A DNA stretch of 64,000 bases from positions 136,501 to 200,500 of the forward strand of contig JAKAIX010000002.1 in assembly GCA_021814165.1 (NCBI GenBank), read 5' to 3'. Position numbers and translations under genes: made by a program. Source of the DNA: a bacterium (lineage in GTDB: Bacteria > Patescibacteriota > Minisyncoccia > UBA6257 > GWB1-50-10). Of this stretch, positions 1 to 64,000 are shown piece after piece (positions within the stretch are counted from its first letter, which is position 1; every line of letters begins with the position of its first letter). Under the pieces are notes generated by a model. That model was not told where the DNA came from. It worked only from the letters and a program-made list of their open reading frames with translations, and did not search any database.

Positions 1-1584
1 CTCGAAGCTTCTCATGGCATCCTGTAGTTGCCTTCTTATCTCGTCCGTCGCTTCTCTGGGTCGCCCGCTACTGACGGCCCTCTGCCAGTCGTTGTTTAAT
101 TTCAATATCTCGGTATTGACTCCCACGGTTTTCTCAAAGTCGTTATAAGCAGACGCCTGTCCAAAACGTTGGAAAAGCGTCTTTGTTTGGGGGTCTTGTA
201 TGTAGGAAGCGGCGCCATTTGCGACGTGGTCCAGCTCCTTGTTCTTGGTAAGCCGCGCAAGTGCCGCCACCCTTTCCTCGTCTTTCATAGTTGCAACACG
301 GAGCGCCAGCTGCTTATCGGATAAGTGAGCCTGTTTTTTTGTCGCTTCTTTTACGAGATTGTCGCCCTGCACCGCCCCCATGTTGCTTAGGACGTTTCCA
401 ACCCTGCCGAGAACGCCTCCTCTTGCCTGCAGCCGTTCGGTAAACTTCCTCCCGCCTTCTTCTCGGAGCGGCGAAGTCACTTGTTTATATGCCTTCTTTC
501 CCACCCACGTCGCGGACGCCTTCCCCGCTTTCTCACCAAGTTTGAGGGCGCCTGCCGCTCCCGCAATACCCATCTTCTGCGCCGCGATCACGCCCCCTAT
601 CAAGAATCCGCAAAGCGCCACCATCTGCATGCCCTGAGTTATAACCGTGCTGAGCCCCCCGAACACCCCTCCCCCCGACGGCGGTTGGGCCGTGTCCTTA
701 AGGAAACTCAGAGAGAGTATCGAAAGGTAAATAAAGAAGAGCATCGCGGGCTGGAAAAATACCCACTGGAAAAATGTATTCCACCACTTTGAGAAGAGAT
801 GTTTTAATGCGGGAAACGCCCAGAAAAGCCACACGATGGGCGCGATAATAAGGAGAAACGAGAGCACAATGAATCGTATCATTAGCATGCCCGCAAGGAG
901 GAACATCACCATGGAAGCGATAAGGGAGAACACGGTGATAAAAGTGAGATTTCCGATGCTTATAAGTATCGCGGCGGAAAATCCGGTCCATGCCCCCCCC
1001 TGCTCCGAGGGATCGGGCGGCGGCGGGTTGTCCGGAGGAAGGAATAATCGCTGCGGACCGAAAGCCGCCGCGAGCGATTGCGTGAACTCGGAGTAGTTGC
1101 CGCCCATTTTATCGAGAAACGATTGGGAGAGCGTGCCGGCGAAATTAATAAACACTCCGCCGATCGTCAGGCTGAAATTTACGATTATCGCGGCGCCGAT
1201 GAGCATAGGAAGAAGCTTCTTCGCGCCATAGCTCTGAATCCGGAGTATGGTCGCGAACGCAATGATAATAATAAGAAGCACGAAGCCGAGGTTCGCTACG
1301 TCTCTGGAAATTTTCCACCCCACCATAACGAGAGCATTCGATGTCGAAAGGATCTGACTGTTGAAATTCATCGCGATGCCCACGAAGAAGTTCGCGATCA
1401 TGAAGAGCACGCCGAAGATAAAGGAAAATACGTACGCGATCCCTCTCAAAACCGAGGTAAGGATCATGGTCGGAGAAAAGATGTCCCAAATTGCGGCGTG
1501 AGCGAAATGCGGCACGACGAAGAAAAGCACCGCGAGAATTCCGGCGAAGAGCATCATTTTCTTTTTCGTTAGCAAGTTCATATG
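1..1584 (-). CDS. Partial (C-terminus off the window edge) polytopic membrane protein, at least 527 aa. It has about 8 predicted TM helices, a Pro-rich linker (PPDNPPPPDP), and an Ala/Gly/Lys-rich hydrophilic tail. Possibly VirB6/TrbL-like.
   Basis: I translated the reverse strand from the ATG at 1584-1582 by hand (MNLLTKKKMMLFAGILAVLFFVVPHFAHAAIWDIF...). The frame stays open to position 1 and is absent from the ORF track only because it is truncated. Its architecture matches TrbL/VirB6-type proteins. It is first in a minus-strand run with two secreted or anchored proteins. Confidence 0.5.
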
Positions 1585-1605
1585 TCGGAACATTTCAAAT
1601 TGAAA

Positions 1606-3267
1606 TTATGGATAGACCTGGGAGCCCCCAACGCACGCGTTTAGTTTTCCTTGGGCGTCCTTCAGGGTTAGCTGAATTGCGGCAAGAAGTTGTGTGGCAT
1701 CTGACTTAATACTCGACGCCGAAGAGAGCGCAGCGGTTATGAGATCTCTAAACGATTGATCGATTGAAGGCATCTGCCCGCTACTAGCCTGGTTTTTTAA
1801 GAGCGAAGCGCGATCCTGGAGCTTCTGAATGCTGTCGGCTTGGTTGTTTAGGCTGTCTTGTATGGTCTTGATTTGCCCGGGATAGGTTGAGGTTGCGAGA
1901 ACAAGAGTGCTCGATGCCCAACTTATGTCAGTTGAAGAGGCGTTTGATCCCAGACAACTCAGGAGTGACTTGGTTGTAATATAAAGATTTCGCGTCGAAC
2001 TCGCCGCGGTTAAGAGCACATTTGAGGCGTCGTTCAGTGCTGTTTGAGCATCATCTAATGGCCTAAAAATTGCCGCAATTTGACTATTAGTCATGTTTTT
2101 TTGTGCTGTATCTGAAGAGGATGCTGCGTTTGTTATATCGGGGGTTCGCGTGATGCCCGAGTTTTGAGTGTTATCGGGTGAAAGTTTTGCGAGGCCGGTT
2201 TTTACTCCATTTATCCCCTCTTTCACCAATCGATTAAATGCCGCGTCGAGCACTGCGGCGAGCACATTTGTTATGTCGTCCGAGTTGACAATGAAGTCGA
2301 TGTTCGAGCCAAATGATTTGTTCAACCCCTCCGCGATGGTTCGTCCTGGCGTTGTGGTTTTTTTCTCCGTGCACCGGTATTCGAAATTAGGATCATCGCT
2401 CGTCGGTTGTGGCGCGGATCCGTCAGTTTTTACCACAAGAGGAAGACTGCCAGCATAAGTGGAGGCACCAAACTGGAAACCGGGTGTCAAAATATTGCCT
2501 CCAGATCCCTTATTATTCGCGGGCTGACTTGTCTTTACACTGTACATTGTCCAAGTGATACACGCCTCGCTGTTAAATCCGAGATTGATGTTTTGTTTCA
2601 AAACCGACTCCTGCTGTTTTTGCGCCACCGATTGTTCAAGCGCTTGCTGCGTGAGAATCTCCAGTCCGTACTGGTTATTTTGAGGTTTCAAGAGATCGGA
2701 ATAACCGAGCCATCCGCCGGTTTTGAAATCCCTTTTGAATGATTCCAAATTACTCACCACCTGAGAGAGCGTACAACTCACCTGCTTTTTTGTGGTATCC
2801 GGTTGAGCGAGATAGAAATTAACATTGAAGGGTATTCCACTGCATAATTGCCCCGCTCCTACTTGTCGGATTACCTCTCCGGCGGCCTCGTCTGCCGCCT
2901 GTTCAAATACCTTCCCCGGTTTTTGGAGAAAAAGTGGTTTGTCTCCGTTTTGTATCCACTGCACCGTTTCTCTCGTTATCTCATCAAGAAGCTGTTTTTT
3001 GAGTGTTGCGAGAAGTACTTTAAAAACCTTGTCTTGAATAAATCGCCACGCCTCCTCAAGAAAGCCAGCGGTGGTCGCTGTTGTTTGAGCGGCACCGGCA
3101 GCGGCTACGGCAGCGGCTACGGTCGGATCTATAACGAGTTGCGGAGTGACGTTGCTAAGAAGCCAAAACTGGGCTTTTGCTTTTGGCATAAGGAGGGCGG
3201 GATCTGAAATAAGAAAGATACTCAACACAAGAAATAATGAGACCACTCTGATTTTTTGTTGCTTCAT
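1606..3267 (-). CDS. Secreted protein of 553 aa with an N-terminal signal peptide; Ser/Thr/Ala/Asn-rich; unknown function.
   Basis: Complete ORF with N-terminus MKQQKIRVVSLFLVLSIFLISDPALLMPKAKAQ (signal-peptide-like). It is in an operon between an anchored protein and the polytopic membrane protein. Confidence 0.55.
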   Translation of the reverse strand: MKQQKIRVVSLFLVLSIFLISDPALLMPKAKAQFWLLSNVTPQLVIDPTVAAAVAAAGAAQTTATTAGFLEEAWRFIQDKVFKVLLATLKKQLLDEITRETVQWIQNGDKPLFLQKPGKVFEQAADEAAGEVIRQVGAGQLCSGIPFNVNFYLAQPDTTKKQVSCTLSQVVSNLESFKRDFKTGGWLGYSDLLKPQNNQYGLEILTQQALEQSVAQKQQESVLKQNINLGFNSEACITWTMYSVKTSQPANNKGSGGNILTPGFQFGASTYAGSLPLVVKTDGSAPQPTSDDPNFEYRCTEKKTTTPGRTIAEGLNKSFGSNIDFIVNSDDITNVLAAVLDAAFNRLVKEGINGVKTGLAKLSPDNTQNSGITRTPDITNAASSSDTAQKNMTNSQIAAIFRPLDDAQTALNDASNVLLTAASSTRNLYITTKSLLSCLGSNASSTDISWASSTLVLATSTYPGQIKTIQDSLNNQADSIQKLQDRASLLKNQASSGQMPSIDQSFRDLITAALSSASSIKSDATQLLAAIQLTLKDAQGKLNACVGGSQVYP

Positions 3268-3284
3268 AGGGATAAAAACAAAGG

Positions 3285-4091
3285 TTATTTCTTGTTTAGT
3301 GTGTTTGCTTGGTTAGAGAGAACGTTCTGGAGCATTATATTTTCTTCAAGTACCGAGCGAACATCGTTTAAGGCGATTGTCGCCTTCAGGGGATCGTTTT
3401 TAAAATCAAGAACGGCAGTGTATACTACTGACTTTTTCGCCCACAAATTCAGGTTCTGGAGATGCCACACCTTCCATTGGGGCGGTGCCTCGAGCGCCAA
3501 AAGGTCATTTACCTGCCCATTTATAATATTGATGTATTTTGCGAGCGGAGCAGAATCACTCTTATTGAAAAATGCGCTTAGAATATCCGTGGTCGACATA
3601 GAGAACGACCCGAAATTTTTCTGTGTGATCGAACCAATGGCGTTTAGATAATTGGTCTGCGCCTGGATCGAACCATCCTTCCCTGTCCTTATGTCTTTTT
3701 CAGAAAACGAGGGAAACGAGAGATCTTGCGATAGCGCCTGCGTAAGAAAATCATCCATTGATCCGGAAGGAGGCATTCTCAGCGTGTCGGTTGTATCGGT
3801 TGGGTTCCCGCTGTTCAGGTTATAGACCGACTCGACATAGTGCTGTGCTAATGTCTGCGTTAAGTTTCTGTCAGCTGCGGTGCTCGTGCCGATTCCCCAG
3901 GAATTGAGGTCCGAAAGCCCTCCCTCATTCTCAACTCCGTACCCGGCTTTTCCTGTGTTGGGATTTTGGACGACCGAGATGAACGGCTTTTCCCCGGACG
4001 ACGGGGAAATAACAAGGAGAAATGCGACAAGAATCCCCGCTCCGAGAATCATAAAAGCGGCAACCCTTCTTTTTTTGAAATATTGTTTCAT
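3285..4091 (-). CDS. N-terminally membrane-anchored extracytoplasmic protein, about 268 aa, unknown function.
   Basis: The ORF track gives 3285..4121. The internal ATG at 4091 (MKQYFKKRRVAAFMILGAGILVAFLLV) is preceded by an AGGGG-like RBS and avoids overlap with rsmA, so I prefer it. One TM helix, then a polar domain. Confidence 0.5.
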   Translation of the reverse strand: MKQYFKKRRVAAFMILGAGILVAFLLVISPSSGEKPFISVVQNPNTGKAGYGVENEGGLSDLNSWGIGTSTAADRNLTQTLAQHYVESVYNLNSGNPTDTTDTLRMPPSGSMDDFLTQALSQDLSFPSFSEKDIRTGKDGSIQAQTNYLNAIGSITQKNFGSFSMSTTDILSAFFNKSDSAPLAKYINIINGQVNDLLALEAPPQWKVWHLQNLNLWAKKSVVYTAVLDFKNDPLKATIALNDVRSVLEENIMLQNVLSNQANTLNKK

Positions 4092-4110
4092 CCCCTTTTT
4101 GTAATTGGAA

Positions 4111-4971
4111 TCACCCATCATAATTGTACAACATTTCTCCTATCTTTTTTATATCCTCGACACATAGGTTATGCGGGCGGTCGTTCGGTTTTACCCCGAT
4201 TTGTTTCAGACGTTCCGCAACACCATCTTTTTCTGCCTTGTTACACTTCTTTAACGATCGAAAGGCGAGTGTTATGTTGTTTACAATCGTTTTTCTGGGC
4301 TGCCCAAAGAGCGCATGCAGCGTGTCAAAATACCCCTGTTGTTTGCTCGGCGTCTCAACGGGTTGGTGTGTTTCAAGAAGAATGACGGCGGAATCTACTT
4401 TCGGTTTCGGAGCAAAATCATTCTTTCCGACGATCATCACCACCTTCGGTTTCGCCCATAATTGAATGCTTGCCGCAAGGAGATTCATATGAGGAGGCGT
4501 TGCCGTCGCGCGCAGCGCAACCTCTTTTTGGATCATGAATACTGCTCGCTTCGGGAGCATGGACAACCCGCTTATCGTACGGAAGAGGAATCCGGTGAGG
4601 TAGTAGGGAATGTTGCCTACCAGTTTGTAATTTCCAATTTCTAGTTTCCGATTTCTAATTAGTTCCGGAAGAACTTTCAAAACATCCCCATGGATAATTT
4701 CAATTTCGGATAAATTTTCCTTTCGGGGTTCAGAATTTATTTGAAGCTTGTCGTTTGTGATTTGGAATTTTTTTCTTAGAAAATCAACGAGGGCAGGGTC
4801 TTTCTCGATGGCTATGACTCTCACGGGGTAACGTAAAAGCTCCCCCGTGAGTTCGCCGTGCCCGGGACCAATTTCTATAATCACGTCACCGTCCTCCGGC
4901 GCGATGGCGTCGATTATTTTTTTCACCACCGTCTTGTTTTGCAGAAAATGTTGTCCGAGCCTCCTGGTCAT
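4111..4971 (-). CDS. rsmA: 16S rRNA (adenine1518/1519-N6)-dimethyltransferase RsmA/KsgA.
   Basis: N-terminus RLGQHFLQNKTVVKKIIDAIAPEDGDVIIEIGPGHGELT carries the SAM-binding motif, and VGNIPYYLTGFLF matches the KsgA signature. It has a C-terminal helical domain. Confidence 0.85.
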   Translation of the reverse strand: MTRRLGQHFLQNKTVVKKIIDAIAPEDGDVIIEIGPGHGELTGELLRYPVRVIAIEKDPALVDFLRKKFQITNDKLQINSEPRKENLSEIEIIHGDVLKVLPELIRNRKLEIGNYKLVGNIPYYLTGFLFRTISGLSMLPKRAVFMIQKEVALRATATPPHMNLLAASIQLWAKPKVVMIVGKNDFAPKPKVDSAVILLETHQPVETPSKQQGYFDTLHALFGQPRKTIVNNITLAFRSLKKCNKAEKDGVAERLKQIGVKPNDRPHNLCVEDIKKIGEMLYNYDG

Positions 4972-5501
4972 TGTAGTTGCGTTGTTTGTTTGAGAAATGT
5001 TTCGTCGTCTATTTCACCGATAACAATAAGACGCACGAACCCCGAGAGATTTTTTTCTTCGATGGTTTCGAAAATCATGCGCGGGATCGGGCGCTTTCCA
5101 AGAAACACGCTTCTTTGAACGAACGAATATCCCGCACTCGTAAGCGCACTCCGGAGCCAATCGCGTTCTCTCCTCCGTTTTTCGGGAATATCAAACGTGA
5201 TAAGACGCCACTTGCCGTCCCACGGTTCTTCGGGCGGACGCTCTCTTTGTCGAAGAAACTGAAACCCTCTTTCGGAAAGTTTTAGTTCACCTTGTTCCGA
5301 TCGTTCGACTAACCCCCTCTTCTCAAGCCGCCACAGCGTGGTACGGACACTCCCCCGTTTCGCGTGCCTTAGCGCCCCCAGACCGTCGTTTATAATCGCT
5401 TGAATCGGAGCAGATCCCCGTTCGGCAATACCCGACAGAATACCGAGGCCAAGCATCCCCATTCTCCGAGAAGATATATCTTTTTTGCTCCGCACTCGCA
5501 T
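4968..5501 (-). CDS. Small winged-helix regulator, PaaX-like. Its C-terminal half has a Cas2/VapD-like sequence pattern.
   Basis: The N-terminus (TTLWRLEKRGLVERSEQGELKLSERG) is wHTH-like. The C-terminus is WRLITFDIPEKRRRERDWLRSALTSAGYSFVQRSVF, i.e. a hydrophobic strand, D-x-P/E, an Arg cluster, then an SVF motif. It overlaps the rsmA stop by 4 nt. Confidence 0.45.
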   Translation of the reverse strand: MRVRSKKDISSRRMGMLGLGILSGIAERGSAPIQAIINDGLGALRHAKRGSVRTTLWRLEKRGLVERSEQGELKLSERGFQFLRQRERPPEEPWDGKWRLITFDIPEKRRRERDWLRSALTSAGYSFVQRSVFLGKRPIPRMIFETIEEKNLSGFVRLIVIGEIDDETFLKQTTQLQ

Positions 5502-5550
5502 AGTCTCTGTTTGAAATTATTATATCATAACACTTCATTCACGATCGTGG

Positions 5551-6672
5551 GTGAAGTGTTATGCGGTTCTTTTCTTTCCCAGCCTCTTTGCTATACTTAG
5601 TTTCATAAGTACGTTATTTTCCCACGTAAGAACCCTTTTTAAGAGGGGAGCTCCTAAGACGACCAGTTTCTGGTCGGTGCTTTTTGTAGTAATAATGGCC
5701 CTTTTTGGAGGGATTATAAGTGTCGGTGCGAGAGGGATAATCAGCGGTTATGAGGAGGGAAACAACTGGGGTTTTGGTGGGCCTGTTCAGAAACCGGAGA
5801 TGGTTGCCGCGTCAACGGGAGAAAAGAGCTCTTCCGAAGGAACGGGTTCTTCAAACGACGAACGACACACCCTTATCGCGGGAGACACGGCCGTGGTCGC
5901 TTCGTCGGACCCTTTAAGTGATCTTCTCCCCGTAAGCGGAGGGCTTAAAAGATATAAAGTGAAACGCGGCGACACCCTCCAGGGAATCGCCGATCGTTTT
6001 CACGTTTCCCGCGAAACGCTTCTATGGGCGAATCCGGGGGCCTCTTCGGTCCTTACGACGGGACAAACACTCCTGGTACCCCCCGTTTCCGGCGTCGTAT
6101 ACCAGGTTAAGCCGGGCGACACCCTTAAAGAAGTCGGCGGTACGTACGGGGTTGATCTTGAGCTTATAAAAAAATACAACGCGGATTATCAGAACGTACT
6201 AAGCGAGGGCGGAGTACTCATCCTCCCCTATGCGCGCCCGCTCGCTTCAAGCGGTCGCGGAACAACGTCCGCGGATGCCGATCTGCCGAATCTGAAAAAT
6301 TATTTCGCGCTTCCCGCTATCGGATGGAACTGGGGGCAGCTTCATAATTACAATGCGGTAGATATAGCGAATCAATGCGGCACGCCCGTTCATGCCGCGG
6401 CGGAGGGACTCGTGGTGATCGATGAAAATTTCGGGAGCGGCGCGGAAGGATGGAATGACGGATATGGAATCTTTGTTTTGGTCGAACATCCGAACGGAAC
6501 CAAAACTCGCTACGCGCATCTCGCAAAAGCTCTCGTGAAACCCGGCGATTACGTGAATCGCGGAGAAGAACTCGGTCTTATGGGAAACACCGGAAACACG
6601 CACGGACCGACCGGCTGCCACCTGCACTTTGAAGTATATGGAGCGAAGAATCCGTTTGCGGTCACGAAGTAG
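5551..6672 (+). CDS. Membrane-anchored peptidoglycan hydrolase with two LysM domains and a C-terminal M23 (LytM) metallopeptidase domain.
   Basis: The LysM repeats are GDTLQGIADRFHVSRETLLWANP and KPGDTLKEVGGTYGVDLELIKKYN. The M23 motifs are ...HLAKALVKPGDYVNRGEELGLMGNTGNTHGPTGCHLHFEV. Confidence 0.85.
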   Translation: MKCYAVLFFPSLFAILSFISTLFSHVRTLFKRGAPKTTSFWSVLFVVIMALFGGIISVGARGIISGYEEGNNWGFGGPVQKPEMVAASTGEKSSSEGTGSSNDERHTLIAGDTAVVASSDPLSDLLPVSGGLKRYKVKRGDTLQGIADRFHVSRETLLWANPGASSVLTTGQTLLVPPVSGVVYQVKPGDTLKEVGGTYGVDLELIKKYNADYQNVLSEGGVLILPYARPLASSGRGTTSADADLPNLKNYFALPAIGWNWGQLHNYNAVDIANQCGTPVHAAAEGLVVIDENFGSGAEGWNDGYGIFVLVEHPNGTKTRYAHLAKALVKPGDYVNRGEELGLMGNTGNTHGPTGCHLHFEVYGAKNPFAVTK

Positions 6673-6798
6673 TTTAGAAATTCTAAATCCTAACACCTAA
6701 ATCCTAAATAATAACTGAAATCCAAAATCGTAATAGTTGAAACCCGTGTTTGGAATTTTGAATTTTGTGCATTAGAATTTAGAGTTTCGAAATTAGAG
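6672..6798. repeat. Cluster of AT-rich heptamer-like tandem repeats (AAATCCT/GGAATTT/GAAATTA variants) between convergent genes.
   Basis: aaattctaaatcctaacacctaaatcctaaat...ggaattttgaattttg...ttagaatttagagtttcgaaattagag. Related blocks lie at 4621-4668, 21456-21532, 25141-25290, 29950-30032, 52651-52671, 53849-53886, 54688-54754 and 62617-62690. Confidence 0.7.
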
Positions 6799-6799
6799 C

Positions 6800-8338
6800 T
6801 TATTCGTTAGTCCTTATCCGATATTGAAACGCCTCTGCGAGGTGTTCTTTTGTTATTATCGGGGCGCTCTCGAGATCGGCGATGGTTTGTGCAACGCGGA
6901 GAATCCGATAGTACCCCCGCACCGACACGAAATTCCGCTCAATCATCTCCTTAAGAAATGACTCCGCATTTGTCTCGAGCGCGACCAACGCATCGACATT
7001 TTTTGACGACATCTCGTTATTGGTATAAATAGAAAGGTTATGTTTCAAGAAACGTTCCCTTTGAAGTACTCGCGCGCGACTCACGGATTCCTTTGCTGCT
7101 TCTTGTTCCCCTTCCGTGGGTTGGCTTCGTAAAACTTCTATTTTTACCCGCGGAACCTCGAGCTGGATATCAATCCTATCGAGAAGAGGTCCCGATATCC
7201 GCTTCTGGTATCGAAATACTCCGTGCGCGGTACAGGTACACTCGCGTTCCGCGTCCCCGAAATATCCACAGGGACAAGGATTCATCGCCGCCACAAGCAT
7301 GAATCGGGAAGGAAATATTGTGGCTTGTCTTGCGCGTGCAATGCACACCTCGCCTCCTTCGAGTGGTTGGCGAAGTGCTTCTAATGCATCGCGATGAAAC
7401 TCAGGGAGTTCGTCTAGAAAAAGAACTCCCCGATGCGCCAGGCTTATCTCCCCCGGCTTGGGGGTCTGACCCCCTCCAATAAGCGCGATTAACGATGTGC
7501 TGTGATGTGGTGACCTGAAGGGTCTGTGATGAATAAAGGGGAGCTCTTCATGAAGAAGTCCCGCGGCGCTCCAGATCGCCGTGGTTTCTATCTTTTCATC
7601 AAGTGAAGGGGGAGGAAGTACTGAAGCGAGCGCCTGTGCGAGCATAGTCTTTCCTGTGCCGGGCGGCCCCGAAAGAAGCAAATTGTGTCCCCCGGCGGCT
7701 GCGATTACGAGCGCGCGCTTTGCGGCTGATTGTCCTTTAATCTCACCGAAGGTCACGAGCGTGGTCGGATATGTCCCGGGAAATTCGGTGTGAGGTTGAG
7801 GAACAATCGGCTCAAGCTCTTCCAGGTGTGCGATGAGACGTGAAAGAGTCGCGACGGGGAATATTTTCACCTCTTTTACCGCGGCCGCTTCCCGTGCATT
7901 TGCCTCAGGAACAAAAAGCTCGGGAATTCCTTTCTCGCGGGCGAGGAGAGCTACATTAAGACAGCCGTTCACTGGGCGGAGGGATCCATCGAGGGAAAGT
8001 TCGCCGACGAACATCTTATTGTGCGTCGAAAACAAACCGAGTTGCTCGCTCGCCATGAGATATGCAAGGGCAATAGGAAGGTCGAATCTCGATCCGATCT
8101 TTTTCACGTCCGCGGGTGCGAGATTTATGGTAATGCGGCGATTTTCTTTCGTGGGTGGCTTGATGCCGGAGTTTTTAAGAGCGGAGTTCACGCGTTCCTT
8201 TGCCTCGCTGATCGCTTTATCCGCAAGCCCCACGATGTTAAACGCGTGAAGGCCGACGTTCAGGTCGGCCTCCACCTCAATAAGTTCTGCGGCAATCCCG
8301 TTAAGCTCCGCTGACAAGAGTTTCGGTACCGCGTGCAT
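6800..8338 (-). CDS. comM: YifB/ComM-family Mg-chelatase-like AAA+ ATPase.
   Basis: It has an N-terminal Lon-protease-like domain (RITINLAPADVKKIGSRFDLPIALAYL), a Walker A motif GPPGTGKT, and C-terminal ComM-like helices. Confidence 0.85.
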   Translation of the reverse strand: MHAVPKLLSAELNGIAAELIEVEADLNVGLHAFNIVGLADKAISEAKERVNSALKNSGIKPPTKENRRITINLAPADVKKIGSRFDLPIALAYLMASEQLGLFSTHNKMFVGELSLDGSLRPVNGCLNVALLAREKGIPELFVPEANAREAAAVKEVKIFPVATLSRLIAHLEELEPIVPQPHTEFPGTYPTTLVTFGEIKGQSAAKRALVIAAAGGHNLLLSGPPGTGKTMLAQALASVLPPPSLDEKIETTAIWSAAGLLHEELPFIHHRPFRSPHHSTSLIALIGGGQTPKPGEISLAHRGVLFLDELPEFHRDALEALRQPLEGGEVCIARARQATIFPSRFMLVAAMNPCPCGYFGDAERECTCTAHGVFRYQKRISGPLLDRIDIQLEVPRVKIEVLRSQPTEGEQEAAKESVSRARVLQRERFLKHNLSIYTNNEMSSKNVDALVALETNAESFLKEMIERNFVSVRGYYRILRVAQTIADLESAPIITKEHLAEAFQYRIRTNE

Positions 8339-8353
8339 GGATTTTCAATAACC

Positions 8354-8704
8354 CTAGTGTCTCTCGTTATGTTTGCAGCTTTTACAAAGCGCCGATTCCG
8401 GGTCTATATCGAGTATCTCTTGTTCGATCGGTTTTCCGCACCGCTCGCAGGAACCGTAGGTTCCGCTCTGAATCTTTTCGAGCGCCCGATTGATCGCTCC
8501 AAGCCGCGCATCCTGGGTTTTTTTGACACCGAGGTAGGTGCCCATTTCTTCGGACTCGTCGCTTTCTTCCTCGAGGTGATCGCTCTCGTCGCCAAAATCG
8601 AGCGTTTCCTTAAACTTCGCGAGCTCCTCTTCTATCTCTTTTTTCTCCGCTTCCAATCTCCTTTTTATTTCTTCCGTGTTTGCGTTGTCTTTTTTCATAA
8701 TCAC
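8354..8704 (-). CDS. DksA/TraR-family C4 zinc-finger protein.
   Basis: N-terminal coiled coil, then C-terminal C-x2-C...C-x2-C (GSCERCGKPIEQEILDIDPESALCKSCKHNERH). Confidence 0.7.
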   Translation of the reverse strand: MIMKKDNANTEEIKRRLEAEKKEIEEELAKFKETLDFGDESDHLEEESDESEEMGTYLGVKKTQDARLGAINRALEKIQSGTYGSCERCGKPIEQEILDIDPESALCKSCKHNERH

Positions 8705-8746
8705 AAAAAGTACCTACAGATTAGCACACTTTTTTGTTTATTTCCA

Positions 8747-8780
8747 GAAAACCCCGCTTTGTTCAGGCGGGGTTTTCTGT
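8747..8780 (-). terminator. Hairpin plus T-run between two minus-strand genes.
   Basis: AAAACCCCGC...GCGGGGTTTT stem followed by a T-rich tract. Confidence 0.45.
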
Positions 8781-8801
8781 TTGGTTTTATCCGAGCCGCC
8801 T

Positions 8802-9965
8802 CTATTGGAGATGCTGAAGCGCCGCCTTAAATCCGTCGTAGGAGCCGCTTACTATAAGAACGTTTCCGCTCCACCCGTAGTTGATGGAAAAACCGGAATT
8901 CGAGAATGTAAGATAGCGATTTTGAACGCCGCTCGTCTGCCCGTCTTTCCACGACCCCGGGGTTCCCGGATCGGCGGCAAACACACCGGCGAGTCCTTTG
9001 CTTGCTTCGAATGCTTGTGCGAAGGCGGTTTTGAGTCCGGCGAGCGAAGCGGCAGCGTCTGCCTTCGCAATGATGCCGAGCGCTCGGTTGCCGCTCGCGT
9101 TGGTGTAGATAAACTCGGAAACATTAGCGCTTGGAAATCCGTTTAGAAGCGCGCCAGACGAGAAATCTCCTCCGAAAATCGTTTGCATAATTGTCCCGAA
9201 TGAAACGAGATTACCCGTTGCGTCCTTATTTACCACTTCCGTGACGCTCGGCGCCTTAGGAGAAGAGAAGGTGACGCCCGAAAGTGAGGCCCCGGTTATG
9301 ACGGAAGTGCTTTCCGCCGAGACATCTGCTGGTGTTTTAAATACAGACACATGGGATGGCTTTTCAGGCGGAACGGCGGTCTCGGGTGTTGTTGTGGCCG
9401 TTGAGGTGGCCGTAGTCGTGGCGAGAGGCTCTTCTGCCGGAGGAGTTGTTGGAGGAACCTGCGGCTCCGGCGCGGTATTTACAATCGGTGTCGGCTCGCT
9501 CTTGCCGAAGAAAAGAGGATATACCACGAAATAACCGAGTGCCGCGAGCCCCACGACGATAATAAAGACAACCAACGCGACGAAGACGCCGTTTTTCTTT
9601 TTTACGGGCCCCATCGGTGTTTGTTGATTCATTCCTATGTCCATTTTTGGAAGTTCAAACGATTGAGGATTAACGCCGGCGGTTTTTTCCGCAGGCGCGC
9701 TTGGAGAAGCGGCGGCGGGCGCCTGCTGCGGCGTATAGGTTTTCGGCGTCGCGTCACCTGTTTGGATTGAAGAAATATCCGACCCCATCGTTCGCGCTTC
9801 AACGCGCGGGTTTTGTGCCGTATTAATCATCGGCGACTCCCCCTCACCGGTTCCGAGTGGTTTATTCTGTTGCCACTGGCCGGGATTTATAGTTTCGTTT
9901 CCCATGTGTTTATTATAGCACTTGGAGGTCGGGAGGCGTGTGGATAAAAAAAAGAAAATCCCCAA
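8802..9965 (-). CDS. Membrane-anchored Pro/Thr/Ala-rich extracytoplasmic protein of unknown function.
   Basis: One TM helix (VFVALVVFIIVVGLAALGYFVVYPLFF), then a PT-rich linker and a Gly/Ser-rich C-terminal domain. The start could instead be the ATG at 9905 (MGNETINPG). Confidence 0.5.
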   Translation of the reverse strand: MGIFFFLSTRLPTSKCYNKHMGNETINPGQWQQNKPLGTGEGESPMINTAQNPRVEARTMGSDISSIQTGDATPKTYTPQQAPAAASPSAPAEKTAGVNPQSFELPKMDIGMNQQTPMGPVKKKNGVFVALVVFIIVVGLAALGYFVVYPLFFGKSEPTPIVNTAPEPQVPPTTPPAEEPLATTTATSTATTTPETAVPPEKPSHVSVFKTPADVSAESTSVITGASLSGVTFSSPKAPSVTEVVNKDATGNLVSFGTIMQTIFGGDFSSGALLNGFPSANVSEFIYTNASGNRALGIIAKADAAASLAGLKTAFAQAFEASKGLAGVFAADPGTPGSWKDGQTSGVQNRYLTFSNSGFSINYGWSGNVLIVSGSYDGFKAALQHLQ

Positions 9966-10116
9966 ATCCGTATTGCTCTCAACTCGGGCGCTTGCTTACC
10001 AAATATACCAATATTAGAAAGATAGGACCGTGCTTGGTAAGCATCCCGAGGAGTTCACGACGAGGGGCTACTTCATTATTCGGTCTTACCCTCGTTCGAG
10101 CAATACGGATTTGGGG
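9960..10116. repeat. 157-nt element bounded by perfect 19-bp inverted repeats (ccccaaatccgtattgctc / gagcaatacggatttgggg), with an inner 9-bp inverted repeat.
   Basis: The terminal inverted repeats are at 9960-9978 and 10098-10116. The inner pair is gcttaccaa (9994-10002) with ttggtaagc (10035-10043). It lies immediately downstream of pnp. Confidence 0.7.
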
Positions 10117-10140
10117 TACGGAAAGGAAAGATAGGGTTGC

Positions 10141-12201
10141 TTAAGATTGAGGAGGCGCTTCCATCTGCTTTAGAGAAAGTCCGATCTTCCCTTCTTCAAC
10201 GCGGATGATTTTCGCTTTTACTCTGTCACCCACATGCACCACGTCCTCCACCTTTTTCACAAAGCCGTTTTTCAGTTCCGACACGTGAATCATCCCGTCT
10301 CGTCCTCCGCCCAGATCTACAATTGCTCCGAATTCGAGGATGCGAACCACGGGCCCTTCGACAACTTCCCCGATGTGATACTCGTGGAAGATCTGATCGA
10401 TAAACCCGATCGCTTTCGAAACGAGGGAGGCGTCGGTACCCGCGATAAATACGCTCCCGTCCTGTTCTATGTCGATCGAAACCTTGTTTTCAACCTGAGC
10501 GAGAATGCCGTTGATGGTCTTGCCGCCGGGACCGATAAGCTCGCCGATTTTTTCCGGATTTATATGAATCGTCGTAATCATCGGTGCAAATGGCGAGAGC
10601 TCCTTTCTGGGGGCGGCGAGTACCGCATTCATCACATCCAATATATGAAGGCGCGCCTTTTTCGCGGCAACGAGCGCTTCCTTGAATATTTGAAGCGTGA
10701 TGCCGCCGATCTTCACGTCCATCTGAATCGCGTTCACGCCGTCTTTCGTGCCTGCAACCTTGAAATCCATGTCGCCGTAGTGGTCTTCGGGCCCCTGAAT
10801 ATCGGTTAATATTTTATAACCCCCTTTCTCGTCGCTCATGAGCCCAATCGAGATTCCTGCGATTTGCCGCTCGATCGGTACGCCGGCATCCATAAGGGAA
10901 AGTGACGTCGCGCAAGTCGATGCCATCGATGACGACCCGTTCGAGGAAAGCGTCTCCGCAACGACGCGAATGGTGTAGGGAAAAGTGTCGGTTCCGGGAA
11001 GCATGGGACGTATCGCTTTCGCGGCAAGCGCTCCGTGTCCTATCTCGCGTCTCCCCGGCCCTCTGGATCGCCCCGTTTCTCCGACCGAGAAGCTAGGGAA
11101 ATTATAGTGAAGCATAAAGCGCTTTTTCTCCGTCGTTTCCATGGTCTCGACAATCTGCTCTGCCCCGGGGGTGCCGAGCGTAGTAACCGCAAGCACCTGA
11201 GTTTCTCCCCGTATGAAGAGCGCCGAGCCGTGCGTGCGGCGGAATAATCCCGTCTCTGCGAGAAGGTCGCGCACTTCGTCGAGCGCCCTTCCGTCGGCGC
11301 GCCTCCCTTTTTCGATTGCGAGAGCGTGCACGAAACGATCAACCTCTTCTTCAAAAACAATTTCCGCAATGCGAAGCGAGTCCTCGTTTTCTCCCAAGGC
11401 CTTTAGATGCTCGAAAAGTTTTCCGAGCAGTTCCTCAACTCGCTTTTCTTTGAGCGCCGTTTCAAGCTCGTCTTTCAGAAATTCACTCACCGTATGTCGC
11501 AGATTCGGGTCCGCCTCCGGGAGTGCGACGTCCGCCTTCGGTTTCCCAACCTCCTTTATGATGGTCGTCTGAAAGTCGATGAGTTTTTTTATCTCTTCGT
11601 GCGCTTCGGTAAATATGCGTTCCGCGTCGCTCTCAGGACGTTCTTTCCCCTCAAACTCAATCATATTCACAAACTCCTTCGTCCCTGAGAAAAACGCCTG
11701 ATATCCGTATGAATGATCCGTTTTCGGCTCGATCGCCTTCACGCCTGCGACGGGTCCGCTCCACGGCACATCGGAGATTGCGAGCGCCGTCGATGCGGCA
11801 AGAAGTGCGATCACGTCCGGATCGTTCTTCTCGTCATAAGCGAGGACGGTGATAACTACTTGCACCTCGCGCCGGAGGCGCGGATCGAAAAGCGGCCGGA
11901 GCGTTCTGTCGATAAGGCGGGCCGAAAGCGTCGCTTCATCGGATGGTCGTCCCTCGCGCCGCACAAAGCGGCTTCCGATAATTTTCCCCGCCGCGTAGAA
12001 ACGCTCTTCGTAGTCGACGGTGAGTGGAAAGAAGTTTCCCGACTTGTTTTCTCCCGACATTACGACGGTTGCGAGCACCGCCGTGTCCCCGTACTTTCCG
12101 ATAACCGCGGCATTCGCTTTGCTGGCAAGTTTCGAAATTTCGATTTGAACCGATTCGCCCTTGAGAGTTGTAGAATACGTTTTTTTCGCTAAATCCATAT
12201 G
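10141..12201 (-). CDS. pnp: Polynucleotide phosphorylase (PNPase).
   Basis: Two RNase PH domains, then KH and C-terminal S1 (GEVVEGPVVRILEFGAIVDLGGGRDGMIHVSEL). I placed the start at MDLAKKTYSTTLKG by alignment with bacterial PNPase N-termini. The ORF track start at 12249 is probably too long. Confidence 0.9.
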   Translation of the reverse strand, partial: HMDLAKKTYSTTLKGESVQIEISKLASKANAAVIGKYGDTAVLATVVMSGENKSGNFFPLTVDYEERFYAAGKIIGSRFVRREGRPSDEATLSARLIDRTLRPLFDPRLRREVQVVITVLAYDEKNDPDVIALLAASTALAISDVPWSGPVAGVKAIEPKTDHSYGYQAFFSGTKEFVNMIEFEGKERPESDAERIFTEAHEEIKKLIDFQTTIIKEVGKPKADVALPEADPNLRHTVSEFLKDELETALKEKRVEELLGKLFEHLKALGENEDSLRIAEIVFEEEVDRFVHALAIEKGRRADGRALDEVRDLLAETGLFRRTHGSALFIRGETQVLAVTTLGTPGAEQIVETMETTEKKRFMLHYNFPSFSVGETGRSRGPGRREIGHGALAAKAIRPMLPGTDTFPYTIRVVAETLSSNGSSSMASTCATSLSLMDAGVPIERQIAGISIGLMSDEKGGYKILTDIQGPEDHYGDMDFKVAGTKDGVNAIQMDVKIGGITLQIFKEALVAAKKARLHILDVMNAVLAAPRKELSPFAPMITTIHINPEKIGELIGPGGKTINGILAQVENKVSIDIEQDGSVFIAGTDASLVSKAIGFIDQIFHEYHIGEVVEGPVVRILEFGAIVDLGGGRDGMIHVSELKNGFVKKVEDVVHVGDRVKAKIIRVEEGKIGLSLKQMEAPPQS

Positions 12202-12321
12202 AATGATTGTGTGCGCTGCCCGATTATCGGCATATTCGCATACTCGCATCGTTATCGGGTTGCGGTACCGATGCCAATATACGAATAAACCGAATTATAA
12301 GAACAACGCCGTTACGACTTA

Positions 12322-12837
12322 TTATCGCTCCCTGATTTTTAGAAGCGCGCGCGGTATTTTTTCCACCTCGACGAAGGTGTCCGCCGCCTCCTTTATTTTT
12401 GCCGATGCCGTTCTCGAGAACGCCGCAACATGCACTTCTTTCCCGAGCCCCCATTTCAGGTACTCGATGAGTGGAACGAAGTCGCCGTCGCCCGTGATGA
12501 GCACGACCACGTCAAGCGAAGACGCCATCCGAATCGCATCGACTGCCATCCCGACGTCCCAGTCCCCCTTTTTCGTCCCGTCGGCGAAGATCTGGAGATC
12601 TTTGGTGCGGAGATCGAAACCGCTCTTCCTCAGGGCGTCGAAAAAGGTATCCTCTCTTGTCGCGGGATCGCTTTTCACGACGTACGCGAATGCGCGCACG
12701 AATTGGCGGGTCCCTATAACCGACCGAAGAAGTTCTTTAAAGTTCACCCGCGCACGGTACAAGTTTTTCGCAGAATGGTAAATATTCTGCGCATCAAGGA
12801 AGATGCCCACGCGCTGATTCGGATTCATGTGTGACAT
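12322..12837 (-). CDS. NYN/LabA-like (PIN-fold) domain protein.
   Basis: Sequence GIFLDAQNIYHSAKNLYRARVNFKELL...VVLITGDGDFVPLIEYLKWGLGKEVHV matches the NYN (DUF88) acidic-residue pattern. Confidence 0.7.
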   Translation of the reverse strand: MSHMNPNQRVGIFLDAQNIYHSAKNLYRARVNFKELLRSVIGTRQFVRAFAYVVKSDPATREDTFFDALRKSGFDLRTKDLQIFADGTKKGDWDVGMAVDAIRMASSLDVVVLITGDGDFVPLIEYLKWGLGKEVHVAAFSRTASAKIKEAADTFVEVEKIPRALLKIRER

Positions 12838-12840
12838 GCG

Positions 12841-13107
12841 TTACGCTCCGAGTTCGAGTTTCTTCGAAATTCTCGTGTACTTTTTCTCGTCGGTGTCGCG
12901 GAGATACTGAAGAAAACGGCGTCGCTTTCCCACCATCATTAAAAGTCCTCGGCGGGAGTGGAAATCCTTGGGGTGTTTCTTCAGGTGATCGGCGAGGAAT
13001 TTGATGCGCTTTGAAATAAGCGCAATCTGCACCTCGCTGGAGCCGGTGTCAGTTGTGTGCTCCTGGTGTTCTTTAATAACCGTTTGCTTCTGGCGCTTGC
13101 TAAGCAT
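12841..13107 (-). CDS. rpsO: 30S ribosomal protein S15.
   Basis: MLSKRQKQTVIKEH...GSSEVQIALISKRIKFLADHLKKHPKDFHSRRGLLMMVGKRRRFLQYL is S15-family. This is the classic rpsO-pnp neighbourhood. Confidence 0.9.
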   Translation of the reverse strand: MLSKRQKQTVIKEHQEHTTDTGSSEVQIALISKRIKFLADHLKKHPKDFHSRRGLLMMVGKRRRFLQYLRDTDEKKYTRISKKLELGA

Positions 13108-13147
13108 AATGCGCTGATTTTACTACAATGTTCGGGGATTGTAAAGT

Positions 13148-13295
13148 GCGATTGGTTCTTTTTCTCGTTCGCAGAAATCTTCGCTCGCACGTATTCTCCT
13201 TGCTCCTCCTTATTCCTATTTCCTGCGTCGTTGCTCGGGAATTCGTCTGCTCGCTCCGATATGCTTACGAGAAAAAAACCAATCGCACTTCTTTG
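13148..13295. repeat. About 148-nt element bounded by inverted repeats of about 25 bp (aagtgcgattggttctttttctcgt / acgagaaaaaaaccaatcgcactt), in the rpsO/xerC divergent region.
   Basis: The arms are at 13148-13172 and 13272-13295 with one mismatch. The interior is pyrimidine-rich. Confidence 0.65.
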
Positions 13296-13352
13296 GTTTT
13301 GTTGTTGGGCACGCCCCCGTTTTGCGACAGATAGTGATACAATACAAGTGAA

Positions 13353-14240
13353 ATGAGCGAGATCGAAAAATATTTGAAGGAATACCTCGATTATCTCGAG
13401 GTGGAAAAAAACCGCTCCCCGAAAACGCGCGAGAACTACGAGCGCTATCTCTCTCGGTTTGTGGCGACAATAAAAATTAAAACGCTCGGTGATGTCACCG
13501 AGGAGTCGATACGGGAATTCAGGGTGCGGCTCTCGCATGAGAATTTGAAGAAGATCAGCCAGAGTTATTATGTGATCGCGATCAGGAACTTTCTGAAATA
13601 TCTCGTGAAGCGGGGCGTTAAGGCGCTTCCGCCGGACAGAATCGAGCTTCCGAAGGTTTCGCGCCGCGATATCGAGACGCTTGAGTACGGGGAGCTTGAG
13701 CGGCTCGTCGCCGCGCCGAAGATATCAACATTCCGCGGACTCCGCGATAAGGCGATTTTAGAAACGCTTTTTTCGACGGGGCTTCGTCTTTCCGAGCTTT
13801 GCGCGCTCCCCCGCTATATCGATCTCGATCGCGGTGAGATCACCGTGCGCGGAAAGGGAGATAAACTTCGAATCGTATTTCTTTCGGACGCCGCGAAAAA
13901 GACTATTAAGGCATATCTCGAAAAACGGCCCGACACCAACGAAGCGCTCTTCGTAAGTTTGAGTAAAAAGGGGAAAGTGCTCGGACGGGTAACGCCGAGG
14001 TCCGTCGAGCGGCTCGTTTCATACTATGCGCGCGCCGCGGGGATTCCGAAAAGAGTGCATCCCCACCAGCTCCGCCACTCGTTTGCCACCGATCTTCTTA
14101 TAAACGGCGCCGATATCCGGTCGGTGCAGGCGCTTCTGGGACACGCGAACATCTCGACGACCCAGATCTACACCCATCTTACAAACAAAGAGCTCCGCGA
14201 GGTTCATAGAGCGTTCCACGGAAGGAGGAGGAAAAACTAG
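13353..14240 (+). CDS. Tyrosine recombinase, XerC/XerD-like.
   Basis: N-terminal SAM-like domain, then the catalytic C-terminus HQLRHSFATDLLINGADIRSVQALLGHANISTTQIYTHL carrying the R..H-x-x-R..Y motifs. Its codon usage is host-like. Confidence 0.85.
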   Translation: MSEIEKYLKEYLDYLEVEKNRSPKTRENYERYLSRFVATIKIKTLGDVTEESIREFRVRLSHENLKKISQSYYVIAIRNFLKYLVKRGVKALPPDRIELPKVSRRDIETLEYGELERLVAAPKISTFRGLRDKAILETLFSTGLRLSELCALPRYIDLDRGEITVRGKGDKLRIVFLSDAAKKTIKAYLEKRPDTNEALFVSLSKKGKVLGRVTPRSVERLVSYYARAAGIPKRVHPHQLRHSFATDLLINGADIRSVQALLGHANISTTQIYTHLTNKELREVHRAFHGRRRKN

Positions 14241-14296
14241 GTTCGGTATTGGAGGCTGAGCCTCCGCGAGTAGGAAGCTCAGCCTCCCTGTTTTAA

Positions 14297-14381
14297 TATG
14301 GTGCCCCCGAGAGGATTTGAACCTCTAACTCTTTCGAGACAGCGTCCTAAGCGCTGCGCGTATTCCAGTTCCGCCACGGGG
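14297..14381 (-). tRNA. tRNA-Leu, anticodon UAG, type II with a long variable arm; CCA is encoded.
   Basis: The reverse complement folds as acceptor GCCCCCG/CGGGGGC, anticodon stem CAGCG/CGCTG with loop CTTAGGA, T-arm AGAGG-TTCAAAT-CCTCT, discriminator A, then CCA. Confidence 0.85.
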
Positions 14382-14427
14382 GCTCTTTTTTCCTCATTCT
14401 ATGCGCTTTTTCGCCCCAAGACGAGGT

Positions 14428-14456
14428 TTGACAAAAAGCTGTTTTAGTGATAGAAT
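14428..14456 (+). promoter_or_regulatory. Near-consensus sigma70-type promoter (TTGACA-N17-TAGAAT) driving the downstream low-GC cassette.
   Basis: TTGACA at 14428-14433, a 17-nt spacer, and TAGAAT at 14451-14456. It lies about 95 nt upstream of the first cassette ATG, which has an AAGGTAGGAG RBS. Confidence 0.5.
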
Positions 14457-14553
14457 ACAGCCAAGTAAACTTAACAGCTTAATATTGGTTGCAACGCGGA
14501 ATGGCTGAAATGAAATTAAATTAATTGAATAAATAACTAAGGTAGGAGCCTTT

Positions 14554-15153
14554 ATGAAGGTATTAAAGAAAAAGATTTTTCCCGTAACCAGCCTAGCAAT
14601 AGACTGGGTCCTTACGGAGGAAAATCAGGTTGGCGATTTCTGGGAAATCAAGGGCATTGCTCTTGTAAAAGACCCCAGGAGAAAACCCGCCAAAGACATA
14701 AGTATCAAATTCTTCCTTGACGGGAAAGAATACGAATCTGCAGAAAAAACGGATAATGATGGCCGTGCTGTGAAAACTTTTTCCGGCTTGTCATCAGGAA
14801 GTCATTCGTTTGAAGTATTGATTGTAGGGACCGCAGTAAGAAAGGTCTGCTCAAAGGGTTTTAAGGGACAATCAAAAAGTCCCGCGAAGCTTCTTTGGAA
14901 GCAGTCTGGAAAAAGTGGAAATTATGTAATTTTCTTCCAGGTTCTCACCGCAGATAATAAACCGGCTAAGAATGCCGTTATCAAGATATTGGATAAAACA
15001 ATCGAAGAAAGTTTTTCCAAAAATCTTGATCCTACCGATAGTAACGGAACCGTATCCATGAAAGTGGACTTCTCCGAAGGAGAAAAAAGAAGAGACATCA
15101 TCGCTATGGTGATAGGTTCCGAAATTAGAGAAAAAATTCATTTATTCAATTGA
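14554..15153 (+). CDS. Hypothetical 199-aa protein, cassette gene A, with two beta-rich repeats and no recognisable domain.
   Basis: Complete ORF with a strong RBS. Its codons are A/T-ending, unlike its neighbours. Internal repeats are ...KFFLDGKEYESAEKTDNDGRAVKTFSGLSSGSHSFEV... and ...KILDKTIEESFSKNLDPTDSNGTVSMKVDFSEGE... Confidence 0.65.
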   Translation: MKVLKKKIFPVTSLAIDWVLTEENQVGDFWEIKGIALVKDPRRKPAKDISIKFFLDGKEYESAEKTDNDGRAVKTFSGLSSGSHSFEVLIVGTAVRKVCSKGFKGQSKSPAKLLWKQSGKSGNYVIFFQVLTADNKPAKNAVIKILDKTIEESFSKNLDPTDSNGTVSMKVDFSEGEKRRDIIAMVIGSEIREKIHLFN

Positions 15154-15165
15154 AGGAGATAAAAA

Positions 15166-15669
15166 ATGAGCTGGAATTGGAAAGAAATAGCCAAAGAAGC
15201 AGGCATCTCCCTTGGGTTTGACGTCCTGTTTCACGAGATACTTTCAAAGAAGGTACCGGAGTTCGCTGAAAAGGCTCTTCGCCGTATAACCGAGCACGAC
15301 CGCAACGGATTGTTCATATTTATTGCCGACATGAGCGATGAAACTGCAAGAGAAAATCTTATTCGTCGCCATCGCGAGTGCAAAGGGAAGGCTGGTAAAG
15401 AGGATCGTTTTGTGAACCTCTTAACGAGACTCTACTTAACGGTAAAAGATGATCCATCGAAACACTGGATATTTACATATCTCGGTCATTTATCAGATGA
15501 CGAGTTCGATCAGGCGCTGTACTTTTTCGAAAATGATGTAATAAAGCAGTGGTTCGATAAGGTCAGCGATTTCGGCGCTGATACCGCCGGATTCGTTAAA
15601 CAAACAATTAAGAAGATTGACGAGGGAGGGAAAAACTTCTTTGATCAATTCTTGAGAGAGGAGGCATAA
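15166..15669 (+). CDS. Hypothetical 167-aa cytoplasmic protein, cassette gene B.
   Basis: RBS GAAGGAGAT. No TM helix and no known motif. It ends 1 nt before gene C. Confidence 0.65.
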   Translation: MSWNWKEIAKEAGISLGFDVLFHEILSKKVPEFAEKALRRITEHDRNGLFIFIADMSDETARENLIRRHRECKGKAGKEDRFVNLLTRLYLTVKDDPSKHWIFTYLGHLSDDEFDQALYFFENDVIKQWFDKVSDFGADTAGFVKQTIKKIDEGGKNFFDQFLREEA

Positions 15670-15670
15670 A

Positions 15671-16783
15671 ATGATCGCAGGATTTTTTCATTGGCTAGGA
15701 AGACTCTTTCGCAGAGTCCTTGTATATACCATTATTGCAACGCAAGCTATAACTCCCCTTATTATTGATTTATGGGAGATAGGAAGCAGGATTGTGAGAG
15801 TAGCTCTATTCATTCTTCTCGCATTCCCTTTCCTGATTATGATCGTAGCATTTAGTGGCGTTCCCTGGTTAGTTGCTACAGTAACGATGCTTGTTCTTGT
15901 CGCGATGCTGTGCGCAGGGATTGTATTTATAAACCCCCTGCTTATCGGTATCGTAGCAATGAACTCTCATATTCGCAGCGGACTAAGAAGAATAGCTGAA
16001 ATATTGGCGATTGAATTATTGGTAGGCGTGTATTTTACGCTTATGTCTTCATTTTTAAGCGTAAAAGTGAAGATAATAATTCTTCTCCTTTTATTCACAA
16101 TACTTTTCTTATCACTCGCAGGACAGAAATTTGCCAAGGCGATGAGAACAGTTTTAGTTCTTGTGCTCATTTGTGTTTCGGCGCTATCCGTTGTTTCTTA
16201 TGTTATGCCGAGAATATTTGAAGGATTGCCTGATGGTTTATCAGACGTCGGTATTTCCTACAAACAGACAGATTCTGAGAAAGAACTCGTTTCTCAGGGC
16301 GACTGGTTACAGGGAAAGTGGGACGAAGAAACCCAATTGAAGTTGGAAGGAGTACGATCAGCTTACGAAAAAGGGAAGATAAGTCTGGACTCAGCTCTCG
16401 TGTTGACGAAGCTGATTCAGAGACGATCAGAGAGCTTCCGGAAGGAACTCTCCGAGAAATCTTCTTCCGATCCTTCTATGACAACAACTCCTGCTACCCC
16501 GGCTTCGTCTGGTTCATTCCAATCGTTTAATGGGATAAGAAGAAATTACTCTCTAAATGACAAAGAATGGACGAGAATAGAGATTCCTTTCGGAAAGTGC
16601 TACTGGGGAATAACCGGTACGGTGGTAATTAAGGGGTATAAAAAGGTTGGGAACAACCTTGTGCCCGACGATGTCACCTACACGGTAAAGCCCTCTGACG
16701 ATCTTGATCTTGGGAATAAATATCGCGCCCTCGACGTGAAAGCGGAAAAAGGGTTCTGTGATTTTACTCTGAAGGCTGGCTGA
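15671..16783 (+). CDS. Hypothetical 370-aa membrane protein, cassette gene C: about 6 N-terminal TM helices plus a roughly 170-aa soluble C-terminal domain.
   Basis: It is translationally coupled to gene B (RBS GAGAGGAGGCATAAA). The N-terminal 200 aa are hydrophobic and the C-terminal domain is polar with a PT-rich linker. Confidence 0.65.
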   Translation: MIAGFFHWLGRLFRRVLVYTIIATQAITPLIIDLWEIGSRIVRVALFILLAFPFLIMIVAFSGVPWLVATVTMLVLVAMLCAGIVFINPLLIGIVAMNSHIRSGLRRIAEILAIELLVGVYFTLMSSFLSVKVKIIILLLLFTILFLSLAGQKFAKAMRTVLVLVLICVSALSVVSYVMPRIFEGLPDGLSDVGISYKQTDSEKELVSQGDWLQGKWDEETQLKLEGVRSAYEKGKISLDSALVLTKLIQRRSESFRKELSEKSSSDPSMTTTPATPASSGSFQSFNGIRRNYSLNDKEWTRIEIPFGKCYWGITGTVVIKGYKKVGNNLVPDDVTYTVKPSDDLDLGNKYRALDVKAEKGFCDFTLKAG

Positions 16784-16818
16784 TACGCTGATACGGATTT
16801 ATTTGTAATTAATAAAAT

Positions 16819-16860
16819 GAAGGTCTTATTCGAAATTTGAATGAGACCTTCTTATTTTTT
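16819..16860 (+). terminator. Rho-independent terminator closing the cassette.
   Basis: GAAGGTCTTATTC-gaaattt-GAATGAGACCTTC is a 13-bp stem with one G.U pair, followed by TTATTTTTT. Confidence 0.65.
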
Positions 16861-16932
16861 ATACACATGACGACAACTAATATAGGGAGGCCGGACTTCC
16901 TGACGGAGGTCCGGCCTCCAGAGCCCCCATGA

Positions 16933-18486
16933 CTACAGTCCGTACGTGTAAGGGATAGCGATTAGAAAGCCCCACACAGAAAGAATTCCTATTACGCCAT
17001 ACGCGAGCATCCGCGTGCGTTTTGTTTTATTCTCGAGCCAGCGCGTAATAAGCGTTGCAAGGAGCGCAATTGCAAGAAGAAGTGCGGGAAAGTAGTGATA
17101 TAAAAACGTCGCGCGTGTTACAAAAGTGAAAAACGGAAGGAGCGCGAACACGTACCCAAAAAGAAGAATCGCGATCGGATTTTCCTTTTCATCATACGTC
17201 GCGCGCCGCGCGATTCGCTTAATATATTTAAAAAGCGTCCCAAGGACAACGAACGTACTCGCAACCCATATAAATATGTTTCCTATGAGCATAATATCGC
17301 CGCTACTCGTAAAACGCATTGGTTTCATCATAAAGGGCCAGAGATACCATGGGCTCATCATCGGGTTCGTGCCTCCCACGGTGTAGCCGGCGACCCCAAG
17401 AAGAAGCTGATACAACGATGCCTTCATAATCGAAGGATTCGCGGTTATGTTCGGAATATTAAAGAGCGACCCCATAACGGAAAGTTGTTCGCTGGGAGTA
17501 AAAAGCAAACCATTAATGCCGACGAAAAGAACAAGAAACACGGCTATTGCAAAGCCGAAGAAGCGGAGCATATCGCGATGCTGTCGTTCTCGCGTGAGAA
17601 TATTTTTTAGAACTAATGCGACGACGATCGGCCCCGCAAACACGACTGCGGTGAGTTTTATGCTTACGGCGAGGCCGAAGAAGATCGCAGATAGTAGTAA
17701 ATTGTGCGGCCAATACCACCGAGAAAATGTGCGCTCCGGGGCGCCTGCCTGCGCAGGCAGGCTTGGCAACGTCTTACCCACTTTTTCTCCCGCACCAATC
17801 CCTTGCCGCACGCCGGCATTTTTTTTGAAGAAAAAGTAGAGCGCGAGGAAACCTAATGAGAGATATATCCCATCCATAAGAATAAGGCGTGTATCGAGAA
17901 GAAGCGCGTTCTCGAGCGTGACGAAGAAAGCAGTAAGAAGCGCGGCGCTGTCACCCGCGAGCTCCCGGACAAAAAGGAACACGGAAAAAATAAGGAGGAG
18001 CCCGAAGAGCGCGCTCACCATCCTCTCCATTACATAAGGGAAGCGTTCATACGGCTTGTCAATTCCTTTTGTAGTGAACGATGTCCCATCGGGTGTTTTT
18101 TCATTTACTACATATGTAGCCTCTGTAAGATCGTTTTTGTCGTAGAAAAAAAGAGGGACGGAATAAAGGAATCTCCCGAGGGGAGGATGAATATCGAAAT
18201 AAGGAACATGAAGTGCGTTATCCGCGGCATATGTTGCGAAATACGCCTCATCGAAAACGGGGTGGCTGGGCGTACCAATACGCACGAGGTGCAACGCAGC
18301 GCTTAGGAGAAGGATGAGAGAGAGGATAAGAAACGGATGACGGACAAAACAAGGAGACCCGGCTTCCCCTGCCTGCGCAGGCAGGTCGCGGAGGCCGGGT
18401 TTCCCCGACGACAATATATGGAAGCCCGGCTTCCTCGCGGAGGCCGGGCTTCCTATGTTACTTTCCCTACTTTCCCTGGAGAACAT
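16933..18486 (-). CDS. GT39/GT83-family (PMT/ArnT-like) integral-membrane glycosyltransferase. Its N-terminal cytoplasmic tail is encoded by repeat elements.
   Basis: The first-loop motif is VFDEAYFATYA...HPPLGR, the DE-motif typical of PMT/ArnT. It has more than 10 TM helices. The first roughly 45 codons overlap copies of the GC-rich hairpin repeat and palindrome (GKPGLRDLPAQAGEAGSP). The real start may be a downstream in-frame TTG. Confidence 0.7.
   Translation of the reverse strand: MFSRESRESNIGSPASARKPGFHILSSGKPGLRDLPAQAGEAGSPCFVRHPFLILSLILLLSAALHLVRIGTPSHPVFDEAYFATYAADNALHVPYFDIHPPLGRFLYSVPLFFYDKNDLTEATYVVNEKTPDGTSFTTKGIDKPYERFPYVMERMVSALFGLLLIFSVFLFVRELAGDSAALLTAFFVTLENALLLDTRLILMDGIYLSLGFLALYFFFKKNAGVRQGIGAGEKVGKTLPSLPAQAGAPERTFSRWYWPHNLLLSAIFFGLAVSIKLTAVVFAGPIVVALVLKNILTRERQHRDMLRFFGFAIAVFLVLFVGINGLLFTPSEQLSVMGSLFNIPNITANPSIMKASLYQLLLGVAGYTVGGTNPMMSPWYLWPFMMKPMRFTSSGDIMLIGNIFIWVASTFVVLGTLFKYIKRIARRATYDEKENPIAILLFGYVFALLPFFTFVTRATFLYHYFPALLLAIALLATLITRWLENKTKRTRMLAYGVIGILSVWGFLIAIPYTYGL
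18355..18453. repeat. Composite of two GC-rich hairpin repeat units, one with the palindrome CCTGCCTGCGCAGGCAGG nested in its loop.
   Basis: gacccggcttcc-CCTGCCTGCGCAGGCAGG-tcgc-ggaggccgggtttcc, then gaagcccggcttcc-tcgc-ggaggccgggcttcc. Related copies lie at 14251-14289, 16885-16919, 18793-18897, 38995-39036, 43507-43525, 48032-48065, 54350-54386, 54932-54966, 62206-62261 and 63758-63776. The palindrome alone is at 17744-17761 and 50194-50211. Confidence 0.8.
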
Positions 18487-18760
18487 TGTACGTGAGGGGG
18501 TAGATTGCCGTTGCGAGGAGTGCTACCGCCGCGGCAATACAGGCGTAAAGCACCATTCTTTTTGCCTTCGTCACTCTTTCCCGGTCGCCGCCCGCAGTCA
18601 GGAAAAGAATGGCGGCCCAGATAAGCGCTCCTACCGCGAGTATCCAGAACGTGGTGTAAAGGAAGTTCACTATCCTATATACCGAGCTTTCAACTTGGGT
18701 GAGCGAAGTAAGCGAGGATTGTTGCGCATGCGCGACGAGAATTAATGGAATCAGTTTCAT
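18467..18760 (-). CDS. VirB2/TrbC-like pilin-family small protein, paralog 1: signal peptide plus two TM helices.
   Basis: 97 aa with a signal peptide, then TM1-LTAGGDRERVTKAKRMV-TM2. Its size and topology match T4SS pilins, and it shares a loop motif with three neighbours. Confidence 0.5.
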   Translation of the reverse strand: MKLIPLILVAHAQQSSLTSLTQVESSVYRIVNFLYTTFWILAVGALIWAAILFLTAGGDRERVTKAKRMVLYACIAAAVALLATAIYPLTYNVLQGK

Positions 18761-18792
18761 GATTTTATTGTACTACATGGCTTCTAAAATTA

Positions 18793-18897
18793 GGAGGCCG
18801 GGTCTCTGACCGAGTTTTCTCGCGGACAAAGTACTAGCAACTAGCCCGACCTCCATATATTAAGAAAGCCCGGCTTCCTCGCGGAGGCCGGGCTTCC
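18793..18897. repeat. GC-rich hairpin repeats in the spacer between pilin-like genes 1 and 2.
   Basis: ggaggccgggtctc...gcccgacctcc, plus gaagcccggcttcctcgcggaggccgggcttcc, the same unit as at 18421-18453. Confidence 0.75.
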
Positions 18898-18917
18898 ACT
18901 TTAAAAAACAAAAGAGC

Positions 18918-19292
18918 TTATGAGAGCGTTCCGCTCAAGGCGCTCTTCACAATCGTTTGTAATCCGGTTGAAAGAAGCGCAATCGCTGCGGCGATAATAG
19001 CGTAGATAACCCTGTTTTTTGCCTCCTTTATCTTCTCTTCGTTTCCTGCGCCGGTAAGATAAAGAACTGCCGCCCAGATAAGGAAGAGAACAGTCAAAAC
19101 CCAGAAGATGACAATCACCCAGTTTACGATAGTCGCCAAACTTGACGTCGCCCCCGACAAAGAGGAGACGGGCGCCTGGTTCTGAACGGTACCGCTAGGA
19201 CCGACAGGGCCCGTTTGCGCCAACGCTGCGAGAGGCGAGAGCATACTCACTGCGAGTGCTGTTGCGGCGATTGCTTGTAAAGTTTTTTTCAT
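18918..19292 (-). CDS. VirB2/TrbC-like pilin-family small protein, paralog 2.
   Basis: The ORF track extends to 19523. I prefer the ATG at 19292 (MKKTLQAIAATALAVSM...), which has an AAGGAAA RBS and leaves a signal peptide plus two TM helices with loop LTGAGNEEKIKEAKNRV. Confidence 0.5.
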   Translation of the reverse strand: MKKTLQAIAATALAVSMLSPLAALAQTGPVGPSGTVQNQAPVSSLSGATSSLATIVNWVIVIFWVLTVLFLIWAAVLYLTGAGNEEKIKEAKNRVIYAIIAAAIALLSTGLQTIVKSALSGTLS

Positions 19293-19324
19293 GTGTTTCC
19301 TTGTTGTTGCTCGACCTTTTGGAG

Positions 19325-19723
19325 CTACTGGACGTTCAGCACGTCTCTGATGATCGAAACCATGCCCCAACCTATCACGATTATAGCATACCCGATTGCG
19401 GTGTAAAGAATTGTCTTCTTTCCCGTTGCAAAACGTTCCGGATTCCCTCCCGCGAAAATCATCTGGAACGCTCCGATAAGCATCATGCCGACCGCGATGG
19501 GAGTTGCGATTGTAATGAGCCAATCGACGATATTTTTCAGAAGATCTTCAAAAGTCGAAGCGCCGAGCGGATTGGTTAGGGGAGCGGTAGGCTGGATGCA
19601 GTTGGTGGTTATGGTCGCGTCACACACGGTCGTAATCTCTGCTTGAGAAACGTTAGGAGAAAATAAAAAGATTCCCAGGCCAAACAACAAGATGAGCACG
19701 AATAGCGAAAAAAACCTTCTCAT
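19325..19723 (-). CDS. VirB2/TrbC-like pilin-family small protein, paralog 3.
   Basis: Signal peptide MRRFFSLFVLILLFGLGIFLFS, a Cys/Thr-rich segment, two TM helices, and loop FAGGNPERFATGKKTIL. Confidence 0.5.
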   Translation of the reverse strand: MRRFFSLFVLILLFGLGIFLFSPNVSQAEITTVCDATITTNCIQPTAPLTNPLGASTFEDLLKNIVDWLITIATPIAVGMMLIGAFQMIFAGGNPERFATGKKTILYTAIGYAIIVIGWGMVSIIRDVLNVQ

Positions 19724-19727
19724 ATTC

Positions 19728-20144
19728 TTATGTTATATTGTAGCATTGAATATCGGCCCACGGAAAGTCAACCTTGCCGGTAATAAGGTGAAGCACGGTA
19801 TTGATGATGAGCCATCCCGCGAGCACGATCACAAGACCTATCACGGCGCTCGTAATGATTCCCTTCCCCTTTCGTACTCGTTCTTCCGACCCGCCCGACA
19901 CCATAAGCATAATCGCTCCGTAGATGGTCATACCAACCGCAAGGATGATCGCGACCTCGGTCATTGTATTGATGATATTAGCCGCCACCTTGACGCCGTC
20001 GCAGAGCGAACACCCCGCAGCGGATTTGTTGCATCCCCCTCCCGACGTTCCTTTCCAGATGTCGATAAGGGCTGCGGAAGAAACGCCGAATGTCATAAAA
20101 AATAGGATCGGAGCGAGGACAAAAGATCTGACTTGCTTTTTCAT
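19728..20144 (-). CDS. VirB2/TrbC-like pilin-family small protein, paralog 4.
   Basis: I placed the start at MKKQVRSFVLAPILFF, immediately after the stop of the upstream gene (TAAcATG coupling). It has two TM helices and loop VSGGSEERVRKGKGII. The ORF track start at 20201 would overlap the upstream gene. Confidence 0.5.
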   Translation of the reverse strand: MKKQVRSFVLAPILFFMTFGVSSAALIDIWKGTSGGGCNKSAAGCSLCDGVKVAANIINTMTEVAIILAVGMTIYGAIMLMVSGGSEERVRKGKGIITSAVIGLVIVLAGWLIINTVLHLITGKVDFPWADIQCYNIT

Positions 20145-20145
20145 G

Positions 20146-21453
20146 TTAGTAATTTCGCTGAATGATTTGATTGATGGCATTTTGCGCTGCCACAAGCGCA
20201 TCTAACGGCCTTTCTTTGTCCGACACGACTGCGCGGACCATCTGCGAGAATACCCTTCTCGCGGCATTTTTGTCCCGTTCGTCCCACGATCGCGCGATCA
20301 ATGCCTGCCGGGCGAATACGCTGAGCGTCGGATCGTTTTGATATTGATAAAGAAGCGAATTTAATGCCGGAGGCTTCCCTGTTTGCGCCGGGTAACTGTT
20401 GGCAATAACGGCGTTTGTCGTCATTTGGAGGATAAAATCCCACGCAATCGTCGGATATTTGGTTTGCCGTGAGACAACATACCCCCAGTAATCGGGAAGC
20501 GCGATCGGCGTCACGGCATTTTTCGGCTGGGGCACCGGCGCGATCTCGAAATTCAGATATGCATTCCTTGCCTTGAGTTCTGGAATGGAAGAGGCATAGT
20601 CGAAAATCATGGTAACTTTTCCCTGACCGAATGCATCTCTTGCGTTCTGCATCGAATCGTTCCATGTGTAGGCCCTGGAGTTCGGATCGGCGAACTGCGT
20701 GTAGAACGTGAGCGCCTGAAGCCCGAGTTCTCCCGAAAACGAAGGCGCTCCGCGTTCCCCGATCTTGGATCCGTTTTGGAGCATGAGGAGCGAGAGGAGA
20801 TCCGAGCCGGTAGGAATAGTGTCGTCGGTTCCCCCGATGGCCGCTCCCGCCTGCGTAATCGCGCCTTTTGCATCTTTTGTTACGAGTTTCGGCACCGTAT
20901 TCAAGAAATCTTCCCAGCTCTGCCATGAATTAGGGAGCGGAACCCCCGCACGATCGAAGAGATCTCTGTTATAGATAAGCGCGAGCGTATCGATCGAGAG
21001 TGGCAGTCCGTATATGTTGTTTTGTTGATAGAAATCCTGCGTGACGACTTGTGGGAAAAGTTGTTTCAGTTGGAGCAAAGAAAGGGATGTCTGCGGCACA
21101 GGCATGATCTTGTTAATCTGTCTCGGTACGTCGGTGTTCCGTATCATGAAAATATCGGGGCCGGTCCCCGCCGCGAGCGCGTCAAGCAACGCCGCGTCGT
21201 AATCGGAAGGATTTGAAAATCCGCGGTACGTGATTTTTACATTCGGGTAGATGGTCGCGAAGTTTTGGAGTGCAGCCGAATAAGTTACCTCATTGTCGTA
21301 CACGCCCCACATCGTAAGCGTCGCCTTTGTCTGGTGCGGATCGTTCGTCGTGGTACGGAGCCCGGGGATAACGCCCAATAGTACGAGTACGATCGCAATC
21401 ACGACCGCACCGCCGATAAGGAGAACAACTTTTTGAGAATGAGTTAATGACAT
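20146..21453 (-). CDS. ABC-transporter extracellular solute-binding protein (family 1, sugar/oligosaccharide-type), N-terminally anchored.
   Basis: An N-terminal TM/signal anchor, then an SBP_bac_1-like sequence (...MWGVYDNEVTYSAALQNFATIYPNVKITYRG...). The overlapping ORF 20141..20926 is an alternative frame of this gene. Confidence 0.7.
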   Translation of the reverse strand: MSLTHSQKVVLLIGGAVVIAIVLVLLGVIPGLRTTTNDPHQTKATLTMWGVYDNEVTYSAALQNFATIYPNVKITYRGFSNPSDYDAALLDALAAGTGPDIFMIRNTDVPRQINKIMPVPQTSLSLLQLKQLFPQVVTQDFYQQNNIYGLPLSIDTLALIYNRDLFDRAGVPLPNSWQSWEDFLNTVPKLVTKDAKGAITQAGAAIGGTDDTIPTGSDLLSLLMLQNGSKIGERGAPSFSGELGLQALTFYTQFADPNSRAYTWNDSMQNARDAFGQGKVTMIFDYASSIPELKARNAYLNFEIAPVPQPKNAVTPIALPDYWGYVVSRQTKYPTIAWDFILQMTTNAVIANSYPAQTGKPPALNSLLYQYQNDPTLSVFARQALIARSWDERDKNAARRVFSQMVRAVVSDKERPLDALVAAQNAINQIIQRNY

Positions 21454-21530
21454 AAATTTTCAATTACCAATCAATTTTACAATTTCCAAAAACGTTTATT
21501 GAAAATTGATCATTGAAACTTGGAAATTCG

Positions 21531-24053
21531 TTAGAGACATACGATTCCCACCAACGTATCCCCCTTCTCGAGATTCATGATTTTCACCCCTTGTGTTGCG
21601 CGGCTCAAGATTCGTATATCCTTCAGGTTTGCGCGGAGTGCCTGGCCTTTTGAGGAGAATGCGAGCACCCCCTCCACTTCCTCGTCCACGATATGCGCCC
21701 CGATCACGGGGCCTGTCTTTGCGGTAATCTTTGCGGTTTTGATTCCCGATCCGCCCCGGCGCTGAAGTTTGTACTCTTTTATGGAAGTTTGTTTCGCAAA
21801 TCCGTTCGCCATTACCGCGAGCACCCGGAGTGAGATTTTGCTCCCCTTCTCCAAATCCTCTTTTCTTATTATATCAAGTCCGCTCACCGCATCTTGTTTC
21901 TTGAGGTTCAGCGCTCGCACTCCCGCCGCACTCCTTCCCATGCTCCGCACGTCTTTTTCTTTAAAACGGATCGCCTGTCCCATCGCCGTAACGAGTACGA
22001 TTTGATCATCGCCGCTTGAAAGGCGCACCCACTCCAAGAGATCTCCGCCTTGGAGTCTAACCGCGATGATGCCGGTCCTCCGCACGTTCCCGAAATCCTC
22101 GAGCGGCGTGCGTTTAATGATGCCTTGTCGCGTCGTCATGACGAGAAAGTGTTTGGCGTGTTCCGCCTTGTCTTCGATGTAGTGCTGGGGGTAGGTGACA
22201 ACCGCGCTCACCTTCTCGTTTGTGGGAATATCGAGAAAGTTATAGACCGACTTTCCCTTTGCGGTGCGACTTGCAACGGGAACCTCATACACTTTTGTTT
22301 GAAACACCCGCCCCTTCGTTGTGAAGAAAAGGATATTATCGTGAGTGTCCGCCGAAAGCAGTTCGTAAATCTGATCCTCCTCCTTCAAGTCAAAGCCGAT
22401 AAGCCCCTTTCCCCCGCGCTTCTGCACGCGGAACGTTCCCGGCGGCATGCGTTTGATGTAGCCGTCTTCGGTAAGAGTGATAAGCGCCTCTTCCTTGGGA
22501 ATCAGATCCTCTTCTTTAAATTCCTTGAGTCCGCCCGCGATAATGCCCGTGCGTCTCGGGTCGGGAAATCCTTTCTTCAGCTCTTCGAGGTCGCGCTTAA
22601 TTATACCGAGAATTCGTTTCGGTTCTTTAAGAATGAGTTTCAATTCCGCAATAAGTTTTTTCTTCTCCTTGAGCTCGTCCTCGAGCCTCTGCCGCTCGAG
22701 CGCCGCCAGGCTCTGGAGTTTCATCTCGAGGATCGCGTCCGCTTGAATGGGGGTAAGCTTAAAATTCTTTACCAGGTTTTCCCGGGCATTTTCTTTGTCC
22801 TTCGATTTTTTGATCGTGGCGATGATCTTATCGATTACGCCCAAGGCCTTCACAAGGCCTTCCAGAATGTGTGCCCGCTCCTCCGCCTTCCTCAGTTCAA
22901 ATTCCGTGCGGCGGCGGATCACGATCTTTCTATGGTCGAGATATGCGCTCAAAATATCTTTTAAGGAAAGAATCTCGGGTTTCAAGCCGTTCGTCAGAGC
23001 GAGCATATTGTAATGGAAATTCTTCTGAAGCTCTGTATATTCGAAAAGCTGGTTCAATATACGCTGTGCTCGCACGTCGTTTTTGAGTTCAATAACAATC
23101 CTCAATCCTTCTCGGTCCGATTCGTCCCGCACATCCTTGATCCCCTCGATTTTCTTTTCCTGCACGAGTTCCGCAATTTTCGTGATTAAGGTCGACTTAT
23201 TCACCTGATACGGGATCTCGGAGACGACGATCTGGAAACTTCCGTTCTTGCGCTCTTCTATCTCGGTTTTCCCTCTGGTGGTAATGGATCCCTTCCCTGT
23301 CGCGTAGGCCTCCTCAAGCGCGCGGCGGTCGTACACAATGCCGCCCGTCGGGAAGTCGGGTCCTTTCACAAACTGCATAAGTTCTTTTACGTCGCTCCCC
23401 GGGTGATCCGCGAGGTGAATGGTCGCATCGGCGATCTCGACGAGATTGTGCGGCGGAATGGAGGTTGTCATGCCGACCGCGATGCCTACCGCTCCGTTCA
23501 AGAGGAGATTTGGAAGTTTTGCCGGAAGGAATCCCGGCTCCTCGCGCGTCGCGTCATAGTTCGGTACCCACTCGACGGTTTCTTTTTCGATATCCGTGAG
23601 AAGTTCCTCGGAAATTTTCGAGAGGCGCGCTTCCGTGTATCGCATCGCTGCGGGGGAATCGCCGTCGATCGATCCCCAGTTCCCTTGCCCGTCGATCAGT
23701 GTGTAGCGAAGCGAGAAATCCTGCGCCATGCGCGCCATCGCGTCATAGACCGCCATATCGCCGTGCGGGTGATAGCGGCCGAGCACCTCCCCTACCACGT
23801 TCGCCGATTTTTTGAATTTCGCGCCGTGCGTAAGACCGGAGTCCCACATCGCCCACAAAATTCTCCGTTGCACGGGCTTCAATCCGTCCCGTACGTCGGG
23901 AAGCGCCCGCGAAACGATCACCGACATCGCGTAGTCGAGATATGATTCGCGGAGTTCTTCGGTAATCTCGCGCGGTTCAATGCGCTGATTCGGGGTATTG
24001 GGCTCTTCGTGTTGTTTGTTATGTGGCATAGTGTGTCGTTTCGATTGTAACAC
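21531..24053 (-). CDS. gyrA: DNA gyrase subunit A.
   Basis: [25 protein letters not shown]...[19 protein letters not shown] contains the catalytic Tyr region, followed by C-terminal beta-pinwheel repeats. Confidence 0.95.
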
Positions 24054-24059
24054 TCGTCT

Positions 24060-24524
24060 CTATGGTTGGGGAAGCGGCGTAGGTGGAACCGGGTCCGGCG
24101 TGGTCGTACTTTCAACCTGAGGTGTATTCTGTTTTTCGAGTTTATACGAGTTTGTTTTTGAGAATGCACCGATCCCCGTGTCCCATAATTCAACAGCCGA
24201 CGTTTCTATCGTGTGAAGGCCGCTTTTTGCTTCATTCCTCAAAACATGAAGCCCGCGCCAGAGCGTATCGAAGAATGAGGTACCGGGAGTATTCACTGCC
24301 GGCTCCGGTGCTTGTGCCTTTGCGGTTTCTTGGACTGGCATCGCCGTTTCTGCGACGCCGCCGGACGAAGGAAACGCTATGTTGAGATATATAATCCAGA
24401 GCGCCACAACAAGAATCATGGAAATACCCGAGAGACCTATGAGCCACCGCCTTCTTGTCGCGAGGTTGGCATTTTGAAGCCCGGCGACGAAGCGTTGAAT
24501 CTTGTGCAGGAACCCCCGCATCAT
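24060..24524 (-). CDS. Small N-terminally anchored membrane protein of unknown function with a Pro/Thr-rich C-terminus.
   Basis: One TM helix (WLIGLSGISMILVVALWIIYLNIAF). It sits directly upstream of gyrA on the same strand. Confidence 0.45.
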   Translation of the reverse strand: MMRGFLHKIQRFVAGLQNANLATRRRWLIGLSGISMILVVALWIIYLNIAFPSSGGVAETAMPVQETAKAQAPEPAVNTPGTSFFDTLWRGLHVLRNEAKSGLHTIETSAVELWDTGIGAFSKTNSYKLEKQNTPQVESTTTPDPVPPTPLPQP

Positions 24525-24526
24525 AG

Positions 24527-25105
24527 TTATGATTTTTTAGGCACGAGAGGGTGGATGGCCATCGCCTTGGCCGAGAGGTCCTTTTTCTTAAACACGAACT
24601 TTTCTTCCGATGCCGCTTTTTCTTGGCCGAACTCCTTCAGGAACGCTTTGTAATGCTCTCCGAGCGAAGGAATGATGACGCTCGGTTCGAGTTGGCGTGC
24701 GAGTTTTGCGGCGGCCTCGATCGGGAGAAATGGTTTGCCGCTCCCCGGAAGCAATAACACGTCGCATTCCTGGAGCAATTCCTGGACCTTCGATTCCGGT
24801 TCTTTCGCTGAGTAGCCGAGGACGCCGAAGATCACGTCGTCAAACACGATTCGGTACGCGGTTTTTTCTCCTCCTCCTTTTTCTTCCAGAGAAACCCCCG
24901 TGATGTGGATTCCTTGCGCTTCATACTCCCCCTGGTGATCAATCCAAAACCCCCCCTCTTCCGAAGGCTGGGTTCCCGCGGGGCGGACGGTGTTTATAAT
25001 CGCGGTAGCCCCCTTGAATGAACGCTGGTTCGTAGGATCGATGAGTACGGTAAACTGTCCCGACTGCAGCTTGAAGTAGTCGTCTCCCTGATAGGTGATG
25101 ATCAT
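24527..25105 (-). CDS. MBL-fold (Lactamase_B_3/UPF0173-like) protein that appears to lack the metal-binding His motif.
   Basis: The N-terminus MIITYQGDDYFKLQSGQFTVLIDP resembles the M-K-I-T-[WY]-L-G-H-[SA]-x-F...[IV]-L-I-D-P start of MBL-fold hydrolases, but the histidines are replaced (QGDDYF). Confidence 0.4.
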   Translation of the reverse strand: MIITYQGDDYFKLQSGQFTVLIDPTNQRSFKGATAIINTVRPAGTQPSEEGGFWIDHQGEYEAQGIHITGVSLEEKGGGEKTAYRIVFDDVIFGVLGYSAKEPESKVQELLQECDVLLLPGSGKPFLPIEAAAKLARQLEPSVIIPSLGEHYKAFLKEFGQEKAASEEKFVFKKKDLSAKAMAIHPLVPKKS

Positions 25106-25327
25106 TACCTACTATTATATGTCTCCGAGTTATTCTTTTCAATGAAATTACCCGCTTTCGGATGGAAATCGTATGTCTCTAAAACGAAATCCAATGGCAG
25201 AAATTCTAAATTCAAAACACGCGTTTCAGTCATTATGATTTCGTATTTTGGCCATTATTTAGGATTTAGGGATTAGATATTAGAATTTCGTTCGTCGTTT
25301 GGTCGGCTTGCATTCAGACCTTAAGCC

Positions 25328-26443
25328 GTGGTATCCTCCTCACGTGTTATGCAGAATATAAAGCCGGGAAATATGGCGGTGATAAGCCAGCTCCTTAAGG
25401 ACGAACCCTCTCTTTTCGCCACATTAAAAGTAGGTGATTTGGTACAGGGTACGGTACTCGAAAAGAGCTCGAAGATGCTCCTGGTTGATCTTGGAAAGCA
25501 CGGTACGGGAGCGGTATATCGCGGGGAACTCCAGAATGCGAGGGAACTGGTACGCGGACTTAAAGCCGGCGACCCCGTTCACGCAAAAGTGATTGATATC
25601 GATAATGATGAGGGATACATAGAACTCTCTCTTTCGGAAGCGGATAAGCAGCGAGCGTGGGCCGAAGTACAAGAACTTAAGGAAAAAGAAGAGGTACTGA
25701 AGCTTAAGATAAGCGGCTTCAATAAAGGAGGACTTATGGCGGATGTCCGCGGACTCCCCGGATTTCTTCCGGTATCGCAACTTTCGAACGAGCATTATCC
25801 GAAGGTGGGCGTCGATGAGAAAGGGAAAATTCTCCAAGCGCTCCAGATGCTCGTGGGACAAGAACTCGAAGTGAAGATTATCGACGTAAACCCGAGAACG
25901 AACAAGCTCATCGTCTCCGAGAAGGCGGCGCAGGAGTTGAGCGCGAAAGAGCTCGCGGAGCACTACAGCGTAGGACAGATAATCGAAGGGGTGGTTTCCG
26001 GCGTCGCCGACTTCGGTGCATTTATACGATTTACCGACAACCCCGTTGTTGAAGGATTTATTCATGTGTCGGAGATCGATTATCGTATCATCGACAACCC
26101 GAAGGAAGTGTTGAAGATTGATGACGTGATAAAGGCGCAGATCGTCGATATTAAGAACGGCCGAATTTCTCTTTCTTTGAAAGTGCTGAAGGAAAACCCT
26201 TGGGAGAACGCGGACAAGTTTTTCAAGGAGGGCGATGAAGTAAAGGGAGTGGTATATGCGTTCACGCAGTTCGGCGCGCTCGTAAACCTCGATCATGACC
26301 TGCAGGGCCAGGTGCATGTGACGGACTTCGGAGGCATTCCGGAGATGAAAAAAGAACTCGTATCGGGAGAATCAAGGGCATTTATCGTCCAGTCGGTGAA
26401 AGCAGAAGAGAAAAGAATCACGTTGAAGCTGAAAAAAGAGTAG
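25328..26443 (+). CDS. rpsA: S1-repeat RNA-binding protein, a short ribosomal protein S1-like with four S1 domains.
   Basis: Repeated S1 motifs: VGDLVQGTVLEKSSKMLLVDLG, GQIIEGVVSGVADFGAFIRF, GDEVKGVVYAFTQFGALVNL. Confidence 0.7.
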   Translation: MVSSSRVMQNIKPGNMAVISQLLKDEPSLFATLKVGDLVQGTVLEKSSKMLLVDLGKHGTGAVYRGELQNARELVRGLKAGDPVHAKVIDIDNDEGYIELSLSEADKQRAWAEVQELKEKEEVLKLKISGFNKGGLMADVRGLPGFLPVSQLSNEHYPKVGVDEKGKILQALQMLVGQELEVKIIDVNPRTNKLIVSEKAAQELSAKELAEHYSVGQIIEGVVSGVADFGAFIRFTDNPVVEGFIHVSEIDYRIIDNPKEVLKIDDVIKAQIVDIKNGRISLSLKVLKENPWENADKFFKEGDEVKGVVYAFTQFGALVNLDHDLQGQVHVTDFGGIPEMKKELVSGESRAFIVQSVKAEEKRITLKLKKE

Positions 26444-26509
26444 TATTCCGGTTGGTTCCGCCCGGAAGGGCGGTTTTCTTTTGCTTCAGAATTCAGATTG
26501 CGCTAGAAT

Positions 26510-28369
26510 GTGGTGTATTTGAAAACTATGGGAAAATTCGGAAAAAGTTTTTTAGGGATAGTAACGTTTCTTGTATTCATTGCGTTCGTGTTTTCGCTTC
26601 TGCTCGTGCCCTCGGGGGATTCCAATACCGTCTCCATCGGCGTCTTGGCGCAGAAGGTTGAAAGCGGCGCGGTAAAATCCATTGCGGTAAACGGTGATAC
26701 GTTAAACATAGAACTCGCGGATGGCACGAAGGCGGTATCGAAGAAAGAAACGGAGACCGGGGTCATAGAGACGCTCAAGAACTACGGCGTTTCGCCGGAG
26801 GCGCTCCAGAAAGTGGATGTGAGCGTCATGGATGAGAGCGGCGTACGCTACTGGGCCGGCATTCTGGTTCCGACGGTACTCCCCATTCTTGTTATGGTTT
26901 TGATCTTCTGGTGGATTTTCAAACAGGCAAAAACCGGAGCAAACCAGGCGTTCACGTTCGGGAAGGTGAACATAAAGCTTTTCTCGTCGAACCGCGATAA
27001 AGTGACGTTTAAAGACGTCGCGGGGCTCAAGGAGACGAAGGAAGAGCTCGAAGAAGTCGTCGATTTTTTGAAACATCCGAAGAAATTTTTGGATATCGGC
27101 GCTCGCATTCCCCGCGGCGTGCTTCTTATGGGTGCACCCGGTACGGGAAAGACGCTTCTCGCGCGCGCGACTGCGGGTGAGTCGAATGTTCCTTTTTTTC
27201 ATCTTTCGGCGTCCGAGTTTGTCGAAATGTTCGTGGGGGTTGGCGCTTCAAGAGTGAGAGATCTGTTCCAAACGGCGAAGCGCGCCGCCCCCTCGATCAT
27301 TTTTATCGATGAAATTGACGCGGTGGGACGGGAGCGCGGCGCGGGCTTGGGAGGAGGACACGACGAGCGCGAACAGACCCTGAATCAGATTCTGGTTGAA
27401 ATGGATGGCTTCGAGCGCGACTCGAACGTGATTGTGATGGCGGCGACCAACCGGCCCGACATCCTCGACCCGGCGCTTCTTCGTCCCGGGCGTTTCGACC
27501 GCCGCGTGGTGCTTGATATTCCCGATATAAAGGACAGGGAAGAAATTCTGAAAATCCACGCGAAAGGGAAACCGCTCGAGAAAAACGTTGACTTAAGGAT
27601 CATCGCCGTCCGCACCCCCGGATTCGCAGGCGCGGATCTCGCGAACCTCATGAATGAGGCGGCGATTCTTGCGGCGCGAAACAATAAAAAAGAGATATCT
27701 CAGCTCGATTTTATCAATTCGATTGAAAAAGTAATGCTTGGTCCCGCGCGGAAAAGCCGTACCATTTCCGACAACGAGAAGAAGATCACCGCATACCACG
27801 AAGCGGGTCACGCGTTGGTCGCCGCATCGTTGAAAGGAGCCGATCCGGTACACAAGGTTTCGATCGTGAGCCGCGGTATGGCGGGAGGGTATACTTTGAA
27901 ACTTCCGATCGAAGAGCGGCACCTGAAAACGAAGACGGAGTTTTTGGCGGATCTCGCGGTTTCGTTCGGCGGATTTATTTCCGAATCGGTGGTGTTTAAG
28001 GACGTGAGCACCGGCTCGTCGAACGATTTAAGACAAGCAACCGACATGGCGCATCGGCTCGTGACTGAATACGGGATGAGCGAGAAGCTCGGACCGAGGA
28101 CATTCGGAAAAACGCAGGATCTTATTTTCCTTGGAAGAGAACTTTCTTCCGCGAAGGATTATTCCGAGGCGACAAGTGGCGTGATCGACGACGAAGTGAA
28201 TCTCTTTATTAAGAAAGCGTTCGATGCCGCAAAGAAGATCATCACAGGCCACCGGAACGTGCTCGATAAAATTGCGCACGTCCTCATGGAAAAGGAAACG
28301 CTCGAGCAGGACGAGTTCAATGCAATCATAAAGGGCTTCAACTTGAAACAAGTGGTACTGAAGGCGTAA
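26510..28369 (+). CDS. ftsH: ATP-dependent zinc metalloprotease FtsH.
   Basis: N-terminal TM and periplasmic domain, Walker [12 protein letters not shown] region, and zinc motif HEAGHALVA. Confidence 0.95.
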
Positions 28370-28380
28370 AGTAATTCCGT

Positions 28381-28452
28381 GGGCATATAGCTCAATGGTA
28401 GAGCAGTCGTCTTATACACGACCGGTTCCAGGTTCGAGTCCTGGTGTGCCCA
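28381..28452 (+). tRNA. tRNA-Ile with anticodon UAU (reads AUA); no CCA encoded.
   Basis: Acceptor GGGCATA/TGTGCCC, D-arm GCTC-AATGGTA-GAGC, anticodon stem GTCGT/ACGAC with loop CTTATAC, T-arm CCAGG-TTCGAGT-CCTGG. Confidence 0.7.
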
Positions 28453-28459
28453 CAAGCAT

Positions 28460-28531
28460 GCGCGCTTAGCTCAGTGGTAGAGCGACTCGTTTACACCGAG
28501 TAGGTCGGGGGTTCAATCCCCTCAGCGCGCA
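28460..28531 (+). tRNA. tRNA-Val, anticodon UAC; no CCA encoded.
   Basis: Acceptor GCGCGCT/AGCGCGC, anticodon stem ACTCG/CGAGT with loop TTTACAC, T-loop TTCAATC. Confidence 0.85.
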
Positions 28532-28566
28532 CAAAATAAAAGAAGATGGTAAAAAATAACCATCTT

Positions 28567-29328
28567 CTAAGGATGTTTCACTACCTCGAATCTCTCGAGG
28601 TATTCGTCGTATGACGCAAGGGCCGTGCCAGCATAGGTACTGGTTTGGTGTGGTATTATCCTCATCTTCATTGCTTCCTTAAAACCGAAAGACAAGAAGA
28701 ATTGTTGTAATACCTGCTCGTGAACAAATGCCCCGCTCACACCACTCTCCAGGATCTCGTCTAACGAAGTTACTACCGTTATGGATTCGTTAGATAAATT
28801 TCCGAATTTTTTCTGGAGCCCGACGAGCGTCTTCCACTCATCCTCCTTGAGCGCCGTGGTCCAGTAACACGAAAGAGTTGAAAAGCCCTCTCTTGTGTTT
28901 TTTTGGTCCGCAGCATCCAGGGCTCTTTTTGTGATGAAATTAATCCACGTCCCGAATGGAGCGCATCTGGAGGTAAGTATATTTTTTATCTCCATCAGCG
29001 CACTTTCGTCATCTGTTGAAGGAACTACCCCGGTCGTCGGCACACTATAGAAGTTTCCCTCTGGCTGTAAACCGAGAAGACGAAGCTCCAGGGTCGAGGC
29101 AGTTGTTTTTCCAAATGATAATTCTTCTCCCACCTCCCGTTTGTAGGTGGCAAGAGGATTAAGATCATTCTTCGCCTGCTCCCCGATCCAGTTCCCGCCG
29201 ATACAACAAAGACCTCGGCGATAGAGTTTTATCGGATGACCGTCATCTTTCATCTCGATAAATATCTCTCGCGGATTTTCGGCTCGGAATATTATCCCGA
29301 CGCCGGAAATATTCGTTATCTTTTCCAA
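28567..29328 (-). CDS. Nudix-like hydrolase with an atypical (extended) Nudix box, plus a C-terminal domain.
   Basis: GGNWIGEQ...KREVGEELSF matches the REUxEExGU core of the Nudix box, but the spacer between G-x5-E and RE is about 13 residues rather than 7. Confidence 0.4.
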   Translation of the reverse strand: MEKITNISGVGIIFRAENPREIFIEMKDDGHPIKLYRRGLCCIGGNWIGEQAKNDLNPLATYKREVGEELSFGKTTASTLELRLLGLQPEGNFYSVPTTGVVPSTDDESALMEIKNILTSRCAPFGTWINFITKRALDAADQKNTREGFSTLSCYWTTALKEDEWKTLVGLQKKFGNLSNESITVVTSLDEILESGVSGAFVHEQVLQQFFLSFGFKEAMKMRIIPHQTSTYAGTALASYDEYLERFEVVKHP

Positions 29329-29428
29329 TATTTACCCCTTTTCAATTTGCAGATAAATTATACAGCAAAATTATGTTTTTGTCAATTATCCGGACTTGGT
29401 AGATTGACAAACAAAGACCTCGCGACCT

Positions 29429-29944
29429 ATGTTGGTACATATGCCGTTTACGTTTAATACTTCTTACGGTCTGCAGATTAACGTGCACCAGGTGGTGGAC
29501 GAAATCGTCGGGTTTATTAAAAGCAAACCAAACGCGGAGTATAAGGTTATTATTGGAAGCGATTCACTGCACCTCGAAGACAAGAGCGCCGACTTCGTGA
29601 CTGCTATCGTAGTGCACCGCGTGGGGAACGGCGGCCGGTATTTCTATCGCCGCGCGAAGATGGGGAAATTTTATAATCTTCACGATCGCATCATCCAGGA
29701 GGTGCTCCTCTCGCTTGATGTGGCGAACGTATTCATTACGGAAATGAAAGAGGTGACGAAGCAGATGGCCGAAGAAGGGATCGCGGCGAAGTGGGATTTT
29801 GAGATTCATGTGGATGTCGGGGATCGCGGCCCCACCAAGGCGCTCATTCAGGAGGTGGTGGGAATGGTGCGCGCACACAACTTCGAACCGAAGACGAAAC
29901 CCGAGAGTTATGCCGCCTCGAAGGTGGCGGATAAATATGTGTAA
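29429..29944 (+). CDS. YkuK/DUF458-like RNase H-fold protein.
   Basis: The N-terminal motif EYKVIIGSDS and overall size (about 165 aa) match the YkuK family. The start may be the ATG at 29441 (MPFTF...). Confidence 0.45.
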   Translation: MLVHMPFTFNTSYGLQINVHQVVDEIVGFIKSKPNAEYKVIIGSDSLHLEDKSADFVTAIVVHRVGNGGRYFYRRAKMGKFYNLHDRIIQEVLLSLDVANVFITEMKEVTKQMAEEGIAAKWDFEIHVDVGDRGPTKALIQEVVGMVRAHNFEPKTKPESYAASKVADKYV

Positions 29945-30015
29945 TTAATTATCAATTTCCAATTTTCAGTGAATTTCAAAATTTTAGAATTGAAAAATTA
30001 ATTGAACATTGATCA

Positions 30016-30609
30016 TTGGAAATTGAAAATTCTGCTAGTATGGACAGATTAGTTTTCGATATCGAGACCAAAAACTCGTTCGATGATGTCGGCGGGCGGG
30101 AGAATCTGAAGGATCTCGAAATTTCCGTGGTCGCCGCGTATTCTTACGATGAGGACAAATATTACTGTTTTGAAGAGCACGAACTCGCTTCGCTCGGGGC
30201 GCTCCTGAAACGCGCGAAACTGCTCATTGGTTTCGCGAGCAAGCGATTTGACGTTCCCATCCTCGCGAAATATTTCAATTTTAACGTCGCCTCCATCCCT
30301 CACTACGACATTCTCGAGGAGGTGGAATCAAAACTCGGGCGCCGTATCGGGCTCGGCATTCTCGCTGAAGCGAACGTCGGCGCGGGAAAAACCGGGCACG
30401 GGATGGAAGCGATTGATCTCTATCGTCGCGGGGAGATAGAGAAGCTCAAGGAATATTGTGTGAATGACGTTAAAATTACAAAGGCGGTATTTGATCTCAT
30501 CCGCGAGAAAGGATACCTTTGGATTCCCGAAAGAAACACTTCCCATATGAGGAAACTTGAACTACTTTATAAAGAGGAGGAAGAATCTCCTCAGGGTCAA
30601 CTTATTTAA
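30016..30609 (+). CDS. DEDDy-type 3'-5' exonuclease (DnaQ-like fold).
   Basis: Exo I is LVFDIETKN, Exo II is in ...LIGFASKRFDVPIL, and Exo III is YCVNDVKITKAVFD (Y-x3-D). The start may be the ATG at 30040. Confidence 0.6.
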   Translation: MEIENSASMDRLVFDIETKNSFDDVGGRENLKDLEISVVAAYSYDEDKYYCFEEHELASLGALLKRAKLLIGFASKRFDVPILAKYFNFNVASIPHYDILEEVESKLGRRIGLGILAEANVGAGKTGHGMEAIDLYRRGEIEKLKEYCVNDVKITKAVFDLIREKGYLWIPERNTSHMRKLELLYKEEEESPQGQLI

Positions 30610-30618
30610 TCTACTGCA

Positions 30619-30912
30619 ATGGAGAAACTGGCAAAAAACAAAATAGTGCTCGCAGTCGTCGTTGTGATCGTCGGTGTGGGGCTCATCGCGGCCTATATCC
30701 CGCTTCTTTTTATTCCTTCTTCGTATGAAGAGCAGCCCCCGACTGAGAACCAGAACGCGCAGCCGATTGCGGAAGCGACTTCGACCCCGCGATCTGCAAC
30801 CTCGACCCCGACATCAACCTCCGCTTCATCGAAAAAATCTCCCGACCCGTTTTCCGGCATCGGAGAGGAGCAGAAATCGTTGAATGATTTGGGGAACCTC
30901 CTGAACCAATAG
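30619..30912 (+). CDS. Small membrane-anchored protein of 97 aa with a Ser/Thr/Pro-rich tail.
   Basis: One TM helix (IVLAVVVVIVGVGLIAAYIPLLFI), then a low-complexity region. A terminator hairpin follows. Confidence 0.45.
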   Translation: MEKLAKNKIVLAVVVVIVGVGLIAAYIPLLFIPSSYEEQPPTENQNAQPIAEATSTPRSATSTPTSTSASSKKSPDPFSGIGEEQKSLNDLGNLLNQ

Positions 30913-30926
30913 CAAGCGAGGGGAAA

Positions 30927-30960
30927 CCGCCGTCATCCGATGGCGGTTTTTCTTCGGTTG
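30927..30960 (+). terminator. Intrinsic terminator upstream of glyA.
   Basis: AAACCGCCGTCATCCGATGGCGGTTTTTCTTCGG: stem of about 10 bp plus a T-run. Confidence 0.5.
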
Positions 30961-30978
30961 TTGTAGATTATAAGAGCC

Positions 30979-32232
30979 ATGAGAGATAAAGAGGTACGAA
31001 AACTTATCGGAAAAGAAGCAAAACGCCAGAATGACACGTTGAACTTGATTGCTTCGGAAAATTACGTCTCAAAAGACGTACGCGAAGCGTTGGGAAGCGT
31101 TTTTGTAAATAAGTATGCTGAAGGATACCCGCACGCGCGTTATTACGGCGGCAATACGTACGTGGATGAAGTCGAGGAGCTCGCAAAGAGAAGAGCGCTC
31201 AAACTTTTTTCCCTTTCTCCGAAGGCGTGGAGCGTAAACGTCCAGCCGTACTCGGGATCTCCCGCGAATCTCGCGGTTTTGCATGCGCTGGTGCCGGTAG
31301 GAGAAAAAATAATGGGGATGTCGCTCGCAATGGGAGGACACCTCACGCACGGACATAAGGTAAGCGTTACGGGGAAACTCTGGGAACAGATTCCTTACGG
31401 CGTGGACAGGGGTACGGAAAACATCGATTACGGGGAAGTAATGCGGATTGCCAAAAAGGAACAGCCGAAACTTATTATTGCGGGCGCGACTGCATATTCG
31501 CGGATAGTGAATTTTAAAAAGATGAAAGCGATTGCGGATGCGGTGGGAGCGTATCTTTTGGTTGATATGTCGCACTTCGCGGGGCTTGTCGCAGGCAAGG
31601 CATATCCTTCCCCTTTCCCCTATGCCGACGCGGTGACTACGACGACGCACAAGACGCTTCGCGGTCCGCGGGCGGCAATGATCTTCTCGCGTAATACCCA
31701 CCCCCCAATTCCCAATTCGAAATTCCTGATTTCCGAACTGATTGATAAAGCGGTATTTCCCGGGCTTCAGGGCGGGCCGCACGAGAACCAAATTGCCGCA
31801 ATTGCGGTTGCGCTTGAGGAAGCGATGAAGCCCGCATTCAAGAAGTACGCAGCGCAGATAGTAAAGAACACCCGTGCGTTTGCGGAAGAAATGAAACGTC
31901 TCGGCTGGCGCGTGATCTCGGGCGGCACTGACACCCACCTTTTTCTTCTCGACACCGCTTCTCGGGGTATCGGCGGGAAAGAAGCGAGCGACGCGCTTGA
32001 GGACGCAGGAATTATCGTAAATAAAAACACCATCCCCTTCGATGAACGGAAACCGACCGATCCGTCCGGAATACGCATCGGTACGGCGGCGCTCACAACG
32101 CGAGGAATGAAAGAAAAGGAAATGAAAGAAATAGCGTTTCTCATCAACGCTGTTTTAGGGGGAATTTCCAAGAGAAAGAAAAATGAGGCGCAAGGAAAAG
32201 TTGTACGGTTATGCAAAAAGTTTCCTGTCTGA
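30979..32232 (+). CDS. glyA: Serine hydroxymethyltransferase.
   Basis: LNLIASENYVSKDVREALGSVFVNKYAEGYP and the PLP-lysine region TTTTHKTLRGPR. Confidence 0.95.
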   Translation: MRDKEVRKLIGKEAKRQNDTLNLIASENYVSKDVREALGSVFVNKYAEGYPHARYYGGNTYVDEVEELAKRRALKLFSLSPKAWSVNVQPYSGSPANLAVLHALVPVGEKIMGMSLAMGGHLTHGHKVSVTGKLWEQIPYGVDRGTENIDYGEVMRIAKKEQPKLIIAGATAYSRIVNFKKMKAIADAVGAYLLVDMSHFAGLVAGKAYPSPFPYADAVTTTTHKTLRGPRAAMIFSRNTHPPIPNSKFLISELIDKAVFPGLQGGPHENQIAAIAVALEEAMKPAFKKYAAQIVKNTRAFAEEMKRLGWRVISGGTDTHLFLLDTASRGIGGKEASDALEDAGIIVNKNTIPFDERKPTDPSGIRIGTAALTTRGMKEKEMKEIAFLINAVLGGISKRKKNEAQGKVVRLCKKFPV

Positions 32233-32260
32233 TCACGTAATTGAGATATTGCCGCAGGTA

Positions 32261-32289
32261 TTGACAGAAGAACATGCGGCAGTTACCAT
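32261..32289 (+). promoter_or_regulatory. Putative promoter TTGACA-N17-TACCAT upstream of the amidoligase-like gene cluster.
   Basis: TTGACA at 32261-32266 and TACCAT at 32284-32289. A similar TTGACA-N16-TACCAT occurs at 44224-44251 upstream of nusA. Confidence 0.3.
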
Positions 32290-32539
32290 AAAAAATAATC
32301 ATGAATATCAATCAGAAGAACATTAGCCTCCTTATGCACTATTGCGCCGAGCTCCGTGTCGCGATTGTTACGATTTTTTGGATGCAGGGTTCGGGGGTTC
32401 ATCTAAGTTCTTCTTTCATGAAATAAACAGTGACTAAAGAAGTATTGAGATAAGCCTCCGAACGAAACGGAGGCTTATTAATTTGCTCTTTCATAAATAA
32501 ATAAACTCATTCATTCATAAATAACGATGGAGGTAGCAC

Positions 32540-34321
32540 ATGCTACGGATTGATCAATCTCTTGCGGAGCAGAAATTCACTGTTCCAAACATCTTCTTCA
32601 CCTTGGCGGGGAACGTAAAAAGCCAGGAAGTTATAGCCGCTCTTACCGGTATTCTGGGGGATAAATGCCGCGTCTTTAAAGACCGGGATGAAATAAAAGA
32701 AGCTTTTCTTGACGGGCACAGTCCCGATGCGGCGGTTGCGATATTCGACGGGTCTCTCTCGAGAGAGTTTTCACCGAAGTCTTCGTCCCGCTCCGTTGAT
32801 AAAGGAGTCATCCCTTCTTGGGCGGGTGGCGCAGAGTGGGGTGTGCTGGTATCGACGAGAATATTGAACACGGAAAGATGCGCGAGGCAGATCGCCGCAG
32901 ATTTCTATAAAAAGTTCAAGGACCGTCTCGACGAAGGAAACTTCCCCTGGGGTTTTCCCAAGAAAAACGAATCGGGACCGAAGCATATACGTCTCTCCGA
33001 CGAGAAGATGGACACTCTACTGGGTAAGTTAAATTCGGTTTCTGCTCCTAATCTATCGGAGATAATTTCGGATACGTCGAAAGCGGTCGAGATCCCGACA
33101 GGATCAAAAATCAGCTGGATTCGTGTCCCGTCATCGCCGATCGGTGTAGAAGGGAATTATCTTAATAGGGTTGTAAATGCCCTCGAGAAGTTCCAGTCCG
33201 CCGGGGCGAAGCTCTTGGTTAAAGACGAAGACGTGAGGAACATGATCCTTGCAGGTGTTGATCTCCCAAGCGATCCGCGTCTCAGTGATTTATACCTGTT
33301 TCCTCCGACCGACCGTTTCTCCGTTTCCCGCCCCGATCTGCATTTCACCGGTTCCGGGCTCTTCGCATCGGAGAACGATGAGATGCCCGGAGGATTTCCC
33401 GAAGCGGTCCACATCGACGAATCGTATGGATTGCACCAGGAAGAATGGCGGCAAACATTCGACTGGCTTACCGAAGAAGGCCCCCTTCTCTTTCTTGTCT
33501 CTCACGAGTGGAGCGGTTGCTATGTGCAAGAAATGAAATGGCTTGCAGATTATCTGGAGAAGAAGGGCTATCCGGTGCTTTTCACCACCACGGAAGATCT
33601 CTCCGGTCTTGTAATAGACAAAGATGAGGTTTCCTATCAGGGTGAGCACGTCGGTACGGTGTGGCGTCAGTTCCCCATCTTTGAGACCACGGGAAAATTA
33701 GCGGATGTAGTTGACGCGGCAAACAAAGGAATCGTTCGTCTGGTTCCCGAGTTCGCTCACTACGGCAATAAGACGTGGTTTTCCGTATTCAGAAGCCACG
33801 CGGGGTACTTCAAGGAGGTCTTGGATACAGAAGAGTTTAACCTCCTTCTCAAAGTGCTTCCCGATTCCCACCTCGTGCTACCGGAGAAACCCGACAATTC
33901 ATTTCCTTTGAATATTGCGGGAATGACGATTGGTTCACTGGGCGCCCTGAAACGCCTCCCTCTTGGTAAAAGGGACGAGTTGGTGATGAAGGTCGCCGGC
34001 GCGAATACGAAGTCGGCAAGGTCGTACGGCGTACTTATGGGGCACGGATTGAAAGACAAGGATTGGATTAATTGGATTGACGAACGTCTTGAGCTTAAGC
34101 AGCCCTTCATCGTGCAGCAGAAACTGAAAACGGAAGTCATAAAACTCCCAGTAAGGAATATTTCCGAAAAGAAAGATGAGCTGTTCCGCTGCAGAGTGCT
34201 GGTTCGTCCTTGGATTGTGAGTGGAAGAGTTGTTTCGGGAATGGCGACAGCGGTTCCATACACTACCGAAAGGGTTCACGGTATGGTAGATATGGCTATG
34301 TCACCTATTTACCTGTATTAA
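32540..34321 (+). CDS. Large (593-aa) cytoplasmic protein, tentatively an amidoligase related to GspS-type circularly permuted ATP-grasp enzymes.
   Basis: No clean signature. I see weak resemblance to YgiC/GspS-like segments (VWRQFPIF...KGIVRLVPEFAHYGN versus LWEMFP...KYVVKPIFSREGAN). It forms a co-directional cluster with a DmpA aminopeptidase and a racemase. Confidence 0.3.
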   Translation: MLRIDQSLAEQKFTVPNIFFTLAGNVKSQEVIAALTGILGDKCRVFKDRDEIKEAFLDGHSPDAAVAIFDGSLSREFSPKSSSRSVDKGVIPSWAGGAEWGVLVSTRILNTERCARQIAADFYKKFKDRLDEGNFPWGFPKKNESGPKHIRLSDEKMDTLLGKLNSVSAPNLSEIISDTSKAVEIPTGSKISWIRVPSSPIGVEGNYLNRVVNALEKFQSAGAKLLVKDEDVRNMILAGVDLPSDPRLSDLYLFPPTDRFSVSRPDLHFTGSGLFASENDEMPGGFPEAVHIDESYGLHQEEWRQTFDWLTEEGPLLFLVSHEWSGCYVQEMKWLADYLEKKGYPVLFTTTEDLSGLVIDKDEVSYQGEHVGTVWRQFPIFETTGKLADVVDAANKGIVRLVPEFAHYGNKTWFSVFRSHAGYFKEVLDTEEFNLLLKVLPDSHLVLPEKPDNSFPLNIAGMTIGSLGALKRLPLGKRDELVMKVAGANTKSARSYGVLMGHGLKDKDWINWIDERLELKQPFIVQQKLKTEVIKLPVRNISEKKDELFRCRVLVRPWIVSGRVVSGMATAVPYTTERVHGMVDMAMSPIYLY

Positions 34322-34418
34322 TTTCCTGCGGGTCGGTTCTTCCAACGACCGACCCACAGATATATTTCGTGTTGTTATATGAATACTTGAGGATAAGGTC
34401 GAGTATTCATAACACAAC

Positions 34419-35483
34419 ATGAGTAATAATAAAAAACGTTTTTACGAGTACGGTCTCAACGAGGCCTCTTTTCCGCGTGGGGAAAGAAATAAAATAAGCG
34501 ACGTTTCCGGCGTCCGCGTGGGACACGTAACGAAAGTCGAGGGGGAAAATGTGCGCACGGGGGTGACGATCGTCGATCCGGGAATCAAAGAGCTTTTCAA
34601 AAACAAGATTCCGGGAGCGATCGCGGTCGGGAACGGATACGGAAAACTCACGGGGATTACCCAGGTCGAGGAACTCGGGACGATCGAGGCGCCCGTAGGA
34701 CTTACCAGCATTCTTTCGGTTGGTGCGGTGCTTCAGGGAATCATCGGAGCAGTTTCCGGCCGGGAAGCGCTGGGCTCGATCGATGGCCCGAACGTGATTG
34801 TAGGCGAGGTGAACGACGGATTCTTGAATGGTATACATAAGGGTTCTATCGGAACGGAAGACGTGAAAAATGCTTTTTACAGCCTCACCGAAGATTTTTC
34901 TCTCGGAAATGTGGGCGGCGGAACGGGATCGCGGGGCTTCTCGTGGAAAGGAGGCATCGGAAGTTCTTCAAGAATCGTGGAAGCAGGAGGTAAAAAATAT
35001 ACGCTCGGCGTTTTGGTGCAAACAAACTACGGCGGCTCGCTTTCCATAACAGGCGTTCCCGTTGGAAAGTTGCTCGGGAAGACGGACTTTGACGAATTTC
35101 TCCCCGGCAATTCCGGAGGGTCATGCATGATTGTGCTCGCGACCGACGCGCCTTTTTCCGCGCGGCAATTAAAAAGGATTGCGGAGAGGACGTTTCTCGG
35201 CCTCGCGCGTACGGGATCCGTCATCTCCCCCACGAGCGGAGATTATACTATCGCGTTTTCTACGAATCGAGCCGGCATCGAAGGCACAAACACGAAGGAA
35301 ACATTACTTCCTGATGCGATACTCTACAGGTTTTTTCTTGCTGCGGTAGAGGCCACAGAAGAAGCGGTGTATGACGCTTTATTTGCCGCGGAAACCATGA
35401 AAGGCAGGGACGGGAATGTCCGCGAAGCAATACCGATTGAACGCGTGGTCGAAATTATAAGGTCGTACCGCCATGCCGCGTGA
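34419..35483 (+). CDS. DmpA/BapA-family (peptidase S58) Ntn-hydrolase aminopeptidase.
   Basis: VSGVRVGHVT..., LVQTNYGG, and the autoprocessing/nucleophile region NSGGSCMIVLATDAPFSARQLKRIAE match the DmpA family. Confidence 0.7.
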   Translation: MSNNKKRFYEYGLNEASFPRGERNKISDVSGVRVGHVTKVEGENVRTGVTIVDPGIKELFKNKIPGAIAVGNGYGKLTGITQVEELGTIEAPVGLTSILSVGAVLQGIIGAVSGREALGSIDGPNVIVGEVNDGFLNGIHKGSIGTEDVKNAFYSLTEDFSLGNVGGGTGSRGFSWKGGIGSSSRIVEAGGKKYTLGVLVQTNYGGSLSITGVPVGKLLGKTDFDEFLPGNSGGSCMIVLATDAPFSARQLKRIAERTFLGLARTGSVISPTSGDYTIAFSTNRAGIEGTNTKETLLPDAILYRFFLAAVEATEEAVYDALFAAETMKGRDGNVREAIPIERVVEIIRSYRHAA

Positions 35484-36165
35484 ACGAATAGGAATTGTAG
35501 GCGGCATGGGACCGCTTGCGGGAGTTCATTTTCAGAAACTCATTGTTGAAGCTACTCCCGCGAAAAAAGATCAGGATCATCTTGAGGTGGTTTGTTATAC
35601 CAATCCCGGAATTCCGGATCGTACCGCGTCCCTTTTTGAAGACGGAGGTCAAAGGTTTGTCGACGGGATAACAAAAACCCTGCAGGTGTTAAGCGGCGCG
35701 GGAGCGACGCTGGCGGTTATGCCTTGCATCACGGCCCACGCGAAGTTTTCCGATATTTCGGATAGTTCCCCTCTCCCTGTTCTGAACGTTATTCACGCTC
35801 TTGATGAGTATGTAGTCGGCAGATACGGAACGGGGGCAACCGTAGGTATTCTTGCAACGGACGGGACGGTGAAAGGGCGCATATTCGAGATGTCGGGGAA
35901 TATAAAGTGCATATATCCCCCTTCGGAATATCAGCGTGAGATTATGAAATTGATACTCGATATAAAAGCGGGAATGAATTTAACAAAGGCGGCCGATCAA
36001 CTTCTGGAATATGCAAAACACTTCAAGAAAGATAACGTCGATGCGGTGATATTGGGATGTACCGAGTTTTCTCTTTGTCTCGGAGACATCAAAGATCGCT
36101 TGGATATTCCCGTGGTGGATCCTCTTGAAGTTGCGGCAAAAGAAATCGTGAGGCGCTGCTCCTAA
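35473..36165 (+). CDS. Asp/Glu/hydantoin racemase family enzyme, likely aspartate racemase.
   Basis: IGIVGGMGPLAG, and the two catalytic Cys motifs MPCITAH and ILGCTEFSL. It overlaps the DmpA gene by 11 nt. Confidence 0.8.
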   Translation: MPRERIGIVGGMGPLAGVHFQKLIVEATPAKKDQDHLEVVCYTNPGIPDRTASLFEDGGQRFVDGITKTLQVLSGAGATLAVMPCITAHAKFSDISDSSPLPVLNVIHALDEYVVGRYGTGATVGILATDGTVKGRIFEMSGNIKCIYPPSEYQREIMKLILDIKAGMNLTKAADQLLEYAKHFKKDNVDAVILGCTEFSLCLGDIKDRLDIPVVDPLEVAAKEIVRRCS

Positions 36166-36194
36166 TCGTTTACCCTCCTTTGCAGAACGTAATG

Positions 36195-36358
36195 GATGTA
36201 AATCCAATAAATAAATATAGGAGGAGGGTATCCTTCGTAGCCTTGGCGAAGAAGGATATGCTTCGGAGGATTTCGCCCGACGAAGCACGTGAAGTGACAC
36301 CACGGCCTTATGGCCGTGGGGCTTCACATCGTTTTGCTTTGTTGCTACGATTGAGCCG
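36195..36358 (+). promoter_or_regulatory. Structured 5' leader upstream of folD with nested stems; candidate cis-regulatory RNA.
   Basis: The stems are accctcct...aggagggt, ggcgaa(gaagg-auaug-cuuc)...uucgcc, and gugaag-ugacaC-CACGGCC-uuau-GGCCGUGg-ggcuucac. There is no SD in front of the folD ATG. Confidence 0.3.
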
Positions 36359-37183
36359 ATGGTGATAGACGGCAGGAAAATCGCGGACGAGCTTCTTCAA
36401 ACGCTTAAAGCAAAGCAGAAAACCGGAAAGTTTCTTGCGGGAATCCTCATCGGCGACGACCCGGCATCATTGAGTTTTTTGATGCAGAAACAGAAAGTTG
36501 CCGAGGAGCTCGGCGTCGATTTTAGGTTATACAAACTTGATACGAGCCTGGGAAACGACAAACTTCGCGAGGAGGTGGGAAAAATCGCACGCCTTGGGAT
36601 GTGCGGCGGCGCGCTCGTCGAGCTGCCGCTTCCCGCTCACCTGAACCGTCATTACATTTTAAATGCCGTACCCCGCGAGAAGGACGTGGATGTCTTGGGA
36701 GAGCGCGCTCTCGGGGCATACTATGCCGGAAGAAATCCGGTTCTTCCGCCCGTTGCGGGAGCCGTCGATGAAATCCTCCGTCGCGCGAACTCCGAACTTA
36801 AGGGAAAACGAGTTGCGATTGTCGGAACCGGATTCCTTATCGGGCGCCCAATTGTGACATGGCTCATGAATAGGGTTGAAGAAATATTCGTGGTACACAA
36901 GGGCAGTGACTTCTCGATTTTGAAAAAAGCGGATCTTGTAATTTTGGGGACCGGCCAGCCGCTCCTTATAACGCCCGACATGATAAGGGAAAAAGCGATC
37001 GTGATCGACTTCGGGTACGGGAAGATTGATGGAAAAATGTACGGCGACTTCGATGCATCGTCGTTGGAAACAGGGGATTGTAAGTTGAAGATCGATTATA
37101 CCCCCGTGCCGGGCGGAGCCGGGCCTATTTTAATCGCCAAACTCTTCGAGAATTTTTTTACACTCGTTGAGCGGCAAAAGTAA
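36359..37183 (+). CDS. folD: Bifunctional methylene-THF dehydrogenase/methenyl-THF cyclohydrolase.
   Basis: KDVDVLGERALG (the KDVDG-like motif) and PVPGGAGPILIAKL (the PGGVGP motif). Confidence 0.9.
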   Translation: MVIDGRKIADELLQTLKAKQKTGKFLAGILIGDDPASLSFLMQKQKVAEELGVDFRLYKLDTSLGNDKLREEVGKIARLGMCGGALVELPLPAHLNRHYILNAVPREKDVDVLGERALGAYYAGRNPVLPPVAGAVDEILRRANSELKGKRVAIVGTGFLIGRPIVTWLMNRVEEIFVVHKGSDFSILKKADLVILGTGQPLLITPDMIREKAIVIDFGYGKIDGKMYGDFDASSLETGDCKLKIDYTPVPGGAGPILIAKLFENFFTLVERQK

Positions 37184-37189
37184 CTGCCG

Positions 37190-37222
37190 CAAAAAACAAA
37201 AACCCCCGTAGAGGGGCTTTGT
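37190..37222. terminator. Bidirectional hairpin between convergent folD and recA.
   Basis: AAAAACCCCCGTAGAGGGGCTTTGTT. Confidence 0.5.
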
Positions 37223-37234
37223 TCTATTGGCTTG

Positions 37235-38281
37235 CTATTCGGTTTCAGTGCCGCTCATTGTTCCTTTCTTTTCGGCGGTCTCTTTTGTTTTTCTCTTGAT
37301 TGTTTCCAGGAGTTTTTTGTCCTCCTTTAATTTTTCTCGCACGTTGTCGAATCCGACGCCGAGTTTTTCTCCCTCGAAACTGTAGCTCGCGCCGTTCTTC
37401 TGGATGGAGCCGTACTTGATACCGGTATTCAATACATCTGCCTCGTAGGAAATTCCCTCGCCGTACATAATATCGAACTCGGCTACCTTGAAAGGCGGAG
37501 CAACCTTATTCTTCACTACTTTCGCCTTTACCCTGTTCCCTATTACATCCTCCCCTTTCTTCACTTGCGCGATGCGGCGGATGTCGATTCTGATCGAAGC
37601 ATAGAACTTAAGTGCCATGCCGCCCGTCGTCGTCTCGGGATTTCCGAAAACAATGCCGATCTTCATGCGGGTCTGGTTGATGAAAATGACGATTGTACCC
37701 GACTTGTCCGCGATTGCGGTGAGTTTTCGGAGCGCTTGGGACATAAGGCGCGCCTGGAGCCCCATATGAGATGCGCCCATTTCCCCCTCTATTTCCGCCT
37801 TGGGGGTTAGTGCCGCGACAGAGTCAACGACCACGATATCGATGATCCCCGATCGGACGACGCTTTCTAAAATGTTCAACGCCTCCTCTCCGCTGTCCGG
37901 CTGGGAGATGATAAGATCTTTTACTTTTACCCCGATCCGCGCTGCGTACTCGGGATCGAGCGCGTGCTCGGCATCGATAAACGCCGCCTTGCCGCCTTTT
38001 TTCTGCACCTCGGCAACCGCATGGAGCGCAAGCGTCGTTTTTCCCGAGCTCTCGGGTCCGAAGATCTCGATGATTCTTCCTTTCGGGAACCCTCCCGCTC
38101 CGAGCGCAAGGTCAAGCGAAAACGATCCGGAAGACACCGTTTCTATTCTTTTCGTGTGCTGCGCCTCCCCAAGCTTCATAATGGAGCCCTCGCCGAAGCG
38201 CGACTGAAGCGACTCGATCAAGGAATCAATCGAATCGCCCACCTGTTCCTTTTCTTTTGTTTTTTTATTGTGTACCGCCAT
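37235..38281 (-). CDS. recA: Recombinase RecA.
   Basis: [10 protein letters not shown], Walker [14 protein letters not shown], and the L2 loop region. Confidence 0.95.
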
Positions 38282-38990
38282 AATTGTTTACCGTTGATGT
38301 TTCATAAAATATCTGCCTCGTAACCGTGTATGAACTACCGAGCAGCTTCTTAACCTCAAAGGTGAATGTATTAAACCCGGGTTGGAGCGAAACGTCTTTC
38401 TTGAACCCCCCGTCCTTATCGGGATAAATTGTTTCGCCGTTTATCGCAAGCTTGTCGGCGGAATCAATCGACCCTTCAATGGAAAATCGGGGCGATGTTA
38501 CAATGGTCTGATTTTTGTCGAGACCCCGGAGATTCAACTCCGGTTTCCCGAGAAGCGACGGCAGACGGAGGATAAAATACCCCCCGATCACGATGATGCA
38601 TATCGCAATAATCACGACCTTTTTGTCGACGTGCGGCGTGATAAAACGATTGGGAGGAAGCGTATCTTCTCTTCCGGAGCGGCGCAGCTCTTCGTTGTTT
38701 TTGAGATAACGCCGCCATAATTCTTTTCCGTCGATATTCAAAACCTCGGCAACCTTCATAAGGTATCCGTGGATATACGGTGCGGAAGGGAGCTTGTCGA
38801 ATCGCTCTTCGAGAAGCAGTTCGAGCGCCCCTTCGGGAACGCCGCTCAATTGAGAAAGCTTCTCAAGCGTCATTCCTCTTGCTTTGAGGACTTCCACGAT
38901 AAATCCGGAGAGGTTTTTTTCTTCCTGCGCCATATGCGTTGGTCGCCAAAGACCATTATAGAACAGGTCGCTCTTTAGGTCGAATAACAA
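38265..38990 (-). CDS. RodZ-like HTH (XRE-type) membrane protein.
   Basis: An N-terminal HTH ([24 protein letters not shown]), a single TM ([19 protein letters not shown]), and a C-terminal beta-rich domain. The start may be the ATG at 38933. Confidence 0.55.
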
Positions 38991-39037
38991 AATTATCGAG
39001 GCCGGGCCTCGATAGATTGAAGCCCGGTCTCGGGGTT

Positions 39038-41137
39038 CTACTCTTCGGATCCGTCCGAAACGAAAACTTCTCTCGGTTTTGCACCCTCGCCTGGGCCAAC
39101 AATGCCGCGTTCCTCCATCAGATCAAGAAGCCGCGCCGCGCGTGCGTACCCGACCTTCAGTCGTCGCTGGAGAAGCGATGCGGAGGCCTTCTTTGCCGCT
39201 CGCACCAGTTCGATCGCTTCGTCCAGAAGTTCGTCGCCGTCCGACATATCCATGTTCTCAAGATCGAGATTTGCCTGCGATCCATTCCCGCCGTTTTCTA
39301 TTTTTATTTCGTCGGTCGAGATAACCTCGTTGTTCTTTTTAATGAAAGAAGTAACCTTCTTGATTTCTTCTTCCGAAAGATATGCTCCTTGTACGCGCAT
39401 GGGCTTCGAGATGTCAGCCGCGATGAAAAGCGCATCCCCGCTTCCGAGGAGTTTTTCCGCGCCCGGAGTATCGAGGATGGTGCGCGAGTCGATCTGACTC
39501 GCGACCTGAAGCGCAATTCTCGTCGTAATGTTCGCTTTGATGAGTCCTGTGATTACCTCCACTGAGGGACGCTGGGTCGAAACGACGAGATGGATGCCGG
39601 TCGCACGCGCCATTTGCGCAAGACGAATAATCGATCCCTCGACTTCTTTTCCGAAAGAGGTCATAAGGTCCGCAAGTTCGTCGATCACGATCACAATGTA
39701 CGGCATCGATTTTCCCGATGAGTTATAGCTCTTAATGTCGCGCGCTCCCGCTCCGAGTAAAATCTCGTATCTTCGGTCCATCTCCTGGATCGCCCATCGC
39801 AAAACCCCGATCGCCTTTTTATTTTCCGTAATGACGGGCGCCAAAAGATGAGAGATGCCGTCATAAACGGAGAGTTCCACGCGTTTCGGGTCGATCATAA
39901 GAAAACGAAGCATGTCCGGAGAATTTCTGTAAAGAAGCGACATAATGATCGAGTGAATCATGATGGATTTTCCCGATCCGGTCGCGCCCGCAACCAAGAG
40001 GTGCGGCATCTTTGCGATGTCCTTGAACATCGGCTCGCCGCTCACATTCCTTCCCAAGGCGAACGCGAGCTGGCCGCTTTTCTGAAAATCCGGATAGAGG
40101 AGCAAACTTCCGAGGCGGACGAGCGCCGCCGCCTTGTTCGGCACTTCGATTCCCACAAGCGACTTCCCCGGAATGGGGGCTTCGATGCGGATGGGATGTG
40201 CGGCCAAAGCGAGTGCAAGATCCTGGTTCAGAGTCGTAATGCGCGAGAGTTTGACGCCTTCGGCCGGCTTCAGAGTATAACGGGTGACGGTTGGTCCTAC
40301 GTTTATCTCTCCCATCTCGACCATGATGCCGAAGCTCTCAAGCGTGCGTTTGATGATATTCGCGTTCGCCCTGAGGTCGCCGATCGTCGGTTTTTCGGTC
40401 GTCGAGTTCAGAAGCGACAAGGGAGGCGCCACGTAATTTTTGATCGGTTTGAAGGAAGAACCCTTCGGCAACTCCGTATCCATCTCCGCGATCGTCCCCT
40501 CCTTCTTTCGCGGTGTTTCTTTTTCTTTCGGAGCGGGCGGCGTTTCGGGAAGTATAACCTTCATTTCTTTTTCCTCTTCCTTATTGTCCCCATCCTCCTC
40601 TTTGTCCCCCTCGTCTTTTTTGAAAAGCTGCCCCAGGTGGAGCGGGCGGTTCACTACAATAAGAAGAGAAACAACGAGCGCGGCAACGGTGATTACGAGC
40701 GCCCCGGGAACGCTAAAGGGGTTTTTGAGGAGTCCTACAAACGTTCCGATCGCTCCCCCGTTTCCCGGCGCCGCGATATCGATAAAGCCGAGTGCGGCGA
40801 GGATAAATACACCTCCGCCGATAAGCGAGGTAGGAAGGAGTTTCTTCGCATCGGAGGTAAGAAGCGTAAAGGCGATAAGGAGTGCCATGATGGGCAGAAG
40901 ATAATACCCCCACCCGAAGAGCAGGTCGAAGAAATTATAAATGCCGTTTCCCCAAGGGCCCGCAACGCCCCACGCGGCGAGGAGTAAGATCACGGCGAGA
41001 GCCGTAAAGACGACGATCCAGATGCTTTTCTTTGTTTCGGGGTGAAGCGCACTCTCTCGTGTTTCTTGTTTCCTCTCGGGAATCCGTTCCGTTTTTTTCT
41101 CCTTGCCGTTCCCCTTCTTCTTTTTGTGTCGGGCCAT
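39038..41137 (-). CDS. ftsK: DNA translocase FtsK/SpoIIIE.
   Basis: Four N-terminal TM helices, a charged linker, and a motor domain with Walker A GATGSGKS. The C-terminal gamma winged-helix is ASASLLQRRLKVGYARAARLLDLMEERGIV. Confidence 0.9.
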   Translation of the reverse strand: MARHKKKKGNGKEKKTERIPERKQETRESALHPETKKSIWIVVFTALAVILLLAAWGVAGPWGNGIYNFFDLLFGWGYYLLPIMALLIAFTLLTSDAKKLLPTSLIGGGVFILAALGFIDIAAPGNGGAIGTFVGLLKNPFSVPGALVITVAALVVSLLIVVNRPLHLGQLFKKDEGDKEEDGDNKEEEKEMKVILPETPPAPKEKETPRKKEGTIAEMDTELPKGSSFKPIKNYVAPPLSLLNSTTEKPTIGDLRANANIIKRTLESFGIMVEMGEINVGPTVTRYTLKPAEGVKLSRITTLNQDLALALAAHPIRIEAPIPGKSLVGIEVPNKAAALVRLGSLLLYPDFQKSGQLAFALGRNVSGEPMFKDIAKMPHLLVAGATGSGKSIMIHSIIMSLLYRNSPDMLRFLMIDPKRVELSVYDGISHLLAPVITENKKAIGVLRWAIQEMDRRYEILLGAGARDIKSYNSSGKSMPYIVIVIDELADLMTSFGKEVEGSIIRLAQMARATGIHLVVSTQRPSVEVITGLIKANITTRIALQVASQIDSRTILDTPGAEKLLGSGDALFIAADISKPMRVQGAYLSEEEIKKVTSFIKKNNEVISTDEIKIENGGNGSQANLDLENMDMSDGDELLDEAIELVRAAKKASASLLQRRLKVGYARAARLLDLMEERGIVGPGEGAKPREVFVSDGSEE

Positions 41138-41180
41138 TGTTCTGTTTCATTAAATCTTAAATTCCGTTAAAATTCAATTC

Positions 41181-42479
41181 ATGAACGAGCGCATATTCAA
41201 AGCGTATGACATTCGCGGGATATATCCCTTGGAGATAAACGATGAGGTTGCCGCGGAAGTCGCGCGAGGATGTTCGGCGCTCTTTCCGGGAGGAAAAATG
41301 ATTGTGGGAAGAGACGTGAGAATCGGCTCTTCCGAGCTTGCGCAGGCCATCGTAAAAAACCTCCTCCTCAACCCGAAGTACGAGGTTATCGATGTGGGTA
41401 TATGCAGCACCCCGCTCTTCTACTTTGCGGTGAATGCGCTCGGGGCGGCCGGTGGGATTATGGTTACTGCTTCCCATAACCCCCCCGAATGGAATGGGTT
41501 TAAGGTGGTCGGTCCGAAGGCGGTCATGATCGGCGGGGATGCGGTCAAAGAAGCGATACGGAACGCCGGACCCGCGGGACAAGGAGGCGGACGTTATGAA
41601 AAACGCGAGATGGTGGAAGAATATGTCTCTTTTTACAAACAGCAATTTAATGTTCGAAAGCCGCTCCGCGTAGTATGTGATTTCGGGAACGGTGCCACGG
41701 GGCGGATTTGCTCCGCGCTTGTGCCGGTTTTCGAGAACATCACGTTCAGCTTTTTGAATGATGTTCCGGACGGAAGATTCCCCTCAAGAGGTCCCAATCC
41801 CCTTATCCCCGGAGCATTGGATGGTTTGAAAAAGGAAGTGGTGAAGACCGGCGCCGAGCTTGGTGTAGCATTCGATGCCGACGGAGACAGAGCGTTCTTC
41901 GTAGACGGGCACGGCGACGAGATTCCCTATTATGTCGTCGCTTTTCTTCTTGCGGAACAGGGGAAGGAAAGACTTGTTGCGGAGGTGCAGACATTTCATG
42001 TCCTGAAACATATCGGATACAAAGGCGAGCTTTATGAATCGCGTGTGGGAACCCGCTTCATGAAAGAGAAAATGAAAGACGTTGACGCGGATATAGGCGC
42101 CGAGTACTCGGGGCATTATTACTTCAGGGAGTTTTTTGATACGGACTCGGGAATATTCGCTTTTATGAGGCTGCTCCAAATCATCTCGGGGCTGCCCTCT
42201 TCTTTCCAGGAATTTCTTGAGCGTATTCCGAGACGCGAAACAACCCAGTGGGACGTTCGGGTTGAAGATCCCGCGGAGTCAATTCGGAAGATTTCCTCAA
42301 TATATGAAGGGAAAAACGAGCTCCAGAAAGACACCACGGACGGCGTCGTGTTTGCCTCGAGGGATTGGCTCTTCGGTATGAGGCCGTCAAACACAGAGCC
42401 GCTCCTCCGGTTTTGGGCGGGTGCCGACTCAAGAGAAACACTTGAGAAGCTTGTACGGGAGATACAGTCGAATTTCTAG
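41181..42479 (+). CDS. Phosphohexose mutase of the PGM/PMM family (GlmM/ManB-like).
   Basis: The active-site Ser loop is TASHNPPEWNGFK, with a Mg loop (FDADGDR) and a sugar-binding loop. Confidence 0.85.
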   Translation: MNERIFKAYDIRGIYPLEINDEVAAEVARGCSALFPGGKMIVGRDVRIGSSELAQAIVKNLLLNPKYEVIDVGICSTPLFYFAVNALGAAGGIMVTASHNPPEWNGFKVVGPKAVMIGGDAVKEAIRNAGPAGQGGGRYEKREMVEEYVSFYKQQFNVRKPLRVVCDFGNGATGRICSALVPVFENITFSFLNDVPDGRFPSRGPNPLIPGALDGLKKEVVKTGAELGVAFDADGDRAFFVDGHGDEIPYYVVAFLLAEQGKERLVAEVQTFHVLKHIGYKGELYESRVGTRFMKEKMKDVDADIGAEYSGHYYFREFFDTDSGIFAFMRLLQIISGLPSSFQEFLERIPRRETTQWDVRVEDPAESIRKISSIYEGKNELQKDTTDGVVFASRDWLFGMRPSNTEPLLRFWAGADSRETLEKLVREIQSNF

Positions 42480-42943
42480 TCCCCTCTCGGGGGCTTTTTT
42501 GTTGCGCCGAGTTTCTCCGGTTTTAATTCTCGTATTTCATCCATTATCTTTTTCACGAGCGTCGTAATTTGTTCCCGCGGCATCCCCCTTTGTTCCGCAA
42601 CACCGAGTACGAATGCTTCCGTTTTTTCGAAATTATTTTTGAATTTCGCGTTTATCTTTTTCCATTCGGTCTTTTCGAGTGATTTCGCGATCGCTTCATC
42701 GAAAGAAATAATTTTTTTCTTCATAAGGAACGCTATCGAGGGATAGCCGAGGTATCCCTGCCAATACGATCCGTTATCGTTTGCGGTAATTGCATGCGTG
42801 CCGGATTCATAACGCACCTCGTAGTGTTTGTCTCCGCTCGAAGAGGTTACGACTGCGGCATCCCCCTTCACCTTAATGCGCTTGTCCGCGATGGTTCCGA
42901 GCGCTTCATATACTTTTATTGCGGGCGGCAGTTTCCATTTCAT
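42476..42943 (-). CDS. Hypothetical 155-aa protein.
   Basis: Complete ORF overlapping its neighbours by 4 nt at both ends, so operonic with the DEDDh exonuclease. No motif recognised. Confidence 0.45.
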   Translation of the reverse strand: MKWKLPPAIKVYEALGTIADKRIKVKGDAAVVTSSSGDKHYEVRYESGTHAITANDNGSYWQGYLGYPSIAFLMKKKIISFDEAIAKSLEKTEWKKINAKFKNNFEKTEAFVLGVAEQRGMPREQITTLVKKIMDEIRELKPEKLGATKKPPRGD

Positions 42944-43467
42944 AACTCCTGATCGATTTCAAAAAATTTCATAAACACCTCTCTTAAGAGCCTTGCGTCA
43001 TACAGCGCGTGATGCGGCGGATATTTGTTGGTATTGATACCGAGCGACTTTGCGAATTTCAGATATTTTTCAGGATTGTATCCTTCCGCGAAAAGGATCG
43101 AGGCGAAGTCGATCGGAATCCAGTAGAGCGGTTGTTCGCTTACCCCGAAGAGTTTGTAAAAATAGAGCGTGTCGTACTGGTTGATGAGCCCGACCATGTA
43201 CGGTTCCTCGTCCCCTACAAATTCTCTTATCTTCGTCTTCGCTTCTTCCCGCGAAACCTTATTTTTCGAGAGCGTCGGGAGAATGTGTTTTTTTACAAAA
43301 TCGCTTGTCTCCCCTTCATATTCAAGTTCGAGATACAGTTCTTCGCCGTTCAGTTTTATAAGTCCGATCGAAAGTATTTCCCCTTTATAAGGATCGAGCG
43401 TCGAGAACTCAGTGTCGACAAAGATAAGGTTCTTGGAGAAGAGCCGTTCCGGGGGAATTTTTTCCAT
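42940..43467 (-). CDS. DEDDh-type 3'-5' exonuclease (oligoribonuclease/DnaQ-like).
   Basis: Exo I is LIFVDTEFSTLD and Exo III is HHALYDARLLREVF (H-x4-D). Confidence 0.65.
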   Translation of the reverse strand: MEKIPPERLFSKNLIFVDTEFSTLDPYKGEILSIGLIKLNGEELYLELEYEGETSDFVKKHILPTLSKNKVSREEAKTKIREFVGDEEPYMVGLINQYDTLYFYKLFGVSEQPLYWIPIDFASILFAEGYNPEKYLKFAKSLGINTNKYPPHHALYDARLLREVFMKFFEIDQEL

Positions 43468-43569
43468 ACAGACCCATTAAAGCAGAAAAATGAACACATC
43501 CCAATCTATCGAGGCCGGGCCTCGATAAAAAAGTGGATAACTTCAAGAAGCCAAACCACTTTTGTTTGT

Positions 43570-43760
43570 TAGAGTTAGAAAAGAGATTTATTAGAAAAAA
43601 CAGGAAAACAAGGAAAAACTGAAAAAGCTGAAAAACCTGATAATGCGATGAAACCTAGATTTCCGCATAAACACTACAAAATTTTGGCTAAAAAACAGAG
43701 AAGCTGATAGTGCGATGAAACCTACATTTTTTCAAAAATAGGCCTTCAAAATGGCAAAAT
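43570..43760. repeat. AT-rich spacer with an imperfect 27-nt direct repeat (c/gctgata(a/g)tgcgatgaaaccta(g/c)attt) about 60 nt apart, plus GAAAAA(C/G)CTGAAAAA iterations.
   Basis: cctgataatgcgatgaaacctagattt occurs at about 43636, and gctgatagtgcgatgaaacctacattt at about 43696. The block is upstream of yraN. Confidence 0.55.
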
Positions 43761-43844
43761 TGTTTGTCGACAAACAATTTGAAACAGATTTTCGATGCAG
43801 ATTTTGGGTTTTTTCAAGAAGTTAATGAGACAATTTTAAAAGGT

Positions 43845-44210
43845 ATGGAGATAAATTCATCAGAATTAGGAAAAATAGGAGAGGATTATGCCGTGAATTA
43901 TCTCAAAAACAGGAAATTCAGGATTATTGGCAGAAACTTTAGGCAACCATGGGGTGAACTGGATATAGTTGCGGTGGCATCGGATAAGACACTTGTCTTT
44001 GTTGAAGTGAAGACTATGAGAGAGGGGGAGCTAAAACCGGAGGACCAGATGAGTTCATCAAAGATGAAGAAATTCAAGAAGGCGGCCTCGCTCTATGCCG
44101 GTCGGCACCAAGATCTGATCAATGACGAGAGGGGATGGCGACTCGATGTGATAGCATTGACAAAAGTTAAAAATAATTTCGTAGTAAATCACTACGAGAA
44201 CGTAGAATGA
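43845..44210 (+). CDS. YraN/UPF0102-family endonuclease.
   Basis: GEDYAVNYLKNRKFRIIGRNFRQPWGELDIVAVASDKTLVFVEVKTM is the YraN signature. I chose the start at MEINSS, which has an AAAGG RBS; the ORF track starts at 43764. Confidence 0.7.
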   Translation: MEINSSELGKIGEDYAVNYLKNRKFRIIGRNFRQPWGELDIVAVASDKTLVFVEVKTMREGELKPEDQMSSSKMKKFKKAASLYAGRHQDLINDERGWRLDVIALTKVKNNFVVNHYENVE

Positions 44211-44326
44211 AACCTTTATATGGTTGACAGTAAATGAAGAAGTAGTACCATTGAATTATTCCTGACCGCTCCATAGAGAGCGGTAAACTTTTAAACGAAA
44301 GGGCGATAAGAATGTATTAAAAAAAA

Positions 44327-45592
44327 ATGATGGATTTAAAATCATTGAGCGGTGCGGTGGAGCAAATTGCCACCGAGAAAGGAATTCCTCCCGAGAAGGT
44401 GATGGGGGCGATCGAAGCCGCCATCGCGGCCGCATATAAGAAGGAATATAGGAAGCGATCCGAAATTATCCGCGCGAAAATCGATTCGAAGACGGGAGAA
44501 ATAGGGTTTTTCCAAGTGAAGACCGTGGTGGATCCTTCAATGGTACGCATTGTCTCCGAAGAAGAGGAGACGAAGGAACCGACTCCGGCGGAAGAAGCGG
44601 AAGGGGTGCTTCCGCGCTATAATCCGGATCGGCACATCTTTTTAGAAGAGGCGAAACAATTTAAAAAGAATGCGGCACTCGAAGAGGAACTCGAATTTCC
44701 CCTCGAAACTCACGAGGACTTCGGTCGCATTGCGGCGCAAACCGCGAAACAGGTTATTTTGCAAAATCTCCGCGAGGCGGAGCGATCCTCGATTCGCGAT
44801 GAGTTTGCGGACAAGGAAGGGGAGATCGTGAGCGGCGTAATCCAGCGGTTTGAACGAGGGAACGTTTACGTGAACCTCGGCCGCGCGATGGGCATCATGT
44901 ATCCGAACGAAAGCATTCCCGGCGAACACTATCGCATGGGTGACCGGATGCGTTTTTTCGTATTTGCAGTCCAAAATGACGTGCGTCGGCCCGGTATCGT
45001 GCTTTCGCGATCGCATCCGAGCTTTGTCGCAAAACTTTTTGAACTCGAAGTTCCCGAGATCGCCGATGGGACGGTGGAAATAAAGCAAATCGCGCGGGAG
45101 GCGGGGAGCCGCACAAAAATCGCAGTGTATTCGAATGAAGAAGGCGTCGATCCGGTGGGATCGGCGGTAGGCCAGCGCGGCACGCGCGTCATGGCGGTGA
45201 CGAACGAGCTCGGTAACGAAAAGATCGATATTATCGAATGGTCGGAAGATCCCGAGAAGTTCATCGGGAATGCGATCTCTCCCGCAAAGGCGAAGCTCGT
45301 CGAGATTCTCCCGCGTCGCGAAGCGCGGGTTCTCGTCGCGGAAGACCAGCTGAGTTTGGCGATCGGCAAAGGAGGACAGAACGTCCGGCTTGCGGCGAAG
45401 CTTACGGGATGGAAGATTGACGTCAGATCGCAGTCGAATCCGGACGAGGTGCAGGAAGGAGGGATTGCCTCCGCGGAAGAAGAAGCGGGACCTCCTCCGG
45501 CGGAAGAGGAAAAGAAGGAGAAAGAATCCGGGAACGTGGAATCACAAGAGGAACAGAAAGAGTTGGAAAACAAAAACGTCGAAGAAAAATAA
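44327..45592 (+). CDS. nusA: Transcription termination/antitermination factor NusA.
   Basis: N-terminal domain, S1, and two KH domains (LAIGKGGQNVRLAAKLTGWKIDV), plus an acidic C-terminal tail. Confidence 0.9.
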   Translation: MMDLKSLSGAVEQIATEKGIPPEKVMGAIEAAIAAAYKKEYRKRSEIIRAKIDSKTGEIGFFQVKTVVDPSMVRIVSEEEETKEPTPAEEAEGVLPRYNPDRHIFLEEAKQFKKNAALEEELEFPLETHEDFGRIAAQTAKQVILQNLREAERSSIRDEFADKEGEIVSGVIQRFERGNVYVNLGRAMGIMYPNESIPGEHYRMGDRMRFFVFAVQNDVRRPGIVLSRSHPSFVAKLFELEVPEIADGTVEIKQIAREAGSRTKIAVYSNEEGVDPVGSAVGQRGTRVMAVTNELGNEKIDIIEWSEDPEKFIGNAISPAKAKLVEILPRREARVLVAEDQLSLAIGKGGQNVRLAAKLTGWKIDVRSQSNPDEVQEGGIASAEEEAGPPPAEEEKKEKESGNVESQEEQKELENKNVEEK

Positions 45593-45607
45593 AAAAGAAA
45601 TACAAAC

Positions 45608-48013
45608 GTGTTTAAAAAGATAAAAACGAAATTTATAGTAGCGGGAGCCGCGCTCGCATCGTTCGTGGCGCTCGCACCGAGTGCTCATGCGAGCGAGGCG
45701 GACCTTCTGCTCCCCGATCTGAAATCGGTCTCGTTTCTCGGCATGACCGGCCACGGACTCCTGCTCGCCGGCATCGTGATGTGTCTTTTGGGAATGCTCT
45801 TCGGGCTTGTGATGTTTATGAAGACGAAGAGGCTCCCGGTACATCGCGCGATGAAGGAGGTTTCGGAGCTTATTTATGAAACCTGCAAAACCTATCTCAT
45901 CACGCAGGGAAAGTTTCTAATAATCCTTGAGGCGTTTATCGGCATTATTATTATCGTTTATTTCGGGCTGCTTCAGCACTTCGAAGCGATCAAGGTAATC
46001 GTCATTCTTCTCTTCAGCATACTGGGCATCCTGGGAAGCTACAGCGTGGCGTGGTTCGGCATCCGTATCAATACATTCGCTAATTCGCGAACGGCGTTTG
46101 CGGGACTCAAGGGAAAACCCTTTCCGACGTACGAAATTCCGATGCGGGCGGGGATGAGCGTAGGGACTCTTCTCATCAGCACGGAGCTCTTGGCGATGCT
46201 CGCAATTCTTCTCTTTATACCCGGCGACTACGCGGGTCCGTGCTTTATCGGGTTCGCGATCGGTGAGTCTTTGGGCGCTGCGGCGCTTCGCGTGGCAGGC
46301 GGCATCTTTACGAAGATTGCGGACATCGGTTCCGACTTGATGAAAATCGTATTTAAAATAAAAGAGGACGACGCGCGGAATCCGGGCGTCATCGCGGACT
46401 GCACGGGAGACAACGCGGGAGACTCGGTAGGACCCACCGCCGACGGATTCGAAACCTACGGCGTGACGGGCGTAGCGCTCATCACTTTTATTCTCCTCGC
46501 GGTGGCAAGCGCGATTACGCAAGTCCAGCTTCTCGTGTGGATTTTTGCGATGCGTATCATGATGATCGTAACAAGCATCCTTTCGTACGCGCTGAACGAG
46601 ACATTTGCGCGATCGAAATACAAAACGGTTGATAAAATGAACTTCGAAACGCCGCTTACGACTTTAATCTGGCTTACGTCATTTATCTCGATCGGTATCA
46701 CCTATCTCACATCATATCTTCTGATCCCCGGCGTGGGTGACGGATCACTCTGGTGGAAACTCGCGACGATCATCAGCTGCGGCACGCTCGCGGGCGCTCT
46801 GATTCCCGAGCTTGTAAAAGTGTTTACTTCGACGAAATCAACGCACGTGAAGGAAATTTTAAGTTCATCCCGCGAAGGAGGAGCGTCCCTGAATATCCTC
46901 TCGGGGCTTACCGCCGGCAATTTCAGCGCGTACTGGATCGGACTCGCGATCATCGCGCTCATGGGAGTCGCGTTCGGCGTGAGCACACTTGGGTTGGGCG
47001 AACTTATGATTGCGCCATCCGTCTTCGCATTCGGTCTCGTGGCGTTCGGGTTCTTGGGACTCGGGCCCGTTACGATCGCGGTTGACTCGTACGGTCCCGT
47101 GACGGACAACGCCCAGTCGGTCTACGAGCTTTCGATGATCGAAACGCTTCCGAACATCAAGGAAGAGATCAAAAAAGATTACGGATTCGAACCCGATTTT
47201 GAACGGGCGAAAGAATATCTCGAAGAGAACGACGGCGCGGGGAACACCTTTAAGGCGACCGCGAAGCCGGTATTGATAGGTACGGCGGTCGTAGGTGCGA
47301 CGACCCTGATTTTCTCGATTATCATGCTTCTCACGGAAGGACTGAAGCCGGAGCTTGTAAGCAACCTTTCGCTTCTGAACCCGCTTTTTCTCCTGGGACT
47401 TATTACCGGAGGCGCGATTATCTACTGGTTCAGCGGCGCCTCGATGCAGGCGGTCGTGACCGGATCATACCGTGCGGTTGCGTTCATTAAGGAAAAGATA
47501 AAACTCGACGGAAGCTCCGAAAAGGCGTCCATTGAGGACTCGAAGCGGGTGGTAGAAATCTGCACGCAGTTTGCACAAAAGGGGATGTTTAACATCTTCC
47601 TTGTGGTATTTTTCAGCGCGCTTGCCTTTGCCTCGCTCGATCCGTACTTCTTTATCGGATATCTTGTTTCGATTGCAATTTTCGGGCTCTATCAGGCGAT
47701 TTTTATGGCGAACGCGGGGGGCGCATGGGACAACGCGAAGAAGCTCGTGGAAACCGAACTCAAAGAGAAAGGAACCGAGCTTCACGCGGCGACCGTTGTG
47801 GGGGATACGGTAGGAGATCCTTTCAAGGATACCTCGTCCGTCGCTATGAATCCGATCATTAAATTTACGACGCTCTTCGGGCTGCTTGCGGTTGAGCTAG
47901 CGATTACCCTGCCGCGCTCGACGAGCGCAGTCCTCGCGGTTGTCTTTTTCCTGATCTCCACAGTATTCGTCTGGCGCTCGTTCTACACTATGAGAATCAA
48001 GGCGAATAGCTAA
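45608..48013 (+). CDS. hppA: Membrane-bound proton/sodium-translocating pyrophosphatase.
   Basis: GGIFTKIADIGSDLMKI...DCTGDNAGDSVGPTADGFETYGV (the conserved PPase motifs) and about 16 TM helices. Confidence 0.9.
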   Translation: MFKKIKTKFIVAGAALASFVALAPSAHASEADLLLPDLKSVSFLGMTGHGLLLAGIVMCLLGMLFGLVMFMKTKRLPVHRAMKEVSELIYETCKTYLITQGKFLIILEAFIGIIIIVYFGLLQHFEAIKVIVILLFSILGILGSYSVAWFGIRINTFANSRTAFAGLKGKPFPTYEIPMRAGMSVGTLLISTELLAMLAILLFIPGDYAGPCFIGFAIGESLGAAALRVAGGIFTKIADIGSDLMKIVFKIKEDDARNPGVIADCTGDNAGDSVGPTADGFETYGVTGVALITFILLAVASAITQVQLLVWIFAMRIMMIVTSILSYALNETFARSKYKTVDKMNFETPLTTLIWLTSFISIGITYLTSYLLIPGVGDGSLWWKLATIISCGTLAGALIPELVKVFTSTKSTHVKEILSSSREGGASLNILSGLTAGNFSAYWIGLAIIALMGVAFGVSTLGLGELMIAPSVFAFGLVAFGFLGLGPVTIAVDSYGPVTDNAQSVYELSMIETLPNIKEEIKKDYGFEPDFERAKEYLEENDGAGNTFKATAKPVLIGTAVVGATTLIFSIIMLLTEGLKPELVSNLSLLNPLFLLGLITGGAIIYWFSGASMQAVVTGSYRAVAFIKEKIKLDGSSEKASIEDSKRVVEICTQFAQKGMFNIFLVVFFSALAFASLDPYFFIGYLVSIAIFGLYQAIFMANAGGAWDNAKKLVETELKEKGTELHAATVVGDTVGDPFKDTSSVAMNPIIKFTTLFGLLAVELAITLPRSTSAVLAVVFFLISTVFVWRSFYTMRIKANS

Positions 48014-48125
48014 TTATCAGATCGTGTGTTTAGAGGCCCGGCTTCATTTGGGAAGCCGGGCCTCCTTATTTTGAATAAAAATAAACAAGCGCCGATCTCA
48101 AAACTCGAGATGGCGCTTGTTGATG

Positions 48126-48695
48126 TTAAAATTTCGCTTCTACCGCGCGGGATTCAATGCTAAATTCCTTCGTTTCGTATCTCTCTATCCTAACCGCCTT
48201 GAGATCAGAATAGGAAGAGTGTATAGATGTCCACCCATAGCCGAGATATTTCTCCTCTATTCTCGGTAACGGTAGCACCCAATCTCTTACTGGGAACGCA
48301 ACCTTGAGGTTCCCGACACAATCAGTATGAATCATTAGCGTTACATACTTTGTGGTGTCACCGGAATTGGAAAATAATTCGGTGATCATCGGAGGTTCCG
48401 CGATTGCATACCAGCCATCAGCGAGATTCAATCGATTAGCCAACAACTCGAGATTTTCATAAAACGAGACGGTTTTATCACTTGCTTCTCGCTCAGCTTT
48501 TTCAATTGAAGTTTCAACAGAGTTGATAAGAGGAATCACCACAAGGAAACTTATAAATCCGAGACTACTGGCAATTATAGCTCTCTTGTTGCGCGGCATC
48601 TGCTTTTGTGTTGCGACAGCTCCTGCAACCAAGGCCAATGAGGCAAAAAATGATAACGAAAAAATCCATATTAATGGGTCAACGTGGGTGTGCAT
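48126..48695 (-). CDS. Hypothetical membrane-anchored protein of 189 aa, low GC.
   Basis: Two N-terminal TM helices. A/T-ending codons contrast with the flanking hppA and murD. It is bounded by hairpin repeats. Confidence 0.45.
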   Translation of the reverse strand: MHTHVDPLIWIFSLSFFASLALVAGAVATQKQMPRNKRAIIASSLGFISFLVVIPLINSVETSIEKAEREASDKTVSFYENLELLANRLNLADGWYAIAEPPMITELFSNSGDTTKYVTLMIHTDCVGNLKVAFPVRDWVLPLPRIEEKYLGYGWTSIHSSYSDLKAVRIERYETKEFSIESRAVEAKF

Positions 48696-48793
48696 ACATG
48701 CTCCTTTTGAAAAAATTCTGGACGAATTCTACCACTTTTTTGCATTTAGGTCAATCCTCCTCGAAATCCCGTAAAACCTGTATTATTTGATGT

Positions 48794-50350
48794 GTGAAAG
48801 CTCTCGACTTCAAAAATAAAAAGGTGCTTATCATGGGTCTCGGGACGCTCGGCGGAGGAATCGCAAGCGCGAAGTGGTTCGTCTCGCAGGGCGCAAAAGT
48901 AACGGTGACCGACTTGCGTACAGAGAAGAGATTGAAAAATTCTCTTGAAAAGCTCGGGTATTTTAAGAATCGAGATCTTAAGGGGGGCACTATGACGCGT
49001 CATAGTGCGCATAAGGAAGTTGTAGAATTTGTGTTGGGGAGGCATAGGGTTCAAGATTTTAAAAATAACGATATTATCGTCGTGAACCCCGCCGTACCGC
49101 GGGAGAGTAAGTATCTCGCAATAGCGAGAGAAGAGGGGAAAGTTATTGTGAACGACGCGAGAGTATTTTTCGATTCGGCACGGAATCCGATTATTTCCGT
49201 AACCGGTACAAGGGGAAAAACCACTACTACAAACTGGATTGCGCATTTCCTGAAATCGAAGTATCCGGATACGATCGCGGGAGGCAACTCGTCGAAGGAA
49301 GCCCTCCTCTCTCTTGTCGAAAAACTGAAAAACAAAAGAGCGCCCGTCGTAGTTGAGCTTTCCTCATGGCAGCTTGAACTTTTAGATAAATCGTCTCGTG
49401 GCCCCGATGTGGCGGTCATTACCAATATCTACCCCGACCATCTGAATCGTTATAAGAACATTCGGGACTACGCCTCGGCGAAGGCAAATATTTTTTCAAA
49501 CCAGACGAGATCGCAAAAGCTCGTTCTGAATCTCGATAATCCGTGGACGAAGTTCTTTCTCTCGAAAAAACCAAAGGCGAGAGCGTACTTCTTTTCCCTG
49601 AAACCGCTTTCAAAAGGTAAGCAGGGGATATTTGTTTCGAACGATCGCGTGATCTTGAAAATCGGCAGGCAGGAAAAAATTGTCCTTGGAGAAAAAGAAT
49701 TTAAGATATTACGGACCAGGGGAGAACACAATGTGCAGAACTTCCTCGCGGCGTCGCTCGCGGCGTCGCTTATGGGGATTTCGAATGATGCGATACGAAA
49801 GAGAGCGAGAACGCTTCCCGAAATCCGGTACCGGGAGGAAATCGTGTTTAGGGAAAAAAAACTCCTCGTGGTAAACGATTCGGCAGGCACCTCTCCCGAT
49901 GCGGTAATCGCGGCGATCAGGCGTTTTAAAAACCGGGGAGATTTGATATTAATTACCGGCGGTACGGACAAGAATCTTGAATTCAGTCCGCTCGCGAGGG
50001 AAATAAAGAAGACGCTGAAACCCAAGCAGGTATTTTTTTTGAATGGCAGCGCAACAAAGAAACTGATTAAAGAATTGAGAGCGCTTCGATACTTCCCGAA
50101 AACTGGTCCAAGGATTTTCGAAAGCCTACCCGAAATCTTGAAGGGAATCAGGGATAGAGAATTAGGTATTAAAAAACGGGAATCAGGAATTAGCCTGCCT
50201 GCGCAGGCAGGGAATCAGGAATTAGGGACGCGATTTGTAATTCTTTTCAGCCCGGGGGCGGCGAGCTTTGAAAAGTTCAAAAACGAATTCGACAGAGGTG
50301 AGAAGTTTGATATATACTTGAAGAAACTTTTCGAGGTGGGTGGTGTTTAA
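48794..50350 (+). CDS. murD: UDP-N-acetylmuramoyl-L-alanine--D-glutamate ligase.
   Basis: N-terminal Rossmann MKALDFKNKKVLIMGLGTLGGGIASAKWF, the Mur ligase P-loop VTGTRGKTTTTNWIAHFL, and the C-terminus FSPGAASFEKFKNEFDRGEKF. It carries in-frame repeat insertions. Confidence 0.8.
   Translation: MKALDFKNKKVLIMGLGTLGGGIASAKWFVSQGAKVTVTDLRTEKRLKNSLEKLGYFKNRDLKGGTMTRHSAHKEVVEFVLGRHRVQDFKNNDIIVVNPAVPRESKYLAIAREEGKVIVNDARVFFDSARNPIISVTGTRGKTTTTNWIAHFLKSKYPDTIAGGNSSKEALLSLVEKLKNKRAPVVVELSSWQLELLDKSSRGPDVAVITNIYPDHLNRYKNIRDYASAKANIFSNQTRSQKLVLNLDNPWTKFFLSKKPKARAYFFSLKPLSKGKQGIFVSNDRVILKIGRQEKIVLGEKEFKILRTRGEHNVQNFLAASLAASLMGISNDAIRKRARTLPEIRYREEIVFREKKLLVVNDSAGTSPDAVIAAIRRFKNRGDLILITGGTDKNLEFSPLAREIKKTLKPKQVFFLNGSATKKLIKELRALRYFPKTGPRIFESLPEILKGIRDRELGIKKRESGISLPAQAGNQELGTRFVILFSPGAASFEKFKNEFDRGEKFDIYLKKLFEVGGV
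50180..50225. repeat. 18-nt palindrome CCTGCCTGCGCAGGCAGG inside murD, flanked by a 14-nt direct repeat (gaatcaggaattag).
   Basis: gaatcaggaattag-CCTGCCTGCGCAGGCAGG-gaatcaggaattag. It translates in-frame as SGISLPAQAGNQELG. Confidence 0.8.
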
Positions 50351-50498
50351 CAAATTAAAAAGTTTCTTAGGAAGACCCAGAAGGAGCACAAACCACGATT
50401 GGTGGAAAATGTTCTATTTGGGCATTATGAAATTCCCCTCGCTCTAATTGAGGAGTACAAAAACCCCGTTGGCAGTATTTGCAACGGGGTGAAGCTTT

Positions 50499-50978
50499 TT
50501 AGTCAGCTGTCTTTACTTTCAGTTTTTTCGTCTTCTGGCGGTTCAGGCGCGGCATCTTAATGGTGAGCACACCGTTTTTGAGCGTCGCTACCGATTCCTC
50601 CGGATCCACCTCATGGGGAAGAATAATGGACCGTGAGAACGTTCCCCAGAAAAGCTCTTGGTAGAAGTAATCCTTGTCCTCGATTTCTTTCCTCCGTTCC
50701 CGGGTCCCCTTGATTGTTACGGATTCGGTCGTAATGTTTACTTCGAGATCGTCGTCATCGACGCCCGCTACCGTCGATTCGACAACGACATAGTCGCCGT
50801 CCTGATATACGTCCACGGTGAGCGTGCCCTCCCCCTCATCGGCAGGATTGTCCTCCGCGAGATTCTTTTCGGTAACCTTAAGCGGCATGGGTTGGCTTTT
50901 TACCTTCGCAAGCTCGACGAAGATATCTTTTTTTTCTTCTTTTTCCATAGACATAAGAAAAGTATACCACTTTTTCAT
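50499..50978 (-). CDS. Hsp20/alpha-crystallin small heat-shock protein.
   Basis: ACD domain ...LTVDVYQDGDYVVVESTVAGVDDDDLEVNITTESVTIKG...PHEVDPEESVATLKNGVLTIKMPR. Confidence 0.85.
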   Translation of the reverse strand: MKKWYTFLMSMEKEEKKDIFVELAKVKSQPMPLKVTEKNLAEDNPADEGEGTLTVDVYQDGDYVVVESTVAGVDDDDLEVNITTESVTIKGTRERRKEIEDKDYFYQELFWGTFSRSIILPHEVDPEESVATLKNGVLTIKMPRLNRQKTKKLKVKTAD

Positions 50979-51031
50979 TTATCGCTCTACCGCGGATATT
51001 TCCCGATAGCGAGCTTTTCGGGAAATCGCCG

Positions 51032-51730
51032 TTAGGTTTTCTTCAGTTTCTCGAAGTCGGTAAGAATAATAATCGCCGCTATCATAAGGAAGAATGTGGG
51101 ATAAAAGACGTGAGAATTCTGGAACTGATATACAAGAAGATTAAAAACCGCATGGATTGTCGTTGCGAGAAGTATACCGATGCCGATCCGGTGTTCCATG
51201 TGCTCAAAGTGTCCCAGAGCCCAGTAATATCCCAAGGCACCTGAAGCAATCGCGTGGAGAAGCGTCGCGCCGATGAAACGAAGTCCAAGCGTGCTCACCG
51301 CGGTGAAAATTCCGGCAAAACTTGCGAGAGGAAGATTGCTCCAGGTGATGAAAAAATTCTCCACCGTCGCGAACCCGAGCGCCGCGACGATCATGTATAT
51401 CATCGCGTCGACCGGCTCGTTAAACGCCTTATTGTGCCCCACCGCGAGGTGCGCGGCCGTGAATTTGAATATCTCCTCGATAAACGCAAGTCCTATTACG
51501 GTAAACAGCAGATTATTAATCGAGGGGGAAAGAACATTTTGAAAAAGAAGCTGAAGCGAGAGTACCGGTATGCTGATAAGGGCGCCCGCAAAAAACGTCT
51601 TTACGACGAGCGTCTTCGGTTCCGGGTGGTCGTCCTCTTTCAGGAAGAAAATGAGCCACACGATTGCGGGAATCGCGGAAAGGATAAATATGACGAGAAA
51701 GTGAAGAAAGGAATCCATGTAGCTCTTCAC
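51032..51730 (-). CDS. PrsW-family intramembrane metalloprotease-like protein.
   Basis: The PrsW motifs E-E-x-x-K (FIEEIFKF), EP (DDHPEPK) and the His region (HAIASGALGYYW), with about 7 TM helices. Confidence 0.5.
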   Translation of the reverse strand: MKSYMDSFLHFLVIFILSAIPAIVWLIFFLKEDDHPEPKTLVVKTFFAGALISIPVLSLQLLFQNVLSPSINNLLFTVIGLAFIEEIFKFTAAHLAVGHNKAFNEPVDAMIYMIVAALGFATVENFFITWSNLPLASFAGIFTAVSTLGLRFIGATLLHAIASGALGYYWALGHFEHMEHRIGIGILLATTIHAVFNLLVYQFQNSHVFYPTFFLMIAAIIILTDFEKLKKT

Positions 51731-51753
51731 TCATTATACACCAGGGAAGACCC

Positions 51754-54000
51754 CTACCACTTCTCGATCATAAGGAGTGATGACGTGTCGGGGAATTCCC
51801 GATAGATTGTTTCGGTGATGAAAGGAAGAAAGGGATGAAGCAGCTTCAATGATTCTCTGAGCGTATAAAAAAGGATCGCCTGCGTATTTTTCTTGAGTTT
51901 TTCGTCTTCCATCTGTTTTTTGGATATCTCGAGATACCGATCGCAGAACTCGTGCCAGAAGAAGTCATAGAGTTCATGGAGCGCTCTTGAAAACTGGAAC
52001 GACTCGATGTATTTCCCCGTGTTCTTTTTCGTTTTTTCGAGCGCTTTCAATATCTTTGTGTCCGCCTTTGTTTTTGCGGTTGGTTTCTTGTTCAAATTCG
52101 CGGACTTCAGATCTTTCGTTTGTTCCAGAACAAACCGGCTCGCGTTCCAGATTTTGTTGGTAAACTTTCTTCCTGCAATGACAGCCGCCTCGTCCCATCG
52201 GATGTCCTGTCCCGATGCCTGCCAGATGACGGCAAACCTTGTTGCGTCCGCGCCGTATTCGTCAACATACTTCAGGGGATCGATCCCCGTTCCGAGCGAT
52301 TTTGACATCCGTTTCCCGTCCTTTGTAAGCACCGTTCCGTGAATAAGCACGTTCCGGAAGGGGATATTTCCCATAAACTCGAGTCCGGAGAAAATCATGC
52401 GCGTATCCCAGAGATTCAGGATTTCGCGCGCATTCGAGACGAGATTTCCGGGATAGTATTTCTTCCGATCCTCTTTCGAAAGTCCCGCGAAAGGCCAGAG
52501 CGCAGATGAAAACCAGGTATCCAGAACGTCAGGCGATTGCTCCATGTCACATTTTTTACAGAACGGACACGTCTTCGGCTTTTCTTTTGCCACAACAAAT
52601 CCTCCCGTGTTTTGAGTTTCGTTTTCAGAATTTCGCGTTTGTTTATCATTTGGAATTTGGAATTTGGAATTTGCTTCCTGTTTATTTTTACAAAAATAAA
52701 CAGGAAGCTGGTGCCCCCACCAAATCTGTCTCGAAATCGTCCAGTCCTTGATATTCGAAAGCCACGAGCCATATGTTTTTTCGAAATTTTTCGGTTGAAT
52801 AATCACCTTTTTCTTCTTCACAACATCCAGCGCCTCTTTCGCGAGTCGCTCCATCTTCAAAAACCACTGTGTCGAGGGGATCGGTTCGATCGCGTGTCCG
52901 CAACGGTAGCACACCGCAAGGTTGTGCCCATATGACTCTTCTTTTTCGAGAAGCCCGACCGTCTTCAGATCTTCCACAATCTTCTTTCGTGCATCCTCCG
53001 TTTTCATCCCCGCATACTTTCCAGCCTTCTCGTTCATTCTTCCGCGTTCGTCGATCACCTGCACGAGCGGCAGGTCGTGCCGATTGCCGATCTCGAAGTC
53101 GGTCAGGTCGTGCGCGGGGGTAACCTTTACCGCGCCCGTACCGAATTCCCTGTCAACGGCTTCATCGGCGACCACGGCAATCTTATTTTTCTTTTTTACG
53201 GGCGTGTCGAGCGAACCGTCCACCGAGAGCGACTCGATTTCGAGTTCTTTCCCGACATACTGTTTATACTTGGGGTCGCGCGGGTGAACCGCAATTCCCG
53301 TATCGCCGAACTTCGTCTCGGGACGAGTCGTCGCAAGCGTGAAAGGGCCGTATTTGATGTAGTAGAGCGTCGTCTGTTCCTCCTTATACTCAAGTTCGAG
53401 ATCCGACAAACTTGTCTGGCATCGCGGACACCAGTTTACGGTGCGGAGACCGCGGTAGAGCATACCCTTCTCGTAGTAGTGAATAAACGCGTCGATAACA
53501 TCCGCGGCATAAGCATCGTCCATCGTGAAGCGCGCGCGCGACCAGTCGGCCGAGAGCCCGAGTTTTTTAAGTTGTTCCAGGATCTTCCCGCCGTACTCCT
53601 TCTTCCATTCCCATACGCGCTCGATGAACTTCTCCCGTCCCAGATCGAAACGCGTTTTACCTTCTTTCTTCAACTGTTTTTCGACGACATACTGTGTCGC
53701 AATGCCCGCATGGTCCGTACCGGGAAACCAGAGCGTTCGTACTCCTTTCATTCGGTAATACCGAATGAGAATATCAGGAGTCGTGTTATCCAAGGCATGT
53801 CCCATATGAAGCGTTCCCGTGACGTTCGGGAGGGGCATGTACACAACATAATTTTCAATTTTCAATTTCCGATTTCCAATTTTGCGAATAGGAAGATTGT
53901 CCGGATTGAAATAGCCGGATTTTTCCCATAGGTCATAGATTTCCGATTCGGTTTGTTTTGGATCGTAGGGTTTCGAAAAATCAGCGCCCATAGCCCACAT
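51754..54000 (-). CDS. valS: Valyl-tRNA synthetase, compact and without a long C-terminal coiled coil.
   Basis: MPLPNVTGTLHMGHALDNTTPDILIRYYRMKGVRTLWFPGTDHAGIATQ aligns with ValRS. The KMSKS motif is present (RMSKSLGTG). It carries two in-frame repeat insertions. Confidence 0.85.
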   Translation of the reverse strand: MWAMGADFSKPYDPKQTESEIYDLWEKSGYFNPDNLPIRKIGNRKLKIENYVVYMPLPNVTGTLHMGHALDNTTPDILIRYYRMKGVRTLWFPGTDHAGIATQYVVEKQLKKEGKTRFDLGREKFIERVWEWKKEYGGKILEQLKKLGLSADWSRARFTMDDAYAADVIDAFIHYYEKGMLYRGLRTVNWCPRCQTSLSDLELEYKEEQTTLYYIKYGPFTLATTRPETKFGDTGIAVHPRDPKYKQYVGKELEIESLSVDGSLDTPVKKKNKIAVVADEAVDREFGTGAVKVTPAHDLTDFEIGNRHDLPLVQVIDERGRMNEKAGKYAGMKTEDARKKIVEDLKTVGLLEKEESYGHNLAVCYRCGHAIEPIPSTQWFLKMERLAKEALDVVKKKKVIIQPKNFEKTYGSWLSNIKDWTISRQIWWGHQLPVYFCKNKQEANSKFQIPNDKQTRNSENETQNTGGFVVAKEKPKTCPFCKKCDMEQSPDVLDTWFSSALWPFAGLSKEDRKKYYPGNLVSNAREILNLWDTRMIFSGLEFMGNIPFRNVLIHGTVLTKDGKRMSKSLGTGIDPLKYVDEYGADATRFAVIWQASGQDIRWDEAAVIAGRKFTNKIWNASRFVLEQTKDLKSANLNKKPTAKTKADTKILKALEKTKKNTGKYIESFQFSRALHELYDFFWHEFCDRYLEISKKQMEDEKLKKNTQAILFYTLRESLKLLHPFLPFITETIYREFPDTSSLLMIEKW
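52651..52708. repeat. Three TGGAATT heptamers plus a perfect 16-17-bp hairpin (gcttcctgtttattttt / aaaaataaacaggaagc) inside valS.
   Basis: catttggaatttggaatttggaatttGCTTCCTGTTTATTTTTacaAAAATAAACAGGAAGCtgg. The minus-strand translation is ...FCKNKQEANSKFQIPNDKQ..., lying between Cys pairs of ValRS. Confidence 0.75.
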
Positions 54001-54043
54001 TATGACGTATTTTCTTCACAAAAGGAAGTAATTTGTTGAGAAA

Positions 54044-55177
54044 CTATAAGTTTAAATTCGCTTGCGCGGTGATCCTTTTATTCTTTTTTCGAAGATAGGA
54101 GATATATCCCGCGACGCCGATCATAACGCCGTTGTCCGTATTGAAGTCCATTGGAGGCGCGATAAAACCAATCCTCATTTTTTTACTCGTAGCTTCCAAC
54201 TTCTCGCGGAGCGAGGCGTTCGCCGCGACGCCGCCGGAAAGAAAGATCGATCTTGCTTCATATTCTTTTGCCGCACGCGTCGCCTTCGTGACGAGCACAT
54301 CGAGCGCCGCTTCTTGAAATGAAGCAGCGACATCCGCTTTCAATTTCCTGGAGGCTGAGCCTCCTACTCGCGGAGGCTCAGCCTCCTTTCTATCTCGCAG
54401 GTAATAAAGTACAGATGTTTTGAGGCCGGAGTAGCTGAAATCATAACTCTTGTCATGAATCATCGGTCGCGGAAATTCAATCGCATGAGAATTTCCTTGT
54501 TTCGCGAGTTTCTGAATTTCCGGACCGCCGGGATAGGGAAGGTCGAGCATTTTTGCGACCTTATCGAACGCCTCGCCGACCGCGTCGTCTCTTGTTTCCC
54601 CGAGTTTCTTCCACTTCGTGAGTGAATCCATCTTTAGAAGTATAGTGTGCCCCCCGCTTACGATAAGCGCAATTGCTGGAAAAAGTTTTCGTTTTGAAAA
54701 TTGAAAATTGTCCTCCGAAGGAGGATCCGCCTCCGGTGGAAAAATTGAAAATTCAGCTTTTTGCTTCAGTAAAAAGCTGTAGAGATGTCCCTCCAGATGG
54801 TTGACGCCGATAAGTTTGAGTTTCGAGTTTTTCTTCTTTAGATTTTTGTACAGCTCTTTTGCAAAATTGACGCCCGTCCAGAGTGCCGGTTCAAGGCCGG
54901 GACCGACAGTGACGGCGATCGCGTCCAATGCGAGGAGGCCCGGCTTCTTACCGGAGGCCGGGCCTCCAACTAATTCCTCAAGTACGACCGGAAGATTCTT
55001 CAGGTGTTCCCGTTTTGCGAGATTCGGTACCACGCCACCCCACGGACGGTGTACTTCAATTTGAGATGAGATTACGTTCCCCAGAATCTTGAATTGCGGC
55101 GCACTAAGCCCCCCCGTCGCTTCGAGTAATGCGAGAGCTGTTTCGTCACAACTGGTCTCTATGGCTAAGATTCTCAT
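54044..55177 (-). CDS. tsaD: tRNA N6-adenosine threonylcarbamoyltransferase TsaD (Kae1/YgjD).
   Basis: MRILAIETSCDETALALLE, the HLEGH metal site, and ...VSGGVAANASLREKL. It carries three in-frame repeat-derived insertions. Confidence 0.9.
   Translation of the reverse strand: MRILAIETSCDETALALLEATGGLSAPQFKILGNVISSQIEVHRPWGGVVPNLAKREHLKNLPVVLEELVGGPASGKKPGLLALDAIAVTVGPGLEPALWTGVNFAKELYKNLKKKNSKLKLIGVNHLEGHLYSFLLKQKAEFSIFPPEADPPSEDNFQFSKRKLFPAIALIVSGGHTILLKMDSLTKWKKLGETRDDAVGEAFDKVAKMLDLPYPGGPEIQKLAKQGNSHAIEFPRPMIHDKSYDFSYSGLKTSVLYYLRDRKEAEPPRVGGSASRKLKADVAASFQEAALDVLVTKATRAAKEYEARSIFLSGGVAANASLREKLEATSKKMRIGFIAPPMDFNTDNGVMIGVAGYISYLRKKNKRITAQANLNL
54350..54386. repeat. GC-rich hairpin repeat (ggaggctgagcctcc-N8-gaggctcagcctcc) embedded in-frame in tsaD.
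   Basis: It is the reverse complement of the intergenic copy at 14251-14289, and encodes EAEPPRVGGSAS inside TsaD. Confidence 0.75.
54688..54754. repeat. AT-rich direct repeat (gaaaattgaaaatt, two copies) flanking a small GC hairpin, in-frame inside tsaD.
   Basis: ttttgaaaattgaaaattg-tCCTCCGAAGGAGGatccgCCTCCGGtgg-aaaaattgaaaattcagc. It encodes EFSIFPPEADPPSEDNFQFSK on the minus strand. Confidence 0.7.
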
Positions 55178-57854
55178 TTTTCACATTGTTAATCGAAGAG
55201 GGGAAAGAGTCAAAAGCAGGGATGTCATGCCGTGTCAAAACGTTGCCGTCTTTTTCTTTCCTTGCAGAGAAAAAATCGAGGAGCGAGACCGTAATAACGC
55301 AGAAACTCGGGAAAGAGAGGATGAGTAATATAATCACCCACATAACCGCGTCCCTATGCAGAAAGCCGTAAGAATAAAGAAGAACAATCACACTCGCGGA
55401 GAACCACAGCGCCAAGAAAACATGGATCCACATCCTTTTTAGAAGTGAAATAAAGGTCGTGAGAGCCGTACCATTTCCTTCCTGGGCGATTCGCGTGCGC
55501 AAGAACGGTTTTTTGGGAAATAGGAATCCTTCCCAGATTGCGAGAGAAATAGTCGGCGTAAGCGCCGCCCCGGAGACCATCGCTGCAATTATCTGGAAAA
55601 TGTTTTTTGTGACCCGTTCCCTGTATACAAGGAAAATGGAGAGAAGGAGGAACAGAAAATAGAATATCGAGGGGTAAAGGAATTGCGACGGCGGAAAGAA
55701 TCTTTGATCAAAAATAACAAGAGCGCTTCCCAACATTCCGAGGAAAATAAAGAGCGGATAGAGCGCTTGTGCGAACCACACCGCCCATTCGCCGACAAAA
55801 TAGAAAGTCTGCGTCGGCGTGAACGCGGAATTGATCCCGAAAAGTTTTTTGAAATGCCGCAGCACGATGCGCACCGCTCCGTACACCCACCTGAATCGTT
55901 GCCTCCGGTATGCGGAAAAAGTATGTGCGGGATCTCCCACTCCCAGCGTCTTGTGCACGTAATACATGGAGTATCCCTCGGCGAGAATGCGAACGCCCAG
56001 TTCCGCATCCTCGGTGATGGATTGTTCGCTCCATCCTCCCATTTTTTCCAGTATGTTTCTTCGTATAAGCGTCATTGTCCCATGCTGTATGATCGCGTTC
56101 CTCTCATTGCGCTGCACCATCCCGATCTCGAAAAAACCGGCGTATTCGTGGTGTATAAATCGTTTAAAGAGATTTGAATCCTGCGTCCTGTGAACCTGCG
56201 GCGCCTGGACCACGGCGATATGCGGATCGGAGAAATATCCCGCGGTTTCCGTAAGCCAACTCGGAAATACTTCGTAATCCGCATCCACAACCCCGATGAT
56301 TTCCGCATCCGGGGCGGTCTGTGACAACCCGAAGTTGAGCGCGCCCGCCTTGAATCCCGGGCACGAATCAAGATGAAAAAACCGCACGATACCGGGATAC
56401 CGCTCTGAAAATTCAAAAACCGGCTTCCATAAACGTTCGTCGCTCGTGTTGTTGTCGATGACAATTATCTCCTTATTGGGATAATCAAGCGAGAGCAGGC
56501 TTCGAATCGCGCGGATGACGATACGGGGATCCTCGTCTCTCGCGGGAACATGAATGGAAACCTTCGGCGTGTTTTCTCGCGGAGGAAGGGGGATTACGTT
56601 TGTTAATCTCCTTTTTCCTATAACCTCAACAACTTCCACGGTTTGGATGAGCGTGAGAAAAAGAAGAAAAAACTGCGTGGGAAGCACGAAAAGCCACAAA
56701 AATGGCCTTCGCACCATGTACTCGCTTATCGCCGTTTGGCTTATAATGCTCGCGATGAGGGAAGATGCGGCGATGATCGAGATGCCGAAGAGAAGTCCCG
56801 CGGCGGAAAGATCGCGGAAAAGGTAAAGGAATATCGCGCCCAATAGTATGATGACGGCGGTCGTGCCCATGGCCCAATACTCCCAATTCCGGTCGTTCGT
56901 GACGGATCCGGTCAGCGAAAACTTTATCTTTTTCCCGGAATCGAACAGCCCCCAGTGAGCTCCCACTCTCCCTTCGTCGTACATCTTCCACGGTTGGTCA
57001 AAGGCCTCGAAAACATTGTATTGGATGCCCTCGCTCTTTGCTTGGGACGAGAACGCTCTTATGAAATAAGCCTGACCTACCAGGCTCGGAATTGATTCCC
57101 CGCGCTGTGCGCCGAGAGAGGGCCACCCGGTTTCTGTCACGAACACCATTTTCCCTCCGGCGATCTTCTGCGCTTCTTTATATTCTTCGACTGTCCACTT
57201 CACCGAATCTTCTATCGGAACGGAGGCCCAGTAAGGGAGCGCGTGGAGTCCCACCACGTCCACCGCCCCGAGGAGATCCTGATTATTGCGCCATTCGGCG
57301 AGCCGCTCCGACGCTCCCACCGGTATTGCCACCTGTTGCCTTACGCGTTCGATGTAGTCGATCAGTTTCTGTTTGGAAATTCTGTTAAATTGCAGAACCT
57401 CGTTTCCCACGAACGCCATCGTTATATTCCTGTTTTTCGCTATCGTCTGGATGAGCGTATCCACTTCTCTTTTATCCTCGTTTTCGTCTTTCCCTTCAAT
57501 CCACGCGCCTCCTATCACCGTCATGTTGAATTCCTTCGCAATCTGCGGCACCAGCTCCATCCCGTGAGTCGCGTGATATATCCGCACGCAGGGGGAAATT
57601 TGTGAAATAAGACGGAGATCGCTTCTAATCTGCTCCTCCGTAACGGCGAAGTTCTTTTTCGTAATGTCCCCCTCGAAGATATACCGGGGATCGTAGCTTA
57701 TACATTGGAATTTCGTCGCCGAAGCGACTATGCTCTTTTCCAAAAATAAAAATCTCCACACCAGCACCATCGCCGCGGAGAGTACTACGAGAAATAGAAT
57801 CCCTATGATTATGCCGCTCTTCCGTCCCGCGACGCGATGAACCATATCACCCAT
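55146..57854 (-). CDS. GH17 (beta-1,3-glucanosyltransferase-like) and GT2 fusion membrane protein; beta-glucan synthase-like, NdvB-type architecture.
   Basis: The GH17 catalytic motifs are AFVGNEVL and VFVTETGWPSLG. There are about 6 TM helices. The GT2 domain has D,D,D...Q-x-x-R-W (RRQRFRWVYGAV). Confidence 0.75.
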   Translation of the reverse strand: MGDMVHRVAGRKSGIIIGILFLVVLSAAMVLVWRFLFLEKSIVASATKFQCISYDPRYIFEGDITKKNFAVTEEQIRSDLRLISQISPCVRIYHATHGMELVPQIAKEFNMTVIGGAWIEGKDENEDKREVDTLIQTIAKNRNITMAFVGNEVLQFNRISKQKLIDYIERVRQQVAIPVGASERLAEWRNNQDLLGAVDVVGLHALPYWASVPIEDSVKWTVEEYKEAQKIAGGKMVFVTETGWPSLGAQRGESIPSLVGQAYFIRAFSSQAKSEGIQYNVFEAFDQPWKMYDEGRVGAHWGLFDSGKKIKFSLTGSVTNDRNWEYWAMGTTAVIILLGAIFLYLFRDLSAAGLLFGISIIAASSLIASIISQTAISEYMVRRPFLWLFVLPTQFFLLFLTLIQTVEVVEVIGKRRLTNVIPLPPRENTPKVSIHVPARDEDPRIVIRAIRSLLSLDYPNKEIIVIDNNTSDERLWKPVFEFSERYPGIVRFFHLDSCPGFKAGALNFGLSQTAPDAEIIGVVDADYEVFPSWLTETAGYFSDPHIAVVQAPQVHRTQDSNLFKRFIHHEYAGFFEIGMVQRNERNAIIQHGTMTLIRRNILEKMGGWSEQSITEDAELGVRILAEGYSMYYVHKTLGVGDPAHTFSAYRRQRFRWVYGAVRIVLRHFKKLFGINSAFTPTQTFYFVGEWAVWFAQALYPLFIFLGMLGSALVIFDQRFFPPSQFLYPSIFYFLFLLLSIFLVYRERVTKNIFQIIAAMVSGAALTPTISLAIWEGFLFPKKPFLRTRIAQEGNGTALTTFISLLKRMWIHVFLALWFSASVIVLLYSYGFLHRDAVMWVIILLILSFPSFCVITVSLLDFFSARKEKDGNVLTRHDIPAFDSFPSSINNVKNENLSHRDQL

Positions 57855-58325
57855 AACATATCACATAACCGTTGGCATATGAAATTGCCGTATCCATGCC
57901 TGATGCTCTATACTCTTACTATGATTCAATTCTTATATGTGTTCAGTGATTGGGGGCTTCTCGCATTACGTCTCGTGCTCGGTCTTATCTTTCTCGTGCA
58001 CGGATGGAGGAAGGTCAAAAACCTAAGCGGCGCCGTCTCGTCGTTTGAAGCAATGGGATTCAAGCCTGCGAAATTTTGGGGTCCGTTTGTAGCATTCCTT
58101 GAATTTGTAGGAGGCATTGCGCTTATCGTCGGAATTGTCACACAGGTGTTCGCGGCGCTCTTTTTCGTCCAGTTCGTTGTCGCAATCCTCAAGGTAACCG
58201 GAAAGAAAGGATTTGCGGGAGGATACGAATTTGATCTCCTTATCCTCGCCGCGCTCCTAGCGCTTGTGGTGCTCGGCAGCGGATCTTTCTCCGCCGACTC
58301 AATGCTTGGACTCCTCCTCTATTAG
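57837..58325 (+). CDS. DoxX-family small membrane protein.
   Basis: LALRLVLGLIFLVHGWRKV...GGIALIVGI has DoxX topology with 4 TM helices. The start may be downstream (MKLPY or MIQFL). Confidence 0.55.
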   Translation: MNHITHNISHNRWHMKLPYPCLMLYTLTMIQFLYVFSDWGLLALRLVLGLIFLVHGWRKVKNLSGAVSSFEAMGFKPAKFWGPFVAFLEFVGGIALIVGIVTQVFAALFFVQFVVAILKVTGKKGFAGGYEFDLLILAALLALVVLGSGSFSADSMLGLLLY

Positions 58326-58342
58326 AAAGAGCATCTTCTTGT

Positions 58343-59839
58343 ATGACCCGCTTTTGGGAAATATTACCTGGTGCCGCCGCGTGGGGCACCCTTCTTCTTC
58401 TGGTGGCGCTTTCATGGCAGGCACCGGTCGTGGTGGTCGTATTTATTCTCCTTTACGACTTATATTGGCTCCTAAAGCTTGTTTATCTCTTCTTCCATCT
58501 TCGCTTCTCGTTCGCGAGGATGCGGGCGAACATGAAGCTGGACTGGCTTGAGAAGCTAAAGTCGGAAGAGCGGGGGAAGTGGGAGGATGTTCATCACCTT
58601 GTGATATTCCCCATGTATCACGAGCCGCACAACCTGGTGCGCGAGAGTTTCTTAAGCCTGATACATTCGAATTATCCAAAGGACAGACTGTTTGTAGCGC
58701 TTGGAGTCGAAGAGCGTGGCGGGGCGGGCGACGCGGAAGTCGCGGAAAAAATCAAGGAAGAATTCGGTTCGTCCTTTAAGTCGTTTTCTATCGTAACCCA
58801 TCCCGATGCCATCGAAGGGGAGCTCAAGGGGAAAAGCGCGAATGTCACATGGGCGGCGCGGCACATAGTGAGGGAGGTGATCGATCCGTCCGGCGTTCCT
58901 TACGCACGCATCATCGTCTCGGTTTTCGATATGGATAGCCGCACCGAACGCGACTACTTCGGAGTGCTTACGTACGCGTTCCTTACCTCACCGCATCCGG
59001 ATCGCTCAAGTTACCAGCCGATTCCGCTTTTTATCAATAATGTTCACTATGCGCCGTTCTTTGCGCGACTCGTCGGATTTTCCTCAAGTTTCTGGCAGCT
59101 GATGCAGGAATCCCGCGAGGAGCAGCTTGTCACTTTTTCTTCCCACAGCATGCCGCTCCAAGCCGTCGTCGATATCGATTATTGGGATACGAACATCGTA
59201 TCCGAGGACTCGAGAATTTTTTTCAAATGTTTTTCGCATTATGGAGGCGACTGGCGCGTCGTTCCGCTTTTCTACCCGATCTATATGGATGCTATTGAGG
59301 GAGCGACGCTCCGCCAGGCGGCGGCAAGCTTGTATAAACAGCAGCGTCGCTGGGCATGGGGAGCGGAAAACATCTCGTACCTTGCCCGTGATTTTAGGGA
59401 AAAAGGGAAAACCATTCCGCGGCGCACCAAGTGGTTCTGGCTCTGGACGCTTTTTGAGGGATCGTACTCGTGGGCGACCAGCTCTTTCGTTATCTTCTTT
59501 TTCGGATGGCTTCCGAATTTGATAGGGGGAAGCGCTTTCACGAGTTCGGTGCTCTCCTACAATCTTCCGCGGTTCACGGGATGGATTCTGAACATAGGAT
59601 CGGTCGGCATAATTGCTTCCGCGTTTTTCTCCGTGATACTTCTCGCCCCGCGAATAAAAGGATTCAAGGCGTGGCATTACACCTTATACCTCCTGCAATG
59701 GATCGCTACGCCGGTTATTTTCGTGTTTTTCAGCTCGCTTCCCGCGATCGACGGCCTGACGCGTCTCATGCTCGGAGGAAAATTCCGTCTCGGATATTGG
59801 AAGACGCCAAAAGCGGGGGCGCGCCCCGTAGCGCAGTAA
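58343..59839 (+). CDS. GT2-family processive glycosyltransferase (cellulose/chitin-synthase-like) membrane protein.
   Basis: DxD (SVFDMDS) and Q-x-x-R-W (KQQRRWAWG) motifs, with N- and C-terminal TM helices. Confidence 0.7.
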   Translation: MTRFWEILPGAAAWGTLLLLVALSWQAPVVVVVFILLYDLYWLLKLVYLFFHLRFSFARMRANMKLDWLEKLKSEERGKWEDVHHLVIFPMYHEPHNLVRESFLSLIHSNYPKDRLFVALGVEERGGAGDAEVAEKIKEEFGSSFKSFSIVTHPDAIEGELKGKSANVTWAARHIVREVIDPSGVPYARIIVSVFDMDSRTERDYFGVLTYAFLTSPHPDRSSYQPIPLFINNVHYAPFFARLVGFSSSFWQLMQESREEQLVTFSSHSMPLQAVVDIDYWDTNIVSEDSRIFFKCFSHYGGDWRVVPLFYPIYMDAIEGATLRQAAASLYKQQRRWAWGAENISYLARDFREKGKTIPRRTKWFWLWTLFEGSYSWATSSFVIFFFGWLPNLIGGSAFTSSVLSYNLPRFTGWILNIGSVGIIASAFFSVILLAPRIKGFKAWHYTLYLLQWIATPVIFVFFSSLPAIDGLTRLMLGGKFRLGYWKTPKAGARPVAQ

Positions 59840-59843
59840 TACC

Positions 59844-60362
59844 ATGCAGGAATATGTGACCGACGCAATCGTGCTTTCCGTGCATCCGCGCGGTGAAGCG
59901 GACCGCGCGATCGATTGCTACACGGAGCAGCTGGGGAGAATCGAAGTACGCATGATAGGAGGGAGAAAGCCGCTTTCAAAACTTTCTCCTCATTGCGACG
60001 TGGGCAGCCTGGTGGTGATCCGTCTTGTTGAAAAAAACCAATTCACTCTTATTGATGCGCTACGAGCGATGCCTTCCCGCATTCTTTCTCCGGCCGCACT
60101 CCGCGTGATCGGGCTCATCCGCGCGCTTGCGCCGAAGGGAGTTTCCGACGCGCGTCTCTGGGAAGCGCTGAAGCGAGTCGTATGCGGGAGCGGGGAGAGT
60201 ATCGCGGTGTTTTTCAAGCTATTGGGATATGATTCGACGTCCGCATCCTGCGAAGCGTGCGGGGAAAACCCCGTTTCACTGTTCTCGCTCCCGCACCATG
60301 AATTTTTCTGCGATCAATGCGGCGCTCGACTGCCCGAGAGCGACATAGTATATTGTTCATAA
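59844..60362 (+). CDS. recO: DNA repair protein RecO-like: short, with an OB fold and a C4 zinc finger.
   Basis: N-terminus VTDAIVLSVHPRGEADRAIDCYTEQLGRIEV (OB fold), and C-terminal C-x2-C...C-x2-C (CEACGEN...CDQCG). Confidence 0.55.
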   Translation: MQEYVTDAIVLSVHPRGEADRAIDCYTEQLGRIEVRMIGGRKPLSKLSPHCDVGSLVVIRLVEKNQFTLIDALRAMPSRILSPAALRVIGLIRALAPKGVSDARLWEALKRVVCGSGESIAVFFKLLGYDSTSASCEACGENPVSLFSLPHHEFFCDQCGARLPESDIVYCS

Positions 60363-60366
60363 CGCG

Positions 60367-62190
60367 ATGACACTTCGTGATCTCGAAAAAAGAATCGAGG
60401 CGTTTCAGAAACGGCAATCGAAACGCGCCGTTTCGCGGAGGAGAAAAAAGACGAACGATGCTCCGCCGAACTGGCTCAAGAAAACGCTTCTTATAGGAAC
60501 GGGGATAGGGTTCGGCATCATCGCACTCGGCGCGCTTTTCATTGTCATGTATATGAGCGCACCGAGGGGGGTGAGCGTTGACGTATACACGGAACGCAGC
60601 GTAACGCGCGGAGTGCCGTTTGAGGTGTCGGTGAGCGTAACGAATAACGCCAGCATGACGCTTCAAAACGGGAGCATTACCCTGAATCTCCCGGACGGTA
60701 TTGTTGCTGCGGGACCGGGCGCGGATCCCTCGATAGTGACCGATACGATCGGAGAACTGAAATCGGGAGGCCTCAATAAAAAAACGTACACGCTGATACC
60801 GGTAGCGGAACAGGGAAACGAAATGAAAATCACCGCGGTATTTTCTTATGAGACGAAACCGGGATCGCGTTTTGATGCGAAGAATGACGCGACAGTAGCG
60901 GTGGGCGACTCCGTAATCGCGCTCTCGGTGAAAAAACCCGATCAGGCACTCGAGGGATCCACCTTTTCGTTCGATGTTGCTTATGTCAATACGTCGGACT
61001 CCGGACTCAAGGATGTCTCGCTTGAAGCGGATTACCCCGATGGATTCCGTTTTGATTCATCCTCGATCCCTCCCTCGTCGTTTACGAACTACTGGGATCT
61101 TGGCGATCTTCCCGCGCACGCCTCAGGAACGCTTACGATCTCGGGGCGGTTCGGAAACGGTTCCCAGCCCGACTTTTCGATTCCTTTGAAGATTTCCGCG
61201 AAATTCGGCGAAAAGGAATATCCCTTAGGGACAACGTCGGCCGACTTCACGCTTGCGCCCTCGCCGTTGGGACTCGAGGTCGGGATCAACGGGCAAGAAA
61301 ATTACGTAGCGCATGTGGGCGATACGCTTGAGTATTCGGTACGGTATCAGAATAACAGCGGCATTGCTCTTGCAAACCTCGCTCTGCACGCGGTCCTTGT
61401 GGGAGAACTCTTTGATTTTTCTTCGCTCTCCGCGCCGGATGCTTCATATAACGCGACCACGCACACGCTTACATGGAACTCGGCGAACAATCCCTCATTG
61501 CGGTTGGTGGACCCGGGAATATCCGGCGAAGTTCATTTTTCAATCTCGCTTAAGAACCAGTTTAAATTAAATCGCATGAATGACAGAAACTATTCCGCGC
61601 GCGCGACGATAGGCGCCGAATCGCCTTCTGTGCCGTACTACCTCTCCGCGTCACGCACATATGCGGAACGTATCATGGATACAAAAGTATCCGGAGCGGT
61701 TTCGGTCGCGTCACGGGCCTATTACCGCGACGCGTTGAGCCAGATCGCGAATGCGGGATCGCTTCCCCCGAAAGTGGGGCAGGGAACGCAGTACACGGTA
61801 CACTGGCTTCTTTCCAGTTCCGCGAACGACATAAATAACATCGAGGTGCGCGCTGCGCTTCCGGAGGGAGTGAAATGGACGGGGGTCGTGAAGAGCAACG
61901 GCGATTCCGATCCTCAATTCGATTCCGCCGCGAACGAGGTGGTATGGAATATCTCGAAATTATCCGCGAATCGCGGCGTACTCACGAGCCCGCTTGAAGC
62001 GGTATTCCAGATAGAAGCCACGCCGGGCGAAGCCCAAGTGGGCCAATACCAAACGATCCTGGGAAAGACGCGTCTTTCGGCAACCGACAGCTTTACCGGT
62101 TCCGCGCTTCAGGCGAGTGCGAATCCTTTGACGACCGCGCTTCCGTTGGACGACACCGTAAGCTCCGCGCAGGGGATAGTCGTGAAATGA
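60367..62190 (+). CDS. Membrane-anchored surface protein with repeated beta-sandwich (DUF11/CARDB-like) modules.
   Basis: A cytoplasmic basic N-terminus, one TM (LLIGTGIGFGIIALGALFIV), then a long Ser/Thr/Asn-rich repeated ectodomain. Confidence 0.5.
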   Translation: MTLRDLEKRIEAFQKRQSKRAVSRRRKKTNDAPPNWLKKTLLIGTGIGFGIIALGALFIVMYMSAPRGVSVDVYTERSVTRGVPFEVSVSVTNNASMTLQNGSITLNLPDGIVAAGPGADPSIVTDTIGELKSGGLNKKTYTLIPVAEQGNEMKITAVFSYETKPGSRFDAKNDATVAVGDSVIALSVKKPDQALEGSTFSFDVAYVNTSDSGLKDVSLEADYPDGFRFDSSSIPPSSFTNYWDLGDLPAHASGTLTISGRFGNGSQPDFSIPLKISAKFGEKEYPLGTTSADFTLAPSPLGLEVGINGQENYVAHVGDTLEYSVRYQNNSGIALANLALHAVLVGELFDFSSLSAPDASYNATTHTLTWNSANNPSLRLVDPGISGEVHFSISLKNQFKLNRMNDRNYSARATIGAESPSVPYYLSASRTYAERIMDTKVSGAVSVASRAYYRDALSQIANAGSLPPKVGQGTQYTVHWLLSSSANDINNIEVRAALPEGVKWTGVVKSNGDSDPQFDSAANEVVWNISKLSANRGVLTSPLEAVFQIEATPGEAQVGQYQTILGKTRLSATDSFTGSALQASANPLTTALPLDDTVSSAQGIVVK

Positions 62191-62205
62191 CAAAGTTTGA
62201 AAATC

Positions 62206-62261
62206 GGTCTGAGGCCCGGCCTCCGAGACCTGCCTGCGCAGGCAGGGGAAGCCGGGCCTCA
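62206..62261. repeat. Hairpin repeat with the nested palindrome; it doubles as the terminator downstream of the 607-aa surface-protein gene.
   Basis: ggtctgaggcccggcctcc-gaga-CCTGCCTGCGCAGGCAGG-ggaagccgggcctca, followed by TCGGTTTTTATTC. Confidence 0.7.
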
Positions 62262-62314
62262 TCGGTTTTTATTCATTCGTTGTAAGTTTCGGGTTATTTG
62301 TTTAGAATCTCCTT

Positions 62315-63691
62315 ATGGATTCGTTCGAAAAAATTGCGAGCCTAGCGAAGAGAAGAGGGTTCATCTATCCCGGTTCCGAAATTTACGGCGGGCTCGCGGG
62401 TACGTGGGATTACGGCCCGTTGGGTGTTGAGCTGAAACGGAATCTCAAGAACGAATTTTGGCGATCGATGGTGCAGCTTCGCGATGATGTGGTGGGTATC
62501 GATGCGGCAATCGTGATGAGCCCGAAAGTATGGGAGGCATCCGGACACCTTGAGTCATTTGCCGACCCGCTTGTGGAGTGCAAAAAATGCCACCATCGAT
62601 TTCGTCCGGACGAAATCGCAAATTCTAAATCCGAAGCACCAAATCCTAAACAAATTCGAAATTCAAAATCGGAAATTAAAAACAAAAACGAGGAACTGCG
62701 ATGCCCCGAATGTGGCGGCGAACTTACTGAGCCGAAGCAGTTTAATCTGATGGTTGAGACGTACCTCGGTGTCGTCGAGGGAGAAAAGCTAAAAACGTAT
62801 CTCCGCGGCGAGATTACGCAGGGCGTACACGTGAATTTCAAGAACGTGCTCTCCTCGACGCGCGTAAAGCCGCCGTTCGGGGTCGCTCAGATCGGGAAGG
62901 CGTTCAGAAACGAAATCACGCCGGGCGGATTTACCTTCCGATCGCGCGAATTCGAACAAATGGAGCTCCAGTTCTATACGAAACCGGACGAGGAAGAATC
63001 AATGAAGTGGTTCGAGTACTGGAAAGAGGAACGTCTTACGTGGTATCTCTCCCTCGGCGTTAAAAAAGAAAACCTTCATTTCAAAGAGCACGCGAAAGAC
63101 GAGCTCGCGCACTATGCGCGCGCCGCATTCGACATCGAATATCGGGTGGACGGCGTATGGAAAGAGATGGAAGGAATCCATCATCGCGGCGATTGGGACG
63201 TGAAACGCCATCAGGAGTCTTCGAAAGAAGATATGACATACTTCGATGAAGAGACGAAAGAGCGTTACCTGCCGTACATCGTCGAAACGTCGGGGGGGGT
63301 GGACCGGGCGGCGCTTTTTCTTCTCATCGACGCCTACGAAGAGGAGAAACTCGAAGGAGGGGACGAACGAACGGTGTTGAAGCTTCACCCGAAACTCGCG
63401 CCCTACAAAGCGGCGGTGTTTCCGCTTCTCGCAAACAAGCCGGATCTGGTAAAACTCGCGAAGACGATTTACGACGATTTGAAGAGAGAGTTTATGGTAA
63501 CGTGGGATGATCGCGGTAATATCGGAAAGCGTTATCGAGCGCAGGATGAAGCCGGAACCCCCTTTTGCGTTACCGTGGACTTCGACAGCTTGGAAAAGCA
63601 CGACGTCACCGTCCGCGACCGCGACTCGATGAAACAGGACAGGGTTTCCATTAAAGAACTCAAGAGTTATTTCTCAAAAAAATTGGAGTAG
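62315..63691 (+). CDS. glyQS: Glycyl-tRNA synthetase, alpha2 dimeric type.
   Basis: RRGFIYPGSEIYGGLAGTWDYGPLGVELKRN (motif 1), a zinc-knuckle insertion, and a C-terminal anticodon-binding domain. It has an in-frame AT-rich repeat expansion. Confidence 0.9.
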   Translation: MDSFEKIASLAKRRGFIYPGSEIYGGLAGTWDYGPLGVELKRNLKNEFWRSMVQLRDDVVGIDAAIVMSPKVWEASGHLESFADPLVECKKCHHRFRPDEIANSKSEAPNPKQIRNSKSEIKNKNEELRCPECGGELTEPKQFNLMVETYLGVVEGEKLKTYLRGEITQGVHVNFKNVLSSTRVKPPFGVAQIGKAFRNEITPGGFTFRSREFEQMELQFYTKPDEEESMKWFEYWKEERLTWYLSLGVKKENLHFKEHAKDELAHYARAAFDIEYRVDGVWKEMEGIHHRGDWDVKRHQESSKEDMTYFDEETKERYLPYIVETSGGVDRAALFLLIDAYEEEKLEGGDERTVLKLHPKLAPYKAAVFPLLANKPDLVKLAKTIYDDLKREFMVTWDDRGNIGKRYRAQDEAGTPFCVTVDFDSLEKHDVTVRDRDSMKQDRVSIKELKSYFSKKLE

Positions 63692-63818
63692 TTGGGGGCC
63701 TAACCCCGTTGTTTGTTATTTATAACACTTCCCTTCCGATCGTAGCATGAGTGTTATATCGAGGCCGGGCCTCGATAGATTTGGTGTTCCCCAAAAAAGA
63801 GGGTATGATGCTCGTTAT

Positions 63819-64000
63819 ATGAAAGAAGTGAAAAGAATCAAGTTGAAAAACGGGCTTCGGGTGATCCTCGTGCCGAAAAAAGGAAGCCTGGCGACGACCG
63901 TAATGGTGATGGTTGAAGCGGGATCGAAGTACGAGACGAAGGAGATAAACGGCATTTCGCATTTTCTGGAACATATGTGCTTTAAGGGCACGAAGGATCG
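63819..64000 (+). CDS. M16-family (insulinase/pitrilysin-like) peptidase, N-terminal fragment running off the window edge.
   Basis: MKEVKRIKLKNGLRVILVPKKGSLATTVMVMVEAGSKYE...GISHFLEHMCFKGT. The inverted zinc motif H-x-x-E-H is present. Confidence 0.6.
   Translation, partial: MKEVKRIKLKNGLRVILVPKKGSLATTVMVMVEAGSKYETKEINGISHFLEHMCFKGTKD

Follow-up and report, generated by a model that had tools for sequence, protein, structure and literature searches.

The genomes of CPR bacteria are tiny and thought to be streamlined, yet the one considered here tolerates layered, nested palindromic insertions in the essential genes tsaD and murD. What are these palindromes, and do they belong to a single mobile family? 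The window, a stretch of 64,000 nucleotides from a Parcubacteria ("Jorgensenbacteria"-like) metagenome-assembled genome (GCA_027423885.1), had been predicted to carry one family of hairpins with a nested palindrome. The repeats proved to be real, but they are three distinct things: hairpin doublets, an independent 18-nt palindrome that we call PAL, and single palindromes in 5' leaders. We read them, with a probability of roughly 0.6, as small noncoding palindromes that were inserted as modules and fall into two or more independent kinds, plus a third class that is possibly regulatory. The relatives used for DNA comparison were L006, L007, and L152 (syntenic), and L002 and L003 are Logan assemblies.

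Repeat content of the window

The repeat family departs from chance, as the counts of PAL, doublet arms, and 15-mer palindromes all exceed shuffle expectation. PAL (CCTGCCTGCGCAGGCAGG), a perfect palindrome, occurs in four exact copies (17744, 18368, 50194, and 62229) versus none expected in shuffled sequence, and a search of the whole window at up to 4 mismatches returned nothing beyond these four. The arm GAAGCCCGGCYTCC has 31 matches at up to 2 mismatches versus 1.5 expected, and 42 GC-rich 15-mer palindromes were counted versus ∼21 in shuffles. A match near 46377 is due to chance.

Ten hairpin doublets were located, built from two GGARGCC-S-GGCYTCC arms of 15 nt that are inverted around a loop of 4 to 7 nt, for a total of 34 to 37 nt; one, at 18793, has a long loop. 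Two of the ten carry PAL at the arm/loop junction, with identical architecture in opposite orientation. The other two copies of PAL stand alone in the GT39/PMT gene and in murD. Single palindromes (TATCGAGGCCGGGCCTCGATA) are found at 38993, 43507, and 63757. Module sizes range overall from 18 to 52 nt, and 5 of the 13 GC-hairpin copies fall in coding sequence. The doublets at 18353, 18420, 54350, and 54934, the GC core in tsaD, and two PAL copies are translated, and the peptides named earlier are correct. The window also contains ten period-7 tandem arrays.

Intergenic doublets and single palindromes

The intergenic doublets are as follows.

14251-14287, no strand: doublet, CTSAG variant, GGAGGCTGAGCCTCC-GCGAGTA-GGAAGCTCAGCCTCC, between the stop (14240) of an adjoining XerC/D-like tyrosine recombinase gene and the 3' end of a tRNA (14302-14383, minus)
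16886-16919, no strand: doublet, 14 nt past the GT39/PMT stop codon, with convergent genes around it
18793-18854, no strand: doublet with long loop, between pilin-like genes
18864-18897, no strand: doublet, past the stop of the pilin-like gene at 18918
48032-48065, no strand: doublet, 19 nt past the H+-PPase stop codon and followed by TTATTTT, with convergent genes around it
62210-62261, no strand: composite doublet with PAL (62229-62246), 20 nt past the stop at 62190 and followed by GGTTTTTATT

Most of these doublets lie directly 3' of stop codons, six at a distance of 10 to 25 nt, which bears out the view that intergenic copies sit at terminator-like positions. A GC-rich hairpin directly follows a stop at 14251, 16886, 18864, 48032, 62210, and 38993, and a T-rich tail is clear at 14251, 48032, and 62210 only.

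Orthologous hairpins in the relatives differ by paired changes or by insertions. Two compensatory pairs separate the 16886 doublet from its L152 counterpart (7485-7518), a compensatory G:C to A:T change separates the 18864 doublet from that at 5619-5652 in L152, and the center pair of the 48032 doublet is flipped (C:G versus G:C) in comparison with L006 (9147) and L007 (17974). The loop at 18793 contains ∼29 nt of extra inserted sequence relative to the orthologous L152 hairpin. The 62210 composite (DNA fold of −23.1 kcal/mol) is orthologous to an L007 hairpin (5592-5625) that lacks PAL, an empty site that reveals a clean 18-nt insertion.

The single palindromes occupy a different setting.

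38993-39032, no strand: 21-nt palindrome plus a partial arm, flanked by the stop of FtsK (39038) and by an HTH_25 gene whose start (38933) is ∼70 nt downstream
43507-43527, no strand: palindrome between divergent genes, ∼50 nt ahead of an RNase T-like gene (start at 43467, minus)
63757-63777, no strand: palindrome in the 5' leader of an M16 peptidase gene whose likely true start (63821) is 44 nt downstream

All three, of 19 to 21 nt, are found 45 to 70 nt upstream of start codons, and they may be operators. The palindrome at 63757 is noncoding, the M16 start being most likely at 63821, and it has a conserved counterpart at the orthologous site of L007 (4071).

Insertions in coding sequence

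Copies that are translated, or that interrupt genes, were found in tsaD, murD, and the GT39/PMT gene.

54934-54967, minus: doublet at tsaD site 1, read as GGPASGKKPGL, residues 71 to 81
54693-54757, minus: tsaD site 2, a 30-nt GC core (54711-54740, TCCACCGGAGGCGGATCCTCCTTCGGAGGA) in an AATTTTC heptamer tract, read as FSIFPPEADPPSEDNFQF
54350-54386, minus: doublet at tsaD site 3, read as EAEPPRVGGSAS, residues 264 to 275
50180-50225, plus: PAL (50194-50211) in murD, read as LPAQAG, with GAATCAGGAATTAG on either side
18420-18453, minus: doublet, GGAAGCCCGGCTTCC-TCGC-GGAGGCCGGGCTTCC, read as GSPASARKPGF in the GT39/PMT N-terminal region
18353-18404, minus: composite doublet with PAL (18368-18385), translated in the GT39/PMT N-terminal tail
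17744-17761, minus: PAL in the GT39/PMT coding sequence, read as LPAQAG

Only two inserts had been recognized in tsaD, and the GC core in the AT-rich heptamer tract of site 2 is a third. All are true insertions, since distant orthologs lack them: the shortest TsaD orthologs (336 amino acids) are without all three sites, and the three segments align as gaps with solved TsaD structures. An AlphaFold model renders them as low-confidence coil, with pLDDT of <50 at sites 1 and 2. The closest named TsaD matches are from Jorgensenbacteria/Parcubacteria; close relatives have sites 1 and 3 in common, and other lineages carry unrelated inserts in identical loops. Site 1 is occupied by a GC hairpin in L006 and by an AT-rich heptamer hairpin in L007, while the core of site 2 is a clean 30-nt gap in both. 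At site 3, the orthologs have a CCSGG-type hairpin that is six paired substitutions away from the window copy (fold of −19 kcal/mol), yet this copy is identical to the intergenic doublet at 14251 at 36 of 37 positions, which suggests that copies within one genome exchange sequence.

In murD, PAL is missing from the only two close relatives compared, L006 and L007, which have AT-rich heptamer hairpins at the site, and a conspecific MurD variant also has LPAQAG. The exact 14-nt direct repeat around this copy is real but is not the target-site duplication (TSD) that it was thought to resemble. The flanks are part of a preexisting AT-rich heptamer tract, with PAL in the middle of (GAATCAG GAATTAG)x2.

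The PAL copy at 17744 in the GT39/PMT gene is a clean 18-nt insertion without TSD, both relative to L152 DNA and relative to ortholog proteins. The N-terminal insertion of this gene comprises ∼105 nt and has an empty site in L152. The 18353 composite (DNA fold of −19.8 kcal/mol) is absent from the L152 ortholog, and the 18420 doublet (−17.3 kcal/mol, z = −4.9) lies just past the stop of the upstream pilin-like gene, within the overlapping N-terminal coding region of GT39/PMT. The inserted hairpins lie downstream of the GT39 start codon, which is conserved in L152, and distant GT39 orthologs have neither the N-terminal tail nor the LPAQAG insert. The inserts are translated, as the original prediction held.

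Evolution of the doublets

The doublets were assessed for covariation, and 96.4% of cells were paired, 6 pairs had changed on both sides, and none of 500 shuffles reached the score. The alternative of two small intra-arm hairpins gave no covariation in the same test. The same doublet positions are occupied across three or four species, and compensatory changes there maintain the 15-bp hairpin. Compensatory changes can also be obtained from quasipalindrome template switching, for which no selection is needed. The doublets are lineage specific, being confined to this Parcubacteria clade. Their age and their positional conservation are as compatible with a function as with selfish DNA. The absence of stops from all six frames is not statistically special, since it is also true of 69% of 18-mers of the same composition, and in several doublets some of the frames do have stops.

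Distribution of PAL

The exact PAL 18-mer was found in at least 119 genome stretches, mostly from diverse CPR lineages and also from other phyla (taxon labels of metagenome-assembled genomes [MAGs] were used as given in their records). CPR lineages account for 47 of the first 80 matches listed. Carriers include isolate genomes, and the flanks are unrelated between sites, which comprise hairpin loops, AT-rich heptamer tracts, and coding sequence. In tRNA-Gln-like fragments of five CPR species, PAL is kept while the flanks diverge. Copies are common to related species and to related viruses, and mutated copies, symmetric variants among them, also occur.

Lengths of direct repeats at PAL sites equaled those of the shuffled control, and there is in general no TSD. 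A purine precedes PAL (position −1) in 86% of sites, and a pyrimidine follows it (+1) in 80%, the latter even at synonymous third codon positions. Local direct and inverted repeats are enriched in the flanks. Low-GC genomes contain at least 95 unique PAL sites, 43% of which are noncoding; the reading LPAQAG occurs at 41 sites, compared with 10 for PACAGR and 3 for CLRRQ (P = 1e−10). Viral contigs yielded 25 matches versus 0 and 3 for composition-matched control palindromes. Most of these viral matches come from contigs of high GC and lack any frame bias, so that part of the high-GC matches may be due to chance. No presence/absence polymorphism was seen within the population, no recombinase recurred near PAL at 144 loci, and no full-length element ending in PAL half-sites was found.

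Comparison with known repeat families

REP and REPIN sequences are extragenic and co-occur with a RAYT (Y1/HUH, PF01797) gene flanked by REPs (PMC3116915, PMC3733652), and a conserved, unpaired tetranucleotide (GTAG or CGTC) marks one end of REPs (PMC3733652). The window repeats resemble them as numerous short GC-rich palindromes, often behind genes and without TSD, with inverted doublets that form one long hairpin. In contrast to REPs, the flanks lack a GTAG/CGTC tag (the arms begin with GGAG, GGAA, or AGAG and are bordered by variable bases), and the copies are not all extragenic, since four doublets, two copies of PAL, and the GC core of tsaD lie in translated sequence. A cognate TnpA-REP or IS200-type enzyme had been suggested; among the called genes of the window, several of which have no Pfam match at all, none matched a Y1/RAYT or IS200/IS605 family. 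Terminal inverted repeats (TIRs) and TSDs were not found in the window elements. The earlier assignment to the REP/MITE type was abandoned given the missing tag, the missing TIRs and TSDs, and the many intragenic copies. As for MITEs in particular, the empty sites are clean, the PAL repeat lengths match the control, and the modules are 18 to 52 nt long versus ∼50 to 500 bp. Because RAYT/IS200-type transposases, TIRs, and TSDs are missing from the window, we liken the elements in how they work to Rickettsia palindromic elements (RPEs), REPINs, or the small dispersed repeats (SDRs) of cyanobacteria, and assign them to none of these families.

The RPEs (Ogata et al. 2000, 2002), as summarized in PMC10969869, are ∼100 to 150 bp long, form Rickettsia-specific families, and are not nested. 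Like the window repeats, they are palindromic and lie in-frame in unrelated housekeeping genes (here tsaD at three sites, murD, and GT39/PMT at two places), give rise on translation to additional surface segments that protein function tolerates, and also have intergenic copies (PMC10969869). The window modules are set apart by their size, their CPR host, their apparently unrelated sequences, their nesting, and the occurrence of PAL across phyla.

Precise insertion without TSD and nesting, with PAL at doublet junctions and both PAL and the GC core in heptamer tracts, recall the SDRs, of which SDR5 inserts precisely into the HIP1 palindrome, after its third nucleotide and before its fourth. The further 29-nt insert in the 18793 hairpin loop is likewise a case of nesting. 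SDRs, which Elhai et al. are said to have described in 2008, are reportedly dispersed modules of 21 to 27 nt with hairpin potential, nested in each other, embedded in tandem heptamer repeats, and restricted to heterocystous cyanobacteria, with sequences apparently different from those in the window. We know of no transposase for SDRs and, to our knowledge, neither in-frame insertion in essential genes nor a cross-phylum distribution has been reported for them.

Short, selfish GC-rich palindromes also populate spacers and occasionally coding regions of organelle genomes, for example Volvox mitochondrial and plastid DNA (PMC2670323). They resemble the window elements in having no recognizable transposase or TSD, and unlike PAL they are organellar, differ in sequence, and are not common to distant lineages. 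Rho-independent terminators and SPRITE, a terminator-like mobile element of Streptococcus pneumoniae (PMC3184786), share with the window the GC-rich hairpins right behind stops, some followed by a T-tract. The window copies differ in that they are also found in coding sequence and 5' leaders, have inconsistent T-tracts, and have arms that are themselves palindromic.

Proposed origin and spread of the palindromes

We propose the following account of the observed insertions, empty sites, missing TSDs, covariation, distribution, and frame bias. Doublets would be old insertions, most of them placed straight after a stop codon; there they resemble the hairpins of terminators or 3' ends and may act as terminators. 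A few would have landed in coding DNA, in tsaD loops and at the GT39 N terminus overlapping the stop of the upstream gene, and would persist there because the frame is kept and flexible Gly/Pro/Ala/Ser surface loops are encoded. Paired substitutions would keep the 15-bp hairpin intact while copies in one genome exchange sequence. PAL would enter between a purine and a pyrimidine, adding exactly 18 nt (six codons) and leaving its target unduplicated. It would prefer sites from which single-stranded structure can be extruded, hairpin loops and tandem heptamer repeats among them, and selection would then keep mostly intergenic copies and the LPAQAG frame. We infer mobilization in trans by an activity on single-stranded hairpins that may be HUH/Y1-like or based on repair and template switching. 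By tolerating nested insertions in essential genes, the genome offers a natural experiment on protein loops accepting foreign peptides.

A further-reaching proposal, to which we give somewhat less than even odds, is that PAL is a horizontally spreading 18-bp nano-element of CPR bacteria and other phyla that lacks coding capacity, a TIR or TSD signature, and a linked transposase. Its precise insertion (R^Y, six codons) would be the work of host repair or of an activity supplied in trans, and the targets would be single-stranded loops in genes, in hairpins, and possibly in tRNA-like sequences. PAL occurs in many unrelated bacteria as a clean insertion of six codons and may be among the smallest known mobile DNA elements. 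If this is true, it would be the smallest and most widely shared bacterial mobile DNA module described and a recurrent source of LPAQAG loops. Movement without an element-encoded enzyme would imply an undescribed mechanism of insertion into hairpin or single-stranded DNA, and an unnoticed channel of sequence exchange might connect CPR bacteria, their neighbors, and possibly viruses.

The hairpins could instead be host functional elements conserved by selection, with doublets as terminators or mRNA 3'-end stabilizers, single palindromes as operators, and intragenic copies as regulatory hairpins or accidental terminator read-through into overlapping genes. This would accommodate the six doublets close behind stops, at least three with T-rich tracts, their positions kept with compensatory changes in three or four species, the three single palindromes upstream of starts, one conserved in L007, and the GT39 N-terminal insertion exactly behind the pilin-like gene's stop. 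We nevertheless consider it unlikely, as the hairpins of tsaD sites 1 and 3 are midway in an essential gene, one tsaD loop holds different element types in different species, PAL or other inserts are nested within hairpin loops, unlinked copies are nearly identical (36/37), and T-tracts are inconsistent. It also leaves PAL in unrelated genes and phyla unexplained. Host function is partly compatible with insertion modules, since mobile hairpins are often co-opted as terminators.

It is quite unlikely that PAL is a recognition sequence for a DNA-binding, uptake, restriction, modification, or homing enzyme that was spread by recombination and site selection. A perfect 18-bp dyad is typical of sites for dimeric proteins, PAL is extremely conserved among diverging flanks in the tRNA-Gln-like fragments, and CPR bacteria depend on DNA uptake. 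However, signals of the uptake type build up through substitutions, and PAL shows up instead in the form of clean insertions of 18 nt; no linked candidate protein was identified, and the cross-phylum occurrence of PAL speaks against a lineage-specific uptake system.

Very unlikely, too, is repeated local generation by replication slippage and quasipalindrome template switching in permissive loops, with nothing moving at all. The insert sites are hot spots that hold different low-complexity or heptamer-derived sequences in each lineage, the window has ten period-7 arrays, PAL flanks are enriched in local repeats, and quasipalindrome correction would mimic compensatory evolution. However, repeated de novo origin of an identical 18-mer among unrelated flanks at 95 or more unique sites of low-GC genomes is impossible, nearly identical 37-nt hairpins occur at unlinked loci, and the flanks do not template the PAL sequence.

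That PAL is a sequencing or assembly artifact, such as an adapter or linker palindrome, has a negligible probability: an exact, synthetic-looking palindrome in MAGs of many studies might suggest it, but PAL is at identical positions in assemblies made independently from other runs (L002 and L003 versus the NCBI MAG), has a strong reading-frame bias, copies common to related species and related viruses, and natural point variants, is present in isolates, and was not found in the literature searched. Insertion modules of this kind also inflate and vary protein lengths, mislead gene callers (as at the start codons of M16 and GT39), and are usable as strain markers.

Hairpin doublets and palindromes in the window

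The window has a GC content of ~50%, and the closest proteins to its TsaD come from Parcubacteria and “Candidatus Jorgensenbacteria” MAGs. Pfam matches of the called genes across the whole window identify ordinary housekeeping genes and no transposase; one XerC/D-like tyrosine recombinase is encoded at 13353-14240. Every sequence quoted in the original prediction was found where it had been placed. An exact 18-nt palindrome (CCTGCCTGCGCAGGCAGG, here PAL) occurs in four copies versus none expected, and no degenerate copy was found in the window with up to four mismatches allowed. The hairpin arm motif has 31 matches versus 1.5 expected. The census comprises 10 hairpin doublets, 2 of them with PAL, and three single palindromes of 19 to 21 nt. 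Besides the two doublets in tsaD, an insert that had been overlooked (site 2) is a 30-nt GC-rich core.

Each doublet consists of two 15-nt arms, GGARGCC-S-GGCYTCC, separated by 4 to 7 nt. Each arm is nearly palindromic alone, and the center base is complementary across arms (C...G or G...C). Covariation was assessed in an alignment (A3) of 15 doublet copies from the window and three relatives. The inter-arm 15-bp helix was 96.4% paired; six pairs had changes in both partners (20 cells), and none of 500 shuffles matched the observed pairing and covariation values. Reading the doublet as two short hairpins or tandem operator sites was rejected, as intra-arm covariation is absent and four copies lose intra-arm symmetry but keep inter-arm pairing. 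Doublets have predicted single-strand DNA fold energies of -14 to -19 kcal/mol, and PAL-bearing composites reach -20 to -23 kcal/mol. Column pair 12-26 of A3 (e.g., window 18431/18442) is weak throughout, being T.G or C.A in 11 of 15 copies, and the C.A mismatch would fall on the sense mRNA in most copies.

Metagenome contigs of relatives (Ga0082335_1000059 and Ga0209514_10000169) contain 7 to 8 arms per 12 to 14 kb, so the doublet family is abundant in this clade. Exact matches to the arm motif were not found in PAL-bearing loci of other lineages. The pattern was too generic for a scan of viral contigs, where matches were ordinary terminators of GC-rich phages, and freedom from stop codons in all six frames was not significant as a module signature.

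Insertions in essential genes

The main idea of the original prediction, that insertions are tolerated in essential genes, is borne out by orthologs and by empty sites in the DNA of relatives. In TsaD, three extra segments appear as alignment gaps versus solved TsaD structures, and among the 25 orthologs compared, those of 336 aa lack all three. An AlphaFold model of the window TsaD (mean pLDDT of 83) places the inserts in its lowest-confidence coil regions. The nearest relatives (78 to 83% identity) have sites 1 and 3 in diverged form, and other lineages carry very different low-complexity inserts at the same loops. When the DNA was compared with syntenic DNA of two related species (L006 and L007), site 2 proved to be a clean 30-nt insertion, missing in both relatives, in an AATTTTC heptamer tract. 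Site 1 holds a GC-rich doublet in the window and L006, whereas L007 has a hairpin of AT-rich heptamers there. Site 3 holds a doublet in all three, of CTGAG/CTCAG type in the window versus CCCGG/CCGGG type in the relatives; the two types differ by six paired substitutions and also in the loop. The window copy at site 3 is identical at 36 of 37 positions to an unlinked intergenic copy at 14251 and is of a type unlike its orthologs; this sequence comparison indicates that doublet copies exchange or replace sequence within one genome.

In murD, PAL and its flanking repeat are missing in both L006 and L007, which have AT-rich heptamer hairpins instead. A search of metagenomes found no empty murD allele. 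Strain-level polymorphism was not found either: both members (n = 2) of the 90% protein cluster of MurD contain PAL.

The start codon of the GT39/PMT gene overlaps the stop codon of an upstream pilin-like gene, an arrangement conserved in orthologs and in the DNA of a third relative (L152). An insertion of ~105 nt, made up of two doublets and a single PAL, follows about codon 11. Because the start codon is conserved and the insertion lies downstream of it, the N-terminal tail is really translated. The internal PAL adds exactly 18 nt (...CCAAG^CGCC...); once it is removed, the window equals L152 in length at this place. Peptides encoded by translated inserts include LPAQAG, GGPASGKKPGL, and EAEPPRVGGSAS.

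Outside genes, the doublets after the H+-PPase, GT39, and 607-aa genes and between pilin-like genes all have counterparts at the orthologous position in L006, L007, or L152 that differ by compensatory changes. The composite at 62210 has an L007 ortholog without PAL, in which the arm/loop junction is a clean empty site, and the hairpin at 18793 has an additional 29-nt insertion in its loop compared to L152.

PAL is an independent module

The nested palindrome had been taken as part of one hairpin element. It is instead an independent 18-bp module, common to numerous CPR lineages and also present in some other phyla. With one genome per GTDB species scanned for exact matches, PAL was found in at least 119 stretches. 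Among the matches listed, 47 of 80 are from CPR lineages (WWE3, Microgenomates, Saccharibacteria, Paceibacteria, and others), and the non-CPR matches include Bacteroidota (among them the isolate Litoribacter ruber), an Ignavibacteria-type isolate, Gammaproteobacteria-labeled MAGs, and Terriglobia, with taxon labels as given in the genome records. The flanks of different sites are unrelated. At least 95 unique sites lie in loci of <50% GC, versus a whole-database chance expectation for a word with 13/18 G+C, estimated by hand from base composition, of ~1 at 40% GC and ~9 at 50% GC. In viral contigs, PAL was found in 25 stretches, whereas two control palindromes of matched composition gave 0 and 3; the PAL matches were given little weight because most of the contigs are GC rich and frame bias is absent. 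PAL also has point variants, some of them with symmetric double changes. A one-mismatch copy occurs in one of the window organism's relatives (L183:7203), and no exact copy was found in ~95 kb of relatives' DNA. This distribution was unexpected, and we found no description of the PAL sequence in the literature searched, nor any report there of in-frame palindromic repeats of Parcubacteria; among the matches listed from a broader search, no paper concerned CPR.

Coding status was inferred from ORFs with a minimum length of 150 codons. In low-GC genomes, 43% of PAL sites lie outside long ORFs, and the coding sites are read as LPAQAG in 41 cases, PACAGR in 10, and CLRRQ in 3 (P = 1e-10). LPAQAG is also the reading of each of the three coding copies in the window. 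The reading-frame bias excludes an artifact and shows that selection acts on the translated product.

Insertion sites and mechanism

The 14-nt direct repeat around the murD copy had been proposed as a target-site duplication (TSD). TSD lengths at PAL sites did not differ from those of a shuffled control, and the three exceptions (7, 14, and 14 nt; the 14-nt murD repeat and two others, in L087 and L098) all lie in tandem repeat tracts. Therefore, we reject the murD TSD: PAL splits a preexisting (GAATCAG GAATTAG)x2 tract.

The base 5' of PAL is a purine in 86% of sites, and the base 3' is a pyrimidine in 80%. The pyrimidine bias persists even at Gly codons whose synonymous third position is this +1 base, which argues for a mechanistic preference rather than protein-level selection. 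The 30-nt flanks contain mutual direct repeats (matches of at least 6 nt) in 34% versus 13% and inverted repeats (at least 7 nt) in 15% versus 4%. PAL also lies at the center of other hairpins (L071, L075, and L083) and within a heptamer tract (L087).

All-against-all clustering of ORFs from 144 PAL loci returned only housekeeping families, with no recombinase or transposase recurring near PAL. The idea that PAL represents the abutted ends of an insertion sequence was rejected because half-site pairs bracket no element. Rfam searches of the window and around noncoding PAL sites detected only tRNAs and no family over PAL sites. As neither an enzyme, a PAL-ended element, an Rfam family, nor a published sequence was found, we infer the mechanism: PAL enters structure-prone DNA precisely and without a TSD, which resembles HUH/Y1-type single-strand transposition as in REP/RAYT and IS200/IS605. 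Repair or template switching would be an alternative route.

Cyanobacterial SDRs are tiny nested modules that insert precisely. The window modules appear akin to them in all three respects, and PAL entry resembles the precise insertion of SDR5 into HIP1. REPIN doublets likewise form a hairpin, and RPE (PMC10969869) share in-frame palindromic insertion into housekeeping genes. By function, these three and the organellar palindromic repeats are the closest systems. Membership in REP/REPIN, MITE, or RPE was rejected since each fails at least one defining feature, and the REP/MITE label of the original prediction is accordingly dropped.

Single palindromes

Three copies of TATCGAGGCCSGGCCTCGATA share a GAGGCC-S-GGCCTC core with the doublet arms, and all lie 45 to 70 nt upstream of a start codon.

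Single palindromes TATCGAGGCCSGGCCTCGATA in the window
38993, upstream of an HTH_25 gene (38265-38933)
43507, upstream of an RNase T-like gene
63757, upstream of an M16 peptidase gene

The M16 peptidase call (447 aa; 63747-63821 region) probably begins too far upstream. A start at 63821 is supported by homology with L007 and by the typical N terminus MKEVKRIKLKNGLRV, and it places the 63757 palindrome in the 5' leader; this copy is conserved in L007. The TATCGAGGCCSGGCCTCGATA palindromes may be operators or leader hairpins.

Additional observations

In several CPR genomes, PAL occurs at one place (~position 9/10, ...TCR^TCTAATGG...) of a tRNA-Gln-like 5' fragment or second tRNA copy that adjoins an intact tRNA-Gln located downstream of mgsA. 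Comparable cases are seen with fragments of tRNA-Thr and tRNA-Ala; L100:4643/6119 and L126:538 also belong to this tRNA-associated set. The shared place is either a hot spot for site-specific insertion or the mark of an old event after which the 18-mer was preserved as its flanks diverged. PAL-bearing loci of different lineages repeatedly contain a second small palindrome, TCCGCCAGCTGGCGGA, which frequently lies nested in another hairpin's loop and which the window lacks. This recurrence suggests that PAL belongs to a class of small palindromes. In Bacteroidota, PAL lies within longer conserved repeats, e.g., ..GGAACACGGAA-PAL-TTTGTCAAAGAAGG.., common to a Saprospiraceae MAG and the isolate Litoribacter ruber; these repeats had no Rfam match. 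Fe/Mn superoxide dismutase genes contain PAL at three different positions in three genomes (L086:4948, L123:2393, and L084:7807), above our expectation for one gene among ~144 sites.

Recurrent contexts in compared loci (locus:position)
PAL in tRNA-Gln-like fragments: L034:1735, L044:3540, L045:6792, L049:372, L116:728
TCCGCCAGCTGGCGGA: L072:2080, L088:1716/7274, L103:7451, L111:4963, L113:5739, L118:5471
PAL in Bacteroidota repeats: L011:153, L050:3050, L061:3091; L019:5638, L108:6298

Immediately upstream of the GT39/PMT gene, and in translational overlap with it, are four tandem small genes with T4SS_pilin (PF18895) matches (18467-20200), with hairpin doublets between them. This suggests a glycosylated pilin locus. 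GyrA has 1,223 aa with an intein-splicing domain in L152 (1-3039) versus 832 aa without one in the window (21531-24053), so the gyrA intein is present or absent between close relatives. LeuRS of L006 (3131-5353) was called as two ORFs (522 and 214 aa) rather than one; a frameshift, sequencing error, or insertion may be responsible.

The window has numerous AT-rich tandem repeats whose period is 7 nt (AATTTCC, AAATCCT, ATTTGGA, AATTTTC, and others), several of them inside ORFs (RrnaAD, LeuRS, HisRS-like, and tsaD).

AT-rich tracts with a 7-nt period in the window
4620-4660
6678-6709
6749-6797
30001-30031
31704-31726
52648-52673
53850-53883
54694-54710
62652-62677

PAL and the GC core are both hosted by heptamer-type tracts, and in the tsaD and murD genes of relatives such tracts form AT-rich hairpins. 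In this clade, the tracts appear to add another layer of insertion or expansion.

Follow-up and report, generated by a model that had tools for sequence, protein, structure and literature searches.

A large part of bacterial diversity belongs to the Patescibacteria, many of which appear to live attached to other cells. In the 64-kb window analysed here (the whole stretch of 64,000 nucleotides), from the genome of an ultra-small, Paceibacterota-like patescibacterium (CPR), three consecutive genes of low GC content, termed A, B and C, lie beside a tRNA-Leu gene and a tyrosine recombinase gene, a setting that brings genomic islands to mind. This locus therefore raises the question of whether the three genes were acquired recently, as a sequence-only reading had proposed, or belong to the resident chromosome, and what kind of function they could serve.

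Organization of the A-B-C operon

The three genes are tightly packed on the forward strand and span positions 14554-16783 by ORF analysis (Table 1). A and B are spaced by 12 nt with a GGAG inside, while the TAA stop codon of B ends at 15669 and leaves a spacer of 1 nt to the ATG of C at 15671, B being translationally coupled to C; the tRNA-Leu(TAG) gene is transcribed divergently from the operon. The promoter is the best of five sites found by a consensus scan of 5 kb, such sites being no more numerous there than expected from shuffled sequence, and its TTGAC and TGnTAnAAT elements are invariant in an alignment of the window with L005, L001 and L010. Within the leader, RNAalifold places a small hairpin at 14475-14507; just one of its eight pairs is compensatory, so a structured leader is at best faintly suggested, and Rfam has no match to a riboswitch or known RNA there. 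The terminator is kept in L005 and L001, with compensating changes in the stem and an invariant T run. Because the promoter hexamers, Shine-Dalgarno sequence and terminator are retained in four diverged lineages, these signals are probably functional, and the tight three-gene operon that had been described, with its near-consensus promoter, Shine-Dalgarno sites and terminator, was reproduced in coordinates and signals alike.

Table 1. Coordinates of the features at the A-B-C locus, numbered from the first nucleotide of the window
Feature	Position	Strand	Evidence
Tyrosine recombinase	13353-14240		Pfam Phage_integrase 7e-41
tRNA-Leu(TAG)	14299..14383	-	ARAGORN; Rfam 54.6 bits
Sigma-70-type promoter, TTGACA-N17-TAGAAT, extended -10 TG	14428..14456	+	11/12 consensus match
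AT-rich 5' leader, ~97 nt, with GGAG Shine-Dalgarno	14457..14553	+	Four-lineage alignment, conserved blocks
Gene A, 199 aa, two putative Ig-like beta-sandwich domains	14554..15153	+	Pfam, sub-threshold
Gene B, 167 aa, soluble, all-helical	15166..15669	+	AF2 model
Gene C, 370 aa	15671..16783	+	ORF
C membrane domain, aa 1-182, N-terminal amphipathic helix (conserved) and five core TM helices	15671..16216	+	
C juxtamembrane helical region, aa 183-264, and Ser/Thr/Pro-rich linker, aa 265-289	16217..16537	+	AF2
C small C-terminal beta domain, aa 290-370, two Cys, hypervariable	16538..16783	+	AF2
Intrinsic terminator, 15-bp stem then T run	16819..16860 (scan 16819-16851)	+	
PMT-family glycosyltransferase	16933-18486	-	Pfam

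Base composition and conservation of the locus

The compositional contrast with the neighbours was confirmed. The GC contents of A, B and C are 0.40, 0.44 and 0.43 and their GC3 values 0.41, 0.49 and 0.42, against means of 0.50 (sd 0.036) and 0.56 over the 53 ORFs of the window, among which their GC z-scores are -2.7, -1.7 and -2.0; A-B-C is the sole multi-gene low-GC stretch of the window and has its lowest contiguous GC. The same deviation is present in L001, L005, L093 and L094, and the low GC retained in these lineages therefore gives no sign of recency. Additionally, the same three genes, of low GC throughout, occupy the place between tRNA-Leu(TAG) and the PMT gene in L001, in the group L005/L006/L007/L008/L012 and in L010 with L097, and the window and L005 are perfectly syntenic over 20 kb. 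The cassette had been considered recent and non-core; it is found instead with conserved position and composition across related lineages, which speaks against both.

The tRNA-Leu gene lies directly upstream of the operon, or of its counterpart made up of a helical partner and a C-family gene, in L001, L005, L010, L093, L094 and L098; it is a neighbour conserved across lineages rather than the mark left by an integration. The recombinase, which had been brought up in support of a recent acquisition, is 92% identical and syntenic in L005 and L093, and it stands beside rpsO-NYN-pnp at 68-71% identity in the cassette-less L013, L014, L015 and L017. Being syntenic and present without the cassette, it is thus the chromosomal, housekeeping XerC. 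A direct repeat of the tRNA near the cassette, which had been suggested as a check, is absent from 13300-18600, where the only match overlapping the tRNA is a 14-nt inverted one inside the PMT gene. An empty junction, suggested as another check, does occur in relatives, since PMT and XerC are separated by only 18 bp in L013 and L014. However, L098 and L099, which carry an operon in the same slot, are separated from the window by as much divergence as the operon-less L013-L015, and a loss is therefore the better explanation for the missing cassette in L013 and L014.

In L093, L094, L095, L096, L098 and L099, an upstream partner gene and a C-family gene are convergent with T4SS_pilin arrays. VirB2-like pilins adjoin the operon, and this slot beside the pilin array is kept across relatives at only 50-60% PNPase identity. 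The association is seen in related and syntenic genomes, which are therefore not independent observations. The content of the slot varies from one genus to another and, at the level of strains, from L099 to L100, and in L101 a C-family gene resides in another neighbourhood with a DUF87/TrwB-like ATPase 4.7 kb away. Of the other ORFs in the window, the ten largest include no T4SS ATPase, and there is no VirB4-like ATPase within 10 kb and no VirB3 or VirD4 nearby.

Divergence of the operon and exchange of the B-C segment

Identity between the window and L005 is 90-95% for core genes, 79% for A, 58% for B and 38% for C. For B and C, the distant L001 is the nearer match (70% and 51%, respectively), while A and the PMT gene resemble L005 more. 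Synonymous sites are saturated in B and C, whereas the flanks give dS values of about 1.1-1.3; the dS of A (1.13) is like that of the flanking core genes (1.05-1.25). DNA identity to the closest relative ends exactly at the stop codon of A and returns at the terminator. From these comparisons, lineages have swapped the B-C segment, and the breakpoints fall at the stop codon of A and at the terminator. A template repeat of a diversity-generating retroelement (DGR) was not found: 14384-16860 searched by blastn against the 64-kb window gave the self match only.

A is under purifying selection (dN/dS = 0.11-0.12), and its orthologues are 89%, 79% and 52% identical. Its two Ig-like domains are suggested by matches just below the gathering scores, to Big_1 at aa 35-92 (2e-7; 31.4 bits, cut-off 34.9) and to MG4 at aa 125-184 (3.5e-5; 24.4 bits, cut-off 24.7), and both are also precomputed for the A orthologue P0006. 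The A profile found nothing credible among PDB sequences; L099:8734-9318 is a possible remote homologue (hhalign 63%, E 7e-5). No convincing Sec signal, TM or hydrophobic segment was seen in A. B has a helical core at aa 40-122 (AF2 pLDDT 70-88) and no family or fold match in Pfam, NCBIfam, PHROGs, PADLOC or PDB. Searches for B returned nothing among the GTDB species representatives and two already-known lineages only in a JGI metagenome scan, and A and B are confined to one small clade.

The gene C family and its helical partners

The N-terminal half of C is hydrophobic and its C-terminal domain beta-rich, the two being joined through a Ser/Thr/Pro-rich linker of the sequence SSSDPSMTTTPATPASSGS. 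A profile search among 1.84 billion proteins collected 45 representatives at E<1e-3, about 40 of which match aa 28-175, and 42 family members contain no Pfam family. With its conserved motifs LW..GN...R, DP (aa 88-89) and E115, the membrane domain of C defines an undescribed family. Matches that did not belong to it were set aside: a NACHO structure in the PDB from the profile searches (2.4e-4, 24 bits) was taken as TM composition, P0031 (1601 aa, PA14-like repeats) from the deep search was regarded as spurious, and a 179-aa TM protein of L099 and a 336-aa TM/beta protein of L015 were not significant as homologues.

The AF2 model of C, built from two sequences, reached a pLDDT of 48.7 and was rejected as too poor for structure search; the topology was therefore derived from the positive-inside rule. 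Averaged over the family, the loops at 97-110 and 150-161 hold 2.5-2.6 Lys and Arg residues, and those at 61-66 and 126-136 hold 0-1, which predicts that the N-terminus is inside and the C-terminal domain extracytoplasmic. Of the earlier proposal of about six TM helices and a soluble cytoplasmic C-terminal domain, five core helices stood, the sixth, N-terminal one is doubtful, and the C-terminal side is predicted to face outward rather than the cytoplasm. Ser/Thr/Pro-rich stretches occur in 14 of 42 family tails, whose Cys counts are often even. The C-terminal domain is found on other membrane anchors as well (P0011, P0018 and P0022), and its alignment matched nothing in Pfam or PDB.

Upstream of the C-family genes, a helical partner, termed X, holds the position of B. 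In P0009, from one genome, the partner is fused to the N-terminus of the C-family domain, and the first 190 aa of this protein have homologues in the partners of L094, L096 and L098; these partners have no recognisable domain. B as a diverged copy of partner X was rejected (hhalign probability <1%), and a 195-aa protein of L099 was not significant as a B homologue. Since B has no detectable homology to the fused partner, a contact between B and C is suggested by gene position and translational coupling. An ECF sigma/anti-sigma pair was likewise considered for B-C and discarded, B having no Sigma70 region 2 or region 4 domains. Altogether, all three proteins are uncharacterised as had been claimed, Pfam, NCBIfam, PHROGs, PADLOC and PDB being empty save for the Ig-like hints in A.

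Discussion

Based on these comparisons, we tentatively propose, at a little less than even chances, that A-B-C is an old, vertically inherited and fast-diversifying cell-envelope operon, for which surface recognition or adhesion may be the likeliest role. The gene structure, conservation, synteny and family membership, the fusion of a partner to C, the recombination breakpoints and the purifying selection on A are observed in the sequences, whereas we infer the topology of C, the B-C contact, the glycosylation and the recognition function. In this proposal, C would be held by five core TM helices in a membrane domain with conserved Arg, Glu and Asp-Pro residues, and would expose a short helical stalk, the Ser/Thr/Pro-rich linker and the small beta domain, which is hypervariable, at the outer surface of the membrane. 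B could be a cytoplasmic partner docking at the N-terminal side of C, and A, with its two putative Ig-like domains, may be an accessory protein peculiar to the clade. The operon would be run from its own strong promoter beside the VirB2-like pilin array, the B-C cassette would be swapped between lineages by recombination in the conserved flanks, and the target of recognition might be a host or partner cell, or the role might be associated with the pilus. Against this stands that A is without a signal peptide and therefore fits a surface role poorly, and that low GC and hypervariability would also suit defence or exclusion.

The proposed arrangement resembles the surface adhesins of Gram-positive conjugation and pilus systems, such as PrgB, and variable surface loci, in the exposed fast-diverging domain and low-complexity stalk predicted in C, the linkage to pilus/T4SS genes and the allelic replacement through conserved flanks. 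However, C would be anchored by a conserved five-TM domain and not by an LPXTG or single-pass anchor, and its C-terminal domain is tiny (~80 aa) and without homology to any adhesin family. The adjacent PMT enzyme possibly O-glycosylates the linker of C. In Actinobacteria, PMT (GT39) enzymes O-mannosylate Ser/Thr/Pro-rich secreted proteins, and C shares with such proteins a Ser/Thr/Pro linker that is predicted extracytoplasmic and a gene beside a PMT-family gene. Unlike them, C-family members with such linkers also occur without an adjacent PMT gene (L094), and the pilins could equally be the PMT substrate.

An undescribed anti-phage defence, abortive-infection, superinfection-exclusion or toxin/immunity module, with C as membrane effector or sensor and A and B as soluble partners, is in our view unlikely. 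The low GC, the very fast divergence and allele exchange of B-C, the slot content that differs between genera and between L099 and L100, and the lack of housekeeping homology in A, B and C would all agree with it. However, PADLOC-DB 2.0 searched with A, B and C gave only NsnC for B (E 0.017, 12.9 bits), and with the 42 C-family members four unrelated single-member matches. Domains of nucleases, NTPases, proteases or toxins were not found, Pfam, NCBIfam and PHROG gave no domain at all for B, C, partner X or the aligned C-terminal domains, and hence the layout that had been likened to defence, abortive-infection or toxin-immunity modules is left without positive evidence. A slot that stays constant beside the pilin array across such deep divergence is also unlike a defence island, and the variable part, predicted to be extracellular, would suit receptor masking better than a cytoplasmic abortive-infection trigger.

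Alternatively, C could be a highly diverged "extended VirB6"-like or other structural subunit of a T4SS or pilus, with B or X as a cytoplasmic adaptor, so that the operon would encode machinery and not recognition; we hold this to be quite improbable. C shares with extended VirB6 proteins (PMC12857230) a polytopic layout, with five or more TM helices and a hydrophilic C-proximal domain, and like these and PrgH-type subunits it is encoded beside VirB2-like pilin genes. In certain classes of Patescibacteria VirB6 is reported to be scarce, "suggesting extreme sequence divergence" (PMC12102498), and the DUF87/TrwB-like ATPase of L101 would agree as well. However, TrbL/VirB6 Pfam families are absent from all 42 members at E<=0.1, tblastn found no plasmid homologue, and no VirB4 was detected near the operon. 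Swapping, and 38% identity where the core reaches 90%, would not be expected of a channel subunit. Unlike extended VirB6, C has a C-terminal part that is hypervariable and exchanged between lineages, and its family has a dedicated helical partner, fused or coupled at the N-terminus.

An integrative-element or prophage remnant acquired recently at tRNA-Leu is highly improbable: although the genes of unknown function with a GC below the flanks, the adjoining tRNA and tyrosine recombinase and the 18-bp junction of L013 and L014 are as in tRNA-linked genomic islands, the conserved recombinase is not island-specific, no att-like repeats occur, the cassette lies at the 5' side of the tRNA where integration is expected at the 3' end, it has no second copy or paralogue in the 64-kb window, the 50,697 GenBank phage records searched by tblastn hold no match to A, B or C and the PLSDB plasmids none to C, nor did A, B and C match IMG/VR, and the position of the operon is conserved through divergence as deep as that of L098 and L099.

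Returning to the envelope operon with a possible recognition role, its setting bears on how Patescibacteria recognise their hosts. The only tractable Patescibacteria species cannot do without its T4SS and VirB2-like pilin arrays (PMC12102498, PMC12857230), and the arrays have been discussed as determinants of host interaction, while the phylum has yielded no T4SS adhesin (PMC12102498). The C family with its cytoplasmic partner might act together with these arrays as their missing adhesin or host-recognition component, a specific step that we consider rather unlikely. If it holds, this membrane-embedded, cassette-swappable determinant would, through its extracellular beta domain, set which host cell the episymbiont attaches to or feeds from.

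In conclusion, several protein families absent from Pfam emerge from this locus and its relatives, namely the TM domain of the C family, the C-terminal domain of ~80 aa, partner X and protein B. Should C be only a lineage-specific envelope protein, the value would be the modest one of a corrected annotation and of a worked example in which low GC next to a tRNA and a recombinase is no mark of recent transfer. Should the recognition role be true, a conserved membrane anchor that exposes a hypervariable and recombining extracellular domain next to a pilin array would give the Patescibacteria a concrete candidate for what determines specificity.

Architecture and composition of the cassette

The cassette had been described from its sequence as a low-GC operon, and this description was accurate, as the ORFs, their spacing, the promoter, the terminator, the low GC and the flanking genes were all re-found (table). 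Three + strand ORFs, A, B and C, fill 14554-16783, with a 12-nt gap containing GGAG between A and B, and with the stop codon of B a single base ahead of the start of C. The GC of A, B and C is 0.40, 0.44 and 0.43 (GC3 0.41, 0.49 and 0.42), while the 53 ORFs of the window average 0.50 (sd 0.036), and A-B-C is the sole multi-gene low-GC block within the window. Further small ORFs of cassette-like GC (0.40-0.45) lie at 43009-44207 and 48129-48695, and a search of the whole 64 kb found neither another copy nor a paralogue of the cassette.

Features of the A-B-C locus and its flanks
Feature	Position	Strand	Description
Tyrosine recombinase	13353-14240		
tRNA-Leu(TAG)	14299-14383	-	
Promoter	14428-14456		TTGACA-17-TAGAAT, extended -10 TG; 11/12 matches; upstream of A
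Gene A	14554-15153	+	ORF, 199 aa
Gene B	15166-15669	+	ORF, 167 aa
Gene C	15671-16783	+	ORF, 370 aa
Hairpin	16819-16860		15-bp stem, then T run; downstream of C
PMT-family glycosyltransferase	16933-18486	-	

Across four lineages the operon leader of about 97 nt (14457-14553) has changed less than the coding sequence. It matched no Rfam family; inside it lies a small conserved hairpin (14475-14507) with weak covariation support. GC-rich GGAGGC..GCCTCC palindromes recur at gene ends (14251-14287, 16886-16919 and 18390-18454), and two copies of a perfect 18-nt palindrome, CCTGCCTGCGCAGGCAGG, are present (17744-17761 and 18368-18385), one of them within the PMT ORF; the palindromes may serve as terminators in both directions or form a REP-like element. 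The first ~47 PMT codons (18345-18486), which overlap palindromes, are without counterpart in the PMT genes of three related loci (L001, L005 and L093), and the true PMT start probably lies further downstream.

The operon is conserved in place

Among the GTDB species representatives, the nearest are MAGs of 'Candidatus Paceibacterota', at a PNPase identity of only 62-63%, which assigns the window to a Patescibacteria (CPR) bacterium. The A-B-C operon occupies the identical location in the related loci L005, L006, L007, L008 and L012, where synteny with the window is perfect across 20 kb (LysM-M23, ComM, DksA, PNPase, NYN, S15, XerC, tRNA-Leu, A, B, C, PMT, four pilins, SBP, GyrA), and also in L001 and in L010+L097. 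The lineages with the operon have kept its promoter hexamers, its Shine-Dalgarno site, blocks of its leader and its terminator, and all A-B-C-bearing lineages compared retain the low GC, which is seen in L093 and L094 too. The core genes of the window and L005 share 90-95% identity and their A genes 79% (dN/dS 0.11); the dS of A (1.13) matches that of the flanking XerC, S15, NYN and SBP genes (1.05-1.25), and A was therefore inherited along with its neighbours. These results contradict the recent horizontal acquisition that the sequence-only reading had drawn from composition, and conservation at this locus is what that reading had itself named as refuting it; the persistent low GC is best read as a trait of a fast-evolving locus, with no sign of recent arrival.

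The tyrosine recombinase is the chromosomal XerC, being 92% identical in L005 and L093 and present at the matching position beside rpsO-NYN-pnp in the cassette-less L013, L014, L015 and L017 (68-71% identity). The NYN-domain gene (12322-12837) is kept between rpsO and pnp in all retrieved Patescibacteria loci (L013-L030). The cassette sits 5' of the tRNA, and a repeat of the tRNA, looked for at its bounds, was not found; nor were cassette homologues found in GenBank phages, PLSDB or IMG/VR. With a syntenic XerC, no tRNA repeat and no phage, plasmid or viral homologue, a mobile island at tRNA-Leu is essentially excluded, despite its low GC and its position.

The cassette proteins and the topology of C

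Protein A has Ig-like matches just below threshold (Big_1, aa 35-92; MG4, aa 125-184) and no hydrophobic segment, and its N-terminus, with conserved F9, P10, S13, L14, I16 and D17, looks like a structural motif and not a signal peptide. Searches of Pfam, NCBIfam, PHROGs, PADLOC and PDB gave no match for protein B; AF2 models it as helical, confidently so in the core (aa 40-122), and fold searches with the model returned generic bundles only. For C, no curated family was matched in Pfam, NCBIfam, PHROGs or PADLOC, and in an unreliable AF2 model (pLDDT 48.7) long helices up to ~aa 182 are followed by two more, then by a Ser/Thr/Pro-rich stretch that is disordered (aa 265-289), and last by a beta-rich domain of ~80 aa. 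A C-profile search against 1.84 billion representatives retrieved 45 proteins at E<1e-3. The membrane domain alone (aa 28-175) is common to about 40 of them, whose tails are unrelated, and in a few proteins the C-terminal part of C is borne on other anchors. None of the 42 aligned C-family members carries a Pfam family, and the protein families of the cassette are undescribed.

The hydrophobic profile of the 42 members shows five core TM helices, and Lys+Arg averages 2.5 and 2.6 in loops 97-110 and 150-161 (reference positions) and is 0 and 1 in loops 61-66 and 126-136. With the N-terminus inside, an assignment that fits the fused soluble partner described below, these charges would place the tail outside, so that the C-terminal domain of C, earlier called cytoplasmic, is probably not so. 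Ser/Thr/Pro-rich stretches in 14 of the 42 tails, frequent even Cys counts and the adjoining PMT gene are consistent with an exposed tail, though no proof of it.

A partner-C pair recurs at the tRNA-Leu slot

In L093, from a species sister to that of the window (PNPase 91.5% by blastp, 90.3% by tblastn), the protein P0009 carries an N-terminal region fused to the C-family domain, and its first 190 aa are homologous to partner X, the helical protein encoded upstream of the C-family genes of L094, L096, L098 and L101. Such a fusion speaks for joint action of the upstream partner and the membrane protein, which would take place at the cytoplasmic face. B occupies the position of X, with no detectable homology to it. 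The L093 slot itself reads PaaX-like gene, tRNA-Leu and X::C fusion, and the GyrA of L093 (14164-17611) contains an intein (Intein_splicing between two DNA_topoisoIV matches).

The recurring order is tRNA-Leu(TAG) (-), soluble/helical partner, C-family gene, a convergent array of VirB2-like 'T4SS_pilin' genes, SBP and GyrA, and the tRNA-partner-C-pilin arrangement was found in L094, L095, L096, L098 and L099/L100. By PNPase, L098 and L099 (51-60% identity) are as distant from the window as the operon-less L013-L015, and therefore the simplest account has the partner-C operon ancestral at the slot, with loss or replacement in L013-L015. The slot of L015, between tRNA-Leu and pilins (5445-7700), is filled by an SPFH/Band_7 protein together with a multi-TM protein whose tail is beta-rich; this TM protein has no detectable relationship to C, so that the occupant is an analogue of another kind. 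L101 has a distant C-family gene and an X-like partner (2635-4178) outside this gene neighbourhood, with a DUF87/TrwB-like (VirB4/T4CP-type) ATPase 4.7 kb away (8915-11178).

B and C diversify and are exchanged

A and PMT track species relationships, unlike B and C: window B is 70% identical to that of the distant L001 and 58% to that of the close L005, and C is 51%, 38% and 42% identical to those of L001, L005 and L093. Synonymous sites are saturated in B (pS 0.96) and C (pS 0.82) and unsaturated in the flanks. In the closest relative, L010+L097, where A is 89% identical, the 82% DNA identity stops exactly at the A stop codon and restarts at the terminator and PMT; the sole match between these breakpoints is the B-end/C-start junction (window ~15627-15732, 81% over 107 nt). 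At its N-terminus the B of L010+L097 is of the kind found in L005, and for the C of L010+L097 (P0010) the match is confined to the TM domain (42%). From these relationships, the saturation and the breakpoints, the B-C segment behaves like an allele that can be exchanged while its flanks stay conserved.

Further variation was found in L099 (8734-11217), where the partner-C pair is followed by a second trio, made up of an A-like two-Ig protein (hhalign to A, 63%, E 7e-5) and of helical (195 aa) and TM (179 aa) proteins. L099 and L100, two assemblies of one organism, differ in one gene after the trio, a 269-aa protein (-) in place of a 226-aa membrane-anchored beta protein (+; L100 10471-11151).

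Discussion

The best-supported reading, built from comparative sequence data, is that the cassette would be an envelope operon of long standing, confined to its lineage, in which the part facing outward recombines and diversifies fast. The undescribed accessory system of the sequence-only reading thus lives on in altered form, as a putative envelope operon of undescribed families, stripped of its recent arrival. A defence or exclusion module is less likely, as is diverged VirB6-like machinery. Four VirB2-like 'T4SS_pilin' (PF18895) paralogues and then an SBP_bac_1 protein lie at 18467-21453 (-); this array with its SBP adjoins the cassette or the PMT gene in every related locus, and no VirB4 was found near the window copy.

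The operon adjoins a pilin array of a kind linked to host interaction in Patescibacteria (PMC12102498; PMC12857230). Comparable hypothetical operons are common in CPR genomes, and the link to the pilin array offers a testable lead on host recognition in CPR bacteria.

Follow-up and report, generated by a model that had tools for sequence, protein, structure and literature searches.

Four diverged VirB2-like pilin-family genes in a conserved gyrA-linked array on a Patescibacteria chromosome

The DNA analyzed here (the window, meaning the whole stretch of 64,000 nt) is part of a Patescibacteria (CPR) chromosome and is identical to GCA_027423885.1; where relatives of the genome have names, these are Jorgensenbacteria, Paceibacterota and Minisyncoccia. 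An earlier note on this DNA, made from the sequence alone, had suggested such a host, and this was borne out. The note had also described four tandem minus-strand genes for pilin-like proteins. All four are present as consecutive ORFs (97, 124, 132 and 138 aa), transcribed in the order p4-p3-p2-p1. The genes and the features around them are as follows:

16933-18486, minus strand: GT39 protein O-mannosyltransferase (PMT) gene (PF02366 65.5 bits, PF16192 83.5 bits)
18353-18453, no strand: two further copies of the GC-rich palindrome, after p1 (fold -71.6 kcal/mol, z = -5.2)
18467-18760, minus strand: p1, 97 aa, type C with a short leader, last gene of the array (PF18895 30.2 bits)
18793-18897, no strand: pair of terminator-like, GC-rich palindromes of the REP-like kind, lying between p2 and p1 (fold -60.2 kcal/mol, z = -5.2)
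18918-19292, minus strand: p2, 124 aa, type C (PF18895 39.2 bits)
19325-19723, minus strand: p3, 132 aa, type B (PF18895 45.1 bits, PF04956 26.1 bits)
19380-19407, minus strand: sigma-70-like promoter match (TTTACA-16-TATAAT with TG) in the 3' end of p3, approximately 88 nt upstream of p2
19728-20144, minus strand: p4, 138 aa, type A, first gene of the array (PF18895 34.4 bits)
20146-21453, minus strand: gene for a membrane-anchored SBP_bac_1-fold protein (PF01547 92.9 bits)

The gap between p4 and p3 is only 4 nt. The start codon of p2 is an ATG (MKKT) with an AAGGAAA Shine-Dalgarno-like site, and a strong hairpin lies 3' of the gene; a 201-aa ORF starting at a TTG is an over-extension that overlaps p3. 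The promoter match upstream of p2 could be a by-product of coding sequence, and it was not relied on because it overlaps the codons of the most conserved peptide of p3 (LYTAIGYAII). Pairwise identity among p1-p4 is 20-44%. An HMM built from the four proteins recovers all of them with E-values of 1e-39 to 2e-56 and identifies no other paralog in the window, whose 866 stop-to-stop ORFs give 0.78 as the next best E-value.

Each of the four proteins passes the gathering threshold of PF18895 (T4SS_pilin, 26.6 bits). As all four do so, the resemblance is far beyond chance. In an alignment of 68 sequences (65 homologs of p3 plus p4, p2 and p1), PF18895 is matched by every sequence and PF04956 (TrbC/VirB2) is matched at E ≤ 1e-3 by 56. 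The earlier note had proposed a search with PF04956 as a check on its pilin assignment. This gave a near miss for p3 (26.1 bits, E-value: 9.8e-6, just below the cut-off of 27.9 bits); none of the four proteins reached the cut-off, and the Pfam search returned no match to this family for p1, p2 or p4. The 56 matches in the alignment support remote homology to PF04956 rather than membership in it. Similarly, NF045849, a family of pilin-like proteins from Mycoplasma ICEs, is hit below its threshold by all four proteins, best by p2 (28.9 bits, E-value: 6.6e-7). NCBI labels the homologs "pilin". Based on these results, p1-p4 are VirB2-like pilin-family (PF18895) proteins of a Patescibacteria bacterium, and the T4SS pilin call of the earlier note was right at the family level.

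Hydrophobicity profiles show two hydrophobic helices per protein, separated by a short, basic (K/R-rich) GG-x-x-E-[RK] loop; the four loop motifs quoted in the note, including TAGGDRERVTKAK of p1, were all found verbatim. Its claim that each protein carries a signal peptide stands for three of the four. Clear leaders ending in an AxA-type site are present in p2 (ALA↓Q), p3 (SQA↓E) and p4 (SSA↓A), while the leader of p1 is unconvincing: it is just 12 residues in length (MKLIPLILVAHA↓QQ) and is not hydrophobic in some p1 orthologs. The p1 leader is counted against the pilin explanation, as is a profile search of PDB sequences in which no pilin was found. In AlphaFold2 models of p3 and p4, a leader helix is followed by a disordered segment and then by a helix-loop-helix, with pLDDT of approximately 90 in the hairpin. 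In p3 (pLDDT 80) the helices span residues 58-89 and 95-129, and in p4 they span residues 47-82 and 87-122, with termini at a pLDDT of only 55-67. Sequence variation and indels are greatest in the exposed N-terminal segment (38% identity, 35% gaps), compared to 56-68% identity in the helices and loop. Type A (p4) has four cysteines that are conserved among 26 homologs (Cys38, Cys45, Cys48 and Cys134, with an FPW..QC tail) and that sit at the two exposed ends of the protein. Type B (p3) has a Cys pair and an NPLG motif in the exposed N-terminal segment.

Small size and two transmembrane helices are common to holins and bacteriocin-immunity proteins, but it is extremely improbable that p1-p4 are generic small membrane proteins of these kinds or type IV pilus (T4P) pilins, given that four of four pass PF18895. 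A holin or phage origin was rejected: none of p1-p4 has a PHROG match at E ≤ 0.01 or belongs to a holin or immunity family in Pfam, and no phage-family proteins were recognized near the array, the surroundings of which are housekeeping genes. A T4P pilin identity is disfavored as well, as the leaders end in AxA-type sites, the class III prepilin motif (G↓F/M-x-x-x-E) is absent from all of them and there is no match to PF07963. The only protein of the Phage_integrase family, encoded at 13353-14240, belongs to the conserved XerC/D-like recombinases.

The array was compared with those of 47 related species, whose genomes span down to about 35-40% identity in p3. In these species the order type A (p4), type B (p3), type C (p2 and p1) is kept, and identity is 40-80% between orthologs of the same type versus 19-30% between types. 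For example, p1 is 46-63% identical to its orthologs in L002, L004 and L006, and p2 is 54-71% identical to its orthologs. The number of type C copies ranges from 1 to 5 across species. Because the orthologs of each paralog keep this fixed order in 47 species, the comparison indicates that the paralogs are old and have been stably inherited as three ancient subtypes rather than rapidly shuffled.

This pattern bears on the GC-rich hairpins, which the earlier note had proposed as promoters of recombination or phase variation among the copies. The hairpins themselves are real, and two features of the locus would suit a phase- or antigenically variable pilin cassette in which they drive recombination, deletion or switching: two stretches of 37 nt on either side of p1 (18417-18453 and 18861-18897) are 95% identical, and the number of type C copies differs between species. 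Such a cassette is nonetheless very unlikely for four reasons. First, the palindrome is dispersed: with 31 pattern matches versus 1.5 expected, it is present at some 10 intergenic positions of the window, and it even lies in frame inside tsaD. Second, it is found in the closest relatives only (L002 and L008) and is absent from L004, L006 and L009-L011, all of which keep the same array. Third, each paralog has a separate line of orthologs, and no trace of homogenization is seen. Fourth, in 10 of 10 contigs with an identical p3 the neighboring proteins are mostly the same. As the element is REP-like and genome-wide, and is missing from distant relatives that retain the array, it is not an array-specific recombination device, and phase variation via the hairpins is largely refuted. 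We read the hairpins as generic elements of a REP-like or terminator-like kind, which punctuate transcription.

Upstream of the array, the TAA stop codon of the SBP-fold gene (20146-20148) is 1 nt from the ATG of p4 (20142-20144), and this spacing places the two genes in the same operon. The earlier note took the paralog coupled to this gene for the last of the array; in the direction of transcription, p4 comes first. The note's side claim on an ABC solute-binding gene was not supported: the SBP gene is flanked by gyrA and p4, with no ABC permease or ATPase gene adjoining it, and lies upstream of the first pilin gene. Its product has only weak similarity to GanS and MalE. The SBP-fold gene directly precedes the pilin genes in 35 of the 36 related species in which this could be tested, and gyrA precedes the SBP-fold gene in all 34 that were testable for it. 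Among 31 testable species, 14 carry the GT39 PMT gene 3' of the array. The PMT domain begins at residue 57 and the first ~50 codons of the ORF translate hairpin repeats; judging from this, the true start of the gene is probably 3' of the hairpins. No description of a gyrA-SBP-pilins-(PMT) arrangement was found in the searchable literature, and this operon, with its fixed type A/B/C order, is possibly the new point of the locus.

A T4SS cluster is located approximately 17-25 kb from the array on the same contig. It begins at the left edge of the window and runs beyond it:

1-1572, minus strand: gene for a VirB6/TrbL-like polytopic membrane protein, N-terminal 527 of 680 aa (PF04610 24.2 bits, E-value: 3.3e-5)
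1606-4121, minus strand: genes for two secreted/membrane proteins (553 aa and 278 aa), between ksgA and the VirB6-like gene

The PF04610 score of the VirB6/TrbL-like protein is just under the cut-off (25.9 bits). The 553-aa and 278-aa proteins match no Pfam or NCBIfam family and are likely members of the T4SS cluster based on their position, with the surrounding gene order read in L055, L056 and L057. Of these, L055 matches the window across 13,267 nt without a single mismatch and supplies the genes past the window edge, which encode PrgI/VirB3 (PrgI 31.7 bits), a TrsD-like protein, the VirB4 ATPase and a PF18895 protein of 506 aa. VirB4 scores 379 bits with NF045971 (cut-off 325) and 101 bits with P-loop_TraG, and it also resembles the VirB4 of Mycoplasma ICEs (NF045975, 292 bits). 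The 506-aa protein, the fifth with a pilin domain, is most similar to type A and carries a large extracellular domain rich in Cys. No homologs of VirB5, VirB7, VirB9 or VirB10 were recognized in the cluster. The earlier note had advised looking for T4SS ATPases elsewhere in the genome, and VirB4 is present on the same contig together with PrgI/VirB3 and the TrsD-like and VirB6/TrbL-like genes, at distances of 17-23 kb from the array; the joint lack of pilin similarity and of such an ATPase, or a holin assignment, either of which the note would have taken as evidence against its reading, was not what we found.

The array itself is outside this cluster. VirB4 is approximately the 21st CDS from p1 (~21 kb away) and the VirB6-like gene approximately the 17th; the array falls outside the published "VirB4-associated" criterion (within 20 CDS of virB4), which is a criterion of association and not a requirement for family membership (PMC12102498). 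Walker-A ORFs near the related arrays proved to be FtsH, FtsK, RecG and ComM-like rather than VirB4. That the array is not beside virB4, and that its invariant partner is the SBP-fold gene and not a T4SS gene, count against the pilin explanation. These genes might instead form a T4SS-independent envelope module, in which the hairpin proteins and the SBP-fold protein (with or without PMT) make up a membrane complex, such as a ligand-capture scaffold or anchor, and pilin ancestry is irrelevant. The near-invariant gyrA-SBP-array linkage, the tightly spaced start and stop codons, the lack of ABC permease or ATPase genes beside the SBP gene and the finding of no VirB4 within ±10 kb of the array in any of the 47 species would all fit such a module. 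We nevertheless regard it as unlikely: all four genes encode bona fide members of the VirB2-like family, the T4SS cluster of the same genome includes the PF18895 protein most similar to type A, and in Saccharibacteria the T4SS locus contains the pilin array and the two are both essential (PMC10633639).

We favor, as the probable explanation of the whole, that these PF18895 pilin-family proteins are exported by Sec and assembled by the T4SS into a pilus-like or conduit structure at the point of host contact. Following export, the leader would be cut at the AxA-type site and, by the positive-inside rule, both ends of the protein would lie outside the membrane with the loop inside, so that the C-terminus would face outward, as would the variable N-terminal segment with its Ser/Thr-rich stretches or cysteines. 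A monoderm-type T4SS would then extract the subunits and polymerize them at the host-cell contact. The type C copies (1 to 5 per species) would likely be the bulk subunits and types A and B specialized (minor, tip or base) subunits, and the neighboring GT39 mannosyltransferase may O-glycosylate the exposed Ser/Thr-rich segments. We infer the formation of a pilus from p1-p4; the major and minor subunit roles, the glycosylation and any disulfides are likewise predicted. Monoderm T4SSs are normally without pili, and a pilus of such proteins has been seen in no Patescibacterium and is treated as a possibility only (PMC12857230).

A more elaborate version of this explanation is speculative, and we think it improbable as a whole. 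In it, the gyrA-adjacent operon (SBP-fold gene, types A, B and C, GT39) would be a dedicated module with which a monoderm builds a T4SS filament that is heteropolymeric and O-glycosylated. The specialized type A subunit (in some lineages with a Cys-rich display domain of 130-380 aa) would be pseudo-cyclic, stapled by disulfides, and the SBP-fold protein would be a ligand- or nutrient-capturing partner, with the entire structure acting as a host-to-epibiont uptake conduit and not as a secretion or conjugation device.

Diverged pilin arrays in Patescibacteria have already been published, and this locus adds no new kind of system. Quinonero-Coronel et al. (2025) catalogued 441 VirB2-like pilin arrays in 383 Patescibacteria assemblies, with 2-11 genes each, a mean identity of about 25% and a maximum of 54% (PMC12102498); these were reported to be most abundant in Microgenomatia and Saccharimonadia. 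Another known Patescibacteria pilin array is the "Sec-secreted array" of TM7x (PMC12102498, PMC10633639, PMC12857230). In Ca. Southlakia epibionticum ML1, the pilin series is within the T4SS locus and both are essential (PMC10633639, PMC12857230). Few systems have been shown to be indispensable to a Patescibacterium living as an epibiont, and the T4SS and its pilin array are among them. The array described here resembles the published ones in Pfam family, phylum, tandem copies (four) and divergence, and its genome likewise carries a relaxase-less, MPF-FATA-like chromosomal T4SS near ksgA. It differs in that it is outside the T4SS locus, in a separate gyrA-SBP-pilins-(PMT) operon, and in the named relatives of its genome, given above. 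In this Jorgensenbacteria/Paceibacterota-like group, the pilin array is a separate and deeply conserved operon with three fixed subtypes, an SBP-fold partner and often a PMT, and it gives concrete leads, open to testing in any member cultivated in future, on the roles of the subunits, on their glycosylation and on a possible part in uptake.

The proteins share a leader, two hydrophobic helices and a short basic loop with the P-type TrbC/VirB2 pilins of diderms (such as the Agrobacterium T-pilin and RP4 TrbC), but they fall below the PF04956 cut-off, type A has four conserved cysteines at its exposed ends, and they come from a monoderm whose machine is of the MPF-FATA-like kind. Like the Mbov_0395 family of Mycoplasma ICEs (NF045849), they are small pilin-like proteins of a monoderm MPF-FATA-type T4SS; with scores below the 40-bit cut-off, however, they are not members of that family. 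The multi-copy virB2 genes of Bartonella, Anaplasma and Rickettsiales, which have been cited as an analogy for the Patescibacteria arrays (PMC12102498), are also tandem diverged VirB2 paralogs of host-dependent bacteria. Their variation is tied to evasion of animal immunity, whereas the types described here are conserved as orthologs in 47 species, which points to a division of labor among the paralogs rather than antigenic variation.

The array consists of four consecutive minus-strand genes.

Genes of the pilin array
19728-20144, minus strand, p4, 138 aa, transcribed first
19325-19723, minus strand, p3, 132 aa
18918-19292, minus strand, p2, 124 aa, start ATG (MKKT)
18467-18760, minus strand, p1, 97 aa, last in the array

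A longer 201-aa ORF with a TTG start at p2 is an over-extension that overlaps p3. The four proteins show 20-44% pairwise identity and each has two strongly hydrophobic stretches with a short Lys/Arg-rich loop between them; the four loop motifs quoted in the earlier note were found verbatim. When an HMM of the four sequences was run against the 866 stop-to-stop ORFs of the window, only p1-p4 were matched. The signal peptides that had been proposed for all four are present in p2, p3 and p4 as classical leaders with AxA-type sites at the end, while the leader of p1 is only 12 residues long. AF2 models of p3 (pLDDT 80) and p4 (pLDDT 74) show a leader helix, then an exposed segment that is disordered, then a helix-loop-helix modelled with confidence. 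Ser plus Thr make up 31-47% of the exposed segments of p1, p2 and p3.

The proposed identity of these proteins as TrbC/VirB2-like T4SS pilins was borne out at the level of PF18895 (T4SS_pilin), as all four score above the Pfam gathering score (30-45 bits vs. 26.6). Against PF04956 (TrbC/VirB2), p3 scores 26.1 bits, slightly under the 27.9 cut-off. In an alignment of 68 sequences (65 database homologs of p3 plus p1, p2 and p4), PF18895 is matched by 68/68 and PF04956 by 56/68 at E ≤ 1e-3. Several homologs, from Minisyncoccia or the Patescibacteria group, carry the NCBI name "pilin". An NCBIfam search of p1-p4 gave nothing above threshold; all four have sub-threshold matches to NF045849 (Mycoplasma ICE pilin-like), the best being that of p2 (E = 6.6e-7). 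Structure searches with the pilins were of no help, the fold being a plain helical hairpin. A phage or holin origin was rejected, with no phage or holin family matched by p1-p4, and a type IV pilin reading was rejected as the prepilin motif is absent from all four leaders.

A T4SS ATPase, which the earlier note had named as a check on its proposal, is present in the genome: VirB4 is encoded just beyond the window edge. The window and contig DAIBYO010000002.1 (GCA_027423885.1) share one and the same sequence, with 0 mismatches in 13,267 nt and 1 mismatch in 20,399 nt. The flank outside the window was obtained via the neighbouring 553-aa protein, and the T4SS cluster lies at bp 11687-21550 of L055 (a locus identical to the window over 13,267 nt and extending past its left edge).

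Gene order from ksgA through the T4SS cluster
1, ksgA
2 and 3, proteins of ~277 aa and 553 aa, both without a family match
4, VirB6/TrbL-like gene, 1-1572 in the window, minus strand, running off the left end; N-terminal 527 aa of 680 aa; PF04610, 24 bits, E = 3e-5
5, 339-aa protein
6, PrgI/VirB3-like, 31.7 bits
7, TrsD/TraC-like, 209 aa
8, VirB4 ATPase; P-loop_TraG, 101 bits; NF045971, 379 bits vs. a cut-off of 325
9 and 10, 143-aa protein and 235-aa protein
11, 506-aa protein, L055 18810-20330; N-terminal PF18895 domain and Cys-rich C-terminal part of ~380 aa
12, 408-aa protein

The same chromosome carries a complete monoderm-type T4SS core that includes a fifth pilin-domain protein. Within the part of the cluster seen, neither a relaxase nor a coupling protein was recognised. 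Lying near ksgA, with TrsD adjoining VirB4 and no relaxase recognised, the cluster matches the layout described for Patescibacteria T4SSs (PMC12102498). Counted from p1, VirB4 is roughly the 21st CDS; the array is separated from it by ~21-23 kb, and from the VirB6-like gene by ~17 kb. A LysM and Peptidase_M23 protein (5551-6672, plus strand) adjoins ksgA and the T4SS cluster and is a candidate for the function of VirB1 in cell-wall remodelling, as PMC12102498 discusses for Patescibacteria. The same survey left open whether Patescibacteria pilins arrived with their machine or were co-opted from diderm systems. The sub-threshold matches of the pilins to NF045849 and the resemblance of the VirB4 of this cluster to Mycoplasma ICE VirB4 hint that the pilins may have come together with the MPF-FATA-type machine and not by co-option from diderm systems.

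The p3-type motif was scanned in one genome per species, giving 47 loci; the source MAGs of the related loci are labelled Jorgensenbacteria, Paceibacterota, Minisyncoccia or Patescibacteria group. All 47 arrays contain 2-7 pilin domains, in the order p4-type (A), p3-type (B) and then one to five p2/p1-type (C) copies. Each of p1, p2, p3 and p4 has its own ortholog lineage, with 40-80% identity among close and distant relatives, while identity between types is 19-30%, apart from the p1 and p2 types; these two are ~42% identical and therefore stem from a more recent duplication. Type A has conserved cysteines (C38, C45, C48 and C134) and a conserved FPW..QC tail, and in type B the exposed segment contains a Cys pair and an NPLG motif. 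Type C, to which p2 and p1 belong, differs in copy number among species. In several lineages type A is extended at its C-terminus by a Cys-rich part of 130-380 aa containing 10-26 cysteines; this extended form is the first pilin gene in seven loci (L027, L030, L032, L034, L035, L041 and L050), and the 506-aa protein of the T4SS cluster resembles it in having a pilin domain and a Cys-rich extension. The hairpin of extended type A may anchor a displayed domain, and this protein would then be a candidate for a tip or adhesin subunit. In p3 orthologs variability is greatest in the exposed N-terminal segment (38% identity, 35% gaps), the helices and loop showing 56-68% identity. This pattern fits subunits that have long divided the labour between them, with drift at the exposed surface. 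Cassette shuffling does not fit the separate ortholog lineages and the fixed A/B/C order.

Two genes flank the array on the same strand.

Genes flanking the array
20146-21453, minus strand, SBP_bac_1-fold gene (SBP), membrane-anchored, between gyrA and the first pilin gene
16933-18486, minus strand, GT39 protein O-mannosyltransferase gene (PMT), 3' of the array; annotated start doubtful

Coupling of a pilin gene to the SBP gene had been noticed previously, and indeed only 1 nt lies between the end of the SBP gene and the start codon of p4. The gaps that follow are 4 nt (p4-p3), 32 nt (p3-p2) and a hairpin-filled 157 nt ahead of p1. The SBP gene is directly upstream of the array in 35/36 testable related species, with typically 1-10 nt between its stop codon and the pilin start codon (L008-L054), and gyrA is upstream of the SBP gene in all 34 testable species. 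The array is linked in an operon to the SBP gene. A GT39 protein O-mannosyltransferase gene is found ≤3 kb downstream of the array in 14 of 31 testable species. The SBP product weakly resembles characterised sugar-binding proteins, and the SBP gene has no ABC permease or ATPase gene next to it. The main alternative is that this operon, so constantly joined to SBP and so far from virB4, works with the SBP-fold protein and independently of the T4SS; set beside the PF18895 matches of all four proteins and the T4SS core on the same chromosome, we consider this unlikely, and we prefer the reading of p1-p4 as T4SS pilins. Since their exposed segments are Ser/Thr-rich, the pilins are candidate PMT substrates, and O-glycosylation of the p1-p3 exposed segments by the neighbouring PMT is plausible. 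In our literature search no paper was found that links SBP or PMT to Patescibacteria pilins. Adjoining the PMT gene is a conserved divergent block (13353-16783) encoding a XerC/D-like recombinase, a tRNA-Leu, a 199-aa Big_1/MG4-like protein, a 167-aa protein and a 370-aa multi-pass membrane protein without a family; it recurs in three related loci (L002, L004 and L005), with single genes elsewhere.

The GC-rich hairpins reported between p2 and p1 are real and consist of the palindrome GGAAGCCCGGCCTCC-N4-GGAAGCCGGGCTTCC, which also occurs 3' of p1 and folds strongly (z about -5). It is a dispersed unit of ~34 nt, with variants, mainly at gene ends; 31 pattern matches were observed in the window vs. 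1.5 expected, at about ten sites.

Palindrome sites in the window
14274
16886-16919
18353-18453
18793-18897
38997-39032
43510
48032-48065
54934-54967
62211-62261
63760

The copy at 54934-54967 is in frame within a tsaD-like gene (54044-55177, minus strand), encoding ...GGPASGKKPGL..., and brings to mind the palindromic elements that occur in frame in Rickettsia. The PMT ORF as annotated likewise begins with ~50 codons of translated palindrome repeats (about 18340-18486). The palindrome is present in the closest relatives (L002 and L008) and absent from L004, L006 and L009-L011, which retain this array. Because it is dispersed in the window and missing from relatives that keep the array, the palindrome is, judging from this distribution, a lineage-specific REP-like or terminator-like element and not a feature of the pilin array. 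The suggestion that the hairpins drive recombination or phase variation among the pilin copies is thus not upheld.

Based on the precedent of VirB2/TraA pilins and, given the K/R-rich loop, on the positive-inside rule, p1-p4 would be exported by Sec and their leaders cleaved, leaving both termini outside and the loop on the inner side; the T4SS would then extract and polymerise them with the variable N-terminal segment exposed. More speculatively, type C copies might form the bulk of the structure, with types A and B as specialised subunits, and the conserved cysteines of type A might staple its two exposed ends together. Glycosylation of the pilins and a functional part for the SBP-fold protein are similarly speculative.

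Tandem, strongly diverged VirB2-like pilin arrays of Patescibacteria have already been published (PMC12102498, PMC10633639). The T4SS locus of S. epibionticum includes an essential series of predicted pilins (PMC10633639; reviewed in PMC12857230). A survey catalogued 441 arrays, with 2-11 genes each, across 383 assemblies; identity averaged 25% and reached at most 54% (PMC12102498). The p1-p4 array matches this published description exactly and belongs to this known kind of system. Against this background, the separation of the array from virB4, the conserved gyrA-SBP-pilin-(PMT) operon, the fixed A/B/C order and the Cys-rich type A, sometimes with a large extension, may each be a modest new observation.
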